In this document: positions 1 to 64,000 of the stretch, piece by piece
How positions within the stretch are numbered: the first letter of the stretch is position 1
How the letters are laid out: each line of letters opens with the position of its first letter
From: Cenococcum geophilum
Taxonomy: Eukaryota
DNA: 64,000 nt
Assembly (NCBI GenBank): GCA_050273025.1
Contig: CP158635.1
Location: 16,492,001 to 16,556,000 of the forward strand
Direction of reading: 5' to 3'
Notes under the pieces: generated by a model
Told to the model about the DNA's origin: nothing
The model's database searches: none
What the model saw: the letters and a program-made list of their open reading frames with translations, nothing else
Program-made: the position numbers and the translations under genes

Positions 1-1622
1 CTCCACCAACCTCATTGACGATCCTCCGGCTCACTTTCTTCAGGAACTGCCCGTCAAATGGATACCAGTCTGCCGTCATGAAATCGCTGGTTTCCACTGC
101 TCTCAGCGCAATGACTTGATCGTGCACCCTCTTATCTCCCATGACGCCAACAGCTTTGACCGGAAGCAGAGCTGCGAATGCCTGACTAATTTTACGGTAG
201 AGCCCAGCAGCCTTGATCTCCTCAATAAAGATGTGATCCGCTTCGCGTGCGATGCGGACTTGTTCAGGGGTAACTTCGCCCAAGATTCGGATGGCGATTC
301 CAGGTCCTAATTACGCTATGAGTTGACTTGGAGTAAGAAGTTTTAGAGAAAGACAAACCAGGGAATGGGTGACGCCAGACCAACTCCTCTGGAATCCCCA
401 GATTCGTGCCGAGCTCGCGGACTTCGTCTTTGAAGAGCTCACGGAGGGGCTCGATGAGTTTGAGGTGCATACCGGCGAGAAGGCCGCCAACATTGTGGTG
501 GGTTTTGATCGTAGCGCTCGGGCCTTTGAAAGATATACTCTCAATCACATCTGGGTAGAGAGTGCCTTGTAATAACCATTCAATCTCGCCAGCCTTCGAT
601 GATCCAGCTGCTTCTGCGGCGATCTTCTTTGCCTCCTCTTGAAAGACTTCAATGAAGGTGTTCCCGATAACCTTACGCTTTTTCTCTGGGTCGTCCTTGA
701 CTCCTTTGAGCAGGCCCAAGAATCGTTCGCTAGCATCCACGACTGTGAGGTTGATGCCCAAGTGCTTAGTCAGGGTTTCTTTGACTTGCTGCGCTTCGTT
801 AAGACGTAGAACTCCATTATCGACCAAGACGGCATGGAAGCGATCGCCAATAGCTTCTTGCATCAATTTCGCGGCGACTGTAGAATCGACACCTCCACTG
901 ACAGCGCCAATGACTTGACCCTTTTCTCCGACCAGAGCTCGGATCCTAGCAATCTCTTGATCGACGAACTTGCCCATAGTCCAGTCCTGTCTTGCCTTGC
1001 AAATATCCACGGCAAAGTTCCTGAGCAACTGTGTCCCACGAGGAGTATGAGTGACTTCCGGATGGAATTGAATGCCGTAATACGGCTTGTCTTCATGTGC
1101 CATGCCCGCAAATGGAGCATTTGAAGTTGTTGCGATCGTGACAAAAGATGGAGGCAGATTCGACAGTTTATCTCCGTGTGACATCCATACTTCCATATCG
1201 TCCTCAAGTCCGTTGAAAAGAGCGTCTACATGGATATCCTTGCCTGAATTTCTCTCAACCTTTAGAAACGCATGTCCATATTCCCGTTTCTCTCCTGCCA
1301 GCACGTTCTTTCCGAAATGCCATGCAATTTCTTGCAAGCCGTAGCAAATCCCTAGGATTGGAACATCAAGATCGAAAACGGCGGGGTCGACATGGGGTGC
1401 ATCGTCCCAGTAAACGGAGTACGGTCCCCCGGATAGAATAATCCCTTTTGGCTTCCAGGTGAGCTCGGAAAGCTTTTGGGTGCAGGGAAGCATCTCAGAG
1501 TAGACATTGAGCTCACGCAGACGTCGAGTGATGAGATGCGAATATTGGGAGCCGAAATCAAGGACGAGAATGGTGTCGAATGTCTTGTGAGGCTCGATCG
1601 TTAGTTCCCCGTTAGCAGCCAT
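1..1622 (-). CDS. GUA1: GMP synthase (glutamine-hydrolysing), 3' end runs off the window
   Basis: Motifs [41 protein letters not shown] and RHPFPGPG. Likely start MAANG at 1622. GT-AG intron 358-307 restores PGPGIAIR. Confidence 0.97.
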
Positions 1623-1851
1623 GTCGAGGATGTCTAGACTGGACTGGGGGCAGTATAAAAAGGGAATATGATGCGAGGAGGGGATGCTCACGATGCTCGG
1701 CTTTGACTCTTCGATTTTTTTTTTGGTGGAGCGAGGGGTATGCATAGGGCTGAAGATTAGAGTAGTGGACCGTGCGCTTATCCACCAGATTTTCATGCCG
1801 AAGCCATTGCAGGAGCCCAGGACTGATCCGTTCTAACTTACATCTTCCAAC

Positions 1852-2845
1852 ATGGTGAAACGGAAGCAGAACAGAGATTCGGAGACGTTAGAAGATGCGC
1901 CTCCGCGTAAGGACAAAAATGGGGAGGATGATAGCAGTGATGAGGTTGGTATTCTCTCCCACAGATGACGGATCGACTTTTGCTAATTCGAAGCATCTTG
2001 TAGGATATGGACATGCTCGATGTTGAATTCGAATGGTTTGATCCGCAGCCGAATGTCGACTTTCACGGCTTGAAGACTCTACTACGGCAGCTCCTTGATA
2101 TCGATGCGCAGTTGTTTGACCTCTCTGCTCTCGCCGACTTGATACTGTCACAACCGCTGCTCGGCTCAACTGTAAAGGTTGATGGGAACGAATCAGACCC
2201 ATATGCCTTTCTGACAGTCCTAAACTTGCATACACATCGTGTAAGTATGGCCAATGCTGGATAGGAGAACACTAGCTGAATTACAAAATCTAGGAGAAAC
2301 AAGTTATCAAAGATCTCACACAATACCTTCTCGAGAAATCCTCCACCAATTCGTCTCTCTCCCAGCTTTCGACTTTCCTTTCTCCCTCATCAGACGCACA
2401 AGTTGGTCTCATTCTCACAGAACGCTTCATAAACATGCCACCCGAAATTGTGCCGCCTATGTACAAAATGCTGCTCGAAGAAATTTCCTGGGCGCTTGAG
2501 GAAAAGGAACCCTATCAGTTTTCTCATTACCTTATTCTTTCCAAAACGTATACTGAGGTTGAGTCAAAGTTAGATCAGGAGGAAAGCCGACCTCAGAAAA
2601 AGAAGAAGAAAGATGCACAAACGGAGACATTCTTTTTCCACCCTGAGGATGAAGTGTTACATAAGCGTGCGTTGGGGAATACAACTTTTGACTACACTAA
2701 ACAGGGTGATAATGGAGCTTCAGACTCCAAACGGGCCTTCCAGGAGTTGGGGGTGCGGCCTCAGGGGCATATGATTCTGATAGAAGGCGGAAGCTTTGAG
2801 GGAGCTGTCAAGGCAATAGGCGAGTATCTAGCCTCCCAATCATAA
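1852..2845 (+). CDS. BCP1: BCP1/BCCIP family protein
   Basis: [26 protein letters not shown] and [15 protein letters not shown] motifs. Introns at about 1945-2003 and 2240-2294. Confidence 0.93.
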
Positions 2846-3105
2846 CGAAGTTGAATGTCTTCCCCTGATATGCGAGGGAATGAGATTCGAAAAATAAGTC
2901 GGAATATGTAGAAAGCATCGGGATCAACGCTCATATGACGTTTCGTGGGCAAGATATTAAAAGGGGGCAATATCGGCGTGGACTTGAGTCTAAGCGAGAT
3001 AAAAACTTCTGTGGCCAACAGATTGGTCTCAATCGCTGGGATTTATCACCTACTATTCACACGCTTTAAGTGGTTATATTTCTATGCAAGCTAACCAGGG
3101 ATGCA

Positions 3106-3257
3106 TATCCCTTCCGACGGTGGAATTCGTCCTACGGTTATCGATAAGAGCTAGTCAATAGAATCAGTAGGAAAGGCTCCGTGACCATACGCGTACTTTT
3201 AATTCTAGTGTTCGCGCACGGTCCAACTCTCGTAGGACACCACCGTTGGAAGGGATA
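3106..3257. mobile_element. MITE-like 152-bp element with terminal inverted repeats
   Basis: TATCCCTTCCGACGGTGG..GTCCTACG (3106-3136) is complementary to CGTAGGACACCACCGTTGGAAGGGATA (3231-3257). TA at both ends. Second internal stem GACCATACGCG/CGCGCACGGTC. Confidence 0.6.
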
Positions 3258-3640
3258 ACTATTCTATTACTTATATAAGTTATAATTACTATATAATCTA
3301 ACTAATTATAATCATAATCAGTCTTTTAACTATAATTACGTGTTTACAATTAATATAATTATAAATAGTAAAAATAGGTAGGAATAGAATATACCAATAA
3401 AGCTCTAGTGTTTAAAAAGCTAGCTTTGATATATTGTTAAGGCGGGAGGCCTCGCGACGGGAGATATAGCCGTTAAAGCTATTAACCTTAAGGAATCTAT
3501 TAATAAAATGATGAGTGGCGACACGGGTAGGAATACGGTAAGTAATAAGGAAGCAAATAAGGCAGTAGTGGATAAGAGAATTAAGTAGTAAGTATAACTC
3601 GTAGAGCTAAGATCAATCTAATCCTAATCAGGAAACTGGT
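3258..3640. repeat. short RIP-degenerated repeat relic, family unidentified
   Basis: Abrupt AT/TpA-rich, CpA-poor patch between normal-composition genes. Confidence 0.45.
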
Positions 3641-4036
3641 GTGTAATTAGTGTAATTAACGTAATCAATTAAAACCAGGTACGGTGATTTTATAATAATC
3701 AAAACCAATGGGCTGAATACGATTACGTTGATTATGTGCATCCCTGAGCTATCTAATTTCAAATCGCTTGAGAACTCACCCATTTTCATTTCTGCGCAGA
3801 CATAAATGAGGCGTCTCGCTTTCTCCTTCCTCATGCACCTTCTTCCAGCTTGCCAAAGAGGACGTGTTTTGAATAGGCTGATCAACACATGCAAGAGCCC
3901 CACAATTGTATTCGATGTTCTCCAATTCTTGTTAAAATAGCGCCGTGGGATTGACTTTTCGTTGAATAAGTGGACCTGTGATCTTCCCAGGACGGTATGT
4001 AGTTACATCCAATAACGTTCTACCTGCTAACTCCAA

Positions 4037-5152
4037 TTGAAGGGCGACGAAGTTACTCCTGCTGAATCTGCTCCAAAGCCGAGCCTCGAGCGTAGAGTGA
4101 ACAGCGAGCCCAAAGTTGCCCCCGAAGCAGCTGTTTGCTTTAGCAGCCCTCCTGTCAACGAAAGATCAATAAATCTCCCGCGCTTTCCTGAACTTGCGGC
4201 TGAACTGGAACTGTGCGTACTCGCAATGGCCGTGGTCTCCCATAAGCCAATTGTGGATTTCAAGCCGGCCCGGAATGGAATCGGTCTGAGTATTCCGCGC
4301 GTCAACAAGTTTATGTACGAGAATGGTAATTTCGCGTTCCTCCCAAAGAACGTCTCCCACAGAACGTCTCCCACTTCACTAATGCACAGGTATTCATGGA
4401 TCGAGTGATTAAAGGTATGCGGCTTCTCTTGGAATATCCTCGTCTCTAAACTTACTGCTCCGAACGAAGAAGTGAGCTTACTCATGTAACAACTAGGCAT
4501 GACGCTATTTCCTAATCCTAAACAGCCTGTTGCAAAGCTAATTTACCATATATCCATAGGCTTTGCTTTAGCGACTGAAGATATAAATTACAAAACATTC
4601 TCTCAGTTCCAATTACCGTGGTACATCGTCGACCTACAAAAATCATACCACGTTCTCCCTTTGTTCTAACCAAATTACACTTTAGCAAATACGTTTGCAT
4701 TGGCTGGTATCTAGCGGCTCTTTTGTGTGCCCCGGCGTTTTGACTCATCAATTCACGGTTTCCTGCCACCGTATGGGGTTATAGACATGAAAACCAAATT
4801 CCCTTGGATAACCGATATTTACGCCACATGCCAAGGATGGAACAGTGGGGAGAGGATGGATTATATCTCGAGTCTTAGGCTGCCTTTCCGTTCCGTAACG
4901 TTGCGTTTGGCGGGAGCCGACATTCTCGACCTTGGTGCTTCCCATTCTACAAATCGTTCCGATGGATGGCAACGGTATTTCGCTCGTAATACTTGGAATG
5001 CAGTGGATATGATGCCGGAGCTGCAGAAAGTAACGCTTGTTGGATTGCCAACTGACGCACTACGACGAAAGTACCGAGACGCAATGCTCAGTGAATCTTT
5101 ACGTGCTAATACGAAGCCCGAGGACAAGACTGATAGGAAGGAAGAGAAGTAG
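4037..5152 (+). pseudogene. hypothetical protein with F-box/2EXR-like motif, frameshifted
   Basis: FPELAAELELCVL motif. A 14-bp tandem duplication at 4347-4374 shifts the frame. Downstream exon ORF 4727-5152. Start not resolved. Confidence 0.4.
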
Positions 5153-5533
5153 AAATTGGAGAGTATAGATGAGGGTCGAAAGCTCTTGGGAGGCAAAGTT
5201 GATATCAAAGACGGCGGTGTTCAGACTAACGAATGAGCCCACGAGAGTCCTGACGACAGGTGAGGTAACTCCTAGAGAACAGAATGAGTTGAGGTGAAGA
5301 CATGCGAGTGGACTACTGTGGAACAAGTGTCGAGAAGCTGGAAAATGTAAATTTAGCACTTCTCGAACAAATCACCCGGACTCTATACTACCAGTAGCTA
5401 GCAATCAATCAATGGGCCACAACGCTACAAGCACAGTTCGACAAACTTATTCCGTTGCCTCTAACGCTCCTATCAACACAGCCCAATGCTTCCTCCAATT
5501 ACTATGAAATTTCTACTTTACAGGCGGACAGTT

Positions 5534-6553
5534 TTAACCAATGACGACCTTGTCCTCTTCTGGGAAGTCATACTCTGGCACCTCCAAATTCAGTGGCGCC
5601 GGTCCTTTTCTTACGCGGCCCGAGATATCGTAGTGGGAACCGTGGCAGGGACAGAACCAGCCGCCGAAGTCTCCGGCTTCGCCGATTGGGACGCATCCGA
5701 GGTGAGTGCAGACACCTGAATCAATGCTTGATGAGCTCAAGCTCATATTGTTTGATATTGACTCTAAGGGAACTGAGGGGTGAGCATACCAAGCATAATC
5801 AACCACTCGGGCTTCTTTACACGGTCAGAGTCTGGCTGAGGATCTCGTAGTGATTCCCACTTGGTGTCCCCGGCCTCTTTAATCTCATCGGCAGTACGAT
5901 GGCGGATGAAAACCGGCTTGCCTCGCCACTTGACGATGACCTGGACTAGCTGTGAGCTTTCTACTCCAGGCCGGAAATTTGATGAAATTGTAGGTTCCTT
6001 ACGTTCTTGCCCTCGGGAATGGCAGCAAGGTCAATTTCGACCTTAGCTTGAGCGAGCACGTCGGCGGATGCGGACATATTGACGAGGAAATCTGCAAAAC
6101 TCGTCAATCAGCAATTGTGCCCAAACTAACACACGGTATCTCCAATGCTACCATGCCCTCAATTGCCCTTCCCTACCCTCAATCCGCGCAATTGACTTCA
6201 TATTCAACCGATACATCGCTTGAACCATCCCATAGAGAGTGAAACCCACCTTGCACAGTTGCCTTTGCCCCCAACGCACTCAACGCGCCCATGGTGCCCA
6301 CCATGAAGTATTGAAACACCTTCGGCCCGCTCTCATCCCCAGGCTTGTTCCTGTACTTCGCGAAACTGGGGATCCGTGTCGTCTTCTCCGAGCTGCCCAC
6401 GCCCTTGAAAGGACTATCGAAGGATGATGAAATCGAGACCTCGGAGATGGAGCGGGAGTGGCTGCTCAGCGCGGTGCAGGCGCGCACGGCGGGCAATTGG
6501 TGTGTTGTCCATGTGCGCGCGAGTGCACGGGTTGTGGTTGCAAGTGCTGGCAT
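5534..6553 (-). CDS. RIP1: cytochrome bc1 complex Rieske iron-sulfur protein
   Basis: CTHLGCVP and [13 protein letters not shown] motifs, mitochondrial presequence, [13 protein letters not shown] exon, three introns. Confidence 0.97.
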
Positions 6554-6764
6554 CGCGGATGCGTGAGAGTGGAGAGGCGGTGGAAAGATTGAAGCTTTGG
6601 TGGAGGTGATGTGAGGTTTCTTGTGGGAGAAAACGGGAATGCTGAGGTTAGGTTAGGTGCGACGTGATTGGCCGGGACGTCGGATCACCGCTGATTGACG
6701 ATTTCCGCTGTTAGGCAGCACGGCCAGCTTGCTCTCCGCCAATCTGAAAGCGGCTTAGAAAGAT

Positions 6765-7388
6765 ATGGCTACAGCTACTCATGAACACTCCAGTTCCAGT
6801 GATAACGAAATTGAACAAGAGCTTTCAACCAAGGAACCACCTACTCCAGCAACAGACTCCTCGCATCCTAAAACTCTCATTCTCTCCCACCACGTCGGTG
6901 ATATCTTCTCTGCTCCGCCGTCAACACTACTCATTCATGCGTGCAATACACAAGGAAGCTGGGGCGCTGGGATAGCTCTAGAATTTAAGAAGCGCTATCC
7001 ACGGGCCTATGCCACGTACCGCACCTATTGCCTCACCGAACATTCTCCAACGACAGACCCGGTCCACACGGGTACGGCCCTTCTCATTCCGCCATGCGAG
7101 ACTTCCCCAGATGCACCAGAACACTGGATTGGGTGTCTGTTTACCAGTGCCAGATACGGCAAGGGAAAAGACCGCCCAGAGCAGATCTTGGCAAACACGG
7201 GGCCCGCTATGATGGAGCTGTTGGGGAAGGTGAGAGATGTAAAAGGTGAGCGGGTGGCGGGTGTGCGGATGTGCAAAATTAATTCTGCGCGGTTTGGTGT
7301 TTCATGGGAAAGAACACTCGAAGTTTTAGAGGGTCTAGAAGTTAAAGAAGGCTGGAAAAGTGCTGTGGAGGTCTGGTCAATTGGTTAA
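6765..7388 (+). CDS. macro-domain ADP-ribose 1''-phosphate phosphatase (POA1/OARD1-like)
   Basis: GDIF, HACNTQGSWGAGIA, CLFTS.YG and KINSARFGVSW motifs. Single exon. Confidence 0.88.
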   Translation: MATATHEHSSSSDNEIEQELSTKEPPTPATDSSHPKTLILSHHVGDIFSAPPSTLLIHACNTQGSWGAGIALEFKKRYPRAYATYRTYCLTEHSPTTDPVHTGTALLIPPCETSPDAPEHWIGCLFTSARYGKGKDRPEQILANTGPAMMELLGKVRDVKGERVAGVRMCKINSARFGVSWERTLEVLEGLEVKEGWKSAVEVWSIG

Positions 7389-7818
7389 GCCGGTTTTGGA
7401 GGTCGGCCATTATTCTACTTTCCTCCAATATCTCTCTTGGGCACTGCGAGTTGCTGTGAGGTTCATCCTGGTGTTCGGACTTGGATCTGTAATTCATATT
7501 TAATATACCCCGGCCAGAGTAAAGATGCTGGATATGATTTAGACATGATAACTTGCAATTCTCGGGTTTAAATTTGGTGACTTCTGGGTAGATTCGTCAA
7601 TGTCTAGGAATACATTAGTTCCCAATAGAGAATGTGTAACATGATTAAGCAGGAGGAATGTTATGGTCACAGCCAAACCATTATTGATTTACAATAAACA
7701 GGCGCTTAGGTACGCCAATGTTTCAAAGATAATTTTCCATACACAATTAATGATCTGTTTGGTACACCATAAACTCTTAACACGTAAAAGTAACATTCGT
7801 AAGTCCCCATTCTGTGGC

Positions 7819-8948
7819 TCATGATACCCCAGAGCTCGTGGGATTGTCCCGTACTCCAGCGCCATTAGCGGCTGAGGCATAAGATTGAGCATAACCTTGT
7901 CCCGCATTTCCATTCGTCCTTGGCCCTCGCATCTCCATTTCCAGCCGCATCGCAGCAGGGCCGCCCAACTCTCGACCGCGTCCGGCTTCGTGGGGGTCCA
8001 CTTCCATCTCTTCATAACCTTCTTCCTCATCATCATCGGCTTCGGGTTTGGTATGACTATTACGCTCTGAAGAATGTTCGCCATTCCCGTTTGTTACGCT
8101 TGTATTCGAAGGACCTGCTAGTGTAGTTTGGCCGTTAGCTAGAGTTGAAGTGGATGAGGACGTAGCCGCTTTGGCGGCCTTCTGCTCTTTGTATTTCTTA
8201 TAGGGCATTGTTTTGGGGACGACGTCGGATAGAAATTCGAGGTTATCGATACGAGCAACTGCATTAGCTGTTCATCCCTCAAAGATCAGCATATTATCCG
8301 TTCCAGTGGAAATTTATTGAAAGGAAGTAATATGGGAGAAAGGCTGATGACATACCAACGTCCCGGTACTGTATATTCCGCCGCGGTTTCCGTTCCGTCT
8401 TGACAACTGTGTGGGTTTGTTCGGCAAAGTACTGAATGAACATTTCTGTTGCAAGGGCGATAACGAAGGCAGCGTTATTGGAGCAGGCACCGACGTCCTC
8501 GTCGGCATTGATAATCTTCTTGACGCGGGCCACTGACAGGAGCAGAAGCATTAGCAAGCTACCCCAATACGTTCTGTCTGGGCGGTGGCTGTGCGTCATA
8601 GGGCAGAACATGACTGTGAGACTTGAAGTGAACATGATGGGTGTCTCTTGGAGCACTTCTCCGTTCTGTAATCCAGGGCATTCTCAGATATTATTGTGGC
8701 GATATAGGATGTATACGGGGGCGTATAAAGAGGGTTACTCTCTCCTTGATTTGTTGAGAGCGAGCGAGCGTGAAATTTATGGTTTGCATGGATTTCGAGA
8801 CTTCCATTTGGGCATATTGGGCAGATAGTGTTCCAAATGAATGAGAATATTGTAGTCACACATGAGATAGAATCAATTACTTACACGGGAGTGATACCGC
8901 CCCAACATATTCCTGAGGAGGAGCAATTGGAGTGTTGTTGTAAGGCAT
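7819..8948 (-). CDS. histone-fold protein, DNA polymerase epsilon subunit C / CHRAC (DPB3/DLS1-like)
   Basis: Spliced product MPYNNTP...LPLARVKKIINADEDV...ATEMFIQYF...RRNIQYRDVANAVARIDNLEFLSDVVP. Introns at 8884-8533 and about 8356-8268. Confidence 0.85.
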
Positions 8949-9344
8949 AATAAGTTGTGAAACTATTCGTGATGAATGGTATAATCTTCTCTTCAAGTCC
9001 AGGCTGCGGGGAAAGAGACAATTTATCGATGAGATTCTGGGCTTGCTCCAGTTATGCGGCGTTGTGGTTCTAGTGCCTTTACGATCTGACGCGCTCTTTG
9101 CCGACGGATTTCGAATTGCTCGTATAGTAACGCGTGTGGGGTGGAGGTGTGATGGGACTGTCGGAGGGAGAGTTTTGCGAGACGATACGTGTGGTCTCCC
9201 GTACATAAATCTACGGCATACATTACATTCCTCATCCGCGCATACCATTGATGGCGCAGCGAGCTCCAATGAGCTTGAATAGGGATTCAACTAGCCGCTT
9301 AATGAAATGAGCAGAGCCCTTTTATATTTTATGTACATGATGCA

Positions 9345-12300
9345 ATGAACCGCCGATCGAGCTTCAACTCCGCGTCTCGCCAACCGACGCGCACTGGATC
9401 CTACACTCCATCTATACGATCGCTCACTCGACGAGTCCCCACTCTCTCTAGCGCAGAACAAGGGAATGATGAGGCAACGACAAGCGCGGACCATGCTATA
9501 AATGAGGAGATTGAGGAGATCAAAAGATATGAGGTATGCTGGAGCATTTCGGAACTTGTACTGTTCAAAATACTAACAGGCATCTAGGATTTTACTACGA
9601 TAGGTACTTAAACCCCATATATAGCTTTTAACCCTAATTCAATCCACATATACTAAGCGTCATTTTAGACTGGGTGCAGGATGCTGCGCGAGAACAACTT
9701 CGAAGAAAAGCACGGCGGCAGGAGAAGGCAGGATTCTTCGAACGGGAAGGAGGCATAGGTTGGAGAAGAAAGTTATGGGATTCTTATGATGCTGGACAGG
9801 CATGGATAGTTGTCACCATAGTTGGTATATATTGGAACCCATCTGCAACTCGGACGAAAAGAGAGCTGACCACTGCAAGGTTCGGCTATTGGATTAAATG
9901 CTGCGTTCCTGAACATTGTGACGGAGTGGCTTTCTGATATCAAGCTTGGACATTGTACTACTGCATTTTATTTGAACGAGAATTTTTGCTGCTGGGGTGC
10001 AGAAAACGGTAAGTTATTATATGCTCTTAGCTGGATTCTTCTGACAAGACTAGGGTGTCCTGAATGGAAGCGATGGAGTGGCTTTTGGCTGTGGAATTAT
10101 ATTCTTTATATCCTCTTCGCAGTACGTTCAGAATATTCTTATCCTTATCAGCCAGCTAACATCGACATAGACAATATTCGCATTTACTTCTGCTAGACTG
10201 GTCAAATCATTTGCTCCATACGCCGCCGGATCGGGCATCTCGGAGATTAAATGTATTATTGCAGGTTTTGTCATGAAAGGATTCCTTAGTGCGATGACAT
10301 TACTCATAAAGTCTATCGGTCTACCTCTTGCTATTGCCTCAGGTTTATCAGTAGGCAAAGAAGGCCCCAGTGTTCACTACGCTGTGTGTACTGGAAATGT
10401 CATATCTCGATTTTTCGACAAGTACAGGCGCAATGCTGCTAAGACTCGTGAGATTCTTAGCGCTTCTGCGGCGGCTGGTGTAGCCGTGGCTTTTGGTAGT
10501 CCGATAGGAGGTGTACTATTTTCTCTTGAGGTATAATGGAGTGCTTCCGAGACCAATGTAACGCTAATCCAGACCTCAGGAAATGTCAAACTATTTTCCA
10601 CTCAAGACTATGTGGAGGAGCTACTTTTGTGCACTGGTGGCCACTGCCGTTCTTGCTGTAGGTATTTCTTTCTGTTACATATTTGTATGCTGATGAGGTG
10701 TTGCAGGCAATGAATCCATTCCGAACGGGGCAGCTCGTCATGTTTCAAGTCAAATACGATCGCTCTTGGCACTTCTTTGAGATCTTGTTCTATCTCATCA
10801 TTGGGGTGTTCGGAGGACTTTACGGTGCATTCGTCATTAAGTGGAACCTCCGAGTACAAGCATTTCGCAAAAAATACCTCAAAAGCTATCCAATATTGGA
10901 AGCTACCTTGTTGGCAGTCATCACGGCCATCATTTGTTATCCAAATATGTTCCTGCGCATCGATATGACGGAAAGCATGGAGATTTTGTTTCTGGAATGC
11001 GAAGGCGGGCATGATTATGACGAACTTTGCGAGTAAATATTTTGGTTATCACCTTCCGGCGTAAACACCCTACTAATTCAAAGTAGTCGTAAGAACCGGT
11101 GGCGAATGATCTTTTCACTCGCGATTGCTACGATTATTCGAACTTTGCTAGTAATAATATCGTACGGTTGCAAAGTCCCAGCCGGCATCTTCGTACCATC
11201 TATGGCCATTGGAGCTTCGTTTGGCAGAATGGTTGGCATCTTTGTGCAGCATCTGCATGAGTCATTCCCAAGCTCGGCCTTCTTCGCTGCTTGTCAACCT
11301 GATGTTCCATGCATTACTCCGGGGACGTATGCTTTCCTCGGAGCTGCAGCAGCTCTAAGTGGAATCATGCACATAACGGTATCTGTCGTGGTTATCATGT
11401 TTGAACTGACTGGAGCTCTCACATATATCCTTCCAACTATGGTAAGTTTATCTTTACACGAAGAAAGTTCCATTTCTAATCACCTCCTAGATCGTGGTGG
11501 GTGTGACCAAAGCTGTAAGCGAACGCTTTGGCAAAGGTGGCATTGCGGACCGCGCAATCTGGTTTAACGGCTTTCCCTTCCTGGATAACAAAGAAGAACA
11601 TACCTTTGGTGTTCCAGTCTCGCAAGTCATGACATCTAACGTCGTGATACTCCCCGCCACAGGACTCGAACTACGCAACGTTGAGCGTATCATGGCAGAA
11701 AACAAATACCAAGGCTATCCTATTGTCGAGGACGTAGGCTCAAAAATCCTCTTAGGCTATATTGGCCGTACAGAGTTGCGGTACGCGGTAGATAAAGCGA
11801 AAAGGGAGCAGTTAGCCCCCGCGCACGCGAAATGCTACTTTACGCCATCTCCGTCTAGGCCTCCGACGACTCCTTCGTCATCGATGCCTGCTGTAACCTT
11901 CGATACGATAGCGGCGACGTCAGCGCAAATGCGTCTTGATCTCTCCCGCTTCATTGATTCCACCCCTCTCTCCGTACACCCACGCCTACCTCTCGAGACT
12001 GTCATGGAGTTATTCAAGAAGATGGGCCCACGCGTCATACTTATTGAGTACCGAGGTCGTCTAACAGGGTTAGTGACCGTGAAAGACTGTCTTAAATACC
12101 AATTCAAGGTCGAAGCACAGGAGAATCCAAGAGATGAACATGCATTAGACGAAGGGCAAGAGAGGGTATGGAGCGTTATGAAACGGGTTGCATTTTGGTT
12201 TGATGGTAGGCTGAATGATATAAGAACTAAGTTAAGAATAGATAGACATCAGGGAATTGAGCTGGTAAGCCCTACTAGTCAGGGCAGCTCTTTGGAAAGA

Positions 12301-12375
12301 AGTCGATATAGTTCTGATGACGGGACATCGGTGGAACTGGAGAATAGGGCCGAGCGTGAAAGTGCAGGGGGCTAG
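9345..12375 (+). CDS. GEF1: CLC chloride channel with C-terminal CBS domains
   Basis: CLC signatures GSGISE, GKEGP and GIFVP, plus YEDFTTIDW and a CBS pair. Multi-intron gene. Start codon uncertain. Confidence 0.93.
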
Positions 12376-12699
12376 GCTAGGCGTTCAGAATTGGACCGAT
12401 GGCTTTGTATTAGTAACACAACGACGGCAAGCTTAAGGCTTATCGCCATTCTAATGGATCACAACAATTAACCTTCTGTCCTGTCAGAGGGTCTATTTGA
12501 ACTGCGTTGTCTATCAATGAATTCTTAATTGCAGAGGAATGGTAGGCTCGGCATGTGTCTGACTCTGCTCTAATAGGACTCTTTCATATCTGTTCGGATT
12601 TTCTTTCGCCTGCCAGTAAGCTAGTGCTATCCCATGATTCGTTCAAAACGGCATGCATACACGAGGGGCTATTCATTTGCTCTTTGTTACGCGATGTAG

Positions 12700-14300
12700 G
12701 TTTTGGGTACTTCAAAACTAGATATTCTGAGAAAACTGCCCAGGTTCTCCAACTTACGGAGGCAACTCTCGGATGCATAACGAGTATATTAAATTGAATG
12801 TACGTTTCATCTGTTCATGCAACACATCTTTTTATTGAAGAATATCCAATATTACTGTACTCAGCCTGTTCAAAGATATCTTATCCCACAAACGCCGATC
12901 CTCCTAATTCAAATTCATAGCAATGAGCGCTCGCATAGCCAAACCTCCTAACTAGATATCTTTCCATCTGCAAATGCATCATCTCCCCAAGCGTTATTCC
13001 AATGCATAACGTCTTTCGCAAGCAACTTGTGCACTGGGCCAAGCACTTCGTTTAGGCCCTGATCCTTCGCGTTCTCGCGCCGTCCCTGACCATATACATC
13101 TACACACTCTTTCATGAGGAGACACGTCTGTTTGACGTTCTCCATTATGTCCCGGCTGCCTCCGTCGGAAATGGCATTGAGGCCCGCAATGTCGGCTAGA
13201 ACCTGCTCAAAGCCTGATTTTATACTCAGGTTGTTCTGGAACCGGGTGGCTCCCTCGCCCTTGCCTAGAAAAGTTATCCAGCCATAATCGCTGACGACCT
13301 TTCACTGCAGTCTTTTCTGGAAGGGAAAGAAATAACACGCAATCAGCACCACGTCTTCTGTCTCAAAGACGCGCTCCTCAATCCAAGACGATGCGTACAG
13401 TACTTCCGACTCCAGGTCTTTGATCTTCCGTCTAAGCCATATTTCTGGTTTCCAGAATTTATAAAGCTGGAAGATTCGACGCTGGAGGGCACGGAAATGA
13501 TTACGGGAGAGGATTATGATGTCATTGCCGGCAAGATGTGTAGGGTACACAGAACCCTGGCGTCCTTGAGCGAACTCTCCACGTTCGCTGAGCTCACTTT
13601 GAGCTTTGTAAAATTCACGGAAGTGCTCCGGGATGTGAAAACATCGATTCCGAAGTGCCGCTCTCCGGATTCGGGCGATGGGAAGGAGTTCGGAGTATGA
13701 GGTTGCGAGAGGGACTTCGGTGCCTGATGCACTACAAAACTTTTGCACAGGCGAGCACAGTTCTTGAGGGGGCAGGGCGACCCGTTCAGGAGTCATCTCG
13801 CTCGATCCACATTGAGCTCGTGGCTAGAATGGCTCCGAGCTGCGCTGCTGACCTTAAGCCGTCGCTCATTCGACCATCTTGTAGGAATGAGGAGACTACG
13901 GCTGCAGCTGCTTGCTCCAGACCAAGCCGCGCTCTTTTGCAGATATATGTCTTGAGGTCATATTTGCTAAGCTCAAATCAGCATGCATCGAGCTCAGGGT
14001 GGAAAACGGATAACGGGGCGTTTGATCGATCATCCGCTTTAGGCAGGGATTGGTGGCGTCAGCGGTCAGCACCTAATTCTGAATCTCTGTAAGCACTGTG
14101 TGAGTCTGTTAACCTATTTCGAATTGAGCCTGAAGATGTGTGGCTGTCTCACCAACCTATCCAAAGCCTCTCCCCTGGAGTTAAGGACTGTTCGGTTGCA
14201 AGTTTTGGCTCTAGATCAGATGGGTTTGATTCTAATTCTGACGCGATTGTTCGGTTAAACCCTTCAGAATCAGGACCCAGCCACGAAATTTCCAACGTTC
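12700..14300 (-). pseudogene. decayed coding-like region, product unknown
   Basis: Successive minus-strand ORF fragments (13302-13796, 12948-13145) separated by single stops. No recognisable domain. Confidence 0.25.
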
Positions 14301-14570
14301 CTTTCACCGCCAAAAAATAAGTAGTTGAAATGGGGCTCTTGGCGTCAATTTAATATGGAGCTTGAAGGATTCCATTTCAATCTGAAGCCTCCATATTGCA
14401 TACGGCCGTGCCACAGACACGTGTCAATTAGAAGGAACGCGTTCTTTCTGCCGGACTTTCAATTCGGATTTAATGCTTTTGCAACCGAATGAACCCTTAA
14501 TCTAAATAGTGCAATCTCCTGCAAGGATGTATATACCCCCGAAGCTTCCAATTTAGATCCGCAAGATTAC

Positions 14571-14776
14571 TGACGATGGTACTGGAGGAGTCCTCCACAT
14601 GCGTTTCCTGCTTACATAAGCAGAGTCCCTTCTTGTTCGGTCTCCGCAGCAACTACTTCGGTATCCGTAGTAGTTACCCTGGACCCCGTAGATATAGACC
14701 TATATTAAGGCCTATATTCCTTATAATTAGATTCCATAGATTCATTCATTCATTTATCCTTAGATCTAGTTTATTA
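14571..14776 (+). repeat. 5' LTR of the Copia element
   Basis: Starts with TG, ends with TA (RIP-mutated CA) directly before the PBS. Candidate TSD ATTAC at 14566-14570. The left edge is inferred because no second LTR is in the window. Confidence 0.6.
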
Positions 14777-14786
14777 GGTTATGAGC
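14777..14786 (+). other. primer-binding site GGTTATGAGC (internal tRNA-iMet type)
   Basis: Matches the GGTTATG(A/G)GC PBS typical of fungal Copia elements. Lies between the LTR and gag. Confidence 0.8.
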
Positions 14787-14960
14787 ACTCATTGCTACTA
14801 AGCTGTGATGTTAGAAGATTGACACCTTACTATAGGTTGTATTAAGGGTTACTACACCCGTGCTAGGTTATTCCTTACTGCTCTATATTATTTCTTATTA
14901 TCAAATCTACGCGTTAAGTTTGTGTATTTACGCGTTAAATCCTTTTATTTACGCGTTACC

Positions 14961-17900
14961 ATGGGTAAAGATTATCTAGGTATTTAACGCCTTAAGAAAG
15001 ATGGCTTAAATTGGCCCTAATATTGGACGCAGCTCAGCACGTACCTACGTGGTAAGGGCCTTTTGCATATTATTTAGGAAGATGTGGGCCCACCCCTCTA
15101 CCTAAAGCTCTAGGAAGAGAAGCCTATAATATCTATTAATTGAGTACTAAAGGACGCCGATAAGGAGGAGCGAGACAAGATCCTTAAGAGGTCTTAAATT
15201 ATTGCAGATACTAATGATTTAATTCGCTTAGCCAATAAGGTACTCTCCTATGAGTATAATAAGGAGTTTAAATAGTATAGTAAGGAAGACAGCAAAGTCT
15301 GTTTAGTTATCCTTGGTATAATTAATAATGAGATCCTTACTACCTTAGAATATAAGCAGACGGTAAAGGACTATATTAATTACCTTAAGCAGACGTTTAA
15401 GGCCCGTGGCTTAATCCATGAGGCTAATATATAGGAGACTTTTGTTAAGCTCTGTTTTTAATTAGACTAAGCGGTTACTACTTTCTTAAGCCGTTACTAA
15501 GAAGCGGTTTAAGGAGTTAAGTAGGTAAAGCTTGCCCTAGATAACAAGATTATTAACTATTAATTTATTAACGCCGTCGACGAATACTTCCCTATGTAGG
15601 CTTAAATCCAATATAATAAGATTCGCGACGGCTACACGATTATACTGGTCTAATTAATTACTAACTTTACCGATAAGGCTTAGCAAAAGGACTTACTTAA
15701 GAGCTTCGCCTTAGTTAATAAGCTACTAGGTGACTCTGGTTAAAGATATAGTAACAGCCGTGGTCGCAGTAATGGTTAAGGCAGAGGCGGGGGAGCCAGC
15801 TATAGTGCCTTATTAGGCAATTAAGGCTTTGCCAAGGATGCTTTAAATAAGTATAAATGGTGCAAGCTAGGTTATCTAGGTGGCGAGGACGATTACTAGA
15901 TAAAGTACCCCTATCTAAGGCCTGAATGGTAGAGACCTGGAGAGAGACGACCGCGCTTAGGTAACGGAGCAGCCTTAACGACTACTAATGAGGCCTCTAA
16001 GGGGACATCTAATCGCCCCTCTTAAGCTACTAATTTGGTAATTAGAGGGATCTTTACTACGTAGGCTATTAGGCTAGCAGCTATAGCTTTAGGAACAAAT
16101 ATTAAGGACTCCTGGATAGCCGATAGTTGCTTAAATATTTATATAGGCAACGATATTAGGAAGTTCGTACAGTATAAGGAAATTAAACCTCTCTAAATCT
16201 AGATAGGAGGAGGCCTAATAAAGGCCATTAGCGTTGGATTAGTTAAGCTTATAGTTGCCCAAACTAACTACTTAGCCTATATAATTATATTTACTAAAGT
16301 GTATTACTGTCCTAACTTCTTTATAAATGTCGTCTTGCTTAATATTCTATAGGGGAAGGGCACGTTCTTTAACGGTCTCTATAATATAATTAACTTCGTT
16401 AAAGACCGGGCGGAAATAGTCTATATTCTATGTGTTAACGGACTTAATACGTTTATACTAGTAGATAACCCTATAGAGGTTTCTTTTGTAATAGCTCTGG
16501 CTACCGCACGATTATGCCTTTATGAGAAAGGCGTACTTGCTAAAGCTACTATGGAGATTTGGTATAAGAGACTATAATATCTTCCTCCTGACTAGATACG
16601 TTAACTGGCCAGAAGTATAAAGGGGATTGTGGTTACTAAGGACAAGCTATTTTACTACGAGGACTGTTACCTTGGAAAGGTTAAGAAGCAAATATTAAGA
16701 CGCCCTTAATAATGTAGTAATCGTATATTTAAAAAGGTGCATGTTAATATAGTTGGGCTATTAAAATACGAAGGTCTCTATGGTGAAAAGTACTAGGTAC
16801 TATTTACTAATGACTGAATACGCTTTAGATGGATCTACTATATATTGAATAGAGGCTCCGCGGCCTCTACCTTAAAGTAGTTTATTTGTATAATTAAGAC
16901 TTAAATAGGGATAACGATTGGCTGCTTCCGATTAGATGGAGCTGCTGAGTGGTTTAGTAAGGATATAATTGATTTCTTTAAGAACGAAGGTATAGTTACT
17001 GAGGCCTTTACCCCATACACTGTATACTAAAATAGAATAGTAGAGAAGGCCAACTACCTGGTTAAAGAAAGGGTTAGGGTGATATTAATTGAGACTTAAT
17101 TACCACTAAAGCTCTAGCCTAAAGTCGCTAAGGTAGCTGTATACGGGCTTAATATGTTACCTATATTAGTTAATAAGGATAAAGCTCCACCCGCTTAAGT
17201 AATGGCCCTCACCCTAGGGGATACTAATTCTATAATTACGTACGCTAACTAGAAGATCTATAGCTGTTCTGCTTACGTCTATATTAATGAAAAAGACCCT
17301 TAGTAGTAGTGGGGTAATAAGTTTATTACAAGAGCTTAGAAAGGATAATTGGTTGGCTATAAAGGTTTATATATATATCGCGTCTATCTACCTTATAAGA
17401 ATAGGGTTGTTTAATTAAGTAGCGTTACCTTTAACAAATCAGGAACCTTTCTTACTACACCGATTAGTAAGGAAGAAGGTGGCGACGGTAATATCTGCTG
17501 GGTATTACTTAAGGAACTTCCTACCAACAACACTGCACTAGAGGTCTCTCAGTTACTATAGGGAGAAGGTAAGGTCTCTCGGTCACCGTAGGAAGGAACT
17601 AAGGCTGCTTAGTTACTATAGGAGGCAGATGAGGTCTCTCGGGCTTTGTAGTTGGGGGGTAACTCTTAGTCGGAGGGTGCCTCTAGTGATTACGATATTG
17701 CACTGTAGCCTAATTGACCTCCCCTTACTGACGACAAATAGGTAGGCCTTAACTAGCAAGAGCTTCCTAATCTAGGAGGATACCTCTATTAGGAAGGGAC
17801 TCCCCTAAGGGATATCTACTAGGAGGATCTGGAGTAGATTCTGCCTAAGTACTTAGATAATAAACCTGAACCTATAGCGAATACTTATACACGGTTAAAG

Positions 17901-18268
17901 CCACGGCTTAACTATAGCGTACTCCATAGAACTAGAAGGAAGGAGCTGGCTATAAAGGCTACCTACCTTACCCCGTCCTTCGCCTATACGTTTATAAGTG
18001 CTCTATTGTAGCCTTAGTAGATAAAAATAACTAAAGGACTACCTCCGGAACCTCGTAACTAGAAGGAAGCCGTGAATTTAATATTCGAGAAGGAGTGGAA
18101 GGCTGCAGTAGATGAGGAATGGGAGTCTTAAATGGTAAATGTCTTATTTAAGATTATTAAACTTCCACCTAGAGCTAAGGCTCTACCTATTAAATGGGTC
18201 TTTATATATAAATTTGATAAGAACAACGTCCTATTTAGATGGAAAGCACGGCTGGTATTATGCGGTAA
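14961..18268 (+). pseudogene. Copia gag-pol polyprotein, RIP-inactivated
   Basis: Gag N-terminus; zinc-knuckle relic ~15850-15920; protease WIADSC ~16110; integrase W(H)KRL, (C)EDC(H)LGK, KVHV(D)IVG, FR(S)DGAAE, PYT..QN..E; RT PEPRN(W)KEA ~18045 and KWVF/KARLV ~18190-18260. Confidence 0.9.
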
Positions 18269-20255
18269 TCTGTGTCCAGGTGCGCTGCCTATTTAAGTTT
18301 AGCGGGGCCCCGACACCCGTTTTCGGGCATCGCTCTCTCGCTTAGCCGACCGCCGCTTTTGACGTCTATAAAATGCTCCATCGCCTTTACTGCCCTCTCT
18401 ACTAGCTCTTTCTCCCTTGGATTTTACTTCTGCCCTAGCCTTACCCCTACTATAAGGCCCCACCCTCATGGCCTGCGCCCGCCCCTTAATACTAAACTTC
18501 TAATTATGACTAATACCGAGATGCACGCTCTTTTAGCTGACGACTTTTAAATATTTAACTATCGTTTCCACTTTTGCGGCCTATATGCTACCGTTGTAAT
18601 CTCGGCATGGACTACCTTAAATAGATACGCTAGATTTGGGGAGGCTGATATTGCGTCTTCTCTCTAAGCCTTGTTTTCTCTTTACGCTTCTTCTATTTAT
18701 TTTCCTCTCTAGTATTCTTATTGGAACATTAATTACGTGACGTAGTTATGGGACTATGAAGCGAGACTAACTGTCTGACCTTGGAGCAACCCCTTTCTTC
18801 TAGATAATAATTAACTATTAACTTTAATACCGCATACGTACTACTATAAGTAATATTCGTGCACGTTAATAAAGAGAGTTATACTAATAATTCTTTTTGT
18901 AGGCTATCTAGGTCTTTAGTTCTAACTTTTATATAGTCCCACTTTATCCGTATTTTATTATCTCAGCTTTATTAACTGATAGCCTACCCCGGAGTTGAGA
19001 CGCCTATTTAAACACTTGGACGTCGCGCCAGAAATTACTTTAGCGCTAGCACTCTACCACGCCATTGCTATGGTTAATTAAAAAATATGTCTTATCCTTA
19101 CCGCTTTAATAATATGACTTAGGAGGCTGTAATTAAAATAAGGAGCTGCGGAGCCTAAACCGTAACTAGTTACTAAAATAACTGCTATAGCAGCAGGAGT
19201 GTAAGTGGGGCAGGAGGGCGCAGCGAAAGGACGGCAAGGGGCTTAGATAAAGGGTGAACCTAACTAAAGGACCACTAAATCAATCTTCCGACTAATGAAG
19301 GAAATGCCTTATTATATGAAGCTATTATAGCGCCGGAACAGGTCAGCAGAGCTTTACGGATATTTTATATAACTGCTCGCTAATTACTCTAGATTAGTTG
19401 ATTTTGTCTCCACTATAGAGTCCCTGTCTTATAAGAAAGAGCAGGTGGCATATTTTAGCGGATAAATAAGATAAATTAAGGCTAATGGGCTAGGATCTAG
19501 GGTATTCTATTGGCCCTCTATCCCCTAGGCATTAGTTTCGGCCCTCTTTAGGAAGACCTAAAATCAAAATCCGTGGAGAATAACCGGGAATATACGGTCT
19601 GGATTCGACGGCAATACTATAATATACTGTTAATCTGGGATGACCACGTTATACTACTATGCTAGGGGCACTTAAAGCATCCACTATTATGACCAGCGAA
19701 GGAGGGAAAGGTTATATGGCCGAAAGGGGTGGAGTAAGCTGATCCGGTACCGCTGATAGATATTAGTGTTGCCACTACTTACAGAAGTTGTAGATACAGC
19801 ACTATTGACATAGATCCTAGTGCCGCAAGGCGTAGATAGCAGTGTTTGTTTGTGCATTTACTAACTAAAAGAAGCAATACTATGCGAGAATATTTGAAGG
19901 ATTTGGTAGGGGAAGTAACGCGAAAGCCTTAGATAACTCCCTAAGTGGCTCTGGCTGGAAGTTAACCCACTAAGCCGATCCTAGTACCGTAGGCACCACC
20001 AATTCCTAGGGGATAGGCGCAATATTTATGTACTGTAACGCCTTGGCCCAAAGCTACGTGAACCAAGCCACCGCCGTTGCTATTGGGTTCGGCGGTAAGT
20101 ATGAAGAGGATAATAGATTGAACTAGCTGAGGACTAGGCTATGCCGAGAGCATATATATAAGAACACGCTCTCTCGCTGATTCCTGGATTATCTCACTCC
20201 TTAGAAAGATTTTTTTATTACTTCTATATCTTTCCATCCTAATCCTTAAATTATA

Positions 20256-22544
20256 ATGGACTCTTAATCTTTTTATATACCTAGAGCACTAACTGCCCGG
20301 ATTTCTAGGCCTAAGCTATACCCCTAATTACCCTATATGCAATTGCCTCTTATTATGGCTAGTAGATAAGGTAGGCAATTTACCAAAAGAAACAAGAGTT
20401 CTACGTTAATTATTGATCTTATAGCTCTTACCCCGGAAAAAACTGTTGTAGAGTGCTAGATAGCTAGAGGTGACCTAACTAGGGCCTAAGGTGAGTATAT
20501 ACGTAGTTAGATTGTAGCAATAGTATCTAATATAATATAGGAAACTCGTCTATCGCCTAAAATAATGTTACTAGGAAAACTTCTGGCGGCCCCCGCGGTG
20601 ACGATGACGACTACCTTCTAGAAGTGGAAGACCTTATTTTTGGGAAACATTAGAGAAAAGAAATGGGAATTTTCAGCCTTAATCCTTAACATGCGACTGC
20701 TGGGCAGTTGTTTGACAATAGGAGTTAGGAAAGTGGCCTTCTCTATGACGGATATAGATTTAGAGCTGGGACTAAAGTATCGGTTAATAGTAAAGGTAAA
20801 TATATTACATTTGAGATTTCTTTATAATCGGCTTAAGGAAATTGCTTATACTATACTATAGATAAACTAGCTACACCGAATACTAGAAAACTATATAGCG
20901 GCCTATCCCACTATAACGCCTAAAGCCCTAAGCCTACTACTGTTGGTGACTAAACTAGCTTTACTTCTATTTCTAGTATCTTAAGTAATATCACGGTTGG
21001 TTATCTAGGTGCTAAACTAGGAAGTACTAATGGCATTAATAATAGCCAGAGCCTTAACGACTAAAACCATAATATTAGCGAAAGTGCCGATAAGGTAGAT
21101 AAGCAGCTAGAGAAGCTAGTTAGAACCATTTTAGTCTCGGAATACCCTCTAACCCCCTCTAAGAATTCCAACTAAGGTAACCCCTAGAGAACTATAAATG
21201 ACACGGGCGTCCGGGGCGAGGAGTTGGCCCCTAATCGCTCCGAAACGTATAGGAGCGGCTCTGGCTCTAACAGCGCTAGCAACTATATAAGTAATTAGAA
21301 CGTCAATACTCTCCAGTAGCAAGGAATTAGGCCATGGAATGGACTGGACCGCGCCTAAATAACTAGGATTAGACGTTCTAACTTCTGTGATGAACTTGCC
21401 GAAGAAGAACTACAGGACGAATCTGTAGTGGGGGTTAGCGATTTTTGCGCACTAAGTCCGACTGAGGTAGATACTGATGACGTTTACGGCGAATACCTTC
21501 GTAGTAAGGGGGTTAACTCTGGACAAGATAGTGACCAGCATTTAGAGTAAACACTTCCCTAAAGCGATTCAGCTATAGAGTATTGTATTAGTAGCAATCC
21601 TGCGGAGAGTAACGTAAGTACGAGAAGAGCGTATTCTTAAAGAGCTTATTAAGGTATGCTTAAGATAATATTAAAAGAACCCTAGCCCACCTAATGCGTT
21701 TTCTTAGAAAATGCTACCTACGAGCATGGCCTAGCTAAGAACGTGAGCAGATTAGACCCTGTGTACTAATTATCACCGGAGTAATAAAGTTAATACGCTT
21801 TACTTTAAGCCAAGGCTCCACTATCTAGCGTTGATGCTCTACCTCGGAATACTCTTACTTAGAAACGGCCTGTCTTACTTATTAATTCCTCTACGCTCCC
21901 TTAAGATGGTTAATCCGCTAAGCGACGCAAACGCTTAAGGGGAAAAACGGGGAAGGCTAGAATGGCGAAGGAAATGCTCCTTTACGCATATCCACCTAAT
22001 GAAAAGAATATGGGTTATACGGTTGAGCGTGTTAAAGCTATTCACCTTATAGATGACGGGTCTATGCTATCCACTGTGAAATGGATGTTATTAGAGGTAC
22101 TAACGGATAGTCTAGTAGGAGAAGAGTATTATAGCTAGTTTAAGGGCTTATTTAAGACGGAGTTTGGAGAAAAGGAGTAGGACCTGCAACGGGAGAAGCG
22201 GCTTTAGAAGATAGTGAGATATCTATGTTACGGAGAGGATAACGATTATATAGTTGAGTATGTTAAGGCTCTTCGCGTTGCAGAGGATGGATCTATACGA
22301 TGCACTGTTAGATGGGCGTTATTAGTGGTAGCGGAGGATGATCTTGGAGAAGATCTGCTTAAATAGGCTAAGAAACTATTTAAGGAGAAGTACGGAGAGG
22401 AGAAGTGGGAGTAGTAGCTTTAGAAGAAGCAGGAGGCTACTAACTAAAAGCCCTAAAGCAAAGGTCAGAAGATTTGGAGAAGGTGACGGGATATTTTTGC
22501 TGGCTATAATAGTTTTAGTATCCCTTAACTGGCATCGGCGTTGA
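20256..22544 (+). pseudogene. low-complexity protein with two C-terminal chromo-like domains
   Basis: YTVERVKAIHLIDDGSMLSTVKW (~22016) and YIVEYVKALRVAEDGSIRCTVRW (~22247), each followed by a helix ending KxxFG/YGExxW. Confidence 0.55.
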
Positions 22545-22806
22545 AGAAAGAAAGATATTTTTAGTATTTATTATCTGGTAACCTAACTAATTGCTTTCGG
22601 CTTAGGTGTAAAATATACTTTTAGTAATTAGATAAACTAGCGAGGTAGGTGAGATCTAGTAATTGCTTCTACTAAAAAGGGTCTCCCTTAAGAAGGTGAC
22701 CCCTTTACTAAAATCACCCCTTACAAACCTACTTTATTAAGCGCTATAAATCTTACTACAAAAAAGCTAAAGCTAGTTCTTTATTGTAACCACTTATTAT
22801 TTAAAT

Positions 22807-23952
22807 ATGTTTTTATTTTGGGATGACGATATACTTCTTCGGCCTGATATATCTATTGACATTAATGAAGTAAACTGTTTTATTAATGGCGACCACAATA
22901 CACGTATTGCGATGTATTAGCAACACATAAGCCAGTTAATAAATTCGCATATCTGCTGAGCTTTCCTCGAAGAAATACCATATGACGATCGTGAGAAATT
23001 ATTTAAGAGCATAGACAAACAAGCACTTTTGAGATCACTTCCCTATATAGACTACGACTAAGCTTAGAAGGTCCTTACAGAATACCATAGGGAAATTAAC
23101 TCTATAATTGAAATTCTTAATTATGTTAATAACTAACAGCGAGCACTATTGATATTCGCGCTTATAAAAACAGCTTGTATAAAAATATTTTATAACATGG
23201 ACGAGGAAAGTAAGGATAGAGCTATTTGCAGTCTTAATGGCAAAGCTGTCTATAACGGGAGAAAGCAGATAGGTGCTGTGGCACTTAGTAGTTATAGTGC
23301 CTATCCGTTAGACTAGACAAAATTCGAAGATTTGTGTGCTTCTTATAAGAAGAAATATAGCTTTAGAGATAAAATATAGAGAGCGAATTGTTGGGACTAT
23401 ACCTATTATGGAGACTGTTTGCTCAATCACTATAGAATGAACTGCATTTAATGCCAAGTTCCACCACATGTTATTCGCCTTTAAGATCGGTATTACTTGT
23501 AGGAACTTAGACTAACCAAGATAAAGGTTAACGGACTTATAGTCTACCCACAAGACCAAATTGTGTACGCGATGGCAAAATTTATAGAAGAAGGAGACCC
23601 TTACTGGTATAAAGCGGAAGTCCTTTATAACTATTGTGGCGCTGTATACAATATAGCGGTATTTAATTTCCTTAGTATACTAGCTTTTAGGCAAAGGCCT
23701 TGCCTATAAATAAGATATATGGGAGGCGGAGGTAGAGGCAATAATAGTGGGTAGTGCGGTGCTAACTAGTGTAGTAGATTTCTGTTGCTTTAAAGAGATG
23801 TCTATATACTCGCTATAGGTTTATATAGTAGCGCTCGAACGGCTCGTTCTATGAGATTAAACAATGGTGCTGCCGCGTAGAATAGATTTTGGAAGTTAAA
23901 AAGGTCTATAATATACTATTTTAAGATCGCAGTACTTTTTATACGGTTATGA
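22807..23952 (+). pseudogene. putative HNH / His-Me finger endonuclease-like protein
   Basis: One continuous frame. De-RIPed it reads NCWDY...IV(H)AMAKF.EEGDP....EVL(H)N(C)C...PCL(Q)IR(H)MGGG...NN. The His residues are inferred from TAT/TAC codons. Confidence 0.45.
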
Positions 23953-24949
23953 TGTTAAAATACTATTTTTTGCTAGTAATGTTCGCTACAGTTATTTCTA
24001 AGCAGATTGTTAGCTTTAATCATTTCTGGAGACGATTTTAATCCGTTTATAATAATGTAATGCTTTTATGCTATACTAAATATAAATATCTAACTAAAAT
24101 GTATTATATTAGTGCGGAAGAACTGACGTATCGGTCTCTAGCTTTATAAGTAGTACTTAGCTGTTATTGCTTATTAAATCATAAGTGGTCTCTGCCTAAA
24201 TCTATATGATGTGGGTAAAAGCAATGCCGCTTTCTAAGCGCTGTGCTACGGTTTCTAAGGCATGTAGCGTAAGTAAGGAGTTAGGAGATAAAGCTGCGGC
24301 GTATTTGGCTAGCTCTGACGTAACTGAGAAGAAGTTCAGGAATATAGTTCCTACTCTATTTGGAACCGGATAAGGGGCTCTATATACTAGTGTTTAGGGG
24401 TAGCCCTAATAGTTAATTATTGTTTAAAGCTAATGATCTAACCAAGCCAAGCTTTATGCTTAGAATTAAATAGGGAACTTACTTGATATTATAAGAAGGG
24501 CCTTAGACACTAGATACCGGTAGAGGCATTAGCTACTCAAATACCCGGAGGTTATGGGCGGTAAAAAGATTATCCTGCAACTATTAATGTGACTTAGTGT
24601 TGCGGCGAAGCAGCTTGCGTGGTTTGATATTTTTAGATTGGAGCTGTGCTTCTAGCGTTAGTTCCAGGCGCGAGGGTATAAAGGGCGTTATCGCGCAGTG
24701 TTTTTTTGCTCTATAGCACTTACAATTCTTAATTCTTTTATTCTGGCCCTAAGCTCTCGCCAGCCATACTTTCTCCAGTTAAGGACCACTTGTAGCCGTC
24801 TGGTCCCGGACAGGTGGGAATTTCTCACCTAATAACAGGCTTGTCTGACCCCGCGAATATAGTCGCCAGTGTTGAGCACGTTTCTCTAATGCCTCCTAGT
24901 AAGATAGCCAAATAATTATAGATCTTTTGATTATACTAACGGCCAAGCA

Positions 24950-25490
24950 GGTGATAATAAAGCTCACTTTGCGGATGTTTCTGATGACAGCTTAGATTGT
25001 GAAAGAGAAGATAAACAGCCTACTAGATTCCTAAGAAGACTAAACCAAATTTTAGAAGGCGTAACCGAAAACGGTGCACTTAAATACTAGGTGGAGTGGA
25101 AGCCTAGGCTGACGAGTATTAGAGCCGCGAAGAGCAATAAGGATTTAAGGTATTGCTCGGTTCACATTATAGATAAAGTGGCAGTTTTGTGCTAGAAGCC
25201 TACTAAGGAGCCTGTGACTAACCTAATGTCCTATAAACTTCGATCTTATTATAAAAGGAATCTTGGCAAGTTTATTAAGCATATTATAAGGTTCTGAGAG
25301 CTTAGAGAGGCGCTTGAGAAGGAAGACAGAAAAACACTTGTGGCTTTGGTAGATAAGAGTGGAATATAGAAGGGGCTTAGATTGACCCTATGAAATGCCA
25401 TTAATAAAAGTAGTAAAAGGAGATCGACGGCGAATCTTTAAAAAAGAAAGAGAAGTAGAGATTACCCCCAAATATATAGCGTGTGGTAAG
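24950..25490 (+). pseudogene. chromo-like domain protein (3' exon)
   Basis: QILEGVTENGALKY(Q)VEWKP followed by (W)KPT(E)EPVTNLM. Confidence 0.5.
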
Positions 25491-26199
25491 CTTAGGCCTA
25501 AATGATTTAGGAATAGAACTTTCTCCTATAGTACTTTGAGCTGCAAGAACTTTACTTCTAGTAGACTTCGCGATTGGCTTTCCTTCGCAGTGTCGTAATC
25601 TTTGTTAAATATCGTGAGGTTTCCGCCCGTACGATATTGCCAAATTTCGTCAGCAATTGTAGAGACAGTGTTATATTCCTGTTTTGGCGGCAATAACGGG
25701 GGCGTAGTTAAGGGGGAAGCGTACGTCTTTAATTTAATTCTCCTGGCCAACCTAGGCGATTCTCTAGGGCAACTATGGCGATTCTCTAGGGCAACCAAAA
25801 AGGCCCTTGCGTATAGGCACACGCGTTCGCTATAATAGCTCCAATTTATATAAATAAGGGTTTATTTACGCAATTTAAAGTCAAATTGGTGGAGGTTGCG
25901 GCGTTATAGCAAAATAAAATCAGCTCTGCTCGTTATAAAGAAGGCTTGCTTTATAAATCCGCATGTCCTAACTTTGCGCTTTCGGAATTAATAAGAGATT
26001 ATTAAGTGTCGGATAGGGCGATTAAGAATAAGAACTCTGTTGATTAAAGCCGGCTCTAGAAGCTATCTATATACATAAGGTTTAGTCCGCGTGAGCCTAA
26101 TAGGGATCCGAATTGGACGTTAAGCAATGAATAATTATATATAAGGTAGGTATAGGCAATAGAAACAGGTAGTAAGATATAATCAAGGTGGTGAGATAT

Positions 26200-29100
26200 A
26201 GGGTGGTAGTGTTGAATTGAGGTTATAGAGCTAAAACTCTGTGTATTGCTTATTTTCTATATAGGTGGTTAAAGAGATTTTAAGGAACTTTGACCGCCGG
26301 TTAAAGTTGTCTAATTGGGTGCTTGTGGGGATTTAGCGACTCCTATCCCATGAACTCGCAGGTGCCTATTAAGATTTTCCGCTCGTAAAAAGTCTTTAGC
26401 GCATTTTGAGCCCTTAAATTTGGAATTTGGCATATCTAGAGGTATTAGAAAAAAAAAGGTCGTAGTATGAAGCCGAACTTACGAGTCCGTCTATATTGAA
26501 GCATGTCTTGCCTTCTAGCGTAGCTCCTCGAATATATATTATAATTTGCTTGTGGGGCTGGTGTGGACAGTTCCGAAGTGGAAGTGCTATTGCTGTTTAT
26601 AGGAGAGGTCTTTTTCTGCCGTACGGGCAGTGCAAATGGATGACCTCTGTGCATTCCCAAAGAACTATCAGGAGTTGTTGGGAGGGTTTATAGTGGTTCT
26701 ATCTGCCTAGTCTTTATACTTAACTAAGTAAGTAAATTATTAAATATTTCTGAGGACGAAGGGCTAGCCACCTAAAGGATCTTATTCTGAAGTGGTTGAC
26801 GCTTTATTAACTCTGGATGCGCTATATGGCATATCTAAATCTCGCTTTAAATCTCTCCAATATGTTATTTATCTTTGGCATCGATATTAATAGTTTTACA
26901 ATAAGCTGGGATATGTTCCTACTTTGTTTAAGCAGTGATTGAAGTAGTATAAGCTCTGTAGATGAATTATATTAGCATTTAGTAAAAATAGTAGGTGCGG
27001 TAATAATAGTAGATTAAATGAGACTAGATATATTTGATGGAGGTAGGCTATGTTAAAGGCATAGGTAGAGCCACCTTTATTTATAAGTTTATTTATAAGA
27101 ACTGTATCTATGATGTTAATGTCACTTTTAGGGTATGTCTATTGCGTATTAGGGTTGTAGAGATCTGTGGCGTAGCCGGCGGTTGTTCTAAAGGCCTAAT
27201 AGTGCTGTCTATTACCTAATAGTACCTAACCTTTAATGTACGGGTTGTTAGGAGGGGGTATAGAGTGCGCGCACGGATCTAATAACTTATGTCTTATTAA
27301 TGCCCGCTATATATTACTAAGCTAGGGAGAGTTATAGATATACCGGCAATAATGTAATGGGTATTTAAGATATATACGGAAGGCCACGCTGAATTACTCG
27401 TTGTTGGCTAAGAATTGGAATCCCAACTTATTGAACTTTGTGGAGGGGAAGGGATAGAGACATTTAATAAGACATTTAGTTATAAGTTAAGAGACAACTA
27501 AGACAAAGTGTACGTAAATACGATCTGGGTCGATAGACAGTAGTACGATGGTGGTAAGGGAATCCGATCTAGGTCGACACTCTATAGTTAAAATCCTTAA
27601 CTATTTAGACGACTAACAGCAAACACCGCCATTATATTATCCTCCCAGATGCCGCCGTACCACTAGACTATCTCTTTCTTATACAACAAGCGTGTCTCCC
27701 ATTATATTTTACTTTAGAAGCCTGGCAATTAGAACAGGCTCTCTAACTGCGTAAATCTCTATTAGGCGCTTCTAGGAATTCAAGGGCTCTATTTATATGA
27801 GTTTGCAGGTGCTTAGTAAAAGTGTCCGCTCGTGAAAAGTTTTTATTGCATTTTTGGCAGTTATGTTTTGAATTTAATATATCTAGATATATTAGAAATA
27901 AAAAAGAATCGTAACATAAAGCCGAACTTACGAGATCGTCTATGTCGAAGCATGTTTAACCTACTAGCGTAGCTCTTATAATAGATATTACAATTTATTT
28001 GTGGAGCTGGCGTAGACAGGTCCGAAGCAGGAGTGTTGTTGCTGTCCGTAGGAGAGGTCCTTTCCTGCTGTATAAGAGGTATAAATGGATAGCCTTTGTG
28101 CATTTCTAAAGAACTATTAGGAGTTGCTGGGAGGATTTGCTATGGTTCTATCTGCCTGGTTATTGTACCCGACTAGGTAAGTAAATTGCTGAATATTTCT
28201 GAGGATGAAGGGCTAGCTATCTGAAGGGTCTTATTCTAAAGTGGTTAATGCTCTGCTAACTCTAGATACGCTATATAGGACTCCTAAACCTCGCTTTGGG
28301 TCTCTCTAATATATCTATTGTTTGTCTTTAGCATTGGTGTTAACAGATAACCTAAATTAAGAGATTGTTACAGTGTCTCCTCTAAATTAGTAAAAGTTCC
28401 GTATATTAGAGGCTGCCACGCGCTATTATTATCTATTATCTCTACAAGTGCCGAAGCTAAGAAGTCCCACCCTAGATTTATATTGTTATTGCCGGAATCT
28501 TTAATTAAGTAATCCTTAGGGCTGTTATCTATACTTTCTATTCTAGCTAAGTGTATGGAGGTAGACGATTGAGAAAAGGTAGGCGGCATTGGGGCTATTG
28601 GTGCGCGTAGGCAGACCTTAGGATTATTTAGAGTCTAAGATAGATGATTTGCCATCCTATTAATTATTTGGGGAACTCCTATAACAGGCCACGTATTGTA
28701 AGTGCCTGTAATTATGTTACCCTGCAGGCCGAAGTTCGTACTACTAGGCGGCGCTGTTGTCTATGCGTAGGTGTTAGTGGATAGCACTAGATATGCTAGG
28801 AAGGGGATAGATGTACTAAGCTAGCAATAGTATCGGGAGGTTTAATATATACTTAGTCGCCATTATACTTCTCTCTATATTCTTATACGTCTTGCTTTTT
28901 TATATCTTAATATATAGGTGATTAAAGTAGATGAGCTTGAATAATCTCTAACTGTATGTTTAGATAGCTTGGCATATCTAATAATGGAGGGGTAGCTAAC
29001 TGAAGGACTATATCCTGCAATTTTTCAGACTCCTTTGGCTCTAGAATTGACCGCTTAAGGCCCGGAAATATTCCTGGTATACTGAGGCTGTTAATTGTTA

Positions 29101-30740
29101 ATGAAGTCTGCGAATCGCGGCCTGATAGTACTTGCTTTTCATTATATAAGGCTTTAGGAGTAGGTAACTATATGGGTTTACTGAGGGTAGAATAGTCATG
29201 CGGATCTACTAACTTATATGTTATTAATACTGGCCACCTTAGCAAGCGCATAATGGTTATAGATATACCGGCCACAATGGAATTATTACTTGAGGTATAT
29301 TTGTAGGGCTGTACCAAATTATTTGTCGCTAACTGAGAATTAGGATCCCGCCTTATTGGATCCTGTAGAGGCGCTATAGGATAAAACTGGTTCGAATCCT
29401 CAAATTTGATTTACTTAGTGTTAAATTCTACCATTTCTAGGACCGGTACTGTTGTGCACCACCCTTTAAAACCCGAACTATTTGGTTTATTCTAAAAATA
29501 GTTTTGCACAATATAAGTGGCATAGGCTGCCGTATTCCGACACATAACACTAATGCGTTCGCCTAAAATTTCCGTAGCTGCAAGCCCTTCCACCGGTCGT
29601 TTACTGATCGGGGGTGGGTGGGAATCTATATATGGGCCGCTGTGTATGGGATAAATTACAATTTCGTGTTCTGTGCGACTGCTGGCGCACCTAAATGACT
29701 ATGTACATTTTGGATGCCCGTATTTAAAGGCTCTTGTATGCCGGTCTATATACTCTCTTAATACTAAATTAGACAAACTACTAATAAGGGGTAGCTCTAT
29801 ACTTACTCGAACTTTCTCTTATCCGGAGTGGGTCCGTACTTATATTTAGGTCAATATGGGCAGTGAAAGAGACGGTCTGCTCTAGGGGGGATCTGATAGT
29901 AGTGGTGTTGACGTCTTGGTGGCCTATTAGCCGGATTTGTTTGACTTCTTGCCTTAGTCTCAGTTCCCGTATTGGCTTGTTTGGACTGGGGATTTATAGA
30001 ATATTTAGTAATTGTTGTAGAGGATTGTAAATGCCTTCCAATATATAATTGCGCTTGGTTGGTAGGAGAAGGAATGCCGGCCGAAGCTATAAGGGAGGAA
30101 GTAGGGGGCGGGGTAAATGGGAAATCGGGCCCGTATCCTGAATTACGTGTAATTAGAAATTTATACGTATTAGCAAACTAAGGAGGGTTACGGACATACC
30201 TGTAAATAAACCTAGTTGAAAATTGGAACTCGACTCCACCAAATCCAGGTTCGTCTGAAGGGGCGCCGCGATATTATTTGGGGCTAAATCCAGGTTTTGA
30301 GTGTGTTGTCTTATATGGTTTTTTAATTTGTACCTCTTAGTGAATCCGTTGCCTTCTTGGGATTTCTTGCAATTTGAATATGGGCAGAGGTAAGGGTTGC
30401 GGCCGCCGTGCATTCTATAGGCGTTTCTTTTATGGCGATAGAGGTTACTAGAAGTCGACACAGTCTCCTAGCAATCCTTAAATCCGCATTAAACCCCCGG
30501 TATTTAGTTTGGGGTTAAATACGGATTTTGAGAGTGTTTTCTTCTTATATGGTCTCTTAATTTGTTTCGCTTAGTAAATCCGTTACCTTCTTAAGATTTC
30601 TTGCAATGTAAATCTGGGTAGAGGTAAGCGTTGCGGCCGCCGTGCATTCTGTGGGCGTTTCTTTTATGGCGATAGAGGTTATTAGAAGTCGACTTAATCG
30701 TCTTTTGGCAATCCTTAAATCTGCATAAAACTTTCCGCAT
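26200..30740 (-). pseudogene. large multi-C2H2 zinc-finger protein with internal duplications
   Basis: Two 78-aa units, each CxxxxC..H..(H)RMHGGRNxYLCP..C...EGNGFTKR.KL..HIR.H (30290-30740). Further fingers near 29650-29880: LFHCPY...RE(H)MDRHTRAFK(C)GHPKC. 3' limit approximate. Confidence 0.65.
26340..28335. repeat. ~540-bp diverged direct repeat, copies at ~26340-26880 and ~27790-28335
   Basis: Colinear matches at ~1450-bp offset, e.g. AAGCCGAACTTACGAG and AAGTAAATT..TAAATATTTCTGAGGA. Confidence 0.85.
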
Positions 30741-31299
30741 TAGAATTAGTCCTATAAGTGGCTAGCACTAAAGGTATTAACTCGTCCGGAAATCGGGAGA
30801 TATGGATAAATAATTTGCTATATAATGAGATATGTTTTAATCTGAAGGGGAGTGGAAGTTAAGGTTAATATAAGGAAGAACCCGACTAGCTCTCCATAAG
30901 GCATCGTTAGCGTTAAGTAGTTGCGCTAAAGGCTTGTTAGGTATAGGGGGTTATAAAAGAGGCTTGTATTGTCCATCATTAAGGATCTCCCGCAGATCTG
31001 TTGGATGAGGTCCCGACGGAGAGAGACTGACGGAGGGGGAGGAAATGGGCTTGCACCTACCATTTCTTGGGCTATGACCCATGGTATCGGATAAGGGGTA
31101 GATATAGAAGAAGGAATGTTGTATTTAAGTTGGCGTTCGTTGTCTGTGTTATGGTTGGCTACCTGATCGGACGTGTTCACCTGAATTAAGGTGGCTGGCT
31201 GTAAATGTGCATGGTTTACAGCCGCTTGTCTTAAAGTCTGTGGTAGGGTAATTCCCGTGGGGTACGTATTGTATAATGACTGCCTTTAGATTCTCTACT

Positions 31300-34200
31300 G
31301 GATTAATTTTAAGACTACGTGAAGGATTTATATTGCGCTTAGGAACTGTATACTTTAAGAATTTGCTTAATCCCTACAAATTTAGCGCGCTAATAAACTT
31401 ATATGCATAGAACTAAGAAAATTCTACAATAACTATAGAGAAGTAGACTTAAGTTTCTAACCTTTAGTTAGGATGCAGATTGTTAACCGTCTCCTATTGT
31501 CCACCCGCTGATAAGTTATATGCCCGTGAGTGATATTGTAACTTGCCTCTGCTTCTAAGTCCTTAGTTTTTTTAACTAGTCCCCCTAAAGGATGTATCCA
31601 TCCGTCTTAACCTTAAGAATATAAAGATGAGATGTTGACTTAGTATGCATAAATAATAACTAGATAATTGAATACTTATGTAAGCAATATTGTTGAATAC
31701 CGTACTAAGATATAGCCTGACTGGACATTGTTGAGTAACCTCTATCGCAACGTTATTTGCGAAGTCTCTGAACCACTCCTTGCGAGATTGATAATCTTTA
31801 TTCTCTTTAGGTTGCCGCTCCGCCCAGTTTGCAGCCTTTGTTATAAGTATTATAATATATTTGAGATGTAGATCTCCATCGGAACCCTCTCGTAGCGGTT
31901 AGTATTGAAATATTCTTTGGGGAGCGTGAGAATAAGGAGGGAGGTATTATAGATTTTGTTCTTTAGGAGAGTTAATAACAATTGTATGCGGAAATCTAAT
32001 CTACTAGTAGGGTGTACGAATTATGCTTGAAATTTCTATTAATACTGCGCCGGTAACACTACGATCTATTAATAATATGGAGACGAAATCCACTCTCACT
32101 ATCCCTAGTTATATGGTGACGCCCTAAATGCGACCAGTTACAATTTTCCTTTGTTAGGTTTATAGGTTAGGAGTGTATAACGGGGCCGTAGAGTGGCTCG
32201 TATCCTCTGAGTTCCTAAGAGGTAACGAGGGAGATTTGTATGCTCTTTTTGAGCCGAGATTTTGTTCTAGTGTTTTAGCGATGACGGATAAGGAGATGTT
32301 TATGGGCTGTAAGATGTGGAGTCGTTAACGTAAAACCTTATCCGTTTGTCTCCATTTCTGTCAATGTATCTATATACCTGAATAGTAGATTGTTTATAAG
32401 TCGTTTCTGGGCTTAGGTTGCTAGCTGGTTGGCCTGGCCTAAAATAGGATAAAATATATCTGGCCTATACTATAAAAGGTGAGAAGCGAAGGTTAAAGAC
32501 AGATATGAAGTAAAAATTGCCCTATAACTGTTAGTGATTTAAATAAGAGTAGCTAGAAAAAAAGTACCTAGTATATAGCTAAGCTATCCTTTAGAAGTTT
32601 TAGTGGGAGGACTAGGGATATAATAATCGTAACACTTGTGAGAAATAGTGAGATGACTTGTATCTAGCCCTAGATTCTAGCGCCTCTACTTATTAAGCGA
32701 AGTAAATACTTTTAGCATTCCTAGGTTAAGAAGTAGATTAGATAAATTTGCTTTATAACAAGAATGCTATATATTGAGCAGCGTACTCCGGCTTTTATCC
32801 TAAGAGTTCTACTTTAATAAATTCAGTGTTTAGAGTCTAAAGTTAAAACCTTTTATTTACACAAATGCCGAAAATAATGTCAAAGCCACCTCTACTATGG
32901 TAAGAAACGACCATCCGGCTAGAACCCTGTAAGAGATGGCTTGGCCAGACGTTTCTGCTACGCTAGTATTGAGTAATGTGGTAGTTTTTAGGATTTGCGA
33001 ACGATATTAGCTATAGAGAAGGAGGTTAGGCACCGCACTTATAGATAAAAATATTACCATTTCTAGCGCGCAATCTATTACTGCTAGGGAAATATTTTCG
33101 AACTTCTGTCTAGTCTTGTGCTGCTTTTAGGCGATTTCTAAAAATGCAAATGCCGAAACTGTAAAAGTAATGTGTGCCCCGTGAGCAATGACCATAAAAA
33201 CCTTAGTGGAGCTGTAGAAGGGTGTATGTTTCTAAAAAAGGATGTAAATGCTAATACCTATTGCAAGCACGTAAGCTATAGTAGTAGTAATAGTGAAGGA
33301 AAGCACGATTGCGGTAGTATTGAAGGAATAGGTAGAGTCTATTTCAATAAATAAGTCCTGTTAGTCTAAGTGGCGTAGAAATAAGGTAAATAAGACTATA
33401 GTTTACCCAATTACGTTAGAGCAGAGTGCATCTGCAAGGAATATAAGGTAAAGAAAATTGGTGAGGCCTTAAGGCAACGGGGCAATTGTGTGATTAACGT
33501 GCGTCTTTGATCGCCAGGCGTAATTGCTCTATATACTACTAAGCGTCCGTCCTCCCCCTGCCGTGATATTTGATATTGGACACATTTAAGGATTTCTTGA
33601 TAACTGCCCTCCCCTAGAAGCCAACGTCAGCTCCCTGATAAAGGGGTATTGCTATAGCAATTACTTCTTTCTTCTTGGGGAGCGCTCTATGCCGTAAAGC
33701 CGAAGAAAGATTGGGATTTGTTGTATGTTAAGCTGCCGCTAAATTTATATGGGAATGTTAATATGCCCGTAGCTTACAGCTTATAGCCTTTGAATGGCAA
33801 CTCTATTTGTTTCTAGGGATCGTTTGTGAAGGCTATAAAGATGACACCGAGACTCAGGCTAGGCCTGCCCGTGGGATCTCTGATAAAAAAATCGTTGTAG
33901 CTTGGGGGTTTTATGGAGTCTTGTATTGGCTTCCGCCATGAGTTTGTTTCCGGAAGTTTAATAAGGCGTTGAAAATCTAGCCTCTCTATGGTGGTATTAG
34001 TACGTTAGTGCTGTTATTTTTTTTGATTATTTGCGTGAAAAGCGCCTATGTAAGGAGGCTATGAATATTCCTTCCTGTTTGGGAGAAGGGGCTATGTTAT
34101 TGAATTGGATGGTGGCTATAGGTTGTGCTACTGAGAACGCTAATATAGCCATGGCTATATTAGCGCTCTCAGTGGCGCTCTCTAAACGACCTTAAGGTAT

Positions 34201-34300
34201 AAGCTTCCCCCGGATATATCTATTTCCTAGTAACCTTTCTATATTTATACCAACGGCCTTTAACAATAGGCGCTGACCTTAGTAGGCCTGAATTCTAAAA
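31300..34300 (-). pseudogene. polytopic membrane protein, unknown family
   Basis: The de-RIPed frame gives about six hydrophobic stretches at 32450-33350 (e.g. IAYVLAIGISIYILF, GWSFLTIVEVALTLFSAF) between soluble regions. Boundaries approximate. Confidence 0.35.
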
Positions 34301-34499
34301 ATTTACGCATTTATCATTCGATAAGGCTATAAAGAACGAAGAGGTACTTTAGTTAAGTGTCCTTTATATAAATTCGCTAACTCTTCTATAAGTTTAAAGA
34401 TCTTGTTGCTTCCTTAGTCTAGACATTGCCTCCAGAAACAAAGCAGGCTTTAGGATCTCTTGTCTTAAACAATTATTTAGTATCTAATCCTTCTCGAAA

Positions 34500-34770
34500 A
34501 GAATTATAAGCCGCTGAGCTTCTGTCTGATGCTAACGGTCCCTTATTAAACGACAGCTTAATATTAAACCCCTCTTAAAATGGACTACGAATGACTAAGT
34601 TTCCGTTTAATGCTAACGATCCTTTATTAAACGACAGCTTAATATTAAATCCCTCTTAAAATGGATTATAAGTCGCTAAGCTCCCGTCTGGTGCTAACGG
34701 TCCCTTATTAAATAACAGCTTAATATTAAACCCCCCTTAAAGAGAACTACAAATTGTTAAGATTTTAAAA
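34500..34770 (+). repeat. 81-bp tandem repeat x3, in frame
   Basis: GCTAACG unit starts at 34531, 34612 and 34693. Confidence 0.9.
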
Positions 34771-35920
34771 GGTATAAGATTTTAGTGCTTACTAAAAATA
34801 ACGCCAGAGTAGCTCTATATTAACCCTAAAATCTGAAAGCAGTACGTAGGGTAGACCGGTAACTGGACTCTCCTCTTTACTATACCTATAGCCTAGTTAC
34901 AACTATAAGGAAATACTATTGCCTACTCCCAACTATAAAGAGACTTTATTATCCACTTATAACCTTGGGGAGTTATTAGTGCTAGCTTGGGTGCGCTATA
35001 TAATGCTACTGTGCTTATTAAGCAGAATGCTCTTATTGACTCCATCCGCTGGAGATTCCTTATGGTGTTCTATAACGGACTATGTGAAATGGTTAAAGAC
35101 ACGGAAGCACTAGCTGTACTTATCTCTAATAGCACTGGGATCGGGCTTAAGGAGGTGAAGGAAAAAATGGATGGTTGGGTTTTAGATAGTAGAAGGTGGC
35201 GTGCTCTAGCACTATCTCTTAGTTAGGGTTCCTTATTTCTGCTTCTAGAATTAATAAGCAATGATTTATAAGTACCCGAATATCTAGAAAGGTTAAAATA
35301 CTAACAATCTAGATGGCTTCGTCTGCCGCTAAGTGGTTATAACCGCGAGGCGGTAGTTGATAAACTTAAACTTTTGGGTATTGTAGAGAATGCGTAGTCT
35401 AAAAAGGTGGACGACTTGGGCGCAGACAAGCTGAGTGCTGACGAGCTCGGTGTGACGATTAAAGACGGCTTACTAGACCCCTTTAAAGATATTGCCAAAT
35501 CTGTCTACTACTAAATAATAGAGGTAATAAATGCTCTTAAGCGGGGACGGCGCTTAGTTGCGAATAAAAGCTATAGGTCCAAAAAAGCCCGTCGTGATAT
35601 CCCCTCTACCGCTCCGGTAGTTACTCAAGATATAATTTTAGGTGTGGAGATAACTAGACCTAGTGATGAGAGCTACTACCTGGCGGACTACGGCTTAGTA
35701 CTACAACCGGGTCTTACCTAAGAAAGGGAAGATGGTATAAGTGGGCTAACCGTAAACGTATAAGTCTTGGTTACTAGCCGGAGCCCTAATCCAATATAAG
35801 GAATCTTTCCGAAATCTTCCTATGGAGGGAACGACGTAAGACTAGGCGCGATTATCAGCCCTATTAACCCTTACTATAATTTGTATGTAAACTCTCTAGT
35901 CCGTCCTACTGAATACTGGT

Positions 35921-36243
35921 AGGGTGGGCTATATAACTACCTAAACCTACTACTTGCCTAGGATCCTTCTACTCTTTATAAATTTTATAAGGGCGGGCTA
36001 TATAACCACCTAAACCCGCTACCCGCCTAGGATCCTCCTACTCTTTATAAATTCTATAAGGGTAGGCTATATAACCACCTAAACCTGCTACCCGCCTTGG
36101 ATCCTTCTGCTTTTAACGAATTCTATAAGGGCGGGCTATATAACTACCTAAACCCGCTACCCGCCTGGGATCCTTCTACTCTTAATGAACTCTATAAGGG
36201 CGGGCCATATAACTATCTAAACCCCCTACCTGCCTTAGACCCT
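35921..36243 (+). repeat. 69-bp tandem repeat x~4.7, in frame, Pro/Tyr/Gly-rich
   Basis: Unit starts at 35921, 35990, 36059, 36128 and 36197. Confidence 0.92.
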
Positions 36244-38266
36244 TTAAGTCCTATTTATTAAGGTTAATATTGAGGGCTGCCAGATACCGGATTGATGAAT
36301 GGCGCCCTGCCCACCTTTTACGAGAATAGTGGATCAGCAATGAATAGCTATGTTGATTCCTCTTCTACCGCTTTCTCTATAGGGTATAATAATGGCTCTA
36401 ACCCGTAAGCCTTAGCAAATTCTAGCACCCTAGGCGTGATATCTTCCTTAAATTTTAACAGCATTCCGGCTTTCAACTATGTATAACCCTTGCGTTCTCC
36501 TTACCCTTCTATAGTTACCTACGAGATGGTATTTTGACGAAGCTATGTGGATATATGCGCGAGCCCGCCTCCCTTACCTTTAAAGTACTGAAGCATATCC
36601 TCCGGCGCAGCTAGCATATCACCGCTCTTAAGCTAAAAGGGCTGGAAATTTCTTTCCCTTGAGACTTGAAATAGCGGAAACCCGTTATCCCGATCTAAAT
36701 TGCTAAGTGCTAATATTACTATAGCCGTATTCACTGATCCGCGCACGCTGGGGCTAGGTTTTTCTAGTTTTGTGTATACTACCAGGAATGAATTTTTGAG
36801 TGAGAGCTTATTGGAGGTAGTGTTAAGTATAGTAGCGGCGTGTTCTTTAGCTTTCTGGTTCTTATTTATTAGCATAAATTATGTATTATAAATGTCAACA
36901 GTACCTCTAGGTATGTAGAAATAATCTTCTTTATTTTTGGAGGGGTGCCTAGTGTATAGAGAGGCTCTGGAAAGTTGCGCGAGGAATAATATTCGCCCTA
37001 TATTGCTAGTTGTTTACGTAAGCTATTTGTATCTTGGCTCTCCATACTACGGAGTATCTTTGGTGTAGTTATAGTGGTGCCTGTAATAAGTAAGACGCGA
37101 GTGCGGGATGTAGATGTGTTAAACAGCGGGTAATAAAAAGTGATTATAGTGGGGCTGATTTCGGTCTAGGCAGTGCCCCTTAGTATAGGCACGTGATATT
37201 TAGACGTCTTAAGGCTGTTATTTATGCCTATTGCAAACCTTATTCCTGTCGCTCTAACAAGAAACGTTATACCATAAACCCTTTCACCGGCCTCTTTTAT
37301 ATATACTGCTATAACTAATATATAAGTCGCATATTACTTTATAAATAGATGCCTAATATCTCCACGTAGATGCATAGGCGGCGCCCCTTCTCCTTCCCGT
37401 TTACGCATTTCCCGCTAGCGTATATTTTAACAAGACCCTAGATAGTATACTGCACGCGACCTTTGACCGGCCTCCGTTGTGCGTAGCGCCTCTGGATAAT
37501 GAATATGTAGCTATACCGATTCCGCCTACCAATTCTTATTTAATCCTAAAGGTAATACTTGTAGGTAAGCAGCTCTACGACTAGCCTCTCTATTTAGAAT
37601 AGATATGCTAATATCTTGCCCTCCGTAGTTGTATATGCAAATTCTCCCTAAACTTCCCAGTGCCTGGAAACCTCCGCAGATGCATATACGGCTTACTCCC
37701 TTATATTTAGCGCCTCCTAATTTACGCCCTGCTTTAAGATATATTTGTAGCGTCTTCTTATCTTATACCGTCTGGAAATCCCAATTTAAGCCTTAAATAT
37801 CATTCTTAACCTTTATCAATCTTTACTACCCGTAATACTAACACTGGCCCTATATTCTATAAGTGTCTGGAGCATAGCTAGAGGCGAGGCGATATTCGCC
37901 CTGTAGGGGCTTCCCATTATACTAGTTCGTAACCTCTGCATATATGTCTGTGGCACACCCGCCTTTAATTTAGGCTTTAATGCCTCTAAGATAGGCATTT
38001 ACCGGTCTTAGTTACCCGCAGCACTAGTATTAGTGAGGCATTGACACGCCTTTGTCACTACTGTATATATACACCCTAAGCCAGCTTGGCTAATACACAC
38101 CGCAATCTATACCTCGCTATTGGATCTACAACATCAAGCCGATATTTTAGTAGCGACGTCCCAAACCAAAATTTTGCCTTTATTTAGCTTAATACTCTAT
38201 TAGAAAAACCGTTTTTACGCATTTACGTTCAGCATCAAATTAATCTCTATTACACTTTTTGCCCAA

Positions 38267-41200
38267 ATGGATTGACAACGCAGCTTCGACTATTTTAAGA
38301 ATCTTCCCTATTAAACCGAGGATGAAGTGGATAGAGTGAGGGCTCTGGAGAGTTGCGTAGGGAAACTCTATATCGCGGTGGCTATAAAACAGTATTGTCG
38401 CGCAGACTCTTTACTAATGTGTATTTTAAACTTATTATACCTAAAATTTAAACTTCCTCGCAATACTTATCTGAAGCTTGTAAGACTTTGTTTCGAGCTA
38501 GGGTTAGTATAAGGGTTAGATATAGGATATACAAGAAATTTTCAAAATATGTTTGTGACTCTGGTAAAGTAATAGCTTTCTTAATCATTTCTCCTAGTTT
38601 AACATTTTATTCGCTAATATACTACTTACAGTTGGAAATACCGCCTTTGGTATAGGAAAGTCCTAATACTTGATTGGAGACGCGCTGTTAAAGAACTTAA
38701 GGCTAAGTTCCTGCCTAATAAATCTAGAACCGTTTATCCTAAAAACATAGACCGTCTTACCGGCTTATTGATCCGAGTTTGTAAGTCCGCTTGTCTTTAC
38801 TTTAATCCAGAATAGATTCCTGCTATATTTAAGGAGTTTCTGCCCTACTTTAGCATTATTAACCCAGAGCATGCATATGTGGTAATTACGTTACTTAATC
38901 TATTGTTCCTAATAGTCCCTATAGAGCAGACTACCGAAAAGCAACAATGCTACCTACCAACTCTCTTTAATGCTTGGTCCTAGGTTACTTACTTATAGTT
39001 TGCTGACGAGAATTTTGTTAATCTATTTTCTAGGCTCGCTAAAGACTCTTTACTCGTAAGATATATCCCGTTTTTGGAGTATGGTGTCTTTACCAATTAA
39101 CAATCTGCGCTTATTTTCACTGCTATTTTACGGCTTCTTAATATACCTAATAAAAACTTAAACTCTGCTTATTAATAAGTTAGAGAACATTCTCGGAGAG
39201 TAAGGGCGTAACTTAAATCTGATACCAAAAGCCCTCCTACTACCCAGAATGTCGCTTAATTGATTATAATGTCCTTATCTCCCGCCTGTTTAGTCTATTT
39301 AGACTTGGTTTTATTAAAGCTAGAAAACCTCCTACAAGCCGTTGAGATATACTTCTATCCATTAAATTCTGGCGACTAGACTCTAACCTTATTATAACTA
39401 GTCTTCCATTTAGCTGATATGTTCGTCTTACGCTGGAATTAAGAGCGAAGTGGTGAGATGGAGGTATTAGATAAGAGGAGACTTAATAACGCTCTTAAGC
39501 GTTAATTCGTACTATGCTTACGGGAGGCCGTATTTATAGGAATTTTCGCTAAGACACCTTCTGCCATGGAACTTGCTATATTAACTCTTTAACTCCTAGC
39601 CTTTTTTAACTAGGACTTAATCCTGCCTAAAGCCCTCTAGCGGATATATCTAGCCATCTAGGGCCTAATTAAAGTCCACAGAATAATACCCTTAATCCGA
39701 GCGTTGAGCGTACTGTTTAACATTATAGCAAAGGCGAAAGGCTATAGGTGTTACATTACAACACTCCTTAGGCTTGTCCTTCCGGGTATTAACGCCAATA
39801 ATCTAGAGAAGATATTACACATATTATCCTGCATAGAAGTTATATCCTATACGGTACCGTTCCACAACCTAATAAAGGAGAAGATAGCGGGTTATAATAA
39901 GCTAGTGCAGGAAGATAATATAAATACCCTAGCGGAATACGACTTATACCTGGCTGAGCGGTAGATAACTAATTAGATCGTCCGGTTAGAAAGCGGCGAC
40001 ATTGATATTAACTATAAGAAAGAGTTAGACGACCATCAGGAAAAAGCAATTCTGAAGTTATCCACCGTAAAAGTCTTAGGATTTGTCGCATTACTATTTA
40101 ACCGGGTCTTCGCCCTTCTGGAGAAGTTAGAGAGGCCTAATAGTTTCCGTTTACATAGCAATTACTTGGAAAATAAGGTGCTGTATATGCTTAGAAGAGC
40201 ATCTACTATATTTCTTGTAGTATTATCGCCGGATTTATTTAATATGGCGCTAGATAGAATCGCTAGATTTGTAGTAAGTACTGGCTTTTAGCAAACAAGA
40301 TCCGTAGTGGGTTTTTTATGCAATGTATTTGTAAAGGTTAACCCCAGAAAGTCTCTAAAGCGATTGCTCCCCCTTCTTATTGCTAGTATTCGCAGAGAAA
40401 TTAATATTTACGGAGCCGGTATAACGGTAGATATGGAGATACTACTAGGGGATTGTATATTAGTGTGGACCATGTATCTACTCGGTTATTCCTTAACTAA
40501 AGTTAGAGACTCTGTCCTTGCTTGGAAAAAAGAGCTATTCGCTATCATTAAGTACGTACAGCTAGAATGTAAAGGGAGGCCTAAGATAATTACCTCTGAT
40601 ATTACTAGCCGTCTCCTATATAATTTAACAGCTATATATATCATCAATCACTTAATCTATAAGAAGGACGAACTTAAGAATGAACTTACAATACAAGCAT
40701 GGGGTAAAACTGCCGACTTAAAGCATGTTATATAGCACAAGCCAAGTAATAAGGAAATTAACTTTGCGGCTAAACTGTTTAGCTTATAGTGCAATATAGC
40801 AATTGATTCTTTGGCTAATTTAACTAGATTTACGCCATTAATCAAACAAGACGGTACTGGGAAAGAGTGGTCCGACGAAGTATCTTAATACCTTTACCTT
40901 CTTTAATTAGTAATATTAGGGATCTCAACCCTTTTCGATCCTAGGGCTGACCACAGCAATCTTATTATGGGCTGTGACGCCTTATACCAGAGGGGCGGAA
41001 TTGATATAGATGGTGATAAAGACGGTACTAATTTAGCTAAAATAAAGGACAAGGAGCTAACCTTCCAGCATATGTCGGGTTACCCCTTAGATCGAGGAGG
41101 AGAGAATTACTAGTTGGTCCATAAGCTGCGCCGCGAGATAGGTAGAATTATTTATAAGACCCACCAGTTTCTATTTGTAGAGTAGTAGGATAAACCGTAA

Positions 41201-43932
41201 TGCCTTAAGGCGTTGTGCAATGCATCTAAGTTATAGTTTACCTAAATAGGTTCCTACAATGACGAAATGTCCAAAAGGTTAAAGATTTTCGAAGCTCGGC
41301 TTGCTCTATTTAAGTTTAAAAGGCTCTAAAAGGAATATCTAAGGCCGCTACTTATTAAGCGGGCATAGTTATATCATTTTTAGAGGTTGAACTGTAACGT
41401 GTACTCTAGGCCCCTAAAGAAACCAGAGCTAACTAAGCTACTGCTTTTTAACCTTGTTAATTTAAGCTTATCTGCTTATGAGGAAGTTCGCCAAAGCGCA
41501 GGAAATGTACTTAATTAGGTAGTAGGCCAATTTCTAAGGACCGCACCACTTGTTATTCTACTACTTCTGGACGCATTTATACGAGTAGTGGAGGGGGAAA
41601 ATCTTATAAGCATTAAAGGCGCAATGACCTGTTTGTTATCCAGCTGTATATAGTCTGAAATTTCCTAGCATTAGGGATACATTCTATGTGCTATAAAAGC
41701 CTACGTCGAGGCTACTTAAATTAAGAACGATTCTGTGCAGAATCTTTTAAGAGATAAGGAATAGTAAATTATAGACATTGTCAGACCTTGGGAATGCGTA
41801 GTTATTCACCAGTATAACTTTGGAAAGGCCATTATCCCAGAGAAAGTTAAGGCCTAAATTTAGGTAAGAAGTGACTTTATAGCGAGCGAGAAAGTAAAGT
41901 TGTTAAGGGATTTTATTTAATTGACTAAGGAATCTTACTAGAAGATAAAATAGTATCTAATTATAAAGATTACAGAAAACCTTAAAGTTGCCTATAGTTT
42001 AATTGCTTCTAAAGCGTTTATCGATATAATTATAGAAGCCTCTATAGATTCTTATCCGGACCTTTGTCGCATCTCTTAACAGGTTATATATAAGATCTTT
42101 AAGTTAGTGGATATATAAATCTTTACTAAACGCAAATATAACAATTATCTTTAAGATGTCGTCTTAGACCCTAACAAAAACCCTTGGACTAACTCTGGTT
42201 ATAAGTCGGATTTAGGGTCTAAGACTTCTACCGAAAAATACTATACGGATGAGGACCCTTAAACGATAGTGCGGAGTAAATCTCCGTAGGTAGCACGGCT
42301 TATTACTATAGGAGTTACATATGACGACCTTAAGGAGAAGGTACTCTCCCGCATTGCGCAGCGATTGGATTAAGAATGGCTATTAAAGTAATTAGAGTTT
42401 ATGAAGATAGAACCAGATTACGAATTCCAAGAGTCGCATTACATGTTAATTTATTATATATATCGGCTTTTCTTAACTAGGTCTAACTTTGCAGATATTC
42501 GAAAATTCGCAGAGAGTGTTTTCGAAGCGTATAGTAACGAAAACTACTGCGGGGTCGCTATAGAAGCCATGACTGCGTTATTCCTTCTTCTTACGGTTTT
42601 AGCCCTATATATACTGGAGATGTTTTGGGAATCCGTCTTACCTAAGGCCAGAACGGTTTTACAAGAGCGGTTAGCCAATAAGAATTAGGAGAAGTTTTTA
42701 AGGCATATAATAAAAAATAACAACCTAAAACAATTCTGGCCACTTATTAAACCTACGTTTCACGTTAGTATGGAATCTAATGCAGCATCTTAAGATTCCC
42801 TTTAGATTAGTCTGCTAGGCTTAATTATTTACTATACTGGTCCACAATATCCAGAAAAGTAGGAGATTTTACAAGGCTTTATAGAGCATCTTAATTATCC
42901 GTATAATGCTATCCGTTTAGTAACGGGCATAGCGCTAGCCCGTATAATAACAATTAGCAAGTTATATAAGGATGTTGACTATCTTATTAACGCACAGATA
43001 AAATATTCTTTAGTTAGTATCCGACTATATTAGTTAACAGATAAGGAATCTACAATAAACGCTAAGGTCCTTCGCCGACTTAATATATAGCAAAAGCACG
43101 ACTAAGATTCTTACGTCCGGGCTATGCGCACCCTTTTAATATGGTAGGATACCTGTCTGTTATCTTATAGTTATACTTAGCTGCTTAATTTCCCGCACGA
43201 GAGGCTTATCGAGCTTATCCTCTTCATGGTTGCTATTAACAAAGAGACCAAACTCCTAGTAGAAGAAATCCTTAATAAGCTTTCCAATGTCCCTTTCTGC
43301 ATAGATAAAGTTGGACTATTTGTCTCTGTTTTAATCTGCGTAAGAGCTAAAGTAGAATCTTAGCGTTACTGGTCTCTTATTTTATAGTTTATAGATATTT
43401 TTAACTACCACAACCTGTTCCTTATATTGGACAATTAGTGGTGGGACCTTATTAAATATGTCAATAACATGATTTTTAATAAGTAGCCGAAAGTCCGAGC
43501 TAAGGCCGCCAATACGCTCACTAGTATAATTAGGGCCTTACCTATAGTGTTTAGCATTAACCGTCGGCGGCAATTATATATAGTGATGTTAAAAAAGAAC
43601 CATTAACAATAATAGCAAATTCATGGCGCAGTACTCGGCCTTAGTGCTTTACTACTGGCATTCCCGTACTAGACAGCCCTGGCATTATAGCAACGGAAAG
43701 TATTAGTTATACTTGTAGAGACCTTGCGCTTAGGTTTAGGGCTGGTGGACAATAGCGTAAAGGAAATTTTGGCGGTCTTTAAGGAGAAGAGATAAGATAC
43801 ATGGCTTAAGGACAGAGAAGTAATTATCCCCCATTAGATGATTCCAAATAATGCTAAATCGCCTATTAGGGATTCTCTTTAGATCGGCTAGAGGTCTTAG
43901 AAGATATGTAACCGATAAGCTACTTCGCCTAG
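38267..43932 (+). pseudogene. BLM10: proteasome activator BLM10/PA200 homologue, full length, RIP-inactivated
   Basis: N-terminus YFKNLPY(Q)TEDE...KLYIAV...LKFKLPR...KLVRLCFEL, then YF(H)P(S)NSGD(W), LPGI(D)AN(D)LEK and HGAVLGLSAL.LAFPY. C-terminal HbYX motif SYFA-stop at 43918-43932. Introns retained. Confidence 0.9.
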
Positions 43933-45536
43933 AACTATTATCCCCCCAACTAGCAAATAAAGGATAAGAGGTAAGTGAGAAAAGTAAGGGAAATATAATA
44001 GAAGTACTTGATAAGAAGGCAAGTAGAGAAACTAGCAGGTAGTATAGTCGTCATAAATTAATTTAATAAAATTTTTCTTTATTTCTGTTAGGTGCCAGTA
44101 CAGTATATAGCTGCGAGGCGCATGCTATTCGCATGCGAGCTACATGCTGCGCACGTGACCCGGGAGACCTCTTCCATGCCCTTGCACTAAGACGCCCCCT
44201 TTCCTTAAGGATTCGTCTTTTGGTTTCTTGCAACCTACTAATATATCCTATTATTCTGTTAATTGGACTCCCTGTCTACCTCGTGCCTTATATTAATAAA
44301 TATTATTTAAAATAATATTATACTATATACTATATGTTGACCAGACAATTTAGAATGAGAGCTTTGTCTTTTGAAATGAGACTTTGGAGCCTCTAATAGA
44401 ACCCTAAAACGCGTTGCCCTTCTATATACGCCTACCACTATCTAATATCGGCTCGCTGAATCTAAATAGATGGAGTTTTAACTCTAATAAATGCAGTAGG
44501 GATAAATATAGACGTAAGACGTAGCGGTTAGATTGAGATACGGAGGAAGGAAGTAGTGAATGGGCACGGCACAGAGTGAAACGGGGCGAATACTTATAGC
44601 AACCCAGTAGTCTATGGGCGATGTACTATTCTAAAATCTTACTAGGCACTTTAACGCCACCTATGACCTGTTATCTATCCCTTCCCCTTTAGAACTGGCA
44701 TTGCTGGATCTATTAGATGGACTATAAATATTGTATTCGTTTCCTTAACTAAATTCTCTTAGGTGCCTTATGATGGATAAAGCCCCATCTTTACAACTAG
44801 GTCACGCGGTTAACTCTGCTTAATGTTAAGGGATTAGCTAAGACGTTGCCTAAATACCCTCTTATATTAAGGCGCTATATTTCGATTTATGCTTATTAGG
44901 CTGCAAGCTAAGCCTTACTTTAAGTATTGTTGGTAAACGTCTCCGTCGGTAACGCAATACCTATTAACTAGCTTTAGCGAAAGAGTATATAAGACCCCCT
45001 TATACGATTATAGCGCGTTAGTGGACTTAATCTAAATAAAGAGTGAATTGGGTGGCGATACAGGACTATATTGACTATATTAGTGGGGCGCAGCACGCGG
45101 GCTGTAATAGAGAAGTGAGGATCGGATGGCTTAGCACCAAACTTATAGAACGAAAGGGCTGCTGTAGATGGGTGTGTTATTAGTAAGGGAATTTCTAGTC
45201 AACCTGCTTGGTTAACTAATTTGCTAAAGCTGAAAGCGTATGTATTATATAGCTAGACACTAAATAGGACGTACTAATGCTTTGGTATTGCATACGCCCA
45301 AAAACCTATAGCTATATGATCAACACGCGCGTTTAATAATAAGGCCCGATCAGTCATTTTCGGAGCCCCTTAAAATCCCTAATCTTGTGTCGCGACTATT
45401 TTATATACGGCCACTGCCAGTGTATAGAATTTGTTAATAAAGGCCCTTGGTTACCGTTAGGGCTATATATATATATCGTATACTTCTCTATTAACTAATC
45501 ACTTAAAGTGATTTAAGGATTGTGAATGTTAAGACA

Positions 45537-46280
45537 ATGTTTGTTAAATTTGACGACACTATTCTGATTATAAATATTGACCCTAAACCTAGGCCATTAC
45601 TTCTTAAACGCATTCTCTCTTATCTACTCTCTTATCTATATAATAATGGGGATGGCCGCTATTAAAAGATGCGGTTTAATAGAAGTGGGTAGTTTTAGGC
45701 TAAGCCATCTATACCCACTGCTGATTAACGTTTAGTTGATGACTACGTTAATGGCATTCCGAAGGCAGCAGTAACTATGTCTTTAGAGCCGCAGTTTATA
45801 ATCTTTTAGCGGTTCGCACTGGAATTAATATAAGTCCTTTTGTGTTACTAGTGCAAGGTTAGCGAGGCAAAAAAAGCACTAAATAATTATAATAGGGAGC
45901 GCACAGGCGATATCATATCCTTCTATAATGAGGAACGAAATAAACTCTTAACTGCCTTGGATAGTGCGCTTCGGGACTACGGTAAATTAACCTGAATATA
46001 AACTTATGGCTGTGAACGGTAGCTAATATATCTAGGTATAAGGGTGGCTCTTGCCTAATAAATACTTAGCATCCCTAGGCCCAATAGTTGAGATATGCAC
46101 AGCTTTTTCAATCTCTTTTACAACGATAAAGAGGTTATGGAAGCGTTTTTTAAATGTTATACGGCTCCTATGTCTGACCTGTTTACACTCGGTACTCGGT
46201 GGGATTTATAGCTTTACGCGCTGTTAGGTCATTCGGCCTGCCGATCTCCGTTTCTAAAGGTATTCTCACCGCATCCTTAA
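45537..46280 (+). pseudogene. multi-exon hypothetical protein
   Basis: ATG, several GT..AG intron-like segments and coding-like frames between them. No domain recognised. Confidence 0.3.
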
Positions 46281-47453
46281 GCCTAAATGTACTGATTAAA
46301 GTAGCGTATCTTGTTAACGGCGGAACAGATAGCAAGGTCTAATAATATAATTATTAATCTAATAGACAATACTAGGATTATTTATTTAATCCGAATTATG
46401 TGCTATCTATTCTTAGTTATCTTTTTATGGTCACTATATTTTACTACACTTTCCAGTGCCATTGTTCCTTTTGCCACTATATTACTCATTGTTAGAGATA
46501 TGTCGTTCCACTAAGTATTCGTTCCTATTGCAGCGTATGTCTTAGGCCCTGTTTTTCTCCTTTATAAACACTAAGGTAGCATACTAACCGGAAATTTTAT
46601 ATAGGTTTTGTATTATATATAAGGTTATAGCTAAGAGCGGCAGTAGCCCGGTTATAATAGTTTAGACCTACCCCTATAACTGGAGCGATAAAGTACTATT
46701 GGGATAGATGGAAACAGTAACCGGGGAAAGTTTTCTATAAGGGCCTTAGAGCCTGGATCTAATTTAAATTCGTTATTCTTAATTTAATACGGTCCCTTTA
46801 TTTTTTTCTTTATAGAAAAGGAATGTACTGCTATTTGTTTTGCTGTAAGCTGCCCTTAGGCTATCTGTATCTTTCTTATGAAAATTTTATCCTATCGAAA
46901 ATAAATAAATCGGGTTGAAAACTTTCCTGCTAGAATTATATCTATTTAATCCTAAAAACCCTTGTCGCCTTATTTGTAGCAGGCTTTGAAGCTTGGCCGG
47001 TCAGGCTATGATAAAGGCACACGCCCGTCGATTCAGTGGCGGGCCTTGCAGTTATCGTAGAGGATGTTCGTCGCTCCGAAGCCAAGGGGCTCTACGGCGC
47101 GAGATATAGCAAGGCATCCGGCGAGGCCCCGTGGCGTTGGCGTCGGGTTTATGGCGTCCGCAATAGGCCGCAAGGACTGGCCGGCAGCTGCGGGTTGGCC
47201 GTTACTAACTGTAGTGTTAGCGGGCATGGGATGGTAGCGGGCGAGGCGCGAGGGCTAGGTAGGTAGTAGGGGTAGCAGTAGGACGTTGTCTTTCCCTCCC
47301 TTTATAGACAAGAGCTAAGGGGACATTAGGAAGCAAGAAATAGTTACGTTAATGGATTACTTATCTAACGTCTACTCGCTAAAGTAAATTGAAGCCTAAG
47401 TTCTATGATTCTATGAGATAATAGCTGCTTTAATTGCTACTATTTGCTAGGGT

Positions 47454-48039
47454 TTACCATTTCTCTACCTAGTAACCTCTAATAATGTCCAGCGAGACTT
47501 ATAGCAACCTATTATTTTATATTAGGCTGTTTATATCGCTGGAGGAATATTTTATACCTAATCCTCTTTAATATGTTTCTTAAACACTAACTTAATCACA
47601 TTTTTAAAGACAGACTCTATTATATTAACTCTTAGCCGCAAAACTCCATTCCGTTTCTACGGGTGTACTTTATTAGCTAAATTTAAAATGGCCTATAGGG
47701 ATATGCGTACTTCTAATTCTATAAGCTTCTCCCACTTACCCTTTAGCACCTTTACCCTTTACTCTAAGGCTACCCTTTCCTCCTATAGTTACCATCCTGT
47801 TAGATAAGTAGAATACTTCTAAGAGGCATATATACCTTTTTAAGCGCTAATGCATCCTCTAGGCCCTCTATAAATAGAGTGGAGGTGTATAAATCTGGAT
47901 ATTGAGTGTCGGAGGTTTGGCTAGATGCTATACCATTTCCACCAACAAAGTAGTATAAGAAGCTGTGTGTATTGACTTCTCTAGTATCGGCGGTATGCGT
48001 AGGCACATTACCCTCCGTGGGCGATTTTTGGAAAGCCAT
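47454..48039 (-). pseudogene. small coiled-coil protein, paralog A
   Basis: MAFQ... and YTSTLFIEGLEDALALKK, an intron, then ERVALE(Q)RV. Homologous to 63068-63770. Confidence 0.55.
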
Positions 48040-48743
48040 TCCGTGAATTGAAATATTGGTAGAACTGACGATAGCTAGTTGAGTATGGAGCGTGCCTTAT
48101 ATATTTGGTAGCTACTCCTTAAGTAATTAACAGTTTAATAAGAGCTTAGGAATAGATTACCAGAGGATGGCGGTTTGGAGTTTTTAGCGTGTTTAATAAA
48201 GAATTTTTTTTTTAAAGAATAAACGTCGTTTAATAGAGAATTCATGCAGCTTACCCGCAAAAATTGTAAAAGTGGTCTAGAAATTCTAAGAGAAAAGTCA
48301 AGTTCTTGGGCCCCCTGCTTTATAAAGCTGTGCCGTAGTTAACGCTTACGCTCGGTTGCGGGTTAGTAGAGGTAAGATTGTGCTTTAGATTTCTTATCAT
48401 TATGGGCTCTCCGGCTTTCTACTTTACAAAAGCTGTGCTGTAGTACACGCGTTGCATTTGTTACGCGCTAGGCCTTTTACTAAACAAGTTACGAATAAGG
48501 GATTAGTAGGGATAAAGTAGGGGACGCACATTCTATCTGTGCTTACTTATATAAAAGCGGGGTTATATGATAGTTACAATCTATGCAGGTAATAGTTTAT
48601 ATGAGTTAATGCGATTATTACTCTTGTTTCCCTTGGCAAACTAGATAAATAAAGAAATTAAATGCGCTTTGTTTATCTAATTTCCTTAGGGAATTTAATA
48701 AGAAGCGAGACGCGGCGAAAACAGGACTAGGTAATAGTGGTGC

Positions 48744-49051
48744 TATCCTATACGCCGTTAAGAAAGGCGTACGCACAAGCAAACCAACTAGAGTCACTAG
48801 ATTGAATTGAGTCTTGGCGAAATAAAGTTGTAAATTTGATTAGCGAATTAAGGCTCTAAATCGTTATAATAAAGCTTAAAATTTATATATAATTGATTCT
48901 ATTGTATGCTAATTAGGCTAGTAAGGTCCTTCTTTATAGAGGGGTATATTGCATAAAGTATAGCCGAATTGAGTCCTTAGAGGAGCGTGTTAATATTTTA
49001 GTGTTCGCGTATGGGCCTCTTTTGGCGTACGCCTCAACGGCGCATAGGATA
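48744..49051. mobile_element. MITE-like element related to 3106-3257
   Basis: TATCCTATACGCCGTT..AGGCGTACGC is complementary to GCGTACGCCTCAACGGCGCATAGGATA. Shares internal TAGTGTTCGCG(C/T)A(C/T)GG and AGTCA(A/C)TAGA motifs with the 3.1-kb element. Confidence 0.55.
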
Positions 49052-49628
49052 CTCTTTAAAGAGTTTACCCGAAGATAGTTTAATACTGCTTTGTAATACT
49101 CGGATGGCTTTACTAGCCTATCTGTGATAGGTCATTACCTTATTCCTTAACTGTGCCGCAGTATTAATCTACGTCTGTTTAAGCTTTGAAGCTATGTTTC
49201 TAGGTTATCCTCTTCCTACTACATATTCGCGATATATGTAGGTAAATTGGCATATGGCCTTAGTTTAGCATCTTATGTTGTTCTAGTTTTTAGGATCTCC
49301 TGAATATATATAACACCTATAACTAACGTCTTTCTTAGTTCACTGTATACGTAATTTCCTCCGTCCTAAATAAAAATATATTACCCCCTGTAAGCAGAAT
49401 ACTAAATAAGAATGCTAGGCAGACGGACGTGCTGGATAAATAAAGGCTTGTAGGTGGATTAGGTGTATAATAGGTGGATTAGGTGCGTAATAGGCGGATA
49501 AAGCTGTATAGTGGATGGATAAAGGTTTATAACGGTAGTAAGTGACGTAATTGGATAATTATAACTTTTTGCCTTTTTTCGCATTATCTACTCCTCTAGT
49601 AAACTAAGTAGGTCAGTCGTTGCCAGCT

Positions 49629-50570
49629 TTAGCGGAGACGATTAAACCAGCTAATATGTCTTTTAACAGTATTCTTATCACTACTTCCCTTATAGCACTT
49701 TATTCTATTCTTTACCTCCTTAACTAGTTTATCTAACGTCTCTACTAGCTTTCCGCTATATTTACCGCATATAACCTATATATTGCCTCTCCTATAAAAA
49801 CCATCCGGGCAGCAAATTACTATTTTTCCGGTTTTTATGAACAATCCTAGCTCTATCAAACTTATTAAGGAATTGGTTCCCGGATAAAGATATATAGCGA
49901 TTACTATGGCCTTCTCCTGGCATCTAAGCCCCTATTAAACTTACCTGCAGAATTCCGGGTTACTGATGTCTTGCTTAAGATTGGCATTACAGTAATCCCG
50001 GCGCGGATTTAGAACCGTGATTGGGAGCAAGCTGAGGCGCTTTATTATATCATTTTGCTATTTGGGCGCTTTCCCCATTTCTATACTATTAGCAAGAAAG
50101 ATAGATCCGCTAGTAAGAGGAGCTATATCTAGTAGTTAGTAGATAGAAAAGCCTAGGTGTATATCCTGCGTAGCAGGCTTTATAGTGGTCGGGGTTGTGG
50201 CCGAAGACTTGATGGTAATCTTAGTAGGACTTATAATAGTTAGGATAGTAGGCGTAGAGTTGGCGGAAAGTTTGGTAGGAGTTGAGACAACTAGAGCTAT
50301 AGCTATAGATTTAGCTAAGATGTTGGTCGGGGTTATAGCCGGAGACTTAGTGATAATTCTAGTAGGACTTATAATGGTTAGGATAGTAGGTGTGTAGTTG
50401 GTGAAAAGTTTGGCAGGAGTTAAGACAACCGGGGCTGTAGCTATAGATTTAGCCGAGATGTTGGTTAGATTTATAGCGATAAACTGGAAGCGTGGGGATA
50501 GATTGACTTAGATATGGAATAAAAGCCTTGCCTGTTAGTCCTGCATAAAGAAGACAGTAGGTGATTTTAT
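49629..50570 (-). pseudogene. nucleoside 2-deoxyribosyltransferase-like protein (Nuc_deoxyri_tr2 type) with S/T/P-rich N-terminal repeats
   Basis: SIFLA(G)SIEMGKAPK(W)Q, ITVLNPRRD, ISLIELGL and GKIVICCPDGFYRRGN.QV.C. 138-bp tandem duplication at 50187-50465. Confidence 0.8.
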
Positions 50571-51249
50571 GTTTTCTAGGTGGGTGCTGTTGTCGTTTTA
50601 TAGTCTTCTCCTTTGTAAGAATATATACTCCTACCTTGTAATAAAGGGCTTAGAGTCCCAAATCTGCCTTAAAAGAGTAAGCCTTAGAACGAGGGGCCTA
50701 TAAGCCCTATAGATCTCTTCTGTATATTTGAAAGAGCTATACGGATCTAAATGCTGCTATAGCCCTATATATATAGACCTAGTATTGACCTATTCGATCC
50801 GTTATTTATCTGATCCACCTAATCCACCTAACCCACTCGATCTACGTTAACTGCCTCATCCGTGTCATTTTTATGTACCTGCTAATATCTCCCCGCACCC
50901 CGTTTTGGCCTATGTTAAAAGTTCTTATAATCTAAACGTATTTCCCTACGCAATGGTCAGTCCGTACGGTGAAGGCTTTAAGTCGATAAGCTGGGGAAAA
51001 TGTAAGTGACGGCGTGCATCCTTAGCCCCTTTAGGCGTAGCTAGCCTCGCCCTACGTGATGGCTGCCTTCTTATATATCACTAGCGAACCTCCTTATAAT
51101 TAATATGGTTGTTATCGTTTCTTGGATTGGTCTCTTTAATACTAACATCCTGTTGTAATGTAAATTCCTGTATCATTCTAGTGGAGTAATTAATCACTTA
51201 GTAACAAAGGTGTTGATTTAAACTTGTATAGTAAGCCACTATAAATTTA

Positions 51250-52069
51250 TTGTAGTTTTTGGGAGTGCTGAAACAGGCGAGAACGGAACGGCCGTGGAAC
51301 TTACGCGGGAGGGTTAGGAGACGAAGAGGTATAGTAACCAAGCGAGGCATAAAAGGGGGTCTATTTGGTCTTTACTCAGCAGGCCGAGGCTAAATTAGGT
51401 AGGCTAGATAGAGGCCTGCTTTAATTGGTCGCTAGTGGAGTTTCTGAGAGAGCGGGAAAGCTTAAGCCTTCTTGGCACCTAGATAGAGGTTATAAGTGTG
51501 AACGAATACTAGCTTTTCCTAAGATATGCTAAGAAGAATGAATTTTCTAAATTTACTAATTGGTATATATGTTCTCATCGCTAATTAGCTGGATGCTCTT
51601 AATATATTCGTTATAACAAGGACTTGTTTATTTTATCAACATCTATTTTAAAAAGATATCGATTTATAGAATATTAACACTTCTCGTGTTTGTTAATATG
51701 CACGCCTTGCTATACTAGCCCATTTGGTTAAGCCTAAGAGGGCGAGCGTAAGTGCCGCCGCTACTATGGGACGTTATCTTGTAGGGAAAGAGGTCTGTCC
51801 CTACTCACTAATTGTAAGCTTTTATAGGAAGCTCTCTAATGCTTATACAGAAAGTAGATAGTTTTTGTATAAATTGCCACCTTAATAAAGGTAAAAAACA
51901 GCGGGACTGGTTTAGGTGCGGGACTCTAACCTACAGTTCTAAAGTTTTTGGATGTTATACTTGTCTATTATTATATAAGCGCGATATCTACGGCAAGCAT
52001 AGTGGCAAGAGGAACGATAGGCTCTGCGCCTACGATACCCTTTATAAGTTATGTTCGAGAGAACCTTAG
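51250..52069 (+). pseudogene. Cys/His-rich putative zinc-binding protein
   Basis: CTPC...CRR...C, then FCINCHL....DWFRC......FGCYTCLL...CAYD. Confidence 0.35.
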
Positions 52070-53453
52070 GAATTTTTAGGATGGGTTGGGGGCAGTAGAT
52101 GTTAGAATTAAGCGAGAGATGCTGACTAAGCTCTAGATACATTGCGAGGACGAAGTCCGTATGCAATCTATATAGATATTAACCGTATCTACTACATCAC
52201 GAATTAATTAATATTTATCGTCTGCGTCATCTCTATTATTAATTAGATCCTTAAGATAGCTCCGCTATAACCCTATAACCTTATAATTCTAATAGTGGAG
52301 GAAGTCTTTAATTAATTAAGCTTGCTGACAAGCTTATGGCCTACTATAATTCGTTATCTTTTAATATTGTTATTGTAAGAGCAACCGCGTTAGGTGAAAT
52401 AAAAACTATATAAAGAGTATTTTCCTTTTCTTAAAGTAGTAGACTAAAGTAACTAATGAAATTATTTTGCGCGACAGTAGCATCTTACTACACTACGGGA
52501 GTATTGCCACTATTAGTGGACCATGGTTATCCCCTAGCTGATGATTCTTAGTTAGCAATTAATCGTTGAGCATATATAATAGGTGAGATGTAAGTTGCTA
52601 CTGCCCTAACTTCCTTAATTTGAAGTTCTAATTGCCTTAATAAGATAGCTAAATAAGGAATAGCATGATATAAAAATATCTACTATCTAAATATCCAGAT
52701 CTACTGAATGCCACCTATTATACTCTATACTATTATAATCGGCCATCGTAATCTGCTCCGATTTTAGGTGGGCCAAAAAACTCTAACCAAGATTTCTCAG
52801 CTTTGCGTTGGTTGTCTATATAACGCTCTATTGCATAGCGAAGATTAATGCAAAGCTTATTATAGTACTTAAGAGAATCTCTGGTTTGTAAAGCATCTTA
52901 ATAGTAAGTAACTTGCAACTATTAACAAATATTGCTAACTTTAAGGTGGAATCGTTAAGTGTACTCAAAGCAATCCTAATAGAACTGAATTTCCACCCGC
53001 AAATAGCCGTTGTCTTTTGTGAGTCGGACTTTATCGTCTAGCGGGGAGCTACTTTTGCCCGTTTGTAGGCGTTAAGTAGTGGCTTTAAGCGCTATAGAGG
53101 TCCCTTTGCGAAGCCTAATTTTATAATCTAGAAGGGTAACCTCCGGAGGCTTATTAGCACGCTGTTTTACCTATAAAGCCTATTTATCCCTTCTCCTAAA
53201 TCTATTAGGAGTAGACATAATTTGCGATTTTAAGAAGATTTGGGCCGCTATTAAACTTTTTGAACGGGTCCTAGCTAATATACTAGTAATTGAGACAACC
53301 TTAAATATTAGTGGTAAGGCTGTAACCTAATGGCCCGCGTAAATAGTATGGTTAAGGAGACTTTAACATTCTGTAAGCCTAGTACTGTAATATATATATA
53401 TATAGGATAAGTATTAGTAAGTGCATCGAGTATTAATATGTTTTCGCACCTCA

Positions 53454-54628
53454 ATGGCTCCAACGTAACCGTGGCCGGTAACTCTATTCCCGAGGAATAC
53501 TAACAATAGTAGGCGTGGTCGGATTAGTACTAAACCTAACGACTCCCCACTAAATATACCTAGCAGCGATAAGCCTGCCTTAAAGGAAAGTAAAGTAAAG
53601 AAAGTAGCTTATCAGAAGTTCCTACGGCCTTTTAATCTTCCTAAAGCTTCTTAAATATTGCCCTTTAATAAATTAAACGCGCAGCCTATAAAAGAAGAGC
53701 TATAGCGACTTATGTGTAGACTAGACGACCCTAATAAATACTACCACCCCTTTTAGAAGCGAGAATTAGGGGGACAGGCTATTATATCTTACGGTAAGAG
53801 TTTAAACTGTAAATTCGTTACAATAAAGAAACACGCGTTAAAACCTACCGATAGTTGCATATATTGTTTAAAAGAGTTCTCTTATAGTAATATCGTAAAG
53901 CTATATAAAGTCTTTTTATATCAAGGTTCTTTATTCAGCATCTACGAGTACGATTATTTTAAAGTAACGTTATTAGAGGTTAACTCTGTCCCTGTAATAC
54001 TCGAAGAGCATTATATAGCGGTGATATGTTATGAAGTAAGCTAGCTGGTTATAACTATACGCATAACACTAACTATATGTAAGGTTCTTAAGGGTATATA
54101 TTATTTGCAGCGGGTCCTTTAAATTATCTATAGCTACCTTAATACCGATAATATTATACTCTTAGTTGCAGGAAATATCAGAATTGGTAAAACACTTAAC
54201 CTATTTGTAAGAGATAGGAATACTAATGGCTCTTACTAGCAAATATTGCCGAAAGTATAATAATAGAGGAAAACGAGGCGTCTATAATAGACACCCAAGA
54301 TACATAAGCGTTGGGTCGCCTTGTAATGCGATTAATAGAGACTGGTACGAGCATCCAGAATCTAGGGACGTTGGTTCTTTAATGTCTAAAAGTATGGTCT
54401 CCTAAGGCGCGGAGTTTCTTAAAGAATACAGAATTCGTAACTTTAGAGGAGCTTTTAAAAGTAGGTTGTATTACTTCCTAGTTTAAATACGTTGCTTATA
54501 TAAATTATAGTCGCGCTTTTTAAAAAATTCAACTAGTTCCTAATGTCTTTATCCTTATATTTATACGGCGATAATGGCAAAAGAAAGACCCTGGGGATTA
54601 TGCAATGAAATTAATACGATAGATTAAC
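53454..54628 (+). pseudogene. protein kinase-like (STE20/PAK-like pseudokinase)
   Basis: DDPNKYY, FVTIKK, FS(H)SNIVKLY, SIYEY, IAVIC.EVLKGIYYL and I(HG).LNTDNIIL...GNIRIAN. HRD and DFG are absent. Three introns. Confidence 0.78.
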
Positions 54629-54649
54629 TATACTACTTCCTATTAATAC

Positions 54650-55600
54650 TGATCTAGTAGTCAAGCTTCTTAGGGGCTCTTTAAGTCCATTTCTTCCTAT
54701 TTTTCGCATCGCTCTTATCTAATACACCACTGTTAATAATCCCTCTAAGGCCCGCATTCTCCTCTCTTTCTTTCTCTAGCTAAAGTTCGGTGTACTTAAG
54801 CGCATCCCGGCTATCCCGGACTTGCCGTTGTAAATCATTATTTTTATTTAGTGCTTAAAGCATCTGCTTTTAGAATAAGGCTTCTTAATCCTCTAATTCT
54901 GTAATTTTATCTAAAGCGTCAAGTTTTCTGTTCATTACTGCAATCTAATACATCAGGTCGGCGGTTATTGGAGTCGAGTTATAGACTATATATTGGTCTC
55001 CCTTTAGTATTGCAATCTCCCTACGTAAAGCATCCACCATCTTTCTAGCCTCTTGTGCTATATTATAAGCGCACTCTAAGCATTTTTCTACTTTATCTGC
55101 TTTTTCTTTTTTAAATTGCAGTTCTTCTCTGCTCCTTTGATGCTTTAGCCACTCTTATATAAGCTCCTCTTTACACTTAAAGAGAGCGTCCTAACATTCC
55201 CTATATAAAATTGTAGCGTTCTTAGCTAACGTAGTGGTATGTATAAGGCGTTGATCAAGATCTCTTATACGTAGCTTAAGGCTTCGTAAGTGATTGTTTG
55301 CCGCATAAACATTCCCGTAAAATTCCTTTAGGAAATCCCAATGTATTCATTCGTTGTATAATTGGTAGCGGATGTGCGGTATCTTAGTCTCGATTAGTAG
55401 ATAATATAGGAAATAGTAGATTCTATATTCTCCTTACCGGTCCTAGGGCAGGGTTAGTTGCTATCGAGTTTTTCTTTCTGCTAGAAGATAGTAAGGTATA
55501 TTAGATTGAGTTTTATAGAGCAGAGCCACCGCCCTTCTTTATACGTTGCTCGCAATATATAAGGAGCTTAATACTCTTGGGGTACGCTACGTTTGTAAAG
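54650..55600 (-). pseudogene. coiled-coil protein
   Basis: Long E/K/R/L-rich helical frame, e.g. QEARKMVDALRREIAILKG. Confidence 0.35.
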
Positions 55601-55799
55601 CTGTAAGGTTTATGACCGTTATCTGATTACCCAGTTTAACCTTATAAGTAATGCGATGTCGATAATTAATTGCTAGGGACTATTAAGCCAATATATTTAT
55701 ATAAGGGTTTATTACAGCCTAGCTTATCGCCTATAATATGCTTAATGACCGGGATATTAAGAATAGTAAACCGTAATCACCAGTTCTGGAAGCCCTGTG

Positions 55800-56786
55800 G
55801 CTGTCTATTAGAATTACTATAATACTCTAATCCCTTTCATTTTCGGAATCGAACTAATTTATTTAAGGATAAAGATAACCACGGATACGCCTAAGGAGGT
55901 TTTAAAATCGCTACACGTGTATAATGGTGTATATGGCGGCAGCGCCTTTATTAAGGTTGTCTCGAAATTTTAAATTAAATAGTGACGAGTAGGGTATAAT
56001 CACTTAAAGCGCAGTTAGGGAAGATTCGACTTCAATATACTTATAGAAAGTATTTAAAGAGTTTCTCTAAATCTAAGGGAGATGGTTCAAAAGCCAATTT
56101 AGAGTTGATATTAATTTATCTACAATAACTATCTATGTATATCCCGTCATGTAACCTCACCTAAATTAAGGGAGTCTGCTCTGCCCCGCTACTAATATTA
56201 ATACTCATTTTACCTTTAACAAATTGAAGGTTATAGAACTCCTAATTACAGCTAATTGCCCAACTTAATAAAGTATTGCGAATATACGTCAAACTGACCC
56301 TTAACCTCTTCTTTAATGGTTCCATTAGCACTCTAAAGCAATGTGGCGTTAGTCTATAGCTAGGGAATTTGTGGCTCATATAAGTTAATACTAAATTTTT
56401 AGTGTAGAATTCGTGCTATAACTTATAATGTAGGTCTGGAATTCCTACCCGTTTACTATAGTAGGAGGATATTGAAAGTACGGGCTGTACGGATAGCTTA
56501 CGGTAGATTGTCTAGAAGGTACCGCCTTGGTGAAAATAGGGGTATTTACTTCGGGCCTCTTGTTATTAGCAATCCTCTTTATTCTCGCCTAATTCTTAAC
56601 CTCTCTCCTCTTTAAGGCTTTGTGCTTATTAGTCAAGGCATCCTCTATTCTATGTCGCCGAATATTTTAGACCCTGTTGTTATAGGCCTCTATTATCCAG
56701 CCCTATAGTTTATTATTGTATTTGGCCCTTAGATCCAAAAGAAGCTTTTCCTCCTTAGGGTAGTATGCCTTCCTACTAGATAACAT
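55800..56786 (-). pseudogene. Myb/SANT-like DNA-binding protein
   Basis: N-terminus RKAY.P(E)EEKLLLDLRAK...K(PW)GWI.EAYN......R(T)EDALTNKHKALK. 3' limit approximate. Confidence 0.65.
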
Positions 56787-57558
56787 GTCTAAAATGCGGA
56801 GGTGTAACTAGTATAAAGAGGATAGGCTGGTGAGATCGGAAGATTGATAAATGAAAGAGCTGTAGAGTAGTGAAGCTAGGAGTGATAAGTGGTAACTAAT
56901 GTAAGAGCTATGCAGCTGGCCTACTTTATTCCTTTATAAGAACGTTTGGTATATTAGGGAAAGCCACCTCTTAAATCTAGTACGCTTTAGATTTCCCTAT
57001 ATAGTACATTGCAGGTACCTTAAGGTAGGCATCCGACTTAGATTATATAGGCTATCTCAATTTGTAAAACGTACTTAAACGCTAAATCAAGTTAGATAGA
57101 GTGAAAGAGGTGAAATCTATTATACTATCCATTTCCGTTACTAATTACCGTCATAACGCCTTTACCTAGCATATAACTTTATCCACCCACTACACTGCTT
57201 AATCCACTTAGTATGAATGTTCACCTACCTAGCATAAATATTCACTCACCCAGCATAAATATTCACTTACCTAGCACATCCACCTACCCGGCACATCCAC
57301 CCACCTAGCATTATTATTTGGTATTTAATAGCACCGCCGCTCTTTACCCTCTTTGTAGGGAACTCCGCTTTTATACGCGATAGTAATTCATCACTACTGC
57401 TTATAGGGGTTTATATATCTCCGTTTAGAACAGAGCGAATTGCGCACGCGACTAGCTATGAAAGATATCGGTTAGGGATATTATATGTGAGTGGGTCCAG
57501 AGGGGTGATATATTATCAATTTTGGTAATACAAAAGCGTTCCTACTACTTTTAAAGTA

Positions 57559-58030
57559 ATGGAGAGTATAGACAACAACATCTTTTTTAAAGATTGGGAC
57601 GCTCTTTTTCCGGAGATTCTAAAACTTGGAATGACACAGGAGCCTGAATTAAAGCCCCTAGAGAATTTACCTATATATATTGCGAATATATAGTAGGAAG
57701 AGAGCAATCTAGAAACATGGCTTAAAGGCTTAGGCGGACATCCTGTTATACTAAATCAGTACTATAGCATAGTTAATAAGGACAGGGGGCTTTAATAAAA
57801 TAAGCCTAACTTATTAGATATTAATAGCACTAATAACTTGCTAACGTAGACGTAGGTTATATAGCCTATAGACAAATCGCTAGCAGTCTTATAAGACGTC
57901 CCTATTCAGCTAAAAGGCTTATAGGAGTAAGTAAAGCAACTTCGGCTTTCTATTATAGACAAGTTAGAGCAAATTAAAAGGTATATAGTAGAAACTAAAG
58001 AATATATTGACGAGCTCCTACCCTAGACAC
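57559..58030 (+). pseudogene. hypothetical protein with C-terminal coiled coil
   Basis: MESIDNNIFFKDWDALFPEI... ending in a helical IDKLEQIKRYIVETKEYIDELLP segment. Confidence 0.3.
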
Positions 58031-61000
58031 TTAAGGTTCACGCCGCGATATCGGATATTACCGACCGAATTGGTAAAGCTAGTTCTGGTAGGTTTATATA
58101 GGGTGGTTAGTAGGTTATCTGTTGTACGCATCTTAGAGACGTTTAAGTGGCTAACCCTAGGGCGGGTGGCAACTTCTAATTCGTATATAAAGGTTAGGCT
58201 AGGTAGCTTAAAGTTCAATTTTATCTTTATTATCTTTACTACCACTATGCTAGGCAAAAAGTGGCTGAAATTAGAAGAAATTATTGTTCTATATTAAGCT
58301 TTGAGGGGCACGAGCTATATAAGATGTATTAAAATCCTTAAAAATAGCCGAGGGAGAGACTGTACTATTATAGCTATATAATGTAAATTACTATAACTCT
58401 AAGAGGACAATCCACTCCTCTATAACTTGTAAACGAAATTATAGAATACTTAAGAGGTAGATAGGTAGATAGCTTTATAAAGCCTTTTTAAGGATGAGCT
58501 TGAAGTTAGACGCGCGGAATGTGCTATTTAAGTATAGATCTTTACGGGTAGCACGCACGGCAAATTTCTTAAACATCACGACTTAGTAAGATGTTAATCT
58601 CTGGGCGGATTATAGCCCCGACGTTTTCCAACTCTATTTTTGCCTATACCTCTATATTTCCTATTTATCCTAAACGCGCGACTAAGGAGAAATTGCATAT
58701 ATAGGGGCGCCTCTAATTTCCTATCTAAAGGGAAGTAGCGGAGATAATAATAATGACTTAAAGAAGCGAATAAGTGCATAAATCGTGACGCTATAAATAT
58801 TAGGTGACCTTTTTTTTATATATGTAATTAGGTAGGGAATATACACCCCTGCCTGATTTATTATTTTGATTTCTTGTCTATAACTTATTTAGTGTGGGAT
58901 TTCCGCATAGCCTATTGTTTCCACGCGTATTTAGTGTAGGGTATTTCGTAAAGCAGGAGGCGTAATAAAAAAGGCGTAGTATAACCACAATTTTTACTAA
59001 TTCTATTAATCTTACTAAATTCTTAACTCTATTCCCGGATTCCCTAGACTACGTTTATAGGTTTTCCTACTTAGCAATATAAATACTCTATACCCGTTAA
59101 TATTTATTTTTAATAAAATGATAGAAATCTAATAAGTACGATGAAATCGCAAAACTAACGTCTTTAGGTTATTAATACTTCCGTCGCTTAAATATTTATT
59201 ATACTAACGATATAAAAAGAACCCGGGAGATCTTTATATCTATACCATACTTAAAGAACGAAAGACTATATTTAAACCCTTTTATTCCATAAAGGTTTAA
59301 CAAAAGACGTTAAGCTATCTTCCTCTTAGTAGATATAAATTCTTAAGAGTAGGCTATAAAACGATTATAATAGACCTAGAAACGTTGTAGAAGACGCTAA
59401 ATAAAAACGCCACCTTAAATAACTGGAAGCGGCAATACGTAATTTAAGAAAAACCAAGAATCGAAGAGACAATAACTATAGAGATATACTAGGCAAAGTC
59501 CTGGCCTAGTTATAAGGGTCTTATTAGAGAGTAATAGGAGTTAGAGAAGTTAGGGAAGATAGTGGTTAATAACCATAGCCCACTAAAAGAAAGAAATTGC
59601 ATAAAGATATTAAAAGGGTTCTTTTATATAAGCTTGTATAATACTAGTGCAGATATTAAGTTGGTGAGAGCAGACTTGTTTAAGTAGTATTAGCATAGAG
59701 GATTAAATAATACAGTTAACTGCTTCCTAATGGGAAATTGTGTAAATAGTAAATAAAATCTTATATTGTACAGCCTTTAAATTAATGCAAATTAATCCTA
59801 GGTTATGCTTTAAAGATAATCCCACTTTATTCCCCTAGGAAAACCAGATAAAATTAGAGAAGATTTAGTCGGCAGAGATTCATATTTCTAGTAGGTATCT
59901 TTCTTAAAACTGAAGTAAAGCGTAAGTTAGCTACGCTAGAGGCTATATTCTTTTTTAGCAACTATTAACTTACTAATTTAATGGCCACCTGGGTCCCTTA
60001 GCTGTGGCTTAGAGTACTTATTTTTATTAGACATTATTATTAATAGCGAAATCCCTTATTCTATTATTGATTTTGTACTTCCGAATTCTCCATAGCCGAT
60101 GCGCTATTAGAGTTTACCCGACCAACCCTTAAATTTATTCCTTCTACCTCTTTTATACGGGTACTCTCTTTTGAGAGCTATATATGTCAGTTTAGTTATA
60201 GATAACCGTTATAATTAATCCCTTAAAATAAAGGCTATTATTTACTTTTTACTCTATAATATTATATAAGTTTATAGCTCTTCGTCGGTAAAGTAAAAGA
60301 GCCCCTACCTATGAAGTATATCTAACTTTTTATTTTATAGATTATTTTTATCTTGAAAGTGAATAAGTAGGGCAATCTTGCAGGGGATATAGGATATACG
60401 CGCAATTATAGCAAAGACTACTCTCTTCTATATATTTTAAACTAACAGGCTAATTCTAGAGTAGCTGGCATTTAAGAGTTTTATACTATACTTAGTCTTA
60501 ACTCTTCAGAATCCTTCTATAGTGTATTTTAAGAATAGTAGTGCCAGATAGAAGGGTATCTAAGACTTTAGGCTGCCCCTGGCTCTTCTATTAATGCTTA
60601 CTATTAAGAGAACGGTGTAATATCTGCTCTGAAAGTACAGGATAGCATTATAGGCAACATATACTAGTTTAGAAGTTACTGGCCTAGAAGTATGGACGGT
60701 AGTCCTAGTAGGCAGGACACCATCTTATAAAATGAGGTGCAAATATAGAAAGCAAATTAAGGGAAACCAAACGTATTACTAAGAGGGAGAGGTAAGAATT
60801 CCTCCTTTCTATTAAATTACTTACTAAAAGCGCGGAGTGTTAAATATTAGCCTATTTAATAAAGGAATATATAGCAGCAATGGCAGTAACAGGCCTTGCT
60901 AGTGTTTATTTAGAATACCTTATAATGTTCAAGTTAGGAGCGTATACAGAGTATATTGGCTTTAGGATTTCTCAGGTTAATATAGACTACATACTAACGC

Positions 61001-61488
61001 GGTTTAGGTAAGATTTATAGGCCTATTTAGTTTTAAGCTAACTTAAGCAGTTCTACACCTCCTGTATAGATATTAATATTGTAGATAAATAGAAGTAGCA
61101 CTTAGCTCACAAGTTAAGAGGCGTCAATGGCGGCTGTATATGATACAGTAAATGGCTATTTTACTCTAGTCTAGGGCTATAAAATTTTCATAGAGACACT
61201 CTTAATTAACGTGACGTTTAATCACACCATACTTACTAGTCTATAGTATGCTAGACTCTGCCTGTTTACCGCGTATTACTTAATTATCTCTAACGTGTTA
61301 AATGCTAAGATATAAATATTCTATATCCACTAAATTTAATCCGTGCGATTTAAAGTAAGTATCTCTATTATTAAGCACAGCCGCATAGGAGGTGTATTAG
61401 CTGTAATCGTGATTTGCTAGAACTAGGCTAGACGCTAACAACACTAAATTAATCCAGCTTGCCTTTAAGTTTCGTACTTAAGGTACCT

Positions 61489-62290
61489 TTAGCTTCCTTT
61501 AAACCCGGGGTATTTTGATAAAACCCCTATCTTGCTTATCTCTCTAGCAACTACCTTGTAGAAGCTAGACCAAATCTTAATAGGACTATTTATAAATAGG
61601 AACTCACCTATATATTCACCTTCTAGAGCTGCAAATTCAATATTGAGTTCCGACACGTTAGCTTTTATAGCGTCGGGATTGAGTTCTAGAAGATAGTAGG
61701 TGGTGATCATTGCTATAATTCCAAAAAGTGGAGATTTATTAAGAAAATCTAACACCGTATCTCCGGAATCTAGGGGGAAAAAGGTATAGAATGCGGTCAC
61801 TAACAAACTTTTAACATTTTCGATATATTCCCCAAACCCAACCAAGGTCCTTAGTGCATAGTCTCATAGTCCTAAACAGGCAATATCCTCCCTTGCAAAC
61901 TTATAGATATATACAATATAGCCTATATAGTTATTATAGATATATCTCTCGCCTAGATACAGTTCGCTGTAAAAAATCCAGTTAAAGAAAGCAACTAAAA
62001 GGTATAAAGGGTAGTTCTTATAATTTAAGTCACTTATTTTAAGCTTTTTGGGGCTTCTAGTCAGCTCGTTAAGAAAGCGATTGCTAATACTACATAGAAG
62101 CGTACGCGGGGCATATAATTTTATATTGTCGTCGCCTGCGCCACCGGTATAGATAGTAATAATGTCAAAGTTATAGCTCCTAGTCGCAAGTAAGTCTTTC
62201 TTTATATTAAATTCTATAGCTGTAAACTTACCTATAGAATGTAGTAAAAATTGGATCTAGGTAGTTAACCATTTTCGGGCTAATGTATAT
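61489..62290 (-). pseudogene. BTB/POZ domain protein
   Basis: DIITIYTG....KL(H)APRTLLCSISNRF, then AFFNWIFYSEL and IVYIYKFA....GL(R)DYAL. Confidence 0.6.
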
Positions 62291-63067
62291 ACTTTTAGGT
62301 ATATTCTTGTAGCAGAATCCCTAAGGATCTCTATATTATTAACAAGCTAATAAAATAGGAATGGCTATAACCACCTCGCTTACTTACCTACTTACCCACT
62401 TACCTACTTACCTGCCTCACCCACCTTATCTACCTTATCTACCTCACTCGCCTTACCTACCCCTCTACCCGAGATAATAAGCACGGTAAGCTTTATAATT
62501 TAGTTTCCGAAGCTTGTTTGACGGGCCTTATAAGGGTTAGCTCCTCCAAGCTGGTGAGGGTTTTCTCTTAGGTAGTCGCGGACCACGACTATGCCGCGTA
62601 TAGGCTAGGATTGCACGAGCTGGGCCAGATTAGCTAGATCCCTTATAGCTAAGATTATCCCCTGTTTATAAGCGCAGACTTTATCTAACCTATATTATAT
62701 TGACGCCGGCCCCCTGCCAAAGCTTTTCTATACTTTATGAAGTACCTCTACCGCATATCAGACGTGGTGGCGCAGAGTAGGACATTAAGGGAGAATCGGT
62801 GATTGTGTACTATTACCTAACACTAAGCGACGCCCGTTAATCACACTATTTTATATTGCTAGACGTTTTTTAGCTGTTTATATCGTTGCTCCTATGCTAG
62901 GGGTTTATAACATTTGTCTAATGACCTGTATTACTTATTTATAAAAATATTATAAGGGAAGCTCTTATTAAACAATTAAATACTTAAGGGGCAGCTACCG
63001 AATATATAACGCCACGCTCGGTACCCAACTAGCTCTTAGCAATTTTATCAACCTTTTGATTTACAGA

Positions 63068-63770
63068 ATGGCTTTCCAACCATCTTCTAATGATAGTAAT
63101 GCACCTACGTATGTTACCGATGTAGAGAATGTTATCAGTTATTAATATTAGCAAGTATTTTAATATCTCCTTGCCCCCCTAAATCCTCTAAGCGACCCCC
63201 TAACTTATTCGTTATGGGATATATCTATTAACGGCTTGATTACGCGGAACTTCTTATACCCTAACGTTAGTGGGAATAGTAAGGCATCTAGTTAAACTTC
63301 TAAAAATCAAGATTAAGAGTTATATGCTCCCACTCTATATATGGAAAGTCTGGAGGATGAGTTAGCGGTTGAAAGGGTATATATACCCCTATAAAGTGTT
63401 TTCCTTATTTAATAAGCGGTAACCGCAGAAGGAAAGGGTAGCCTTATAGTAAAGGGTGGAGAAACTAGAGAGTATAGAGGCGGAGCTTGCAGCTTTACGG
63501 GTATATATACCCTCCGAACTATTTTTTTAATTTGGTTAATAGAGTGGCAACTATAGAAACGAGGTAAAACCCTAAAGTAAAGGGTTAAAATAATAGAGGA
63601 CGCCATAAAACCATTAGTTAAGGTTATGTTTAGAATGCATCTTAAGGGAGATAAGGTATAATATATCCTCCTAGCGTAATATGAACTATCTAACCCAAAA
63701 GTCTAGGTTGCTGTAAGTCTTATTAAATGCTATAACAGTCTGTTAAAAGACAAGCGGTAAGTTTTGGTAA
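63068..63770 (+). pseudogene. small coiled-coil protein, paralog B
   Basis: MAFQPSS... and YAPTLYMESLEDELAVER, an intron at the same position as paralog A, then ERVAL(QQ)RVEKLE. Confidence 0.55.
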
Positions 63771-64000
63771 ATAGTAGGTATTTGAGCAGCTATTATTCCT
63801 ATTGGATTATAGGACGCTAGGAGTTAGTCTTTAAATTGCTTTAGCGAATAAATAGTAGATAGGTTGTACTTGTATTAGCGACTATTGCTTTTACCTTAAG
63901 AGAATGCCTTAGTGGCAGCATTTAGTCCTAATAATCTATTTGAGGTATAAGAGTGTTATACGGCTTGGCTAATCGTCGTAGTTGCGCATTGCGTAAACTG

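Follow-up and report, generated by a model that had tools for sequence, protein, structure and literature searches.

A terminus shared by many copies of RIP-damaged, gene-bearing DNA interrupts a Copia reverse transcriptase region

In the window (the whole 64,000-nt stretch of DNA that was analysed), a Copia frame that comprises gag and integrase and, of RT, the first motif (...KARLVLCG) occupies 14961-18264/18269 and ends there, the exact break lying at 18264/18265. With five Copia polyproteins, tblastn gave matches only at 16065-17474 (integrase) and 18039-18278 (the start of RT, corresponding for instance to amino acids 795-870 of the 1310-aa P0065), and it was silent for the Copia remainder downstream of 18278 to 64000 at E<=1, in line with an earlier, sequence-only reading in which the Copia pol stops mid-RT and does not resume. 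The features at the locus are as follows.

14961..18264, + strand: RIP-mutated Ty1/Copia with gag, integrase and RT start, cut after the KARLVLCG motif (translations; SH3_retrovirus, E 5e-8)
18265..18285, + strand: left terminus of the repeated element, GTAATCTGTGTCCAGGTGCGC, present in 33/33 metagenome loci with unrelated flanks
18265..24078, + strand: conserved end module, in all long copies (loci compared by blastn with the window and with one another)
20663..22444, + strand: G0, relic of a 594-codon gene, in frame over its full length in L006 and L022
22807..23670, + strand: G0b, relic of a 288-codon orphan gene, in frame in the window and four loci (85% mean column identity)
24079..27533, no strand: segment peculiar to the window copy; L021 has 636 unrelated bp instead
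27534..30903, no strand: interior colinear with other copies (L021, L002, L017)
30000..33500, - strand: G1, gene relic with a C2H2 finger pair, tandemly duplicated (30276-30741); weak zf-C2H2 matches
34477..36915, + strand: G2, 813-codon frame without assigned function; homologue transcribed
37790..43882, + strand: RIP-killed Blm10/PA200 (PSME4) paralogue with BLM10_N, HEAT_PSME4_mid (E 4e-120) and PSME4_C
45342..47342, + strand: G4, multi-intron gene relic; weak, below-cutoff DUF6594 match (E 0.0054)
47359..48147, no strand: repeat unit, present again in inverted orientation at 62959-63864 (67-76% identity)
48148..48160, - strand: 13-nt stump of a second, inverted terminus (12/13 nt); full inverted terminus beside the same flank in L009
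48161..48721, no strand: repeated flank sequence, also beside the element terminus in L009 (84% identity over 560 nt)
49796..50102, - strand: relic of a nucleoside 2-deoxyribosyltransferase-like (Nuc_deoxyri_tr2) domain, PF15891 positions 3-105 of 105, E 1.6e-20
62959..63864, no strand: inverted partner of 47359-48147

A RIP signature spans the window from about 14 kb to 64 kb without gaps. In all 25 two-kb bins of 14001-64000, TpA/ApT is 1.17-1.80 and (CpA+TpG)/(ApC+GpT) is 0.51-0.93; the ranges for the seven bins of 1-14 kb are 0.50-0.91 and 1.10-1.41, respectively. Stop-free frames of at least 120 aa number 28 in the window, with 24 in 1-14 kb vs. 4 in 14-64 kb. An alignment of 34 copies of the element's first 460 nt yielded inferred C>T changes at 616/1171 in the CpA and 927/2303 in the CpG context, 459/2702 at CpC and 240/1834 at CpT, with transitions and transversions at 2275:177. 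The RIP damage that had been proposed for the block is thus borne out by both the dinucleotide ratios and the aligned copies, and because of the C>T changes at CpA and CpG, the genes of this copy are pseudogenes.

A RIP-tolerant 65-nt pattern placed just right of the break retrieved 33 metagenome contigs from four datasets, and in every one of them the element starts at the identical nucleotide (GTAATCTGTGTCC...), which supports the earlier view of the junction as the terminus of a mobile element found in many flanks. Homology to the window begins at 18262-18266 in 30 of the 33 loci and at 18243, 18256 and 18259 in the remaining ones; the left flanks are related neither to one another nor to Copia, and at 5 of the 15 long loci the RIPped element adjoins un-RIPped genic flanks. 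The junction might in principle be an assembly break, or a rearrangement beside a non-mobile segmental duplication, with no mobile element at all, and neither a right end nor an empty site was seen; this explanation is, however, contradicted by a terminus that is identical to the single nucleotide in independent contigs with all flanks different, and we give it a negligible chance of being right.

There is no conserved flank position among the 33 loci, and therefore no TTAC(N7)A-type site. Over its first 7 nt, the terminus is identical to the native target sequence in the Copia, as inferred for one target site from a related, uninterrupted Copia in L030, which reads GGT AAT TTA, i.e. GGTAAT(T)T, at the break; that this core homology comes from one such site counts against the reading we prefer below. 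Read on the opposite strand, the terminal GTAA gives TTAC. About 40 nt from the element end there is a palindrome rich in GC, CGGGGCCCCG. This palindrome, together with a constant end, a variable interior and captured intron-bearing genes on both strands, would suit a Helitron-like or other transducing element, in which a single fixed end is the recognised one and host genes are captured by read-through past the opposite end, leaving a constant end with variable gene-bearing remainders. However, the terminus GTAA... is neither TC nor CTRR, the flank base adjoining it is A in 11/33 and T in 5/33 loci, and there is no Helitron_like_N or PIF1 match, so we consider such an element very improbable.

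Four copies cover more than 10 kb from the terminus. L020 and L025, with differing left flanks, are 91% alike over the full 10.1 kb available, and their lineage has only the first ~6.5 kb in common with that of the window (in other copies, the end module carries ~620 bp extra before the lineages part, hence ~6.5 kb). L021, L002 and L017, again with left flanks all different, follow the window colinearly as far as 30903, 29268 and 28125, respectively, each stopping at a locus or contig end. No copy has an inverted terminus within 10 kb of the element end. As no right end was found, neither an element length nor a direct repeat or empty site can be given. Within the segment peculiar to the window copy, 26314-26893 duplicates 27761-28346 (580 bp), and 26020-26320 is a small repeat that is also present in other loci.

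Breakpoints within the window recur at 24078 (a repeated homology end in L020, L021, L022 and L025 by blastn), 44138, 48147/48160 and 48744-49049, with 44138, 48744 and 48984 common to several runs and contigs of run X11 departing from the window at 48147; such recurrent boundaries count against a large continuous element. The inverted pair 47359-48147/62959-63864 is 88-91% identical when transitions are ignored. In L009, the full inverted terminus adjoins the same flank at the same nucleotide as the stump at 48160; for the 9-mer of the stump alone, 1.5 occurrences per 50 kb are expected by chance. The region right of ~44-48 kb is likewise RIPped and repeated, and includes other repeat units and the stump of a second, inverted copy. 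The block is therefore an element with repeats nested in it or adjoining it, rather than a demonstrable single unit of 46 kb. Of the proposed single mobile unit of >45 kb, the terminus and the multi-copy DNA stand, but not the unity of 18269-64000, as copies share the first ~6.5 kb with one lineage, and with another the stretch up to position 30.9 kb, where those loci end, and the interior holds breakpoints and an inverted stump.

The same observations could be explained by a mosaic, in which the element would be a short, probably non-autonomous unit of ~6.5 kb (18265 to just past 24078), and the rest RIP-degraded independent repeats and duplicated host-gene segments lying alongside. The parting of the window and L020/L025 lineages ~6.5 kb from the terminus, the homology end at 24078 in four loci, the breakpoints common to runs, the second terminus stump, and the inverted partial duplicates and small repeats in the window all agree with this, and the ~6.5 kb common across lineages fits a short element with unrelated neighbours as well as a larger one. 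On the other hand, L020 and L025 remain 91% alike for 3.6 kb past the divergence point despite their different left flanks, L021, L002 and L017 continue like the window to 28-31 kb from equally dissimilar flanks, and there is no terminus-like sequence at the ~6.5-kb divergence point. We therefore regard a mosaic as a tentative and somewhat unlikely account.

Throughout 30-50 kb, each stretch is matched by several copies that have diverged by transitions, both in the probable genome of origin and in two other runs. In run X1, 1647 contigs aligned to this part of the window, 1227 of them less than 99% alike; summed depth was 184-930 in all 30 bins, whereas single contigs, among those listed, had 46-50 (such a sum does not equal copy number), and differences amounted to 543-1317 per transition class vs. 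25-44 per transversion class. The same multi-copy, transition-diverged pattern was seen in runs X5 and X11. Together with the colinear loci, this confirms that the DNA right of the junction is multi-copy and RIPped; the copies multiplied and were therefore exposed to RIP. From an RNA run under the same species label, 12524 reads aligned to 30-50 kb, 9362 of them less than 90% alike, and their differences from the window were predominantly T>C (938) and A>G (534) vs. C>T (133) and G>A (161). The reads map strand-specifically, agree with ORF orientation and cross spliced joints: in a run bearing this species label, these genes also exist as an un-RIPped lineage that continues to be transcribed and spliced.

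About 20 closely packed genes had been counted earlier; roughly 8-10 gene-like units are supportable, and Myb/SANT gave no match. Intron-bearing, cellular-type genes nevertheless lie on both strands; the non-transposon genes present are broken, and include the Blm10-like gene and the PF15891 domain, besides the weak C2H2 matches. G0 has a low-complexity N-terminal half, an internal direct repeat (21988-22182/22219-22410) and, by eye, two chromodomain-like repeats at 22016-22410; a word-indexed database search and Pfam gave no homologue. G0b appears RING-H2-like and Tudor-like by eye, and a profile search of 1.84 billion representatives returned five matches, four being 36-110 aa fragments of the same gene and the fifth a 211-aa protein (E 5e-8) with a weak RING match. 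Homologues of G1 are transcribed and spliced (RNA first mate on +; joints 32522/32570 and 32994/33047). G2 contains coding tandem repeats (81-bp x3 and 69-bp x4.6) and a hydrophobic segment at its C-terminus, with RNA depth up to 233 and the first mate on -. RNA depth for G4 reaches 498, the highest in the 30-50 kb stretch covered, with joints at 45662/45736, 45981/46041, 46257/46303 and 46534/46605, GT..AG being listed for two of these.

The Blm10/PA200 cargo is a fast-evolving paralogue. It shares the BLM10_N, HEAT_PSME4_mid and PSME4_C architecture of the proteasome activator, and is 68% identical to the intact relative P0001; 70 stops fall in 1642 aligned codons, 61 of them opposite Q/W/R, and 338 of 497 mismatches are undone by T>C/A>G, with 55 in the opposite direction. 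RNA of its homologue has joints at 37561/37633 and 43819/43870 (GT..AG). P0001 itself is only 45% identical to its nearest ordinary orthologue, and in a tree its branch is 1.9 against a median of 0.15 (~12x), with P0002 as neighbour among Pleosporales-like sequences. P0002 has a C-terminus of the ...YFA type, which would dock on the 20S proteasome, and P0001 terminates in ...HTSWRP instead.

Six-frame Pfam scans of 18001-64000, which are weak on RIPped DNA, gave no match to DUF3435, DDE, Helitron or viral domains, in agreement with the earlier failure to find a recombinase, transposase or viral gene in the window; the Copia's own integrase and RT were likewise missed at E<=0.001, which only SH3_retrovirus reached. 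The less-RIPped L006 end and the L020/L025-type interior were also without DUF3435, DDE, RepHel or another enzyme. Starships are giant cargo-mobilizing elements of Pezizomycotina with a DUF3435 tyrosine-recombinase 'captain', as far as described in the available text of PMC11162782 and PMC10104507, and the block had been proposed as the captain-distal end of one. Under this explanation, a single Starship would extend from 18265 to beyond 64000, with the captain right of the window and the Copia RT resuming after it. The absence of Copia through 45.7 kb after the break, the cellular-type cargo genes on both strands, and the reported RIP of Starships (PMC10104507, available text) are consistent with it, and the captain-distal placement gains some support from the 7-nt match of terminus and target and from GTAA as the complementary-strand reading of TTAC. 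The label itself cannot be assigned: no captain or auxiliary Starship gene was detected by the Pfam scans, the terminus is high-copy, unlike Starships in the available text of PMC11162782, the supposed element contains repeat boundaries and the stump of a second terminus, and the flanks have no conserved target position. We consider a single Starship of this extent unlikely.

We thus favour, with a probability of about 0.5, the reading in which a large, high-copy mobile DNA element, longer than 10 kb, inserted into the RT region of the Copia and truly ends at 18265. The element would have a conserved end module of ~6.5 kb with two orphan genes, one chromodomain-like and one RING/Tudor-like by eye only, and a variable gene-bearing interior that the window lineage has in common with other copies to at least 30.9 kb, and that probably continues through the C2H2, Blm10-like and DUF6594-like genes. 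We speculate that the element is moved by an enzyme that acts in trans, is encoded outside the window and might recognise a short core, GTAATCT, common to the element end and the target; the leading candidate would be a Starship-type tyrosine recombinase beyond the window.

Among known systems, the AT-rich isochores and large RIP-affected regions of RIP-competent ascomycetes resemble the window in its 50 kb of RIP dinucleotide signature, in the fall of GC from 42-51% to 34-42%, and in the sharp border to un-RIPped housekeeping genes. Such regions usually consist of recognisable LTR and DNA transposons, whereas here the Copia is the sole classifiable transposon, and the remaining DNA belongs to an unclassified element with genes of cellular type. 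ToxhAT, a ~14-kb TIR-bounded gene-carrying transposon of wheat pathogens with long TIRs and hAT-like remnants, RIPped in some genomes, is similarly a medium-to-large DNA element with non-transposase cargo genes, but the element here has no inverted terminus within 10 kb and no hAT domain. A Starship-like element is the leading, if unproven, reading. It differs from Starships in that no captain was found within 2 kb of this end or elsewhere in the window, in its at least 34 termini, compared with the 'low copy number' given in the available text of PMC11162782, in its flanks, where no position is conserved in the manner of the A in TTAC(N7)A, and in that neither a right end nor a direct repeat or empty site was seen. 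Like Starships, it is a DNA element that carries ordinary intron-bearing genes, occupies many different insertion sites, combines a conserved end with a variable interior, and is affected by RIP. As far as the available text of PMC10104507 goes, homology to the target, TTAC(N7)A, is found in Starship termini; the element here likewise has a short terminus/target identity, and its terminal GTAA corresponds, on the opposite strand, to TTAC, the core of the HEPHAESTUS site.

Ordinary housekeeping genes free of RIP occupy the first 14 kb of the window, where Pfam recognises a GMP-synthase-like GATase, BCCIP, a Rieske-type fragment, Macro, an NF-Y histone fold and a CLC channel with CBS domains (GC 42-51%, TpA/ApT 0.50-0.91, (CpA+TpG)/(ApC+GpT) 1.10-1.41). 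RIP is indicated by TpA/ApT above 0.89 and (CpA+TpG)/(ApC+GpT) below 1.03, and a RIP-affected repeat combines a C>T bias towards CpA with the presence of duplicated copies. From 14 to 64 kb both indices are RIP-positive in all 25 two-kb bins (TpA/ApT 1.17-1.80, (CpA+TpG)/(ApC+GpT) 0.51-0.93, GC 34-42%), and both the CpA bias and multiple copies are present; of the window's 28 stop-free frames with 120 aa or more, just 4 fall within this part, and for its last stretch, 50-64 kb, the evidence consists of the RIP signature and repeats. When 34 copies of the first 460 nt of the element are aligned, C>T change is inferred at 53% of CpA, 40% of CpG, 17% of CpC and 13% of CpT sites, with 2275 transitions to 177 transversions. 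The signature begins about 1 kb ahead of the Copia gag (window 13900-14961), right behind the intact housekeeping genes; no LTR was identified in this interval.

Ty1/Copia elements carry gag, protease/integrase and RT-RNase H in that order, with LTRs at both sides. In the window, a single frame from 14961 holds gag, integrase and the first RT motif and terminates at ...WKARLVLCG, giving the order gag, integrase and first ~76 aa of RT; the remaining RT and RNase H were not found within the window, nor was an LTR pair. A tblastn search with five full-length Copia polyproteins, themselves retrieved with the relic, matched at 16065-17474 and 18039-18278 and, at E<=1, nowhere else up to 64000, in agreement with the sequence-only reading that the Copia halts in mid-RT and does not resume in the window. 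SH3_retrovirus (E 5e-8) is the sole Pfam domain recognised at E<=0.001 in this heavily RIPped Copia, which indicates that domain detection is weak on RIPped DNA.

GC-rich sequence makes up the first 200 bp to the right of the break. A RIP-tolerant pattern built from bases 18300-18364, unique in the window, matches 33 contigs from four metagenome datasets. Homology of these loci to the window starts at 18262-18266 in 30 of the 33 (at 18243, 18256 and 18259 in the remaining three), and when aligned by eye all 33 begin at the position of window 18265 with GTAA(T/A)CT(G/A/C)TGTCCAGGTGCGCTGCC; the terminus sequence is GTAATCTGTGTCCAGGTGCGC. Flanks are unlike the window Copia and, save for a few other repeats, unlike each other. 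Among the 15 longer loci examined, 5 have the RIPped element directly against flanking DNA that is rich in ORFs and un-RIPped (GC 45-49%, TpA/ApT 0.69-0.92). The same end in 33 loci with different flanks excludes an assembly break at the junction, and is what had been predicted for the terminus of a mobile element. A candidate second terminus at 54481 is a degenerate match by chance, and fuzzy searches for an inverted terminus returned noise alone. As a separate observation, a 167-bp piece of the window copy (18723-18889) is lacking in most of the other element ends. In one metagenome locus (L033:330-420) the terminus faces a related but different one (GTAACTCTGTGTCCTAGG...CCATTTTCGGG) head to head across 4 nt, which suggests a sister family; this flank, considered as a right end, is instead a left-type terminus of that sister family.

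Within 15 nt of the terminus no flank base is conserved, the one regularity being A/T richness at -4 to -8, and the base at -1 is mixed (A 11, C 8, G 9, T 5). Locus L030 (1000-1477) holds a second insertion of the element, lying 27 codons further along the RT of a related Copia than the window site (18240-18290); counted by eye, the 21 nt preceding the two insertions match at 15 positions, a hint of some sequence preference. At the position of the window break, the uninterrupted sequence of L030 reads GGT AAT TTA. Judged from this related Copia, the window target would thus already have contained GTAAT(C/T)T, the first 7 nt of the terminus. An excerpt of PMC10104507 describes Starship termini as carrying target-homologous sequence instead of making a duplication, and HEPHAESTUS as inserting at TTAC(N7)A (PMC10104507). 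The first four bases of the terminus, GTAA, read TTAC on the opposite strand; a TTAC(N7)A site of the HEPHAESTUS type is ruled out here by the lack of a conserved flank base. Three of the 33 flanks (L003, L004 and L029) have TTAC exactly 10 nt ahead of the terminus, where by our own estimate about 0.13 such flanks would be expected by chance. Rfam and tRNA scans of the window gave nothing, and thus no 5S rDNA or tRNA target.

Features to the right of the terminus (window coordinates)
20663-22444: G0, orphan gene relic of the conserved end module, in frame across copies
22807-23670: G0b, second orphan gene relic of the end module, in frame across copies
~38.2-43.9 kb: complete Blm10/PA200 architecture, from six-frame Pfam
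47359-48147: repeat unit, with an inverted partner at 62959-63864
49796-50102: Nuc_deoxyri_tr2 domain, from six-frame Pfam

How far the element extends was judged from its copies. L020 and L025 differ in their left flanks and are 91% alike across all 10.1 kb compared; with the lineage of L021 and the window, sharing stops after the first ~6.5 kb. L021, L002 and L017, each in its own flank, are colinear with the window to 30903, 29268 and 28125, where the locus or contig ends; all three are missing window 24079-27533, in place of which L021 has 636 other bases. These extents argue for an element that probably exceeds 10 kb and combines a conserved end module with a variable interior. Its right end was found neither in the window nor in the loci, and no locus has an inverted copy of the 13-nt terminus downstream. 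The copy in L006 is truncated at the equivalent of 22695 and gives way to un-RIPped DNA; adjoining it, at L006 13019-16144 in element orientation, is an intact, un-RIPped, low-complexity ORF of 1042 codons. A 7.8-kb insertion (L016:1492-9290) interrupts one copy at the equivalent of window 19201-19207, and the 7-nt overlap of window coordinates there may be a target duplication. The short repeat at window 26020-26320 is found again, in both orientations, within or next to the element in L004, L011, L012, L017 and L026, and looks like a small non-autonomous transposon.

For the deeper interior, contigs of three DNA runs and the raw RNA reads of one run were placed on 30001-50000 at a likeness of at least 80%. 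DNA run X1, which may be the source sample, accounts for 83% of the sampled words; runs with shares below 0.2 (X5-X20) were left out as habitat evidence. From X1, 1647 contigs were placed, 1227 of them less than 99% alike, and summed depth ranged from 184 to 930 over the 30 bins, single contigs among those listed having 46-50, the summed depth being no copy number and taken solely as a sign of several diverged copies. Differences were C>T 1043, G>A 1317, T>C 951 and A>G 543, each transversion class contributing 25-44; X5 and X11 (organism B) gave the same pattern. Several diverged copies thus exist throughout 30-50 kb.

The contigs repeatedly depart from the window at 44138, 48147, 48744 and 48984, and a 304-bp indel spans 48744-49049; these recurrent points mark internal repeat boundaries. 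Read in the inverted sense, bases 48148-48160 agree with the element terminus at 12 of 13 nt, and L009 has the complete inverted terminus on the same flank at the same nucleotide. We take these bases for the probable stump of a second element copy rather than the first copy's right end. Taking 48160 as a right terminus with a TIR, for an element of 29.9 kb, is disfavoured: the 9-mer involved is expected 1.5 times by chance, the adjoining repeat unit ends at 48147 in other contexts too, the inverted end that L009 carries complete on this flank is of the left type, and RNA coverage spans the site. Of the proposal of one 46-kb unit, a mobile terminus with copies of more than 10 kb stands; the single unit is unsupported, and the internal boundaries oppose it in its simplest form. 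A short element within a repeat mosaic, which would accommodate these boundaries and has the colinear copies of more than 10 kb to account for, is somewhat unlikely; a single Starship spanning the whole block, against which the same boundaries speak, we consider quite unlikely. Our leading reading, at a probability of about one half, is a large cargo element with nested repeats, for which Starship-type mobilisation is the leading guess.

With stops read as X, six-frame Pfam scans of 18-64 kb gave weak matches to C2H2 and DUF6594 in addition to the Blm10/PA200 and Nuc_deoxyri_tr2 features. No Myb/SANT, recombinase, transposase or viral domain was matched in these scans, which are weak on RIPped DNA; the Myb/SANT genes that the sequence-only reading named among Starship cargo found no counterpart, and that reading, too, could find no recombinase, transposase or viral gene in the window. 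Mapping genes by stop density gave no discrimination. The end-module relics G0 and G0b are present in all long copies. Homologues of G0 were absent at E<=0.001, and a five-copy G0b profile retrieved 5 proteins among 1.84 billion representatives, four of them G0b fragments and the fifth a protein with a weak RING match. Chromodomain-like, RING-like and Tudor-like character of G0/G0b was judged by eye only, and Pfam gave no match on the L006 end copy or the L025 interior.

The Blm10-like frame (37790-43882) has the architecture BLM10_N, PSME4 mid HEAT and PSME4_C, and is 68% identical to P0001, an intact 1671-aa Blm10/PA200 homologue on a 19.1-kb contig; the gene model of P0001 lacks the N-terminal ~300 aa. 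A T>C or A>G change in the window codon reverses 338 of 497 mismatches to P0001, compared with 55 in the opposite direction, and 61 of 70 stops lie opposite Q, W or R. The nearest ordinary orthologue of P0001 is only 45% identical, and its branch (1.9, against a median of 0.15) falls beside the homologue P0002 among Pleosporales-like sequences, a long-branch placement that is unsure. The low identity and the long branch point to a putative captured host paralogue that has evolved fast. A search for P0001 relatives in metagenome contigs gave 46 pattern matches and 0 confirmed. A further homologue, P0055, has a branch of 2.17 and deviant composition and lies beside P0034, near a Venturia sequence; P0055 may represent another case, in a different lineage, of a Blm10 paralogue accelerated by RIP. 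The C2H2-bearing interior is colinear in 3 other copies, and we infer that the Blm10-like gene is linked to the terminus.

In the RNA run X21, which has the same species label as X1, first mates lie on the + strand at 30-33.5 and 47.3-48.7 kb and on the - strand at 34-47.3 kb, in agreement with the ORF orientations. The joints are spliced, three being listed as GT..AG, and the differences from the window are nearly all T>C (938) and A>G (534). Strand-matched, spliced reads with such differences show that at least five neighbouring genes have expressed, un-RIPped homologues; short reads cannot tell whether these homologues are linked to one another or sit within an element. Cytosines of the + strand were hit by RIP more than those of the - strand: across 30-50 kb T>C differences exceed A>G, and GC skew is strongly positive (0.14-0.20) over 22001-34000.

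Overall, the earlier observation was largely right, and its key prediction of a shared terminus in different flanks is borne out. We further speculate, as an unlikely reading, that this is an undescribed Pezizomycotina cargo DNA element: of high copy, with a fixed GTAATCTGTGTCC end that would recombine at a short matching target core and an end module of orphan chromatin-reader-like and RING-like proteins with no recognisable recombinase, it would capture and amplify host genes, such as the Blm10 paralogue evolving about ten times faster than its orthologues. A giant cargo element in dozens of copies would mean that gene-carrying transposons can far exceed reported Starship copy numbers, and that whole host-gene paralogues, here a proteasome activator, are fed to RIP while one lineage stays expressed; a short non-autonomous repeat beside other repeats would be nothing unusual in a repeat compartment degraded by RIP. 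With a terminus fixed to the nucleotide and 33 independent insertion contexts, the family is readily traceable in any Cenococcum geophilum assembly.

Helitrons have a 5' TC, a 3' CTRR with a hairpin near the 3' end, insertion between A and T and a RepHel protein; in contrast, this terminus begins GTAATC..., the -1 base is mixed, and neither Helitron_like_N nor PIF1 was matched in the six-frame scans. TIR transposons carry terminal inverted repeats, a target-site duplication and a DDE transposase. Here no locus has an inverted terminus downstream, the only one of the window, at 48160, being more probably the remnant of a second copy, and no DDE domain was matched in the six-frame scans or in the L006 end copy. 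Our literature search found no paper holding both "Starship" and "proteasome activator". Starships, as an excerpt of PMC11162782 describes them, are of low copy and combine cargo, direct repeats and, in some cases, TIRs with a DUF3435 captain at the 5' end, the boundary usually lying no more than 2 kb from the captain start (PMC11162782). Their boundaries are well defined, the direct repeats match the target, and other genomes have an empty site. No DUF3435 was detected at E<=0.01 in six frames of 18001-64000 or in the L006 end copy, a search of limited sensitivity on RIPped DNA, and a captain may lie beyond the window; in place of low copy there are 33 metagenome loci in addition to the window, with multiple diverged copies in all three DNA runs. 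The likeness lies in the non-transposon cargo (G0/G0b in all long copies, the C2H2 interior in three). Of the boundaries, one end is placed at single-nucleotide resolution in 33 loci, with 7 nt that would equal the Copia target, as judged from L030; neither the other end nor an empty site was found. Because there is no captain within the window and the copy number departs from the description, we do not file the element as a Starship member; in several respects it is nonetheless Starship-like.

Follow-up and report, generated by a model that had tools for sequence, protein, structure and literature searches.

The stretch of Cenococcum geophilum DNA analyzed here, 64,000 nucleotides in length and hereafter called the window, contains a locus related to the gene for the proteasome activator Blm10/PA200, which raises the question of whether it is a complete gene carried as transposon cargo, as a sequence-only reading had proposed, or the remains of a gene of another kind. 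Our analysis indicated that the locus is very probably a RIP-inactivated pseudogene from a lineage-specific, multi-copy and fast-evolving family of Blm10/PA200 paralogues in C. geophilum.

Structure of the locus and loss of an open reading frame

The ~5.7-kb colinear homologue with introns that the sequence-only reading had placed at positions 38267-43932 was confirmed at exactly these positions on the + strand by Pfam, PDB sequence comparison, tblastn and splice sites. In a translation reading through the stop codons, the Pfam profile HEAT_PSME4_mid (PF16507) matched over its entire length (1-524 of 524; E 1.6e-120, 403.8 bits), and PSME4_C (PF11919) scored 39.1 bits (cut-off 22.5; E 6.7e-10). 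BLM10_N (PF16547) was also detected (34.8 bits, cut-off 27.2; E 2.1e-8), over profile positions 38-74 of 81 only. In the PDB sequence comparison, the locus matched human PA200 chains (E 3e-31) and yeast Blm10 (E 1.8e-13); together with the Pfam matches, this settled the family assignment. The native protein aligned with the window by tblastn as a single HSP in one frame (residues 53-1948 onto 38279-43813), and neither tblastn nor comparison with the relative P0256 found a counterpart of its first ~52 residues at the pseudogene. The Pfam regions and their order were the same in the window copy, in native Blm10 of C. geophilum 1.58 (P0122) and Glonium (P0123), in yeast Blm10 (4v7o) and in human PA200 (6rey, 6kwx).

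Two GT..AG introns divide the pseudogene into three exons, the last of which closes with SYFA-TAG (Table 1). Both introns were also seen in RNA reads. Intron 1, which corresponds to a 21-residue gap in P0256, was represented by 17 reads with a joint 38557>38636 and 15 letters between (net loss 63 nt), and intron 2 by 74 reads with a joint 43819>43870 (first mate on the - strand in 72 reads and on the + strand in 2). The frame changes ahead of SYFA because intron 2 intervenes.

Table 1. Positions of the pseudogene parts, of the stretches adjoining it and of the surrounding RIP-affected DNA in the window
Feature	Positions	Strand	Description
RIP-affected AT-rich block	14001..64000		contains the pseudogene; continues past the window end; at least 50 kb
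Upstream stretch	37272..38266	+	amplified along with the gene in a different strain; same-strand transcription in relatives
Exon 1	38267..38568	+	ATG start; BLM10_N from profile position 38; Met of P0256 at the same place
Intron 1	38569..38631	+	63 nt, GTAATA..TTACAG
Exon 2	38632..43819	+	5188 nt; PSME4 mid HEAT region, most of PSME4_C, nearly all premature stops
Intron 2	43820..43869	+	50 nt, GTAATT..TATTAG
Exon 3	43870..43932	+	reads GFSLDRLEVLEDM*PISYFA* (asterisks, stops)
3' flank	43933..44138	+	runs to the divergence point of other copies; loose ends 44104, 44138 (X1, X5)

An HbYX-type motif is a hydrophobic residue, tyrosine and any residue at the very end of a protein. The window copy contains the codons of such a tail, AGC TAC TTC GCC TAG (43918-43932), and the residues they encode are identical to the native tails. 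The six native tails compared, from among 23 natives in the tree, all end in ...LEGVLWKSYFA and thus share their last four residues, SYFA, with the window copy.

From the ATG at 38267, the unspliced sequence of 1889 codons runs in a single frame and without frameshift. In the spliced coding sequence of 1851 codons, 75 stops were counted (42 TAG, 32 TAA and 1 TGA). Only the last of them is the terminal codon; the other 74 are premature, among them a TAA in exon 3 five codons ahead of SYFA. The coding sequence is open over at most 147 codons in a row, and no open reading frame for a protein of ~1850-1970 residues was found. The frame is kept only in the sense that it is not shifted, and the C-terminal SYFA-stop described as intact is present as codons but lies out of translation's reach. 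With these stops, and with the first ~52 native residues not found, the locus does not qualify as the complete, intact gene it had been taken for. The window copy is a dead pseudogene that makes no functional protein; since 74 premature stops prevent the protein from being made, the window copy cannot redirect host proteasomes as had been suggested.

RIP mutation and divergence from native BLM10

The gene had a TpA/ApT ratio of 1.41 and a composite RIP index of 0.67, both exceeding the thresholds customarily applied for RIP. Its closest relative was P0002, an ENA-derived protein, with 70% identity, or 90% after credit for RIP. The two aligned at 1647 positions, with 1146 identities and 501 mismatches; 340 of the mismatches were explainable by C>T/G>A only, compared with 56 in the reverse direction, and 62 of 72 aligned stops were RIP-explainable. 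Inferred C>T changes were followed by A in 152 of 185 cases (82%), and G>A changes were preceded by T in 118 of 172 (69%), against a background of 41%. These data show that the premature stops arose almost only by CpA>TpA and TpG>TpA transitions.

The surrounding DNA carried the same signature. From 14 kb onward, each 2-kb bin had a composite RIP index of 0.27-1.28, compared with -0.19 to -0.92 before 14 kb, and no stop-to-stop open reading frame of at least 150 aa was found after 14.1 kb. The GMP synthase encoded in the window is 97% identical to its Glonium stellatum counterpart, pointing to a host from the Gloniaceae. According to a 2026 genome study (PMC12910237), 73.4% of the C. geophilum genome is RIP-affected; the affected regions number 6,442 and are on average 20 kb long. 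The RIP-mutated repeats described in that study share with the present locus an AT-rich block, a positive composite RIP index, a CpA>TpA bias and stops; unlike them, the mutated repeat found here is a host-derived proteasome-activator paralogue and no recognisable transposon.

RIP accounts for only part of the distance to the native gene. The window copy and P0122, which is the separate, intact and annotated native Blm10 of C. geophilum 1.58 (1970 aa), were identical at 749 of 1815 aligned positions (41.3%). C>T/G>A changes alone could account for 336 of the mismatches, and changes in the opposite direction for 98. Even with every RIP-type change credited, identity reached at most 59.8%, and 730 of the 1815 positions differed beyond C>T/G>A, in agreement with the earlier claim of high divergence beyond RIP. 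Unlike native Blm10, the window copy combines 41% identity with multiple copies and 74 premature stops. The best named protein match to the window copy was the native-lineage P0003 cluster (39%), whose members include sequences of C. geophilum 1.58 and Glonium. This match would fit a locus that is the native one or a duplicate of native BLM10 made recently and then RIPed, but that explanation can be given almost no weight: it is already refuted by the identity values, with the 730 differences, and by the separate native gene, and the flanks are made of RIPed repeats rather than conserved genes. These sequence comparisons set the window copy apart both from the native locus and from any recent duplicate of that locus, and the two findings against which the sequence-only reading had staked itself, a near-identical recent duplicate with RIP changes only and the native locus, were not encountered. 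The native gene is presumably present in the source assembly as well.

A three-way comparison indicated that much of the divergence is shared within the family: the window copy and P0002 agreed with each other against the native sequence at 528 of 1611 positions. The shared changes were without RIP bias (103 forward vs 74 reverse), and at the amino-acid level they were distributed as 177 vs 151, with controls at 53/50 and 112/98. RIP as the driver of the family's divergence was considered and rejected, since the shared changes had no clear RIP direction.

Native Blm10 proteins across Pezizomycotina share 67-97% identity with one another, and the range was 63-97% over the 11 native and metagenome-derived Blm10 sequences compared. 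P0002 was 41-47% identical to all natives, with the highest values for Cenococcum and Glonium (47.3-47.4%). In the tree it was placed within a Pleosporomycetidae clade of nine rows (SH-aLRT 100) as part of an unresolved polytomy, on an end branch of 2.02 changes per site, the median end branch being 0.25 and that of Cenococcum 0.02. AU tests rejected neither a sister relationship of P0002 to Cenococcum (p 0.125) nor one to Cenococcum and Glonium together (p 0.434).

Acquisition of the family by horizontal transfer from another, unsampled Pleosporomycetidae fungus would agree with the unconstrained tree, in which P0002 groups with neither Cenococcum nor Glonium, and with the lack of a Glonium counterpart among the protein matches. 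We consider such a transfer improbable, because P0002 is nevertheless most similar to precisely these two genera, because the AU tests are compatible with sisterhood to Cenococcum or Gloniaceae, and because no sampled lineage has a comparable Blm10 rate (Pezizomycotina natives being at least 63% identical), so that a donor would not explain the long branch. In the preferred explanation, the RIP-inactivated paralogue, the family would have originated when the lineage's own BLM10 was duplicated at the DNA level, and would then have evolved ~100 times faster than the native gene, with the frame and a conserved core under selection. The proposal of an old DNA-level capture holds insofar as the locus is an old DNA-level duplicate, because both introns were kept, but a carrying element was not identified.

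P0002 is open over 1671 codons, although it resembles an unspliced ORF call with an internal Met start and an end inside intron 2. It keeps the native residue in 65% of 457 invariant columns, compared with 23% of 244 variable columns, and this conservation gradient (Spearman rho 0.30, p 4e-35) is partly expected also if the paralogue split predates the divergence of the native lineages. Eleven further fragments in the protein collection were 70-86% identical to P0002, some of them RIP-biased and some not. In JGI metagenome contigs, searches with P0002 peptide patterns gave 46 pattern matches and no relatives, and a 40-letter purine/pyrimidine-tolerant pattern gave no match.

Copies in other strains, transcription and the question of a mobile carrier

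Other copies of the gene were recognized in sequencing runs of single organisms by several distinct contigs per site that differed by transitions only. Run X1, which contains 86% of the window's words, yielded 1304 contig pieces on 33-49 kb, of which 329 were at least 99% alike, and nearly all contig differences from the window were transitions. Eight X1 contigs had another letter at position 39852, and 41.4-41.86 kb was covered by at least three versions. In run X11, 16-20 contigs had another letter at 39625, 39852 and 40369, and the stretch at ~37.3-43.7 kb, which corresponds to the gene itself, was amplified, depth being far lower on either side of it. Other strains contained only 6-12% of the window's words, yet diverged copies were present in them. 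The runs show many diverged copies per strain; the copy number itself and the loci of intact copies are deduced less directly, as summed contig depth does not equal copy number, for which counting distinct contigs serves better, though still indirectly.

These copies bear on the possibility that the locus is a single-copy divergent paralogue reached only by RIP leaking from neighbouring transposons. The study PMC12910237 discusses 'leaky' RIP and places 20.57% of genes within or adjoining RIP-affected regions, which would make such leakage conceivable. It is nonetheless very improbable here, as several distinct contigs with transition-only differences occurred in one-strain runs, RIP is uniform over the 5.7 kb of the gene, and P0002 and the eleven diverged fragments were found in the protein collection.

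Transcription was assessed at the family level, as the RNA run (X20) came from another sample under the same species label. In total, 11256 RNA reads were placed, mostly 80-90% alike and almost all in one strand orientation, and their differences from the window were predominantly T>C (823) and A>G (469) vs C>T (103) and G>A (133). The reads show that transcripts spliced at intron 2 come from family copies without the RIP changes of the window copy. A multi-copy family with open, transcribed members could not have been revealed by a view from the sequence alone.

The upstream stretch, which contains an intron-like RNA joint (37561>37633), is probably a 5' UTR or promoter. On the 5' side, the other copies cease to match the window between ~37.5 and 38.15 kb (loose ends at 37519, 37605, 37896 and 38148), and a G+C-rich, partly palindromic island lies at ~44.09-44.2 kb in the region of the 3' flank.

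Starship cargo, Pack-MULEs and Helitron captures are known cases of mobile elements that carry host genes. The present family resembles them in 1) a host-derived gene, 2) many copies, 3) repeat-rich DNA and 4) a copy content that varies between strains. It differs from typical captured fragments in that the whole gene was kept with its introns and is open in some copies, and in that searches for a captain, a transposase and terminal repeats were negative. The scan for cargo covered 139 stop-free ORFs of at least 55 aa at 13.6-64 kb, minus + strand ORFs inside the gene, together with 22 selected low-stop read-through frames, stop density being a poor discriminator in such a screen. Apart from C2H2 fingers, the only matches were weak ones: a copia-type remnant at 15.6-17.2 kb, HTH_28 and DUF6594. 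Pfam, the sensitivity of which is limited on RIPed DNA, detected no captain tyrosine recombinase (DUF3435) adjoining the gene, nor a transposase, a reverse transcriptase or an integrase. A repeat search around the gene found no LTR or TIR pair bracketing it, and self-similarity was limited to short repeats that probably arose by chance.

Accordingly, the statement that the gene is carried as cargo is unproven: the 64-kb window contains no captain, transposase or LTR/TIR pair. A Starship or other giant mobile element that carries the gene as cargo, and whose transposition produced the many copies, would be compatible with our preferred explanation. Such a carrier would fit the multi-copy family with strain-variable abundance, the differing flanks of the copies (loose ends at 37.5-38.15 kb and 44.10-44.14 kb), the same-strand, transcribed and un-RIPed counterparts of the adjoining 34.1-36.7 kb and 45.3-46.9 kb, and the requirement of RIP for duplicated DNA. 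We regard it as rather unlikely, given the negative scans, which have limited sensitivity on RIPed DNA and stop at the window end at 64 kb, the lack of an LTR/TIR pair around the unit, and the X11 amplification, which is unlike that of a large multi-gene element. For the RIP-inactivated paralogue that we favour, amplification of the family, whether by its own mobility, by a ride on a larger element or by segmental duplication, would have exposed copies to RIP, and the window copy would be one casualty.

A family of putative proteasome caps

The kept HbYX tail suggests that intact members of the family probably still serve as an alternative activator on the 20S core particle, and by homology they may bind the 20S alpha ring. 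Beyond this, it is doubtful but worth considering that a Blm10/PA200 paralogue has been freed from single-copy control and is actively amplifying into a family of alternative proteasome caps, either as its own unit of ~6-7 kb or aboard some uncharacterised element, the members being fast-evolving, open, spliced, transcribed, docked to 20S by HbYX, active in conflict or adaptation, and culled by RIP.

A precedent for rapid change in proteasome activators is provided by PA28 (PMC4453063), in which PSME1/2 derived from PSME3, a slowly evolving ancestral activator, as much faster and still functional duplicates. The PA28 paralogues are similar to the present family in being fast duplicates of a slowly evolving activator gene; they differ from it in that PA28 is an unrelated activator of chordates, with few copies, no RIP and no many-copy amplification.

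In the literature searched, we found no work that mentions Cenococcum geophilum together with a proteasome activator and none in which such an activator is carried by a Starship; the work that mentions Blm10 along with fungal transposable elements was unrelated, judging by title and abstract. In the text of PMC12910237 the word 'proteasome' has 0 occurrences, and one supplementary file contains no 'proteasome activator', PSME4, BLM10 or PA200. The locus itself is ordinary debris, and the gene family to which it belongs appears to be unreported.

In conclusion, the family probably lies masked as an 'unclassified repeat', which would be a lesson for annotation, as real genes are hidden in this way. 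Blm10/PA200 is regarded as conserved, and an open, transcribed family with 41-47% identity would be a natural experiment, showing how far a 20S cap can diverge with its solenoid and docking tail kept, and how RIP limits the growth of a gene family in a genome that is 73% RIP-affected. If the proposed cap family is real, it might reprogramme ubiquitin-independent degradation in symbiosis, sclerotial dormancy or genome defence.

A RIP-inactivated Blm10 homologue and its surroundings

At about position 14000, normal gene-bearing DNA changed sharply to DNA affected by RIP (the fungal repeat-mutation defence, C>T/G>A), and a large RIP-affected region has its edge here. In bases 1-14,000, the G+C content was 0.42-0.51 and the composite RIP indices were negative. 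All 10 stop-to-stop ORFs of at least 150 aa in the whole window were located in this part, and its Pfam matches were to ordinary genes, namely GMP synthase domains, BCCIP, a Macro domain and a CLC channel with CBS domains. Every 2-kb bin between 14 kb and the window end had a G+C content of 0.34-0.42, a TpA/ApT ratio of 1.17-1.80 and a composite RIP index of 0.27-1.28, and no ORF of that length was left. This second part, at least 50 kb long, is a RIP-affected block.

The Blm10-like copy was read in a single forward frame from its ATG, which ran for 1889 unspliced codons and included 83 stops, all but one of them TAA or TAG. Stops were translated as X for the profile and structure-chain searches. 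The read-through frame matched HEAT_PSME4_mid over the full Pfam model (E 1.6e-120), as well as PSME4_C (E 6.7e-10) and BLM10_N (E 2.1e-8), and it matched human PA200 chains at 3e-31 and yeast Blm10 at 1.8e-13. Residues 53-1948 of the native Cenococcum Blm10 aligned to 38279-43813 in one tblastn HSP, and the same protein detected no second Blm10-like piece elsewhere in the window. The C-terminal SYFA-TAG lies out of the main frame because intron 2 intervenes; Blm10/PA200 activators are known for HbYX docking and for a role in acetylated histone turnover.

Pfam, chain and tblastn matches, together with the splice evidence and the tail, established that the homologue, its coordinates, introns and tail are real, and the sequence-only reading was correct in describing a full-length copy made at the DNA level, with all three Pfam regions and both introns present. 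The claim that the gene had stayed intact did not hold. The spliced CDS (5553 nt, 1851 codons) contained 75 stops, counting the one at its end, and nowhere stayed open for more than 147 codons; the copy is a pseudogene rather than an intact gene.

Features of the window discussed in the text
Feature	Position	Strand	Details
GMP synthase	264-1832	-	Pfam
CLC channel with CBS domains	~9-12.4 kb		Pfam
RIPed Ty1/copia-type pol remnant	15606-17195	+	weak Pol_BBD (E 0.002), just within RIP boundary; integrase-core look after it, by eye
RIPed C2H2 zinc-finger remnants	27700-30750	-	zf-C2H2 E 4.5e-5, zf-C2H2_15 E 4.1e-5
Internal duplications near C2H2 remnants	30274-30494 / 30504-30731; 26358-26869 / 27805-28319		84%; 78%
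RIPed gene-like frame	34100-37100	+	767 codons, 33 stops; DNA repeats 35921-36244
Blm10-like copy	38267-43932	+	pseudogene
Intron 1	38569-38631, 63 nt	+	GT..AG; 21-residue gap in the relative P0256; RNA joint with net 63-nt loss
Intron 2	43820-43869, 50 nt	+	GT..AG; crossed by 72 + 2 RNA reads
SYFA-TAG	43918-43932	+	C-terminal tail and stop
G+C-rich island	44090-44200		partly palindromic, GCATGC-type arms 44120-44147, in AT-rich surroundings
Second RIPed gene	45300-46900	+	GT..AG introns 46258-46302 and 46535-46604; only matches weak full-length DUF6594 (E 0.009) and weak HTH_28 at 46042-46224
Inverted repeat pair	47754-48147 / 62959-63457		75-80% identical, 15 kb apart

The gene-like frame upstream of the copy had no Pfam match and contained a unit of about 23 residues, with a motif like GGLYN.LNPLPA.DPSTLY.FYK, repeated in tandem. 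RNA reads from its un-RIPed counterparts reached a depth of 44-234, on the same strand as the Blm10-like copy. The un-RIPed counterparts of the second RIPed gene were strongly transcribed, reaching a depth of 469, with 1162 reads at a single site. The inverted repeat pair probably represents one transposon present twice, in opposite orientations and RIPed in both copies.

RIP damage and divergence from the native Blm10

The GMP synthase in the window matched those of Glonium stellatum, Lepidopterella and Mytilinidion at 97%, 93% and 85% identity, respectively. P0003, the best of the named Blm10 clusters, includes the annotated 1970-aa protein of C. geophilum 1.58 (P0122) and the Glonium protein (P0123), and by these records the C. 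geophilum/Gloniaceae lineage has its own intact Blm10, distinct from the window copy. Among the matches listed were also many JGI/Logan Blm10 proteins of about 1760-1850 aa without BLM10_N annotation (P0020, P0031-P0060). Judging by the three compared (P0020, P0031 and P0045, 78-84% identical to Cenococcum Blm10), these are likely native orthologues of the ordinary kind whose gene models are short, and they lie outside the divergent family.

In the protein search, 6353 candidates were scored, 287 of them at E <=1e-10, and the best 120 of the 287 were examined. Among the matches listed, P0002 (ENA, 1671 aa) stood out at 68% identity to the window copy; the native cluster came next with 39%, and other Dothideomycetes had 33-38%. 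Compared codon by codon, 1146 of 1647 aligned positions were identical between the window and P0002. C>T/G>A changes alone could produce 340 of the 501 mismatches, compared with 56 for the reverse direction, and could explain 62 of 72 aligned stops; identity rose from 69.6% to 90.2% once RIP-type changes were credited. The inferred changes are in the canonical RIP context, with A next at 152 of 185 C>T changes and T before at 118 of 172 G>A changes (background 41% in each case).

Against the native Cenococcum protein, 749 of 1815 aligned positions were identical (41.3%), and since 336 mismatches were explainable in the forward direction (98 in reverse), identity would reach no more than 59.8% even with RIP credited. 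Of 1611 positions aligned in all three sequences, 528 had one residue in both the window copy and P0002 and another in the native protein. These shared changes had no clear RIP direction (103 in the RIP direction vs 74 in reverse; 177 vs 151 at the amino-acid level, with native-native controls of 53/50 and 112/98). RIP killed the window copy, yet it does not account for the divergence from the native Blm10; the sequence-only reading was right that RIP by itself is not enough.

P0002 was open across 1671 codons in one frame, colinear with the window copy. It begins with Met where the window reads ATA, and it ends, as does the fragment P0262, in translated intron 2; its ends fit an unspliced ORF call. 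A branch of about 2 replacements per site would be expected to have gathered many stops under neutral decay, and the open frame points to a family retained as a gene. Across 23 native proteins 457 columns were invariant, and P0002 had the native residue at 65% of these; the share fell to 51% and 37% in the intermediate columns and to 23% in the 244 variable ones (rho 0.30, p 4e-35). Part of this gradient could reflect changes in the native lineages. The SYFA tail of the window copy was the same as in the six native tails compared.

The native Cenococcum Blm10 shared 96.8% identity with its Glonium counterpart, 86% with the Mytilinidion protein, 68.5% with that of Rhizina and 67% with that of Aspergillus. 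The identity of P0002 to the same proteins was 41-47%, highest with Cenococcum and Glonium. In a quick-search tree of 24 rows (LG+G4, outgroup Rhizina), P0002 fell within a 9-row Pleosporomycetidae clade (SH-aLRT 100) on an end branch of 2.02; the median was 0.25, and the Cenococcum branch measured 0.02. In AU tests, neither a sister relationship of P0002 to Cenococcum alone (p 0.125) nor one to Cenococcum+Glonium (p 0.434) was rejected. The simplest reading, with long-branch placement uncertain, is that the lineage's own BLM10 was duplicated and that the duplicate would then have evolved about 100-fold faster.

Copies, transcripts and the search for a carrier

Reads and contigs were aligned to the stretch 33000-49000 at a minimum likeness of 80%. 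Run X1, which has 86% of the words of the stretch and may be the source sample, yielded 1304 aligned contig pieces, 329 of them at >=99% likeness. Transitions made up nearly all of its differences (C>T 832, G>A 978, T>C 809, A>G 472; each transversion class at 21-39 places). Eight contigs carried an alternative letter at 39852, and at least three versions covered 41.4-41.86 kb (records 3, 4 and 5), with record 4 identical to the window. In X11, a run from another sample, 16-20 contigs carried alternative letters at 39625, 39852 and 40369. Other runs with the species label had just 6-12% of the words, in line with diverged copies. A search for shorter proteins added 11 fragments at 70-86% identity to P0002, every one of them from ENA or Logan rather than NCBI; relative to P0002, five had a RIP bias (for example, 53 vs 10 and 57 vs 5) and three had none.

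RNA run X20 contributed 11256 aligned reads, nearly all in one orientation, with 8656 of them <90% alike and 1 at >=99%. Their differences from the window (T>C 823 and A>G 469 vs C>T 103 and G>A 133) indicate transcripts from copies without the RIP changes of the window copy, and these transcripts were spliced at intron 2. The transcription seen is that of un-RIPed relatives and is not attributed to the window's own copy.

The proposal that the gene was transposon cargo was not supported, as no carrier was found in window scans that covered selected frames up to the window end, with reduced sensitivity on RIPed DNA. Among 139 stop-free ORFs of >=55 aa from 13.6-64 kb (+ strand ORFs inside the gene left out), the only Pfam matches were C2H2 fingers (27.7-30.5 kb, -), the weak HTH_28, and HTH_46 and GIT1_C near the 0.01 threshold. 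The 22 read-through frames gave the weak Pol_BBD of the copia-like remnant, a weak DUF6594 at ~45.76-46.54 kb, a weak C2H2 match already in the ORF scan, and a sub-threshold MgtE_N with no domain passing alone. Self-blastn and repeat searches of the window detected no LTR or TIR pair flanking the gene.

Other copies left the window sequence at ~37.5-38.15 kb and 44.10-44.14 kb. The summed depth in X11, which is not a copy number, was 286-733 over 37.3-43.7 kb vs 32-139 in most flanking bins. This amplified stretch corresponds to about the gene plus ~1 kb upstream, and therefore a small unit fits better than a giant element. The G+C-rich island coincides with the break point of other family copies (loose ends at 44104 and 44138, two runs) and could be the end of the repeat unit.

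Relation to published work

RIP was reported to affect 73.4% of the C. geophilum genome, with 20.57% of genes in or beside RIP regions and 17.76% of TEs unclassified (PMC12910237). The word 'proteasome' was absent from the text of that paper, and four searched terms were absent from one supplementary file. Judged by title and abstract, the literature search found nothing related on Blm10 with fungal transposable elements; it found no report of a proteasome activator as Starship cargo, or of one joining Cenococcum geophilum and a proteasome activator. The divergent Blm10/PA200 family appears to be unreported in the searchable literature. PA28, another activator family, offers a partial precedent, with fast-evolving duplicates described from a slow-evolving ancestor (PMC4453063).

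In conclusion, the locus is a repeat copy killed by RIP, which is ordinary for the C. geophilum genome. Of greater interest is what was found beyond the window: a Blm10/PA200 family that is multi-copy, fast-evolving and specific to the lineage, and that has open, spliced and transcribed members.
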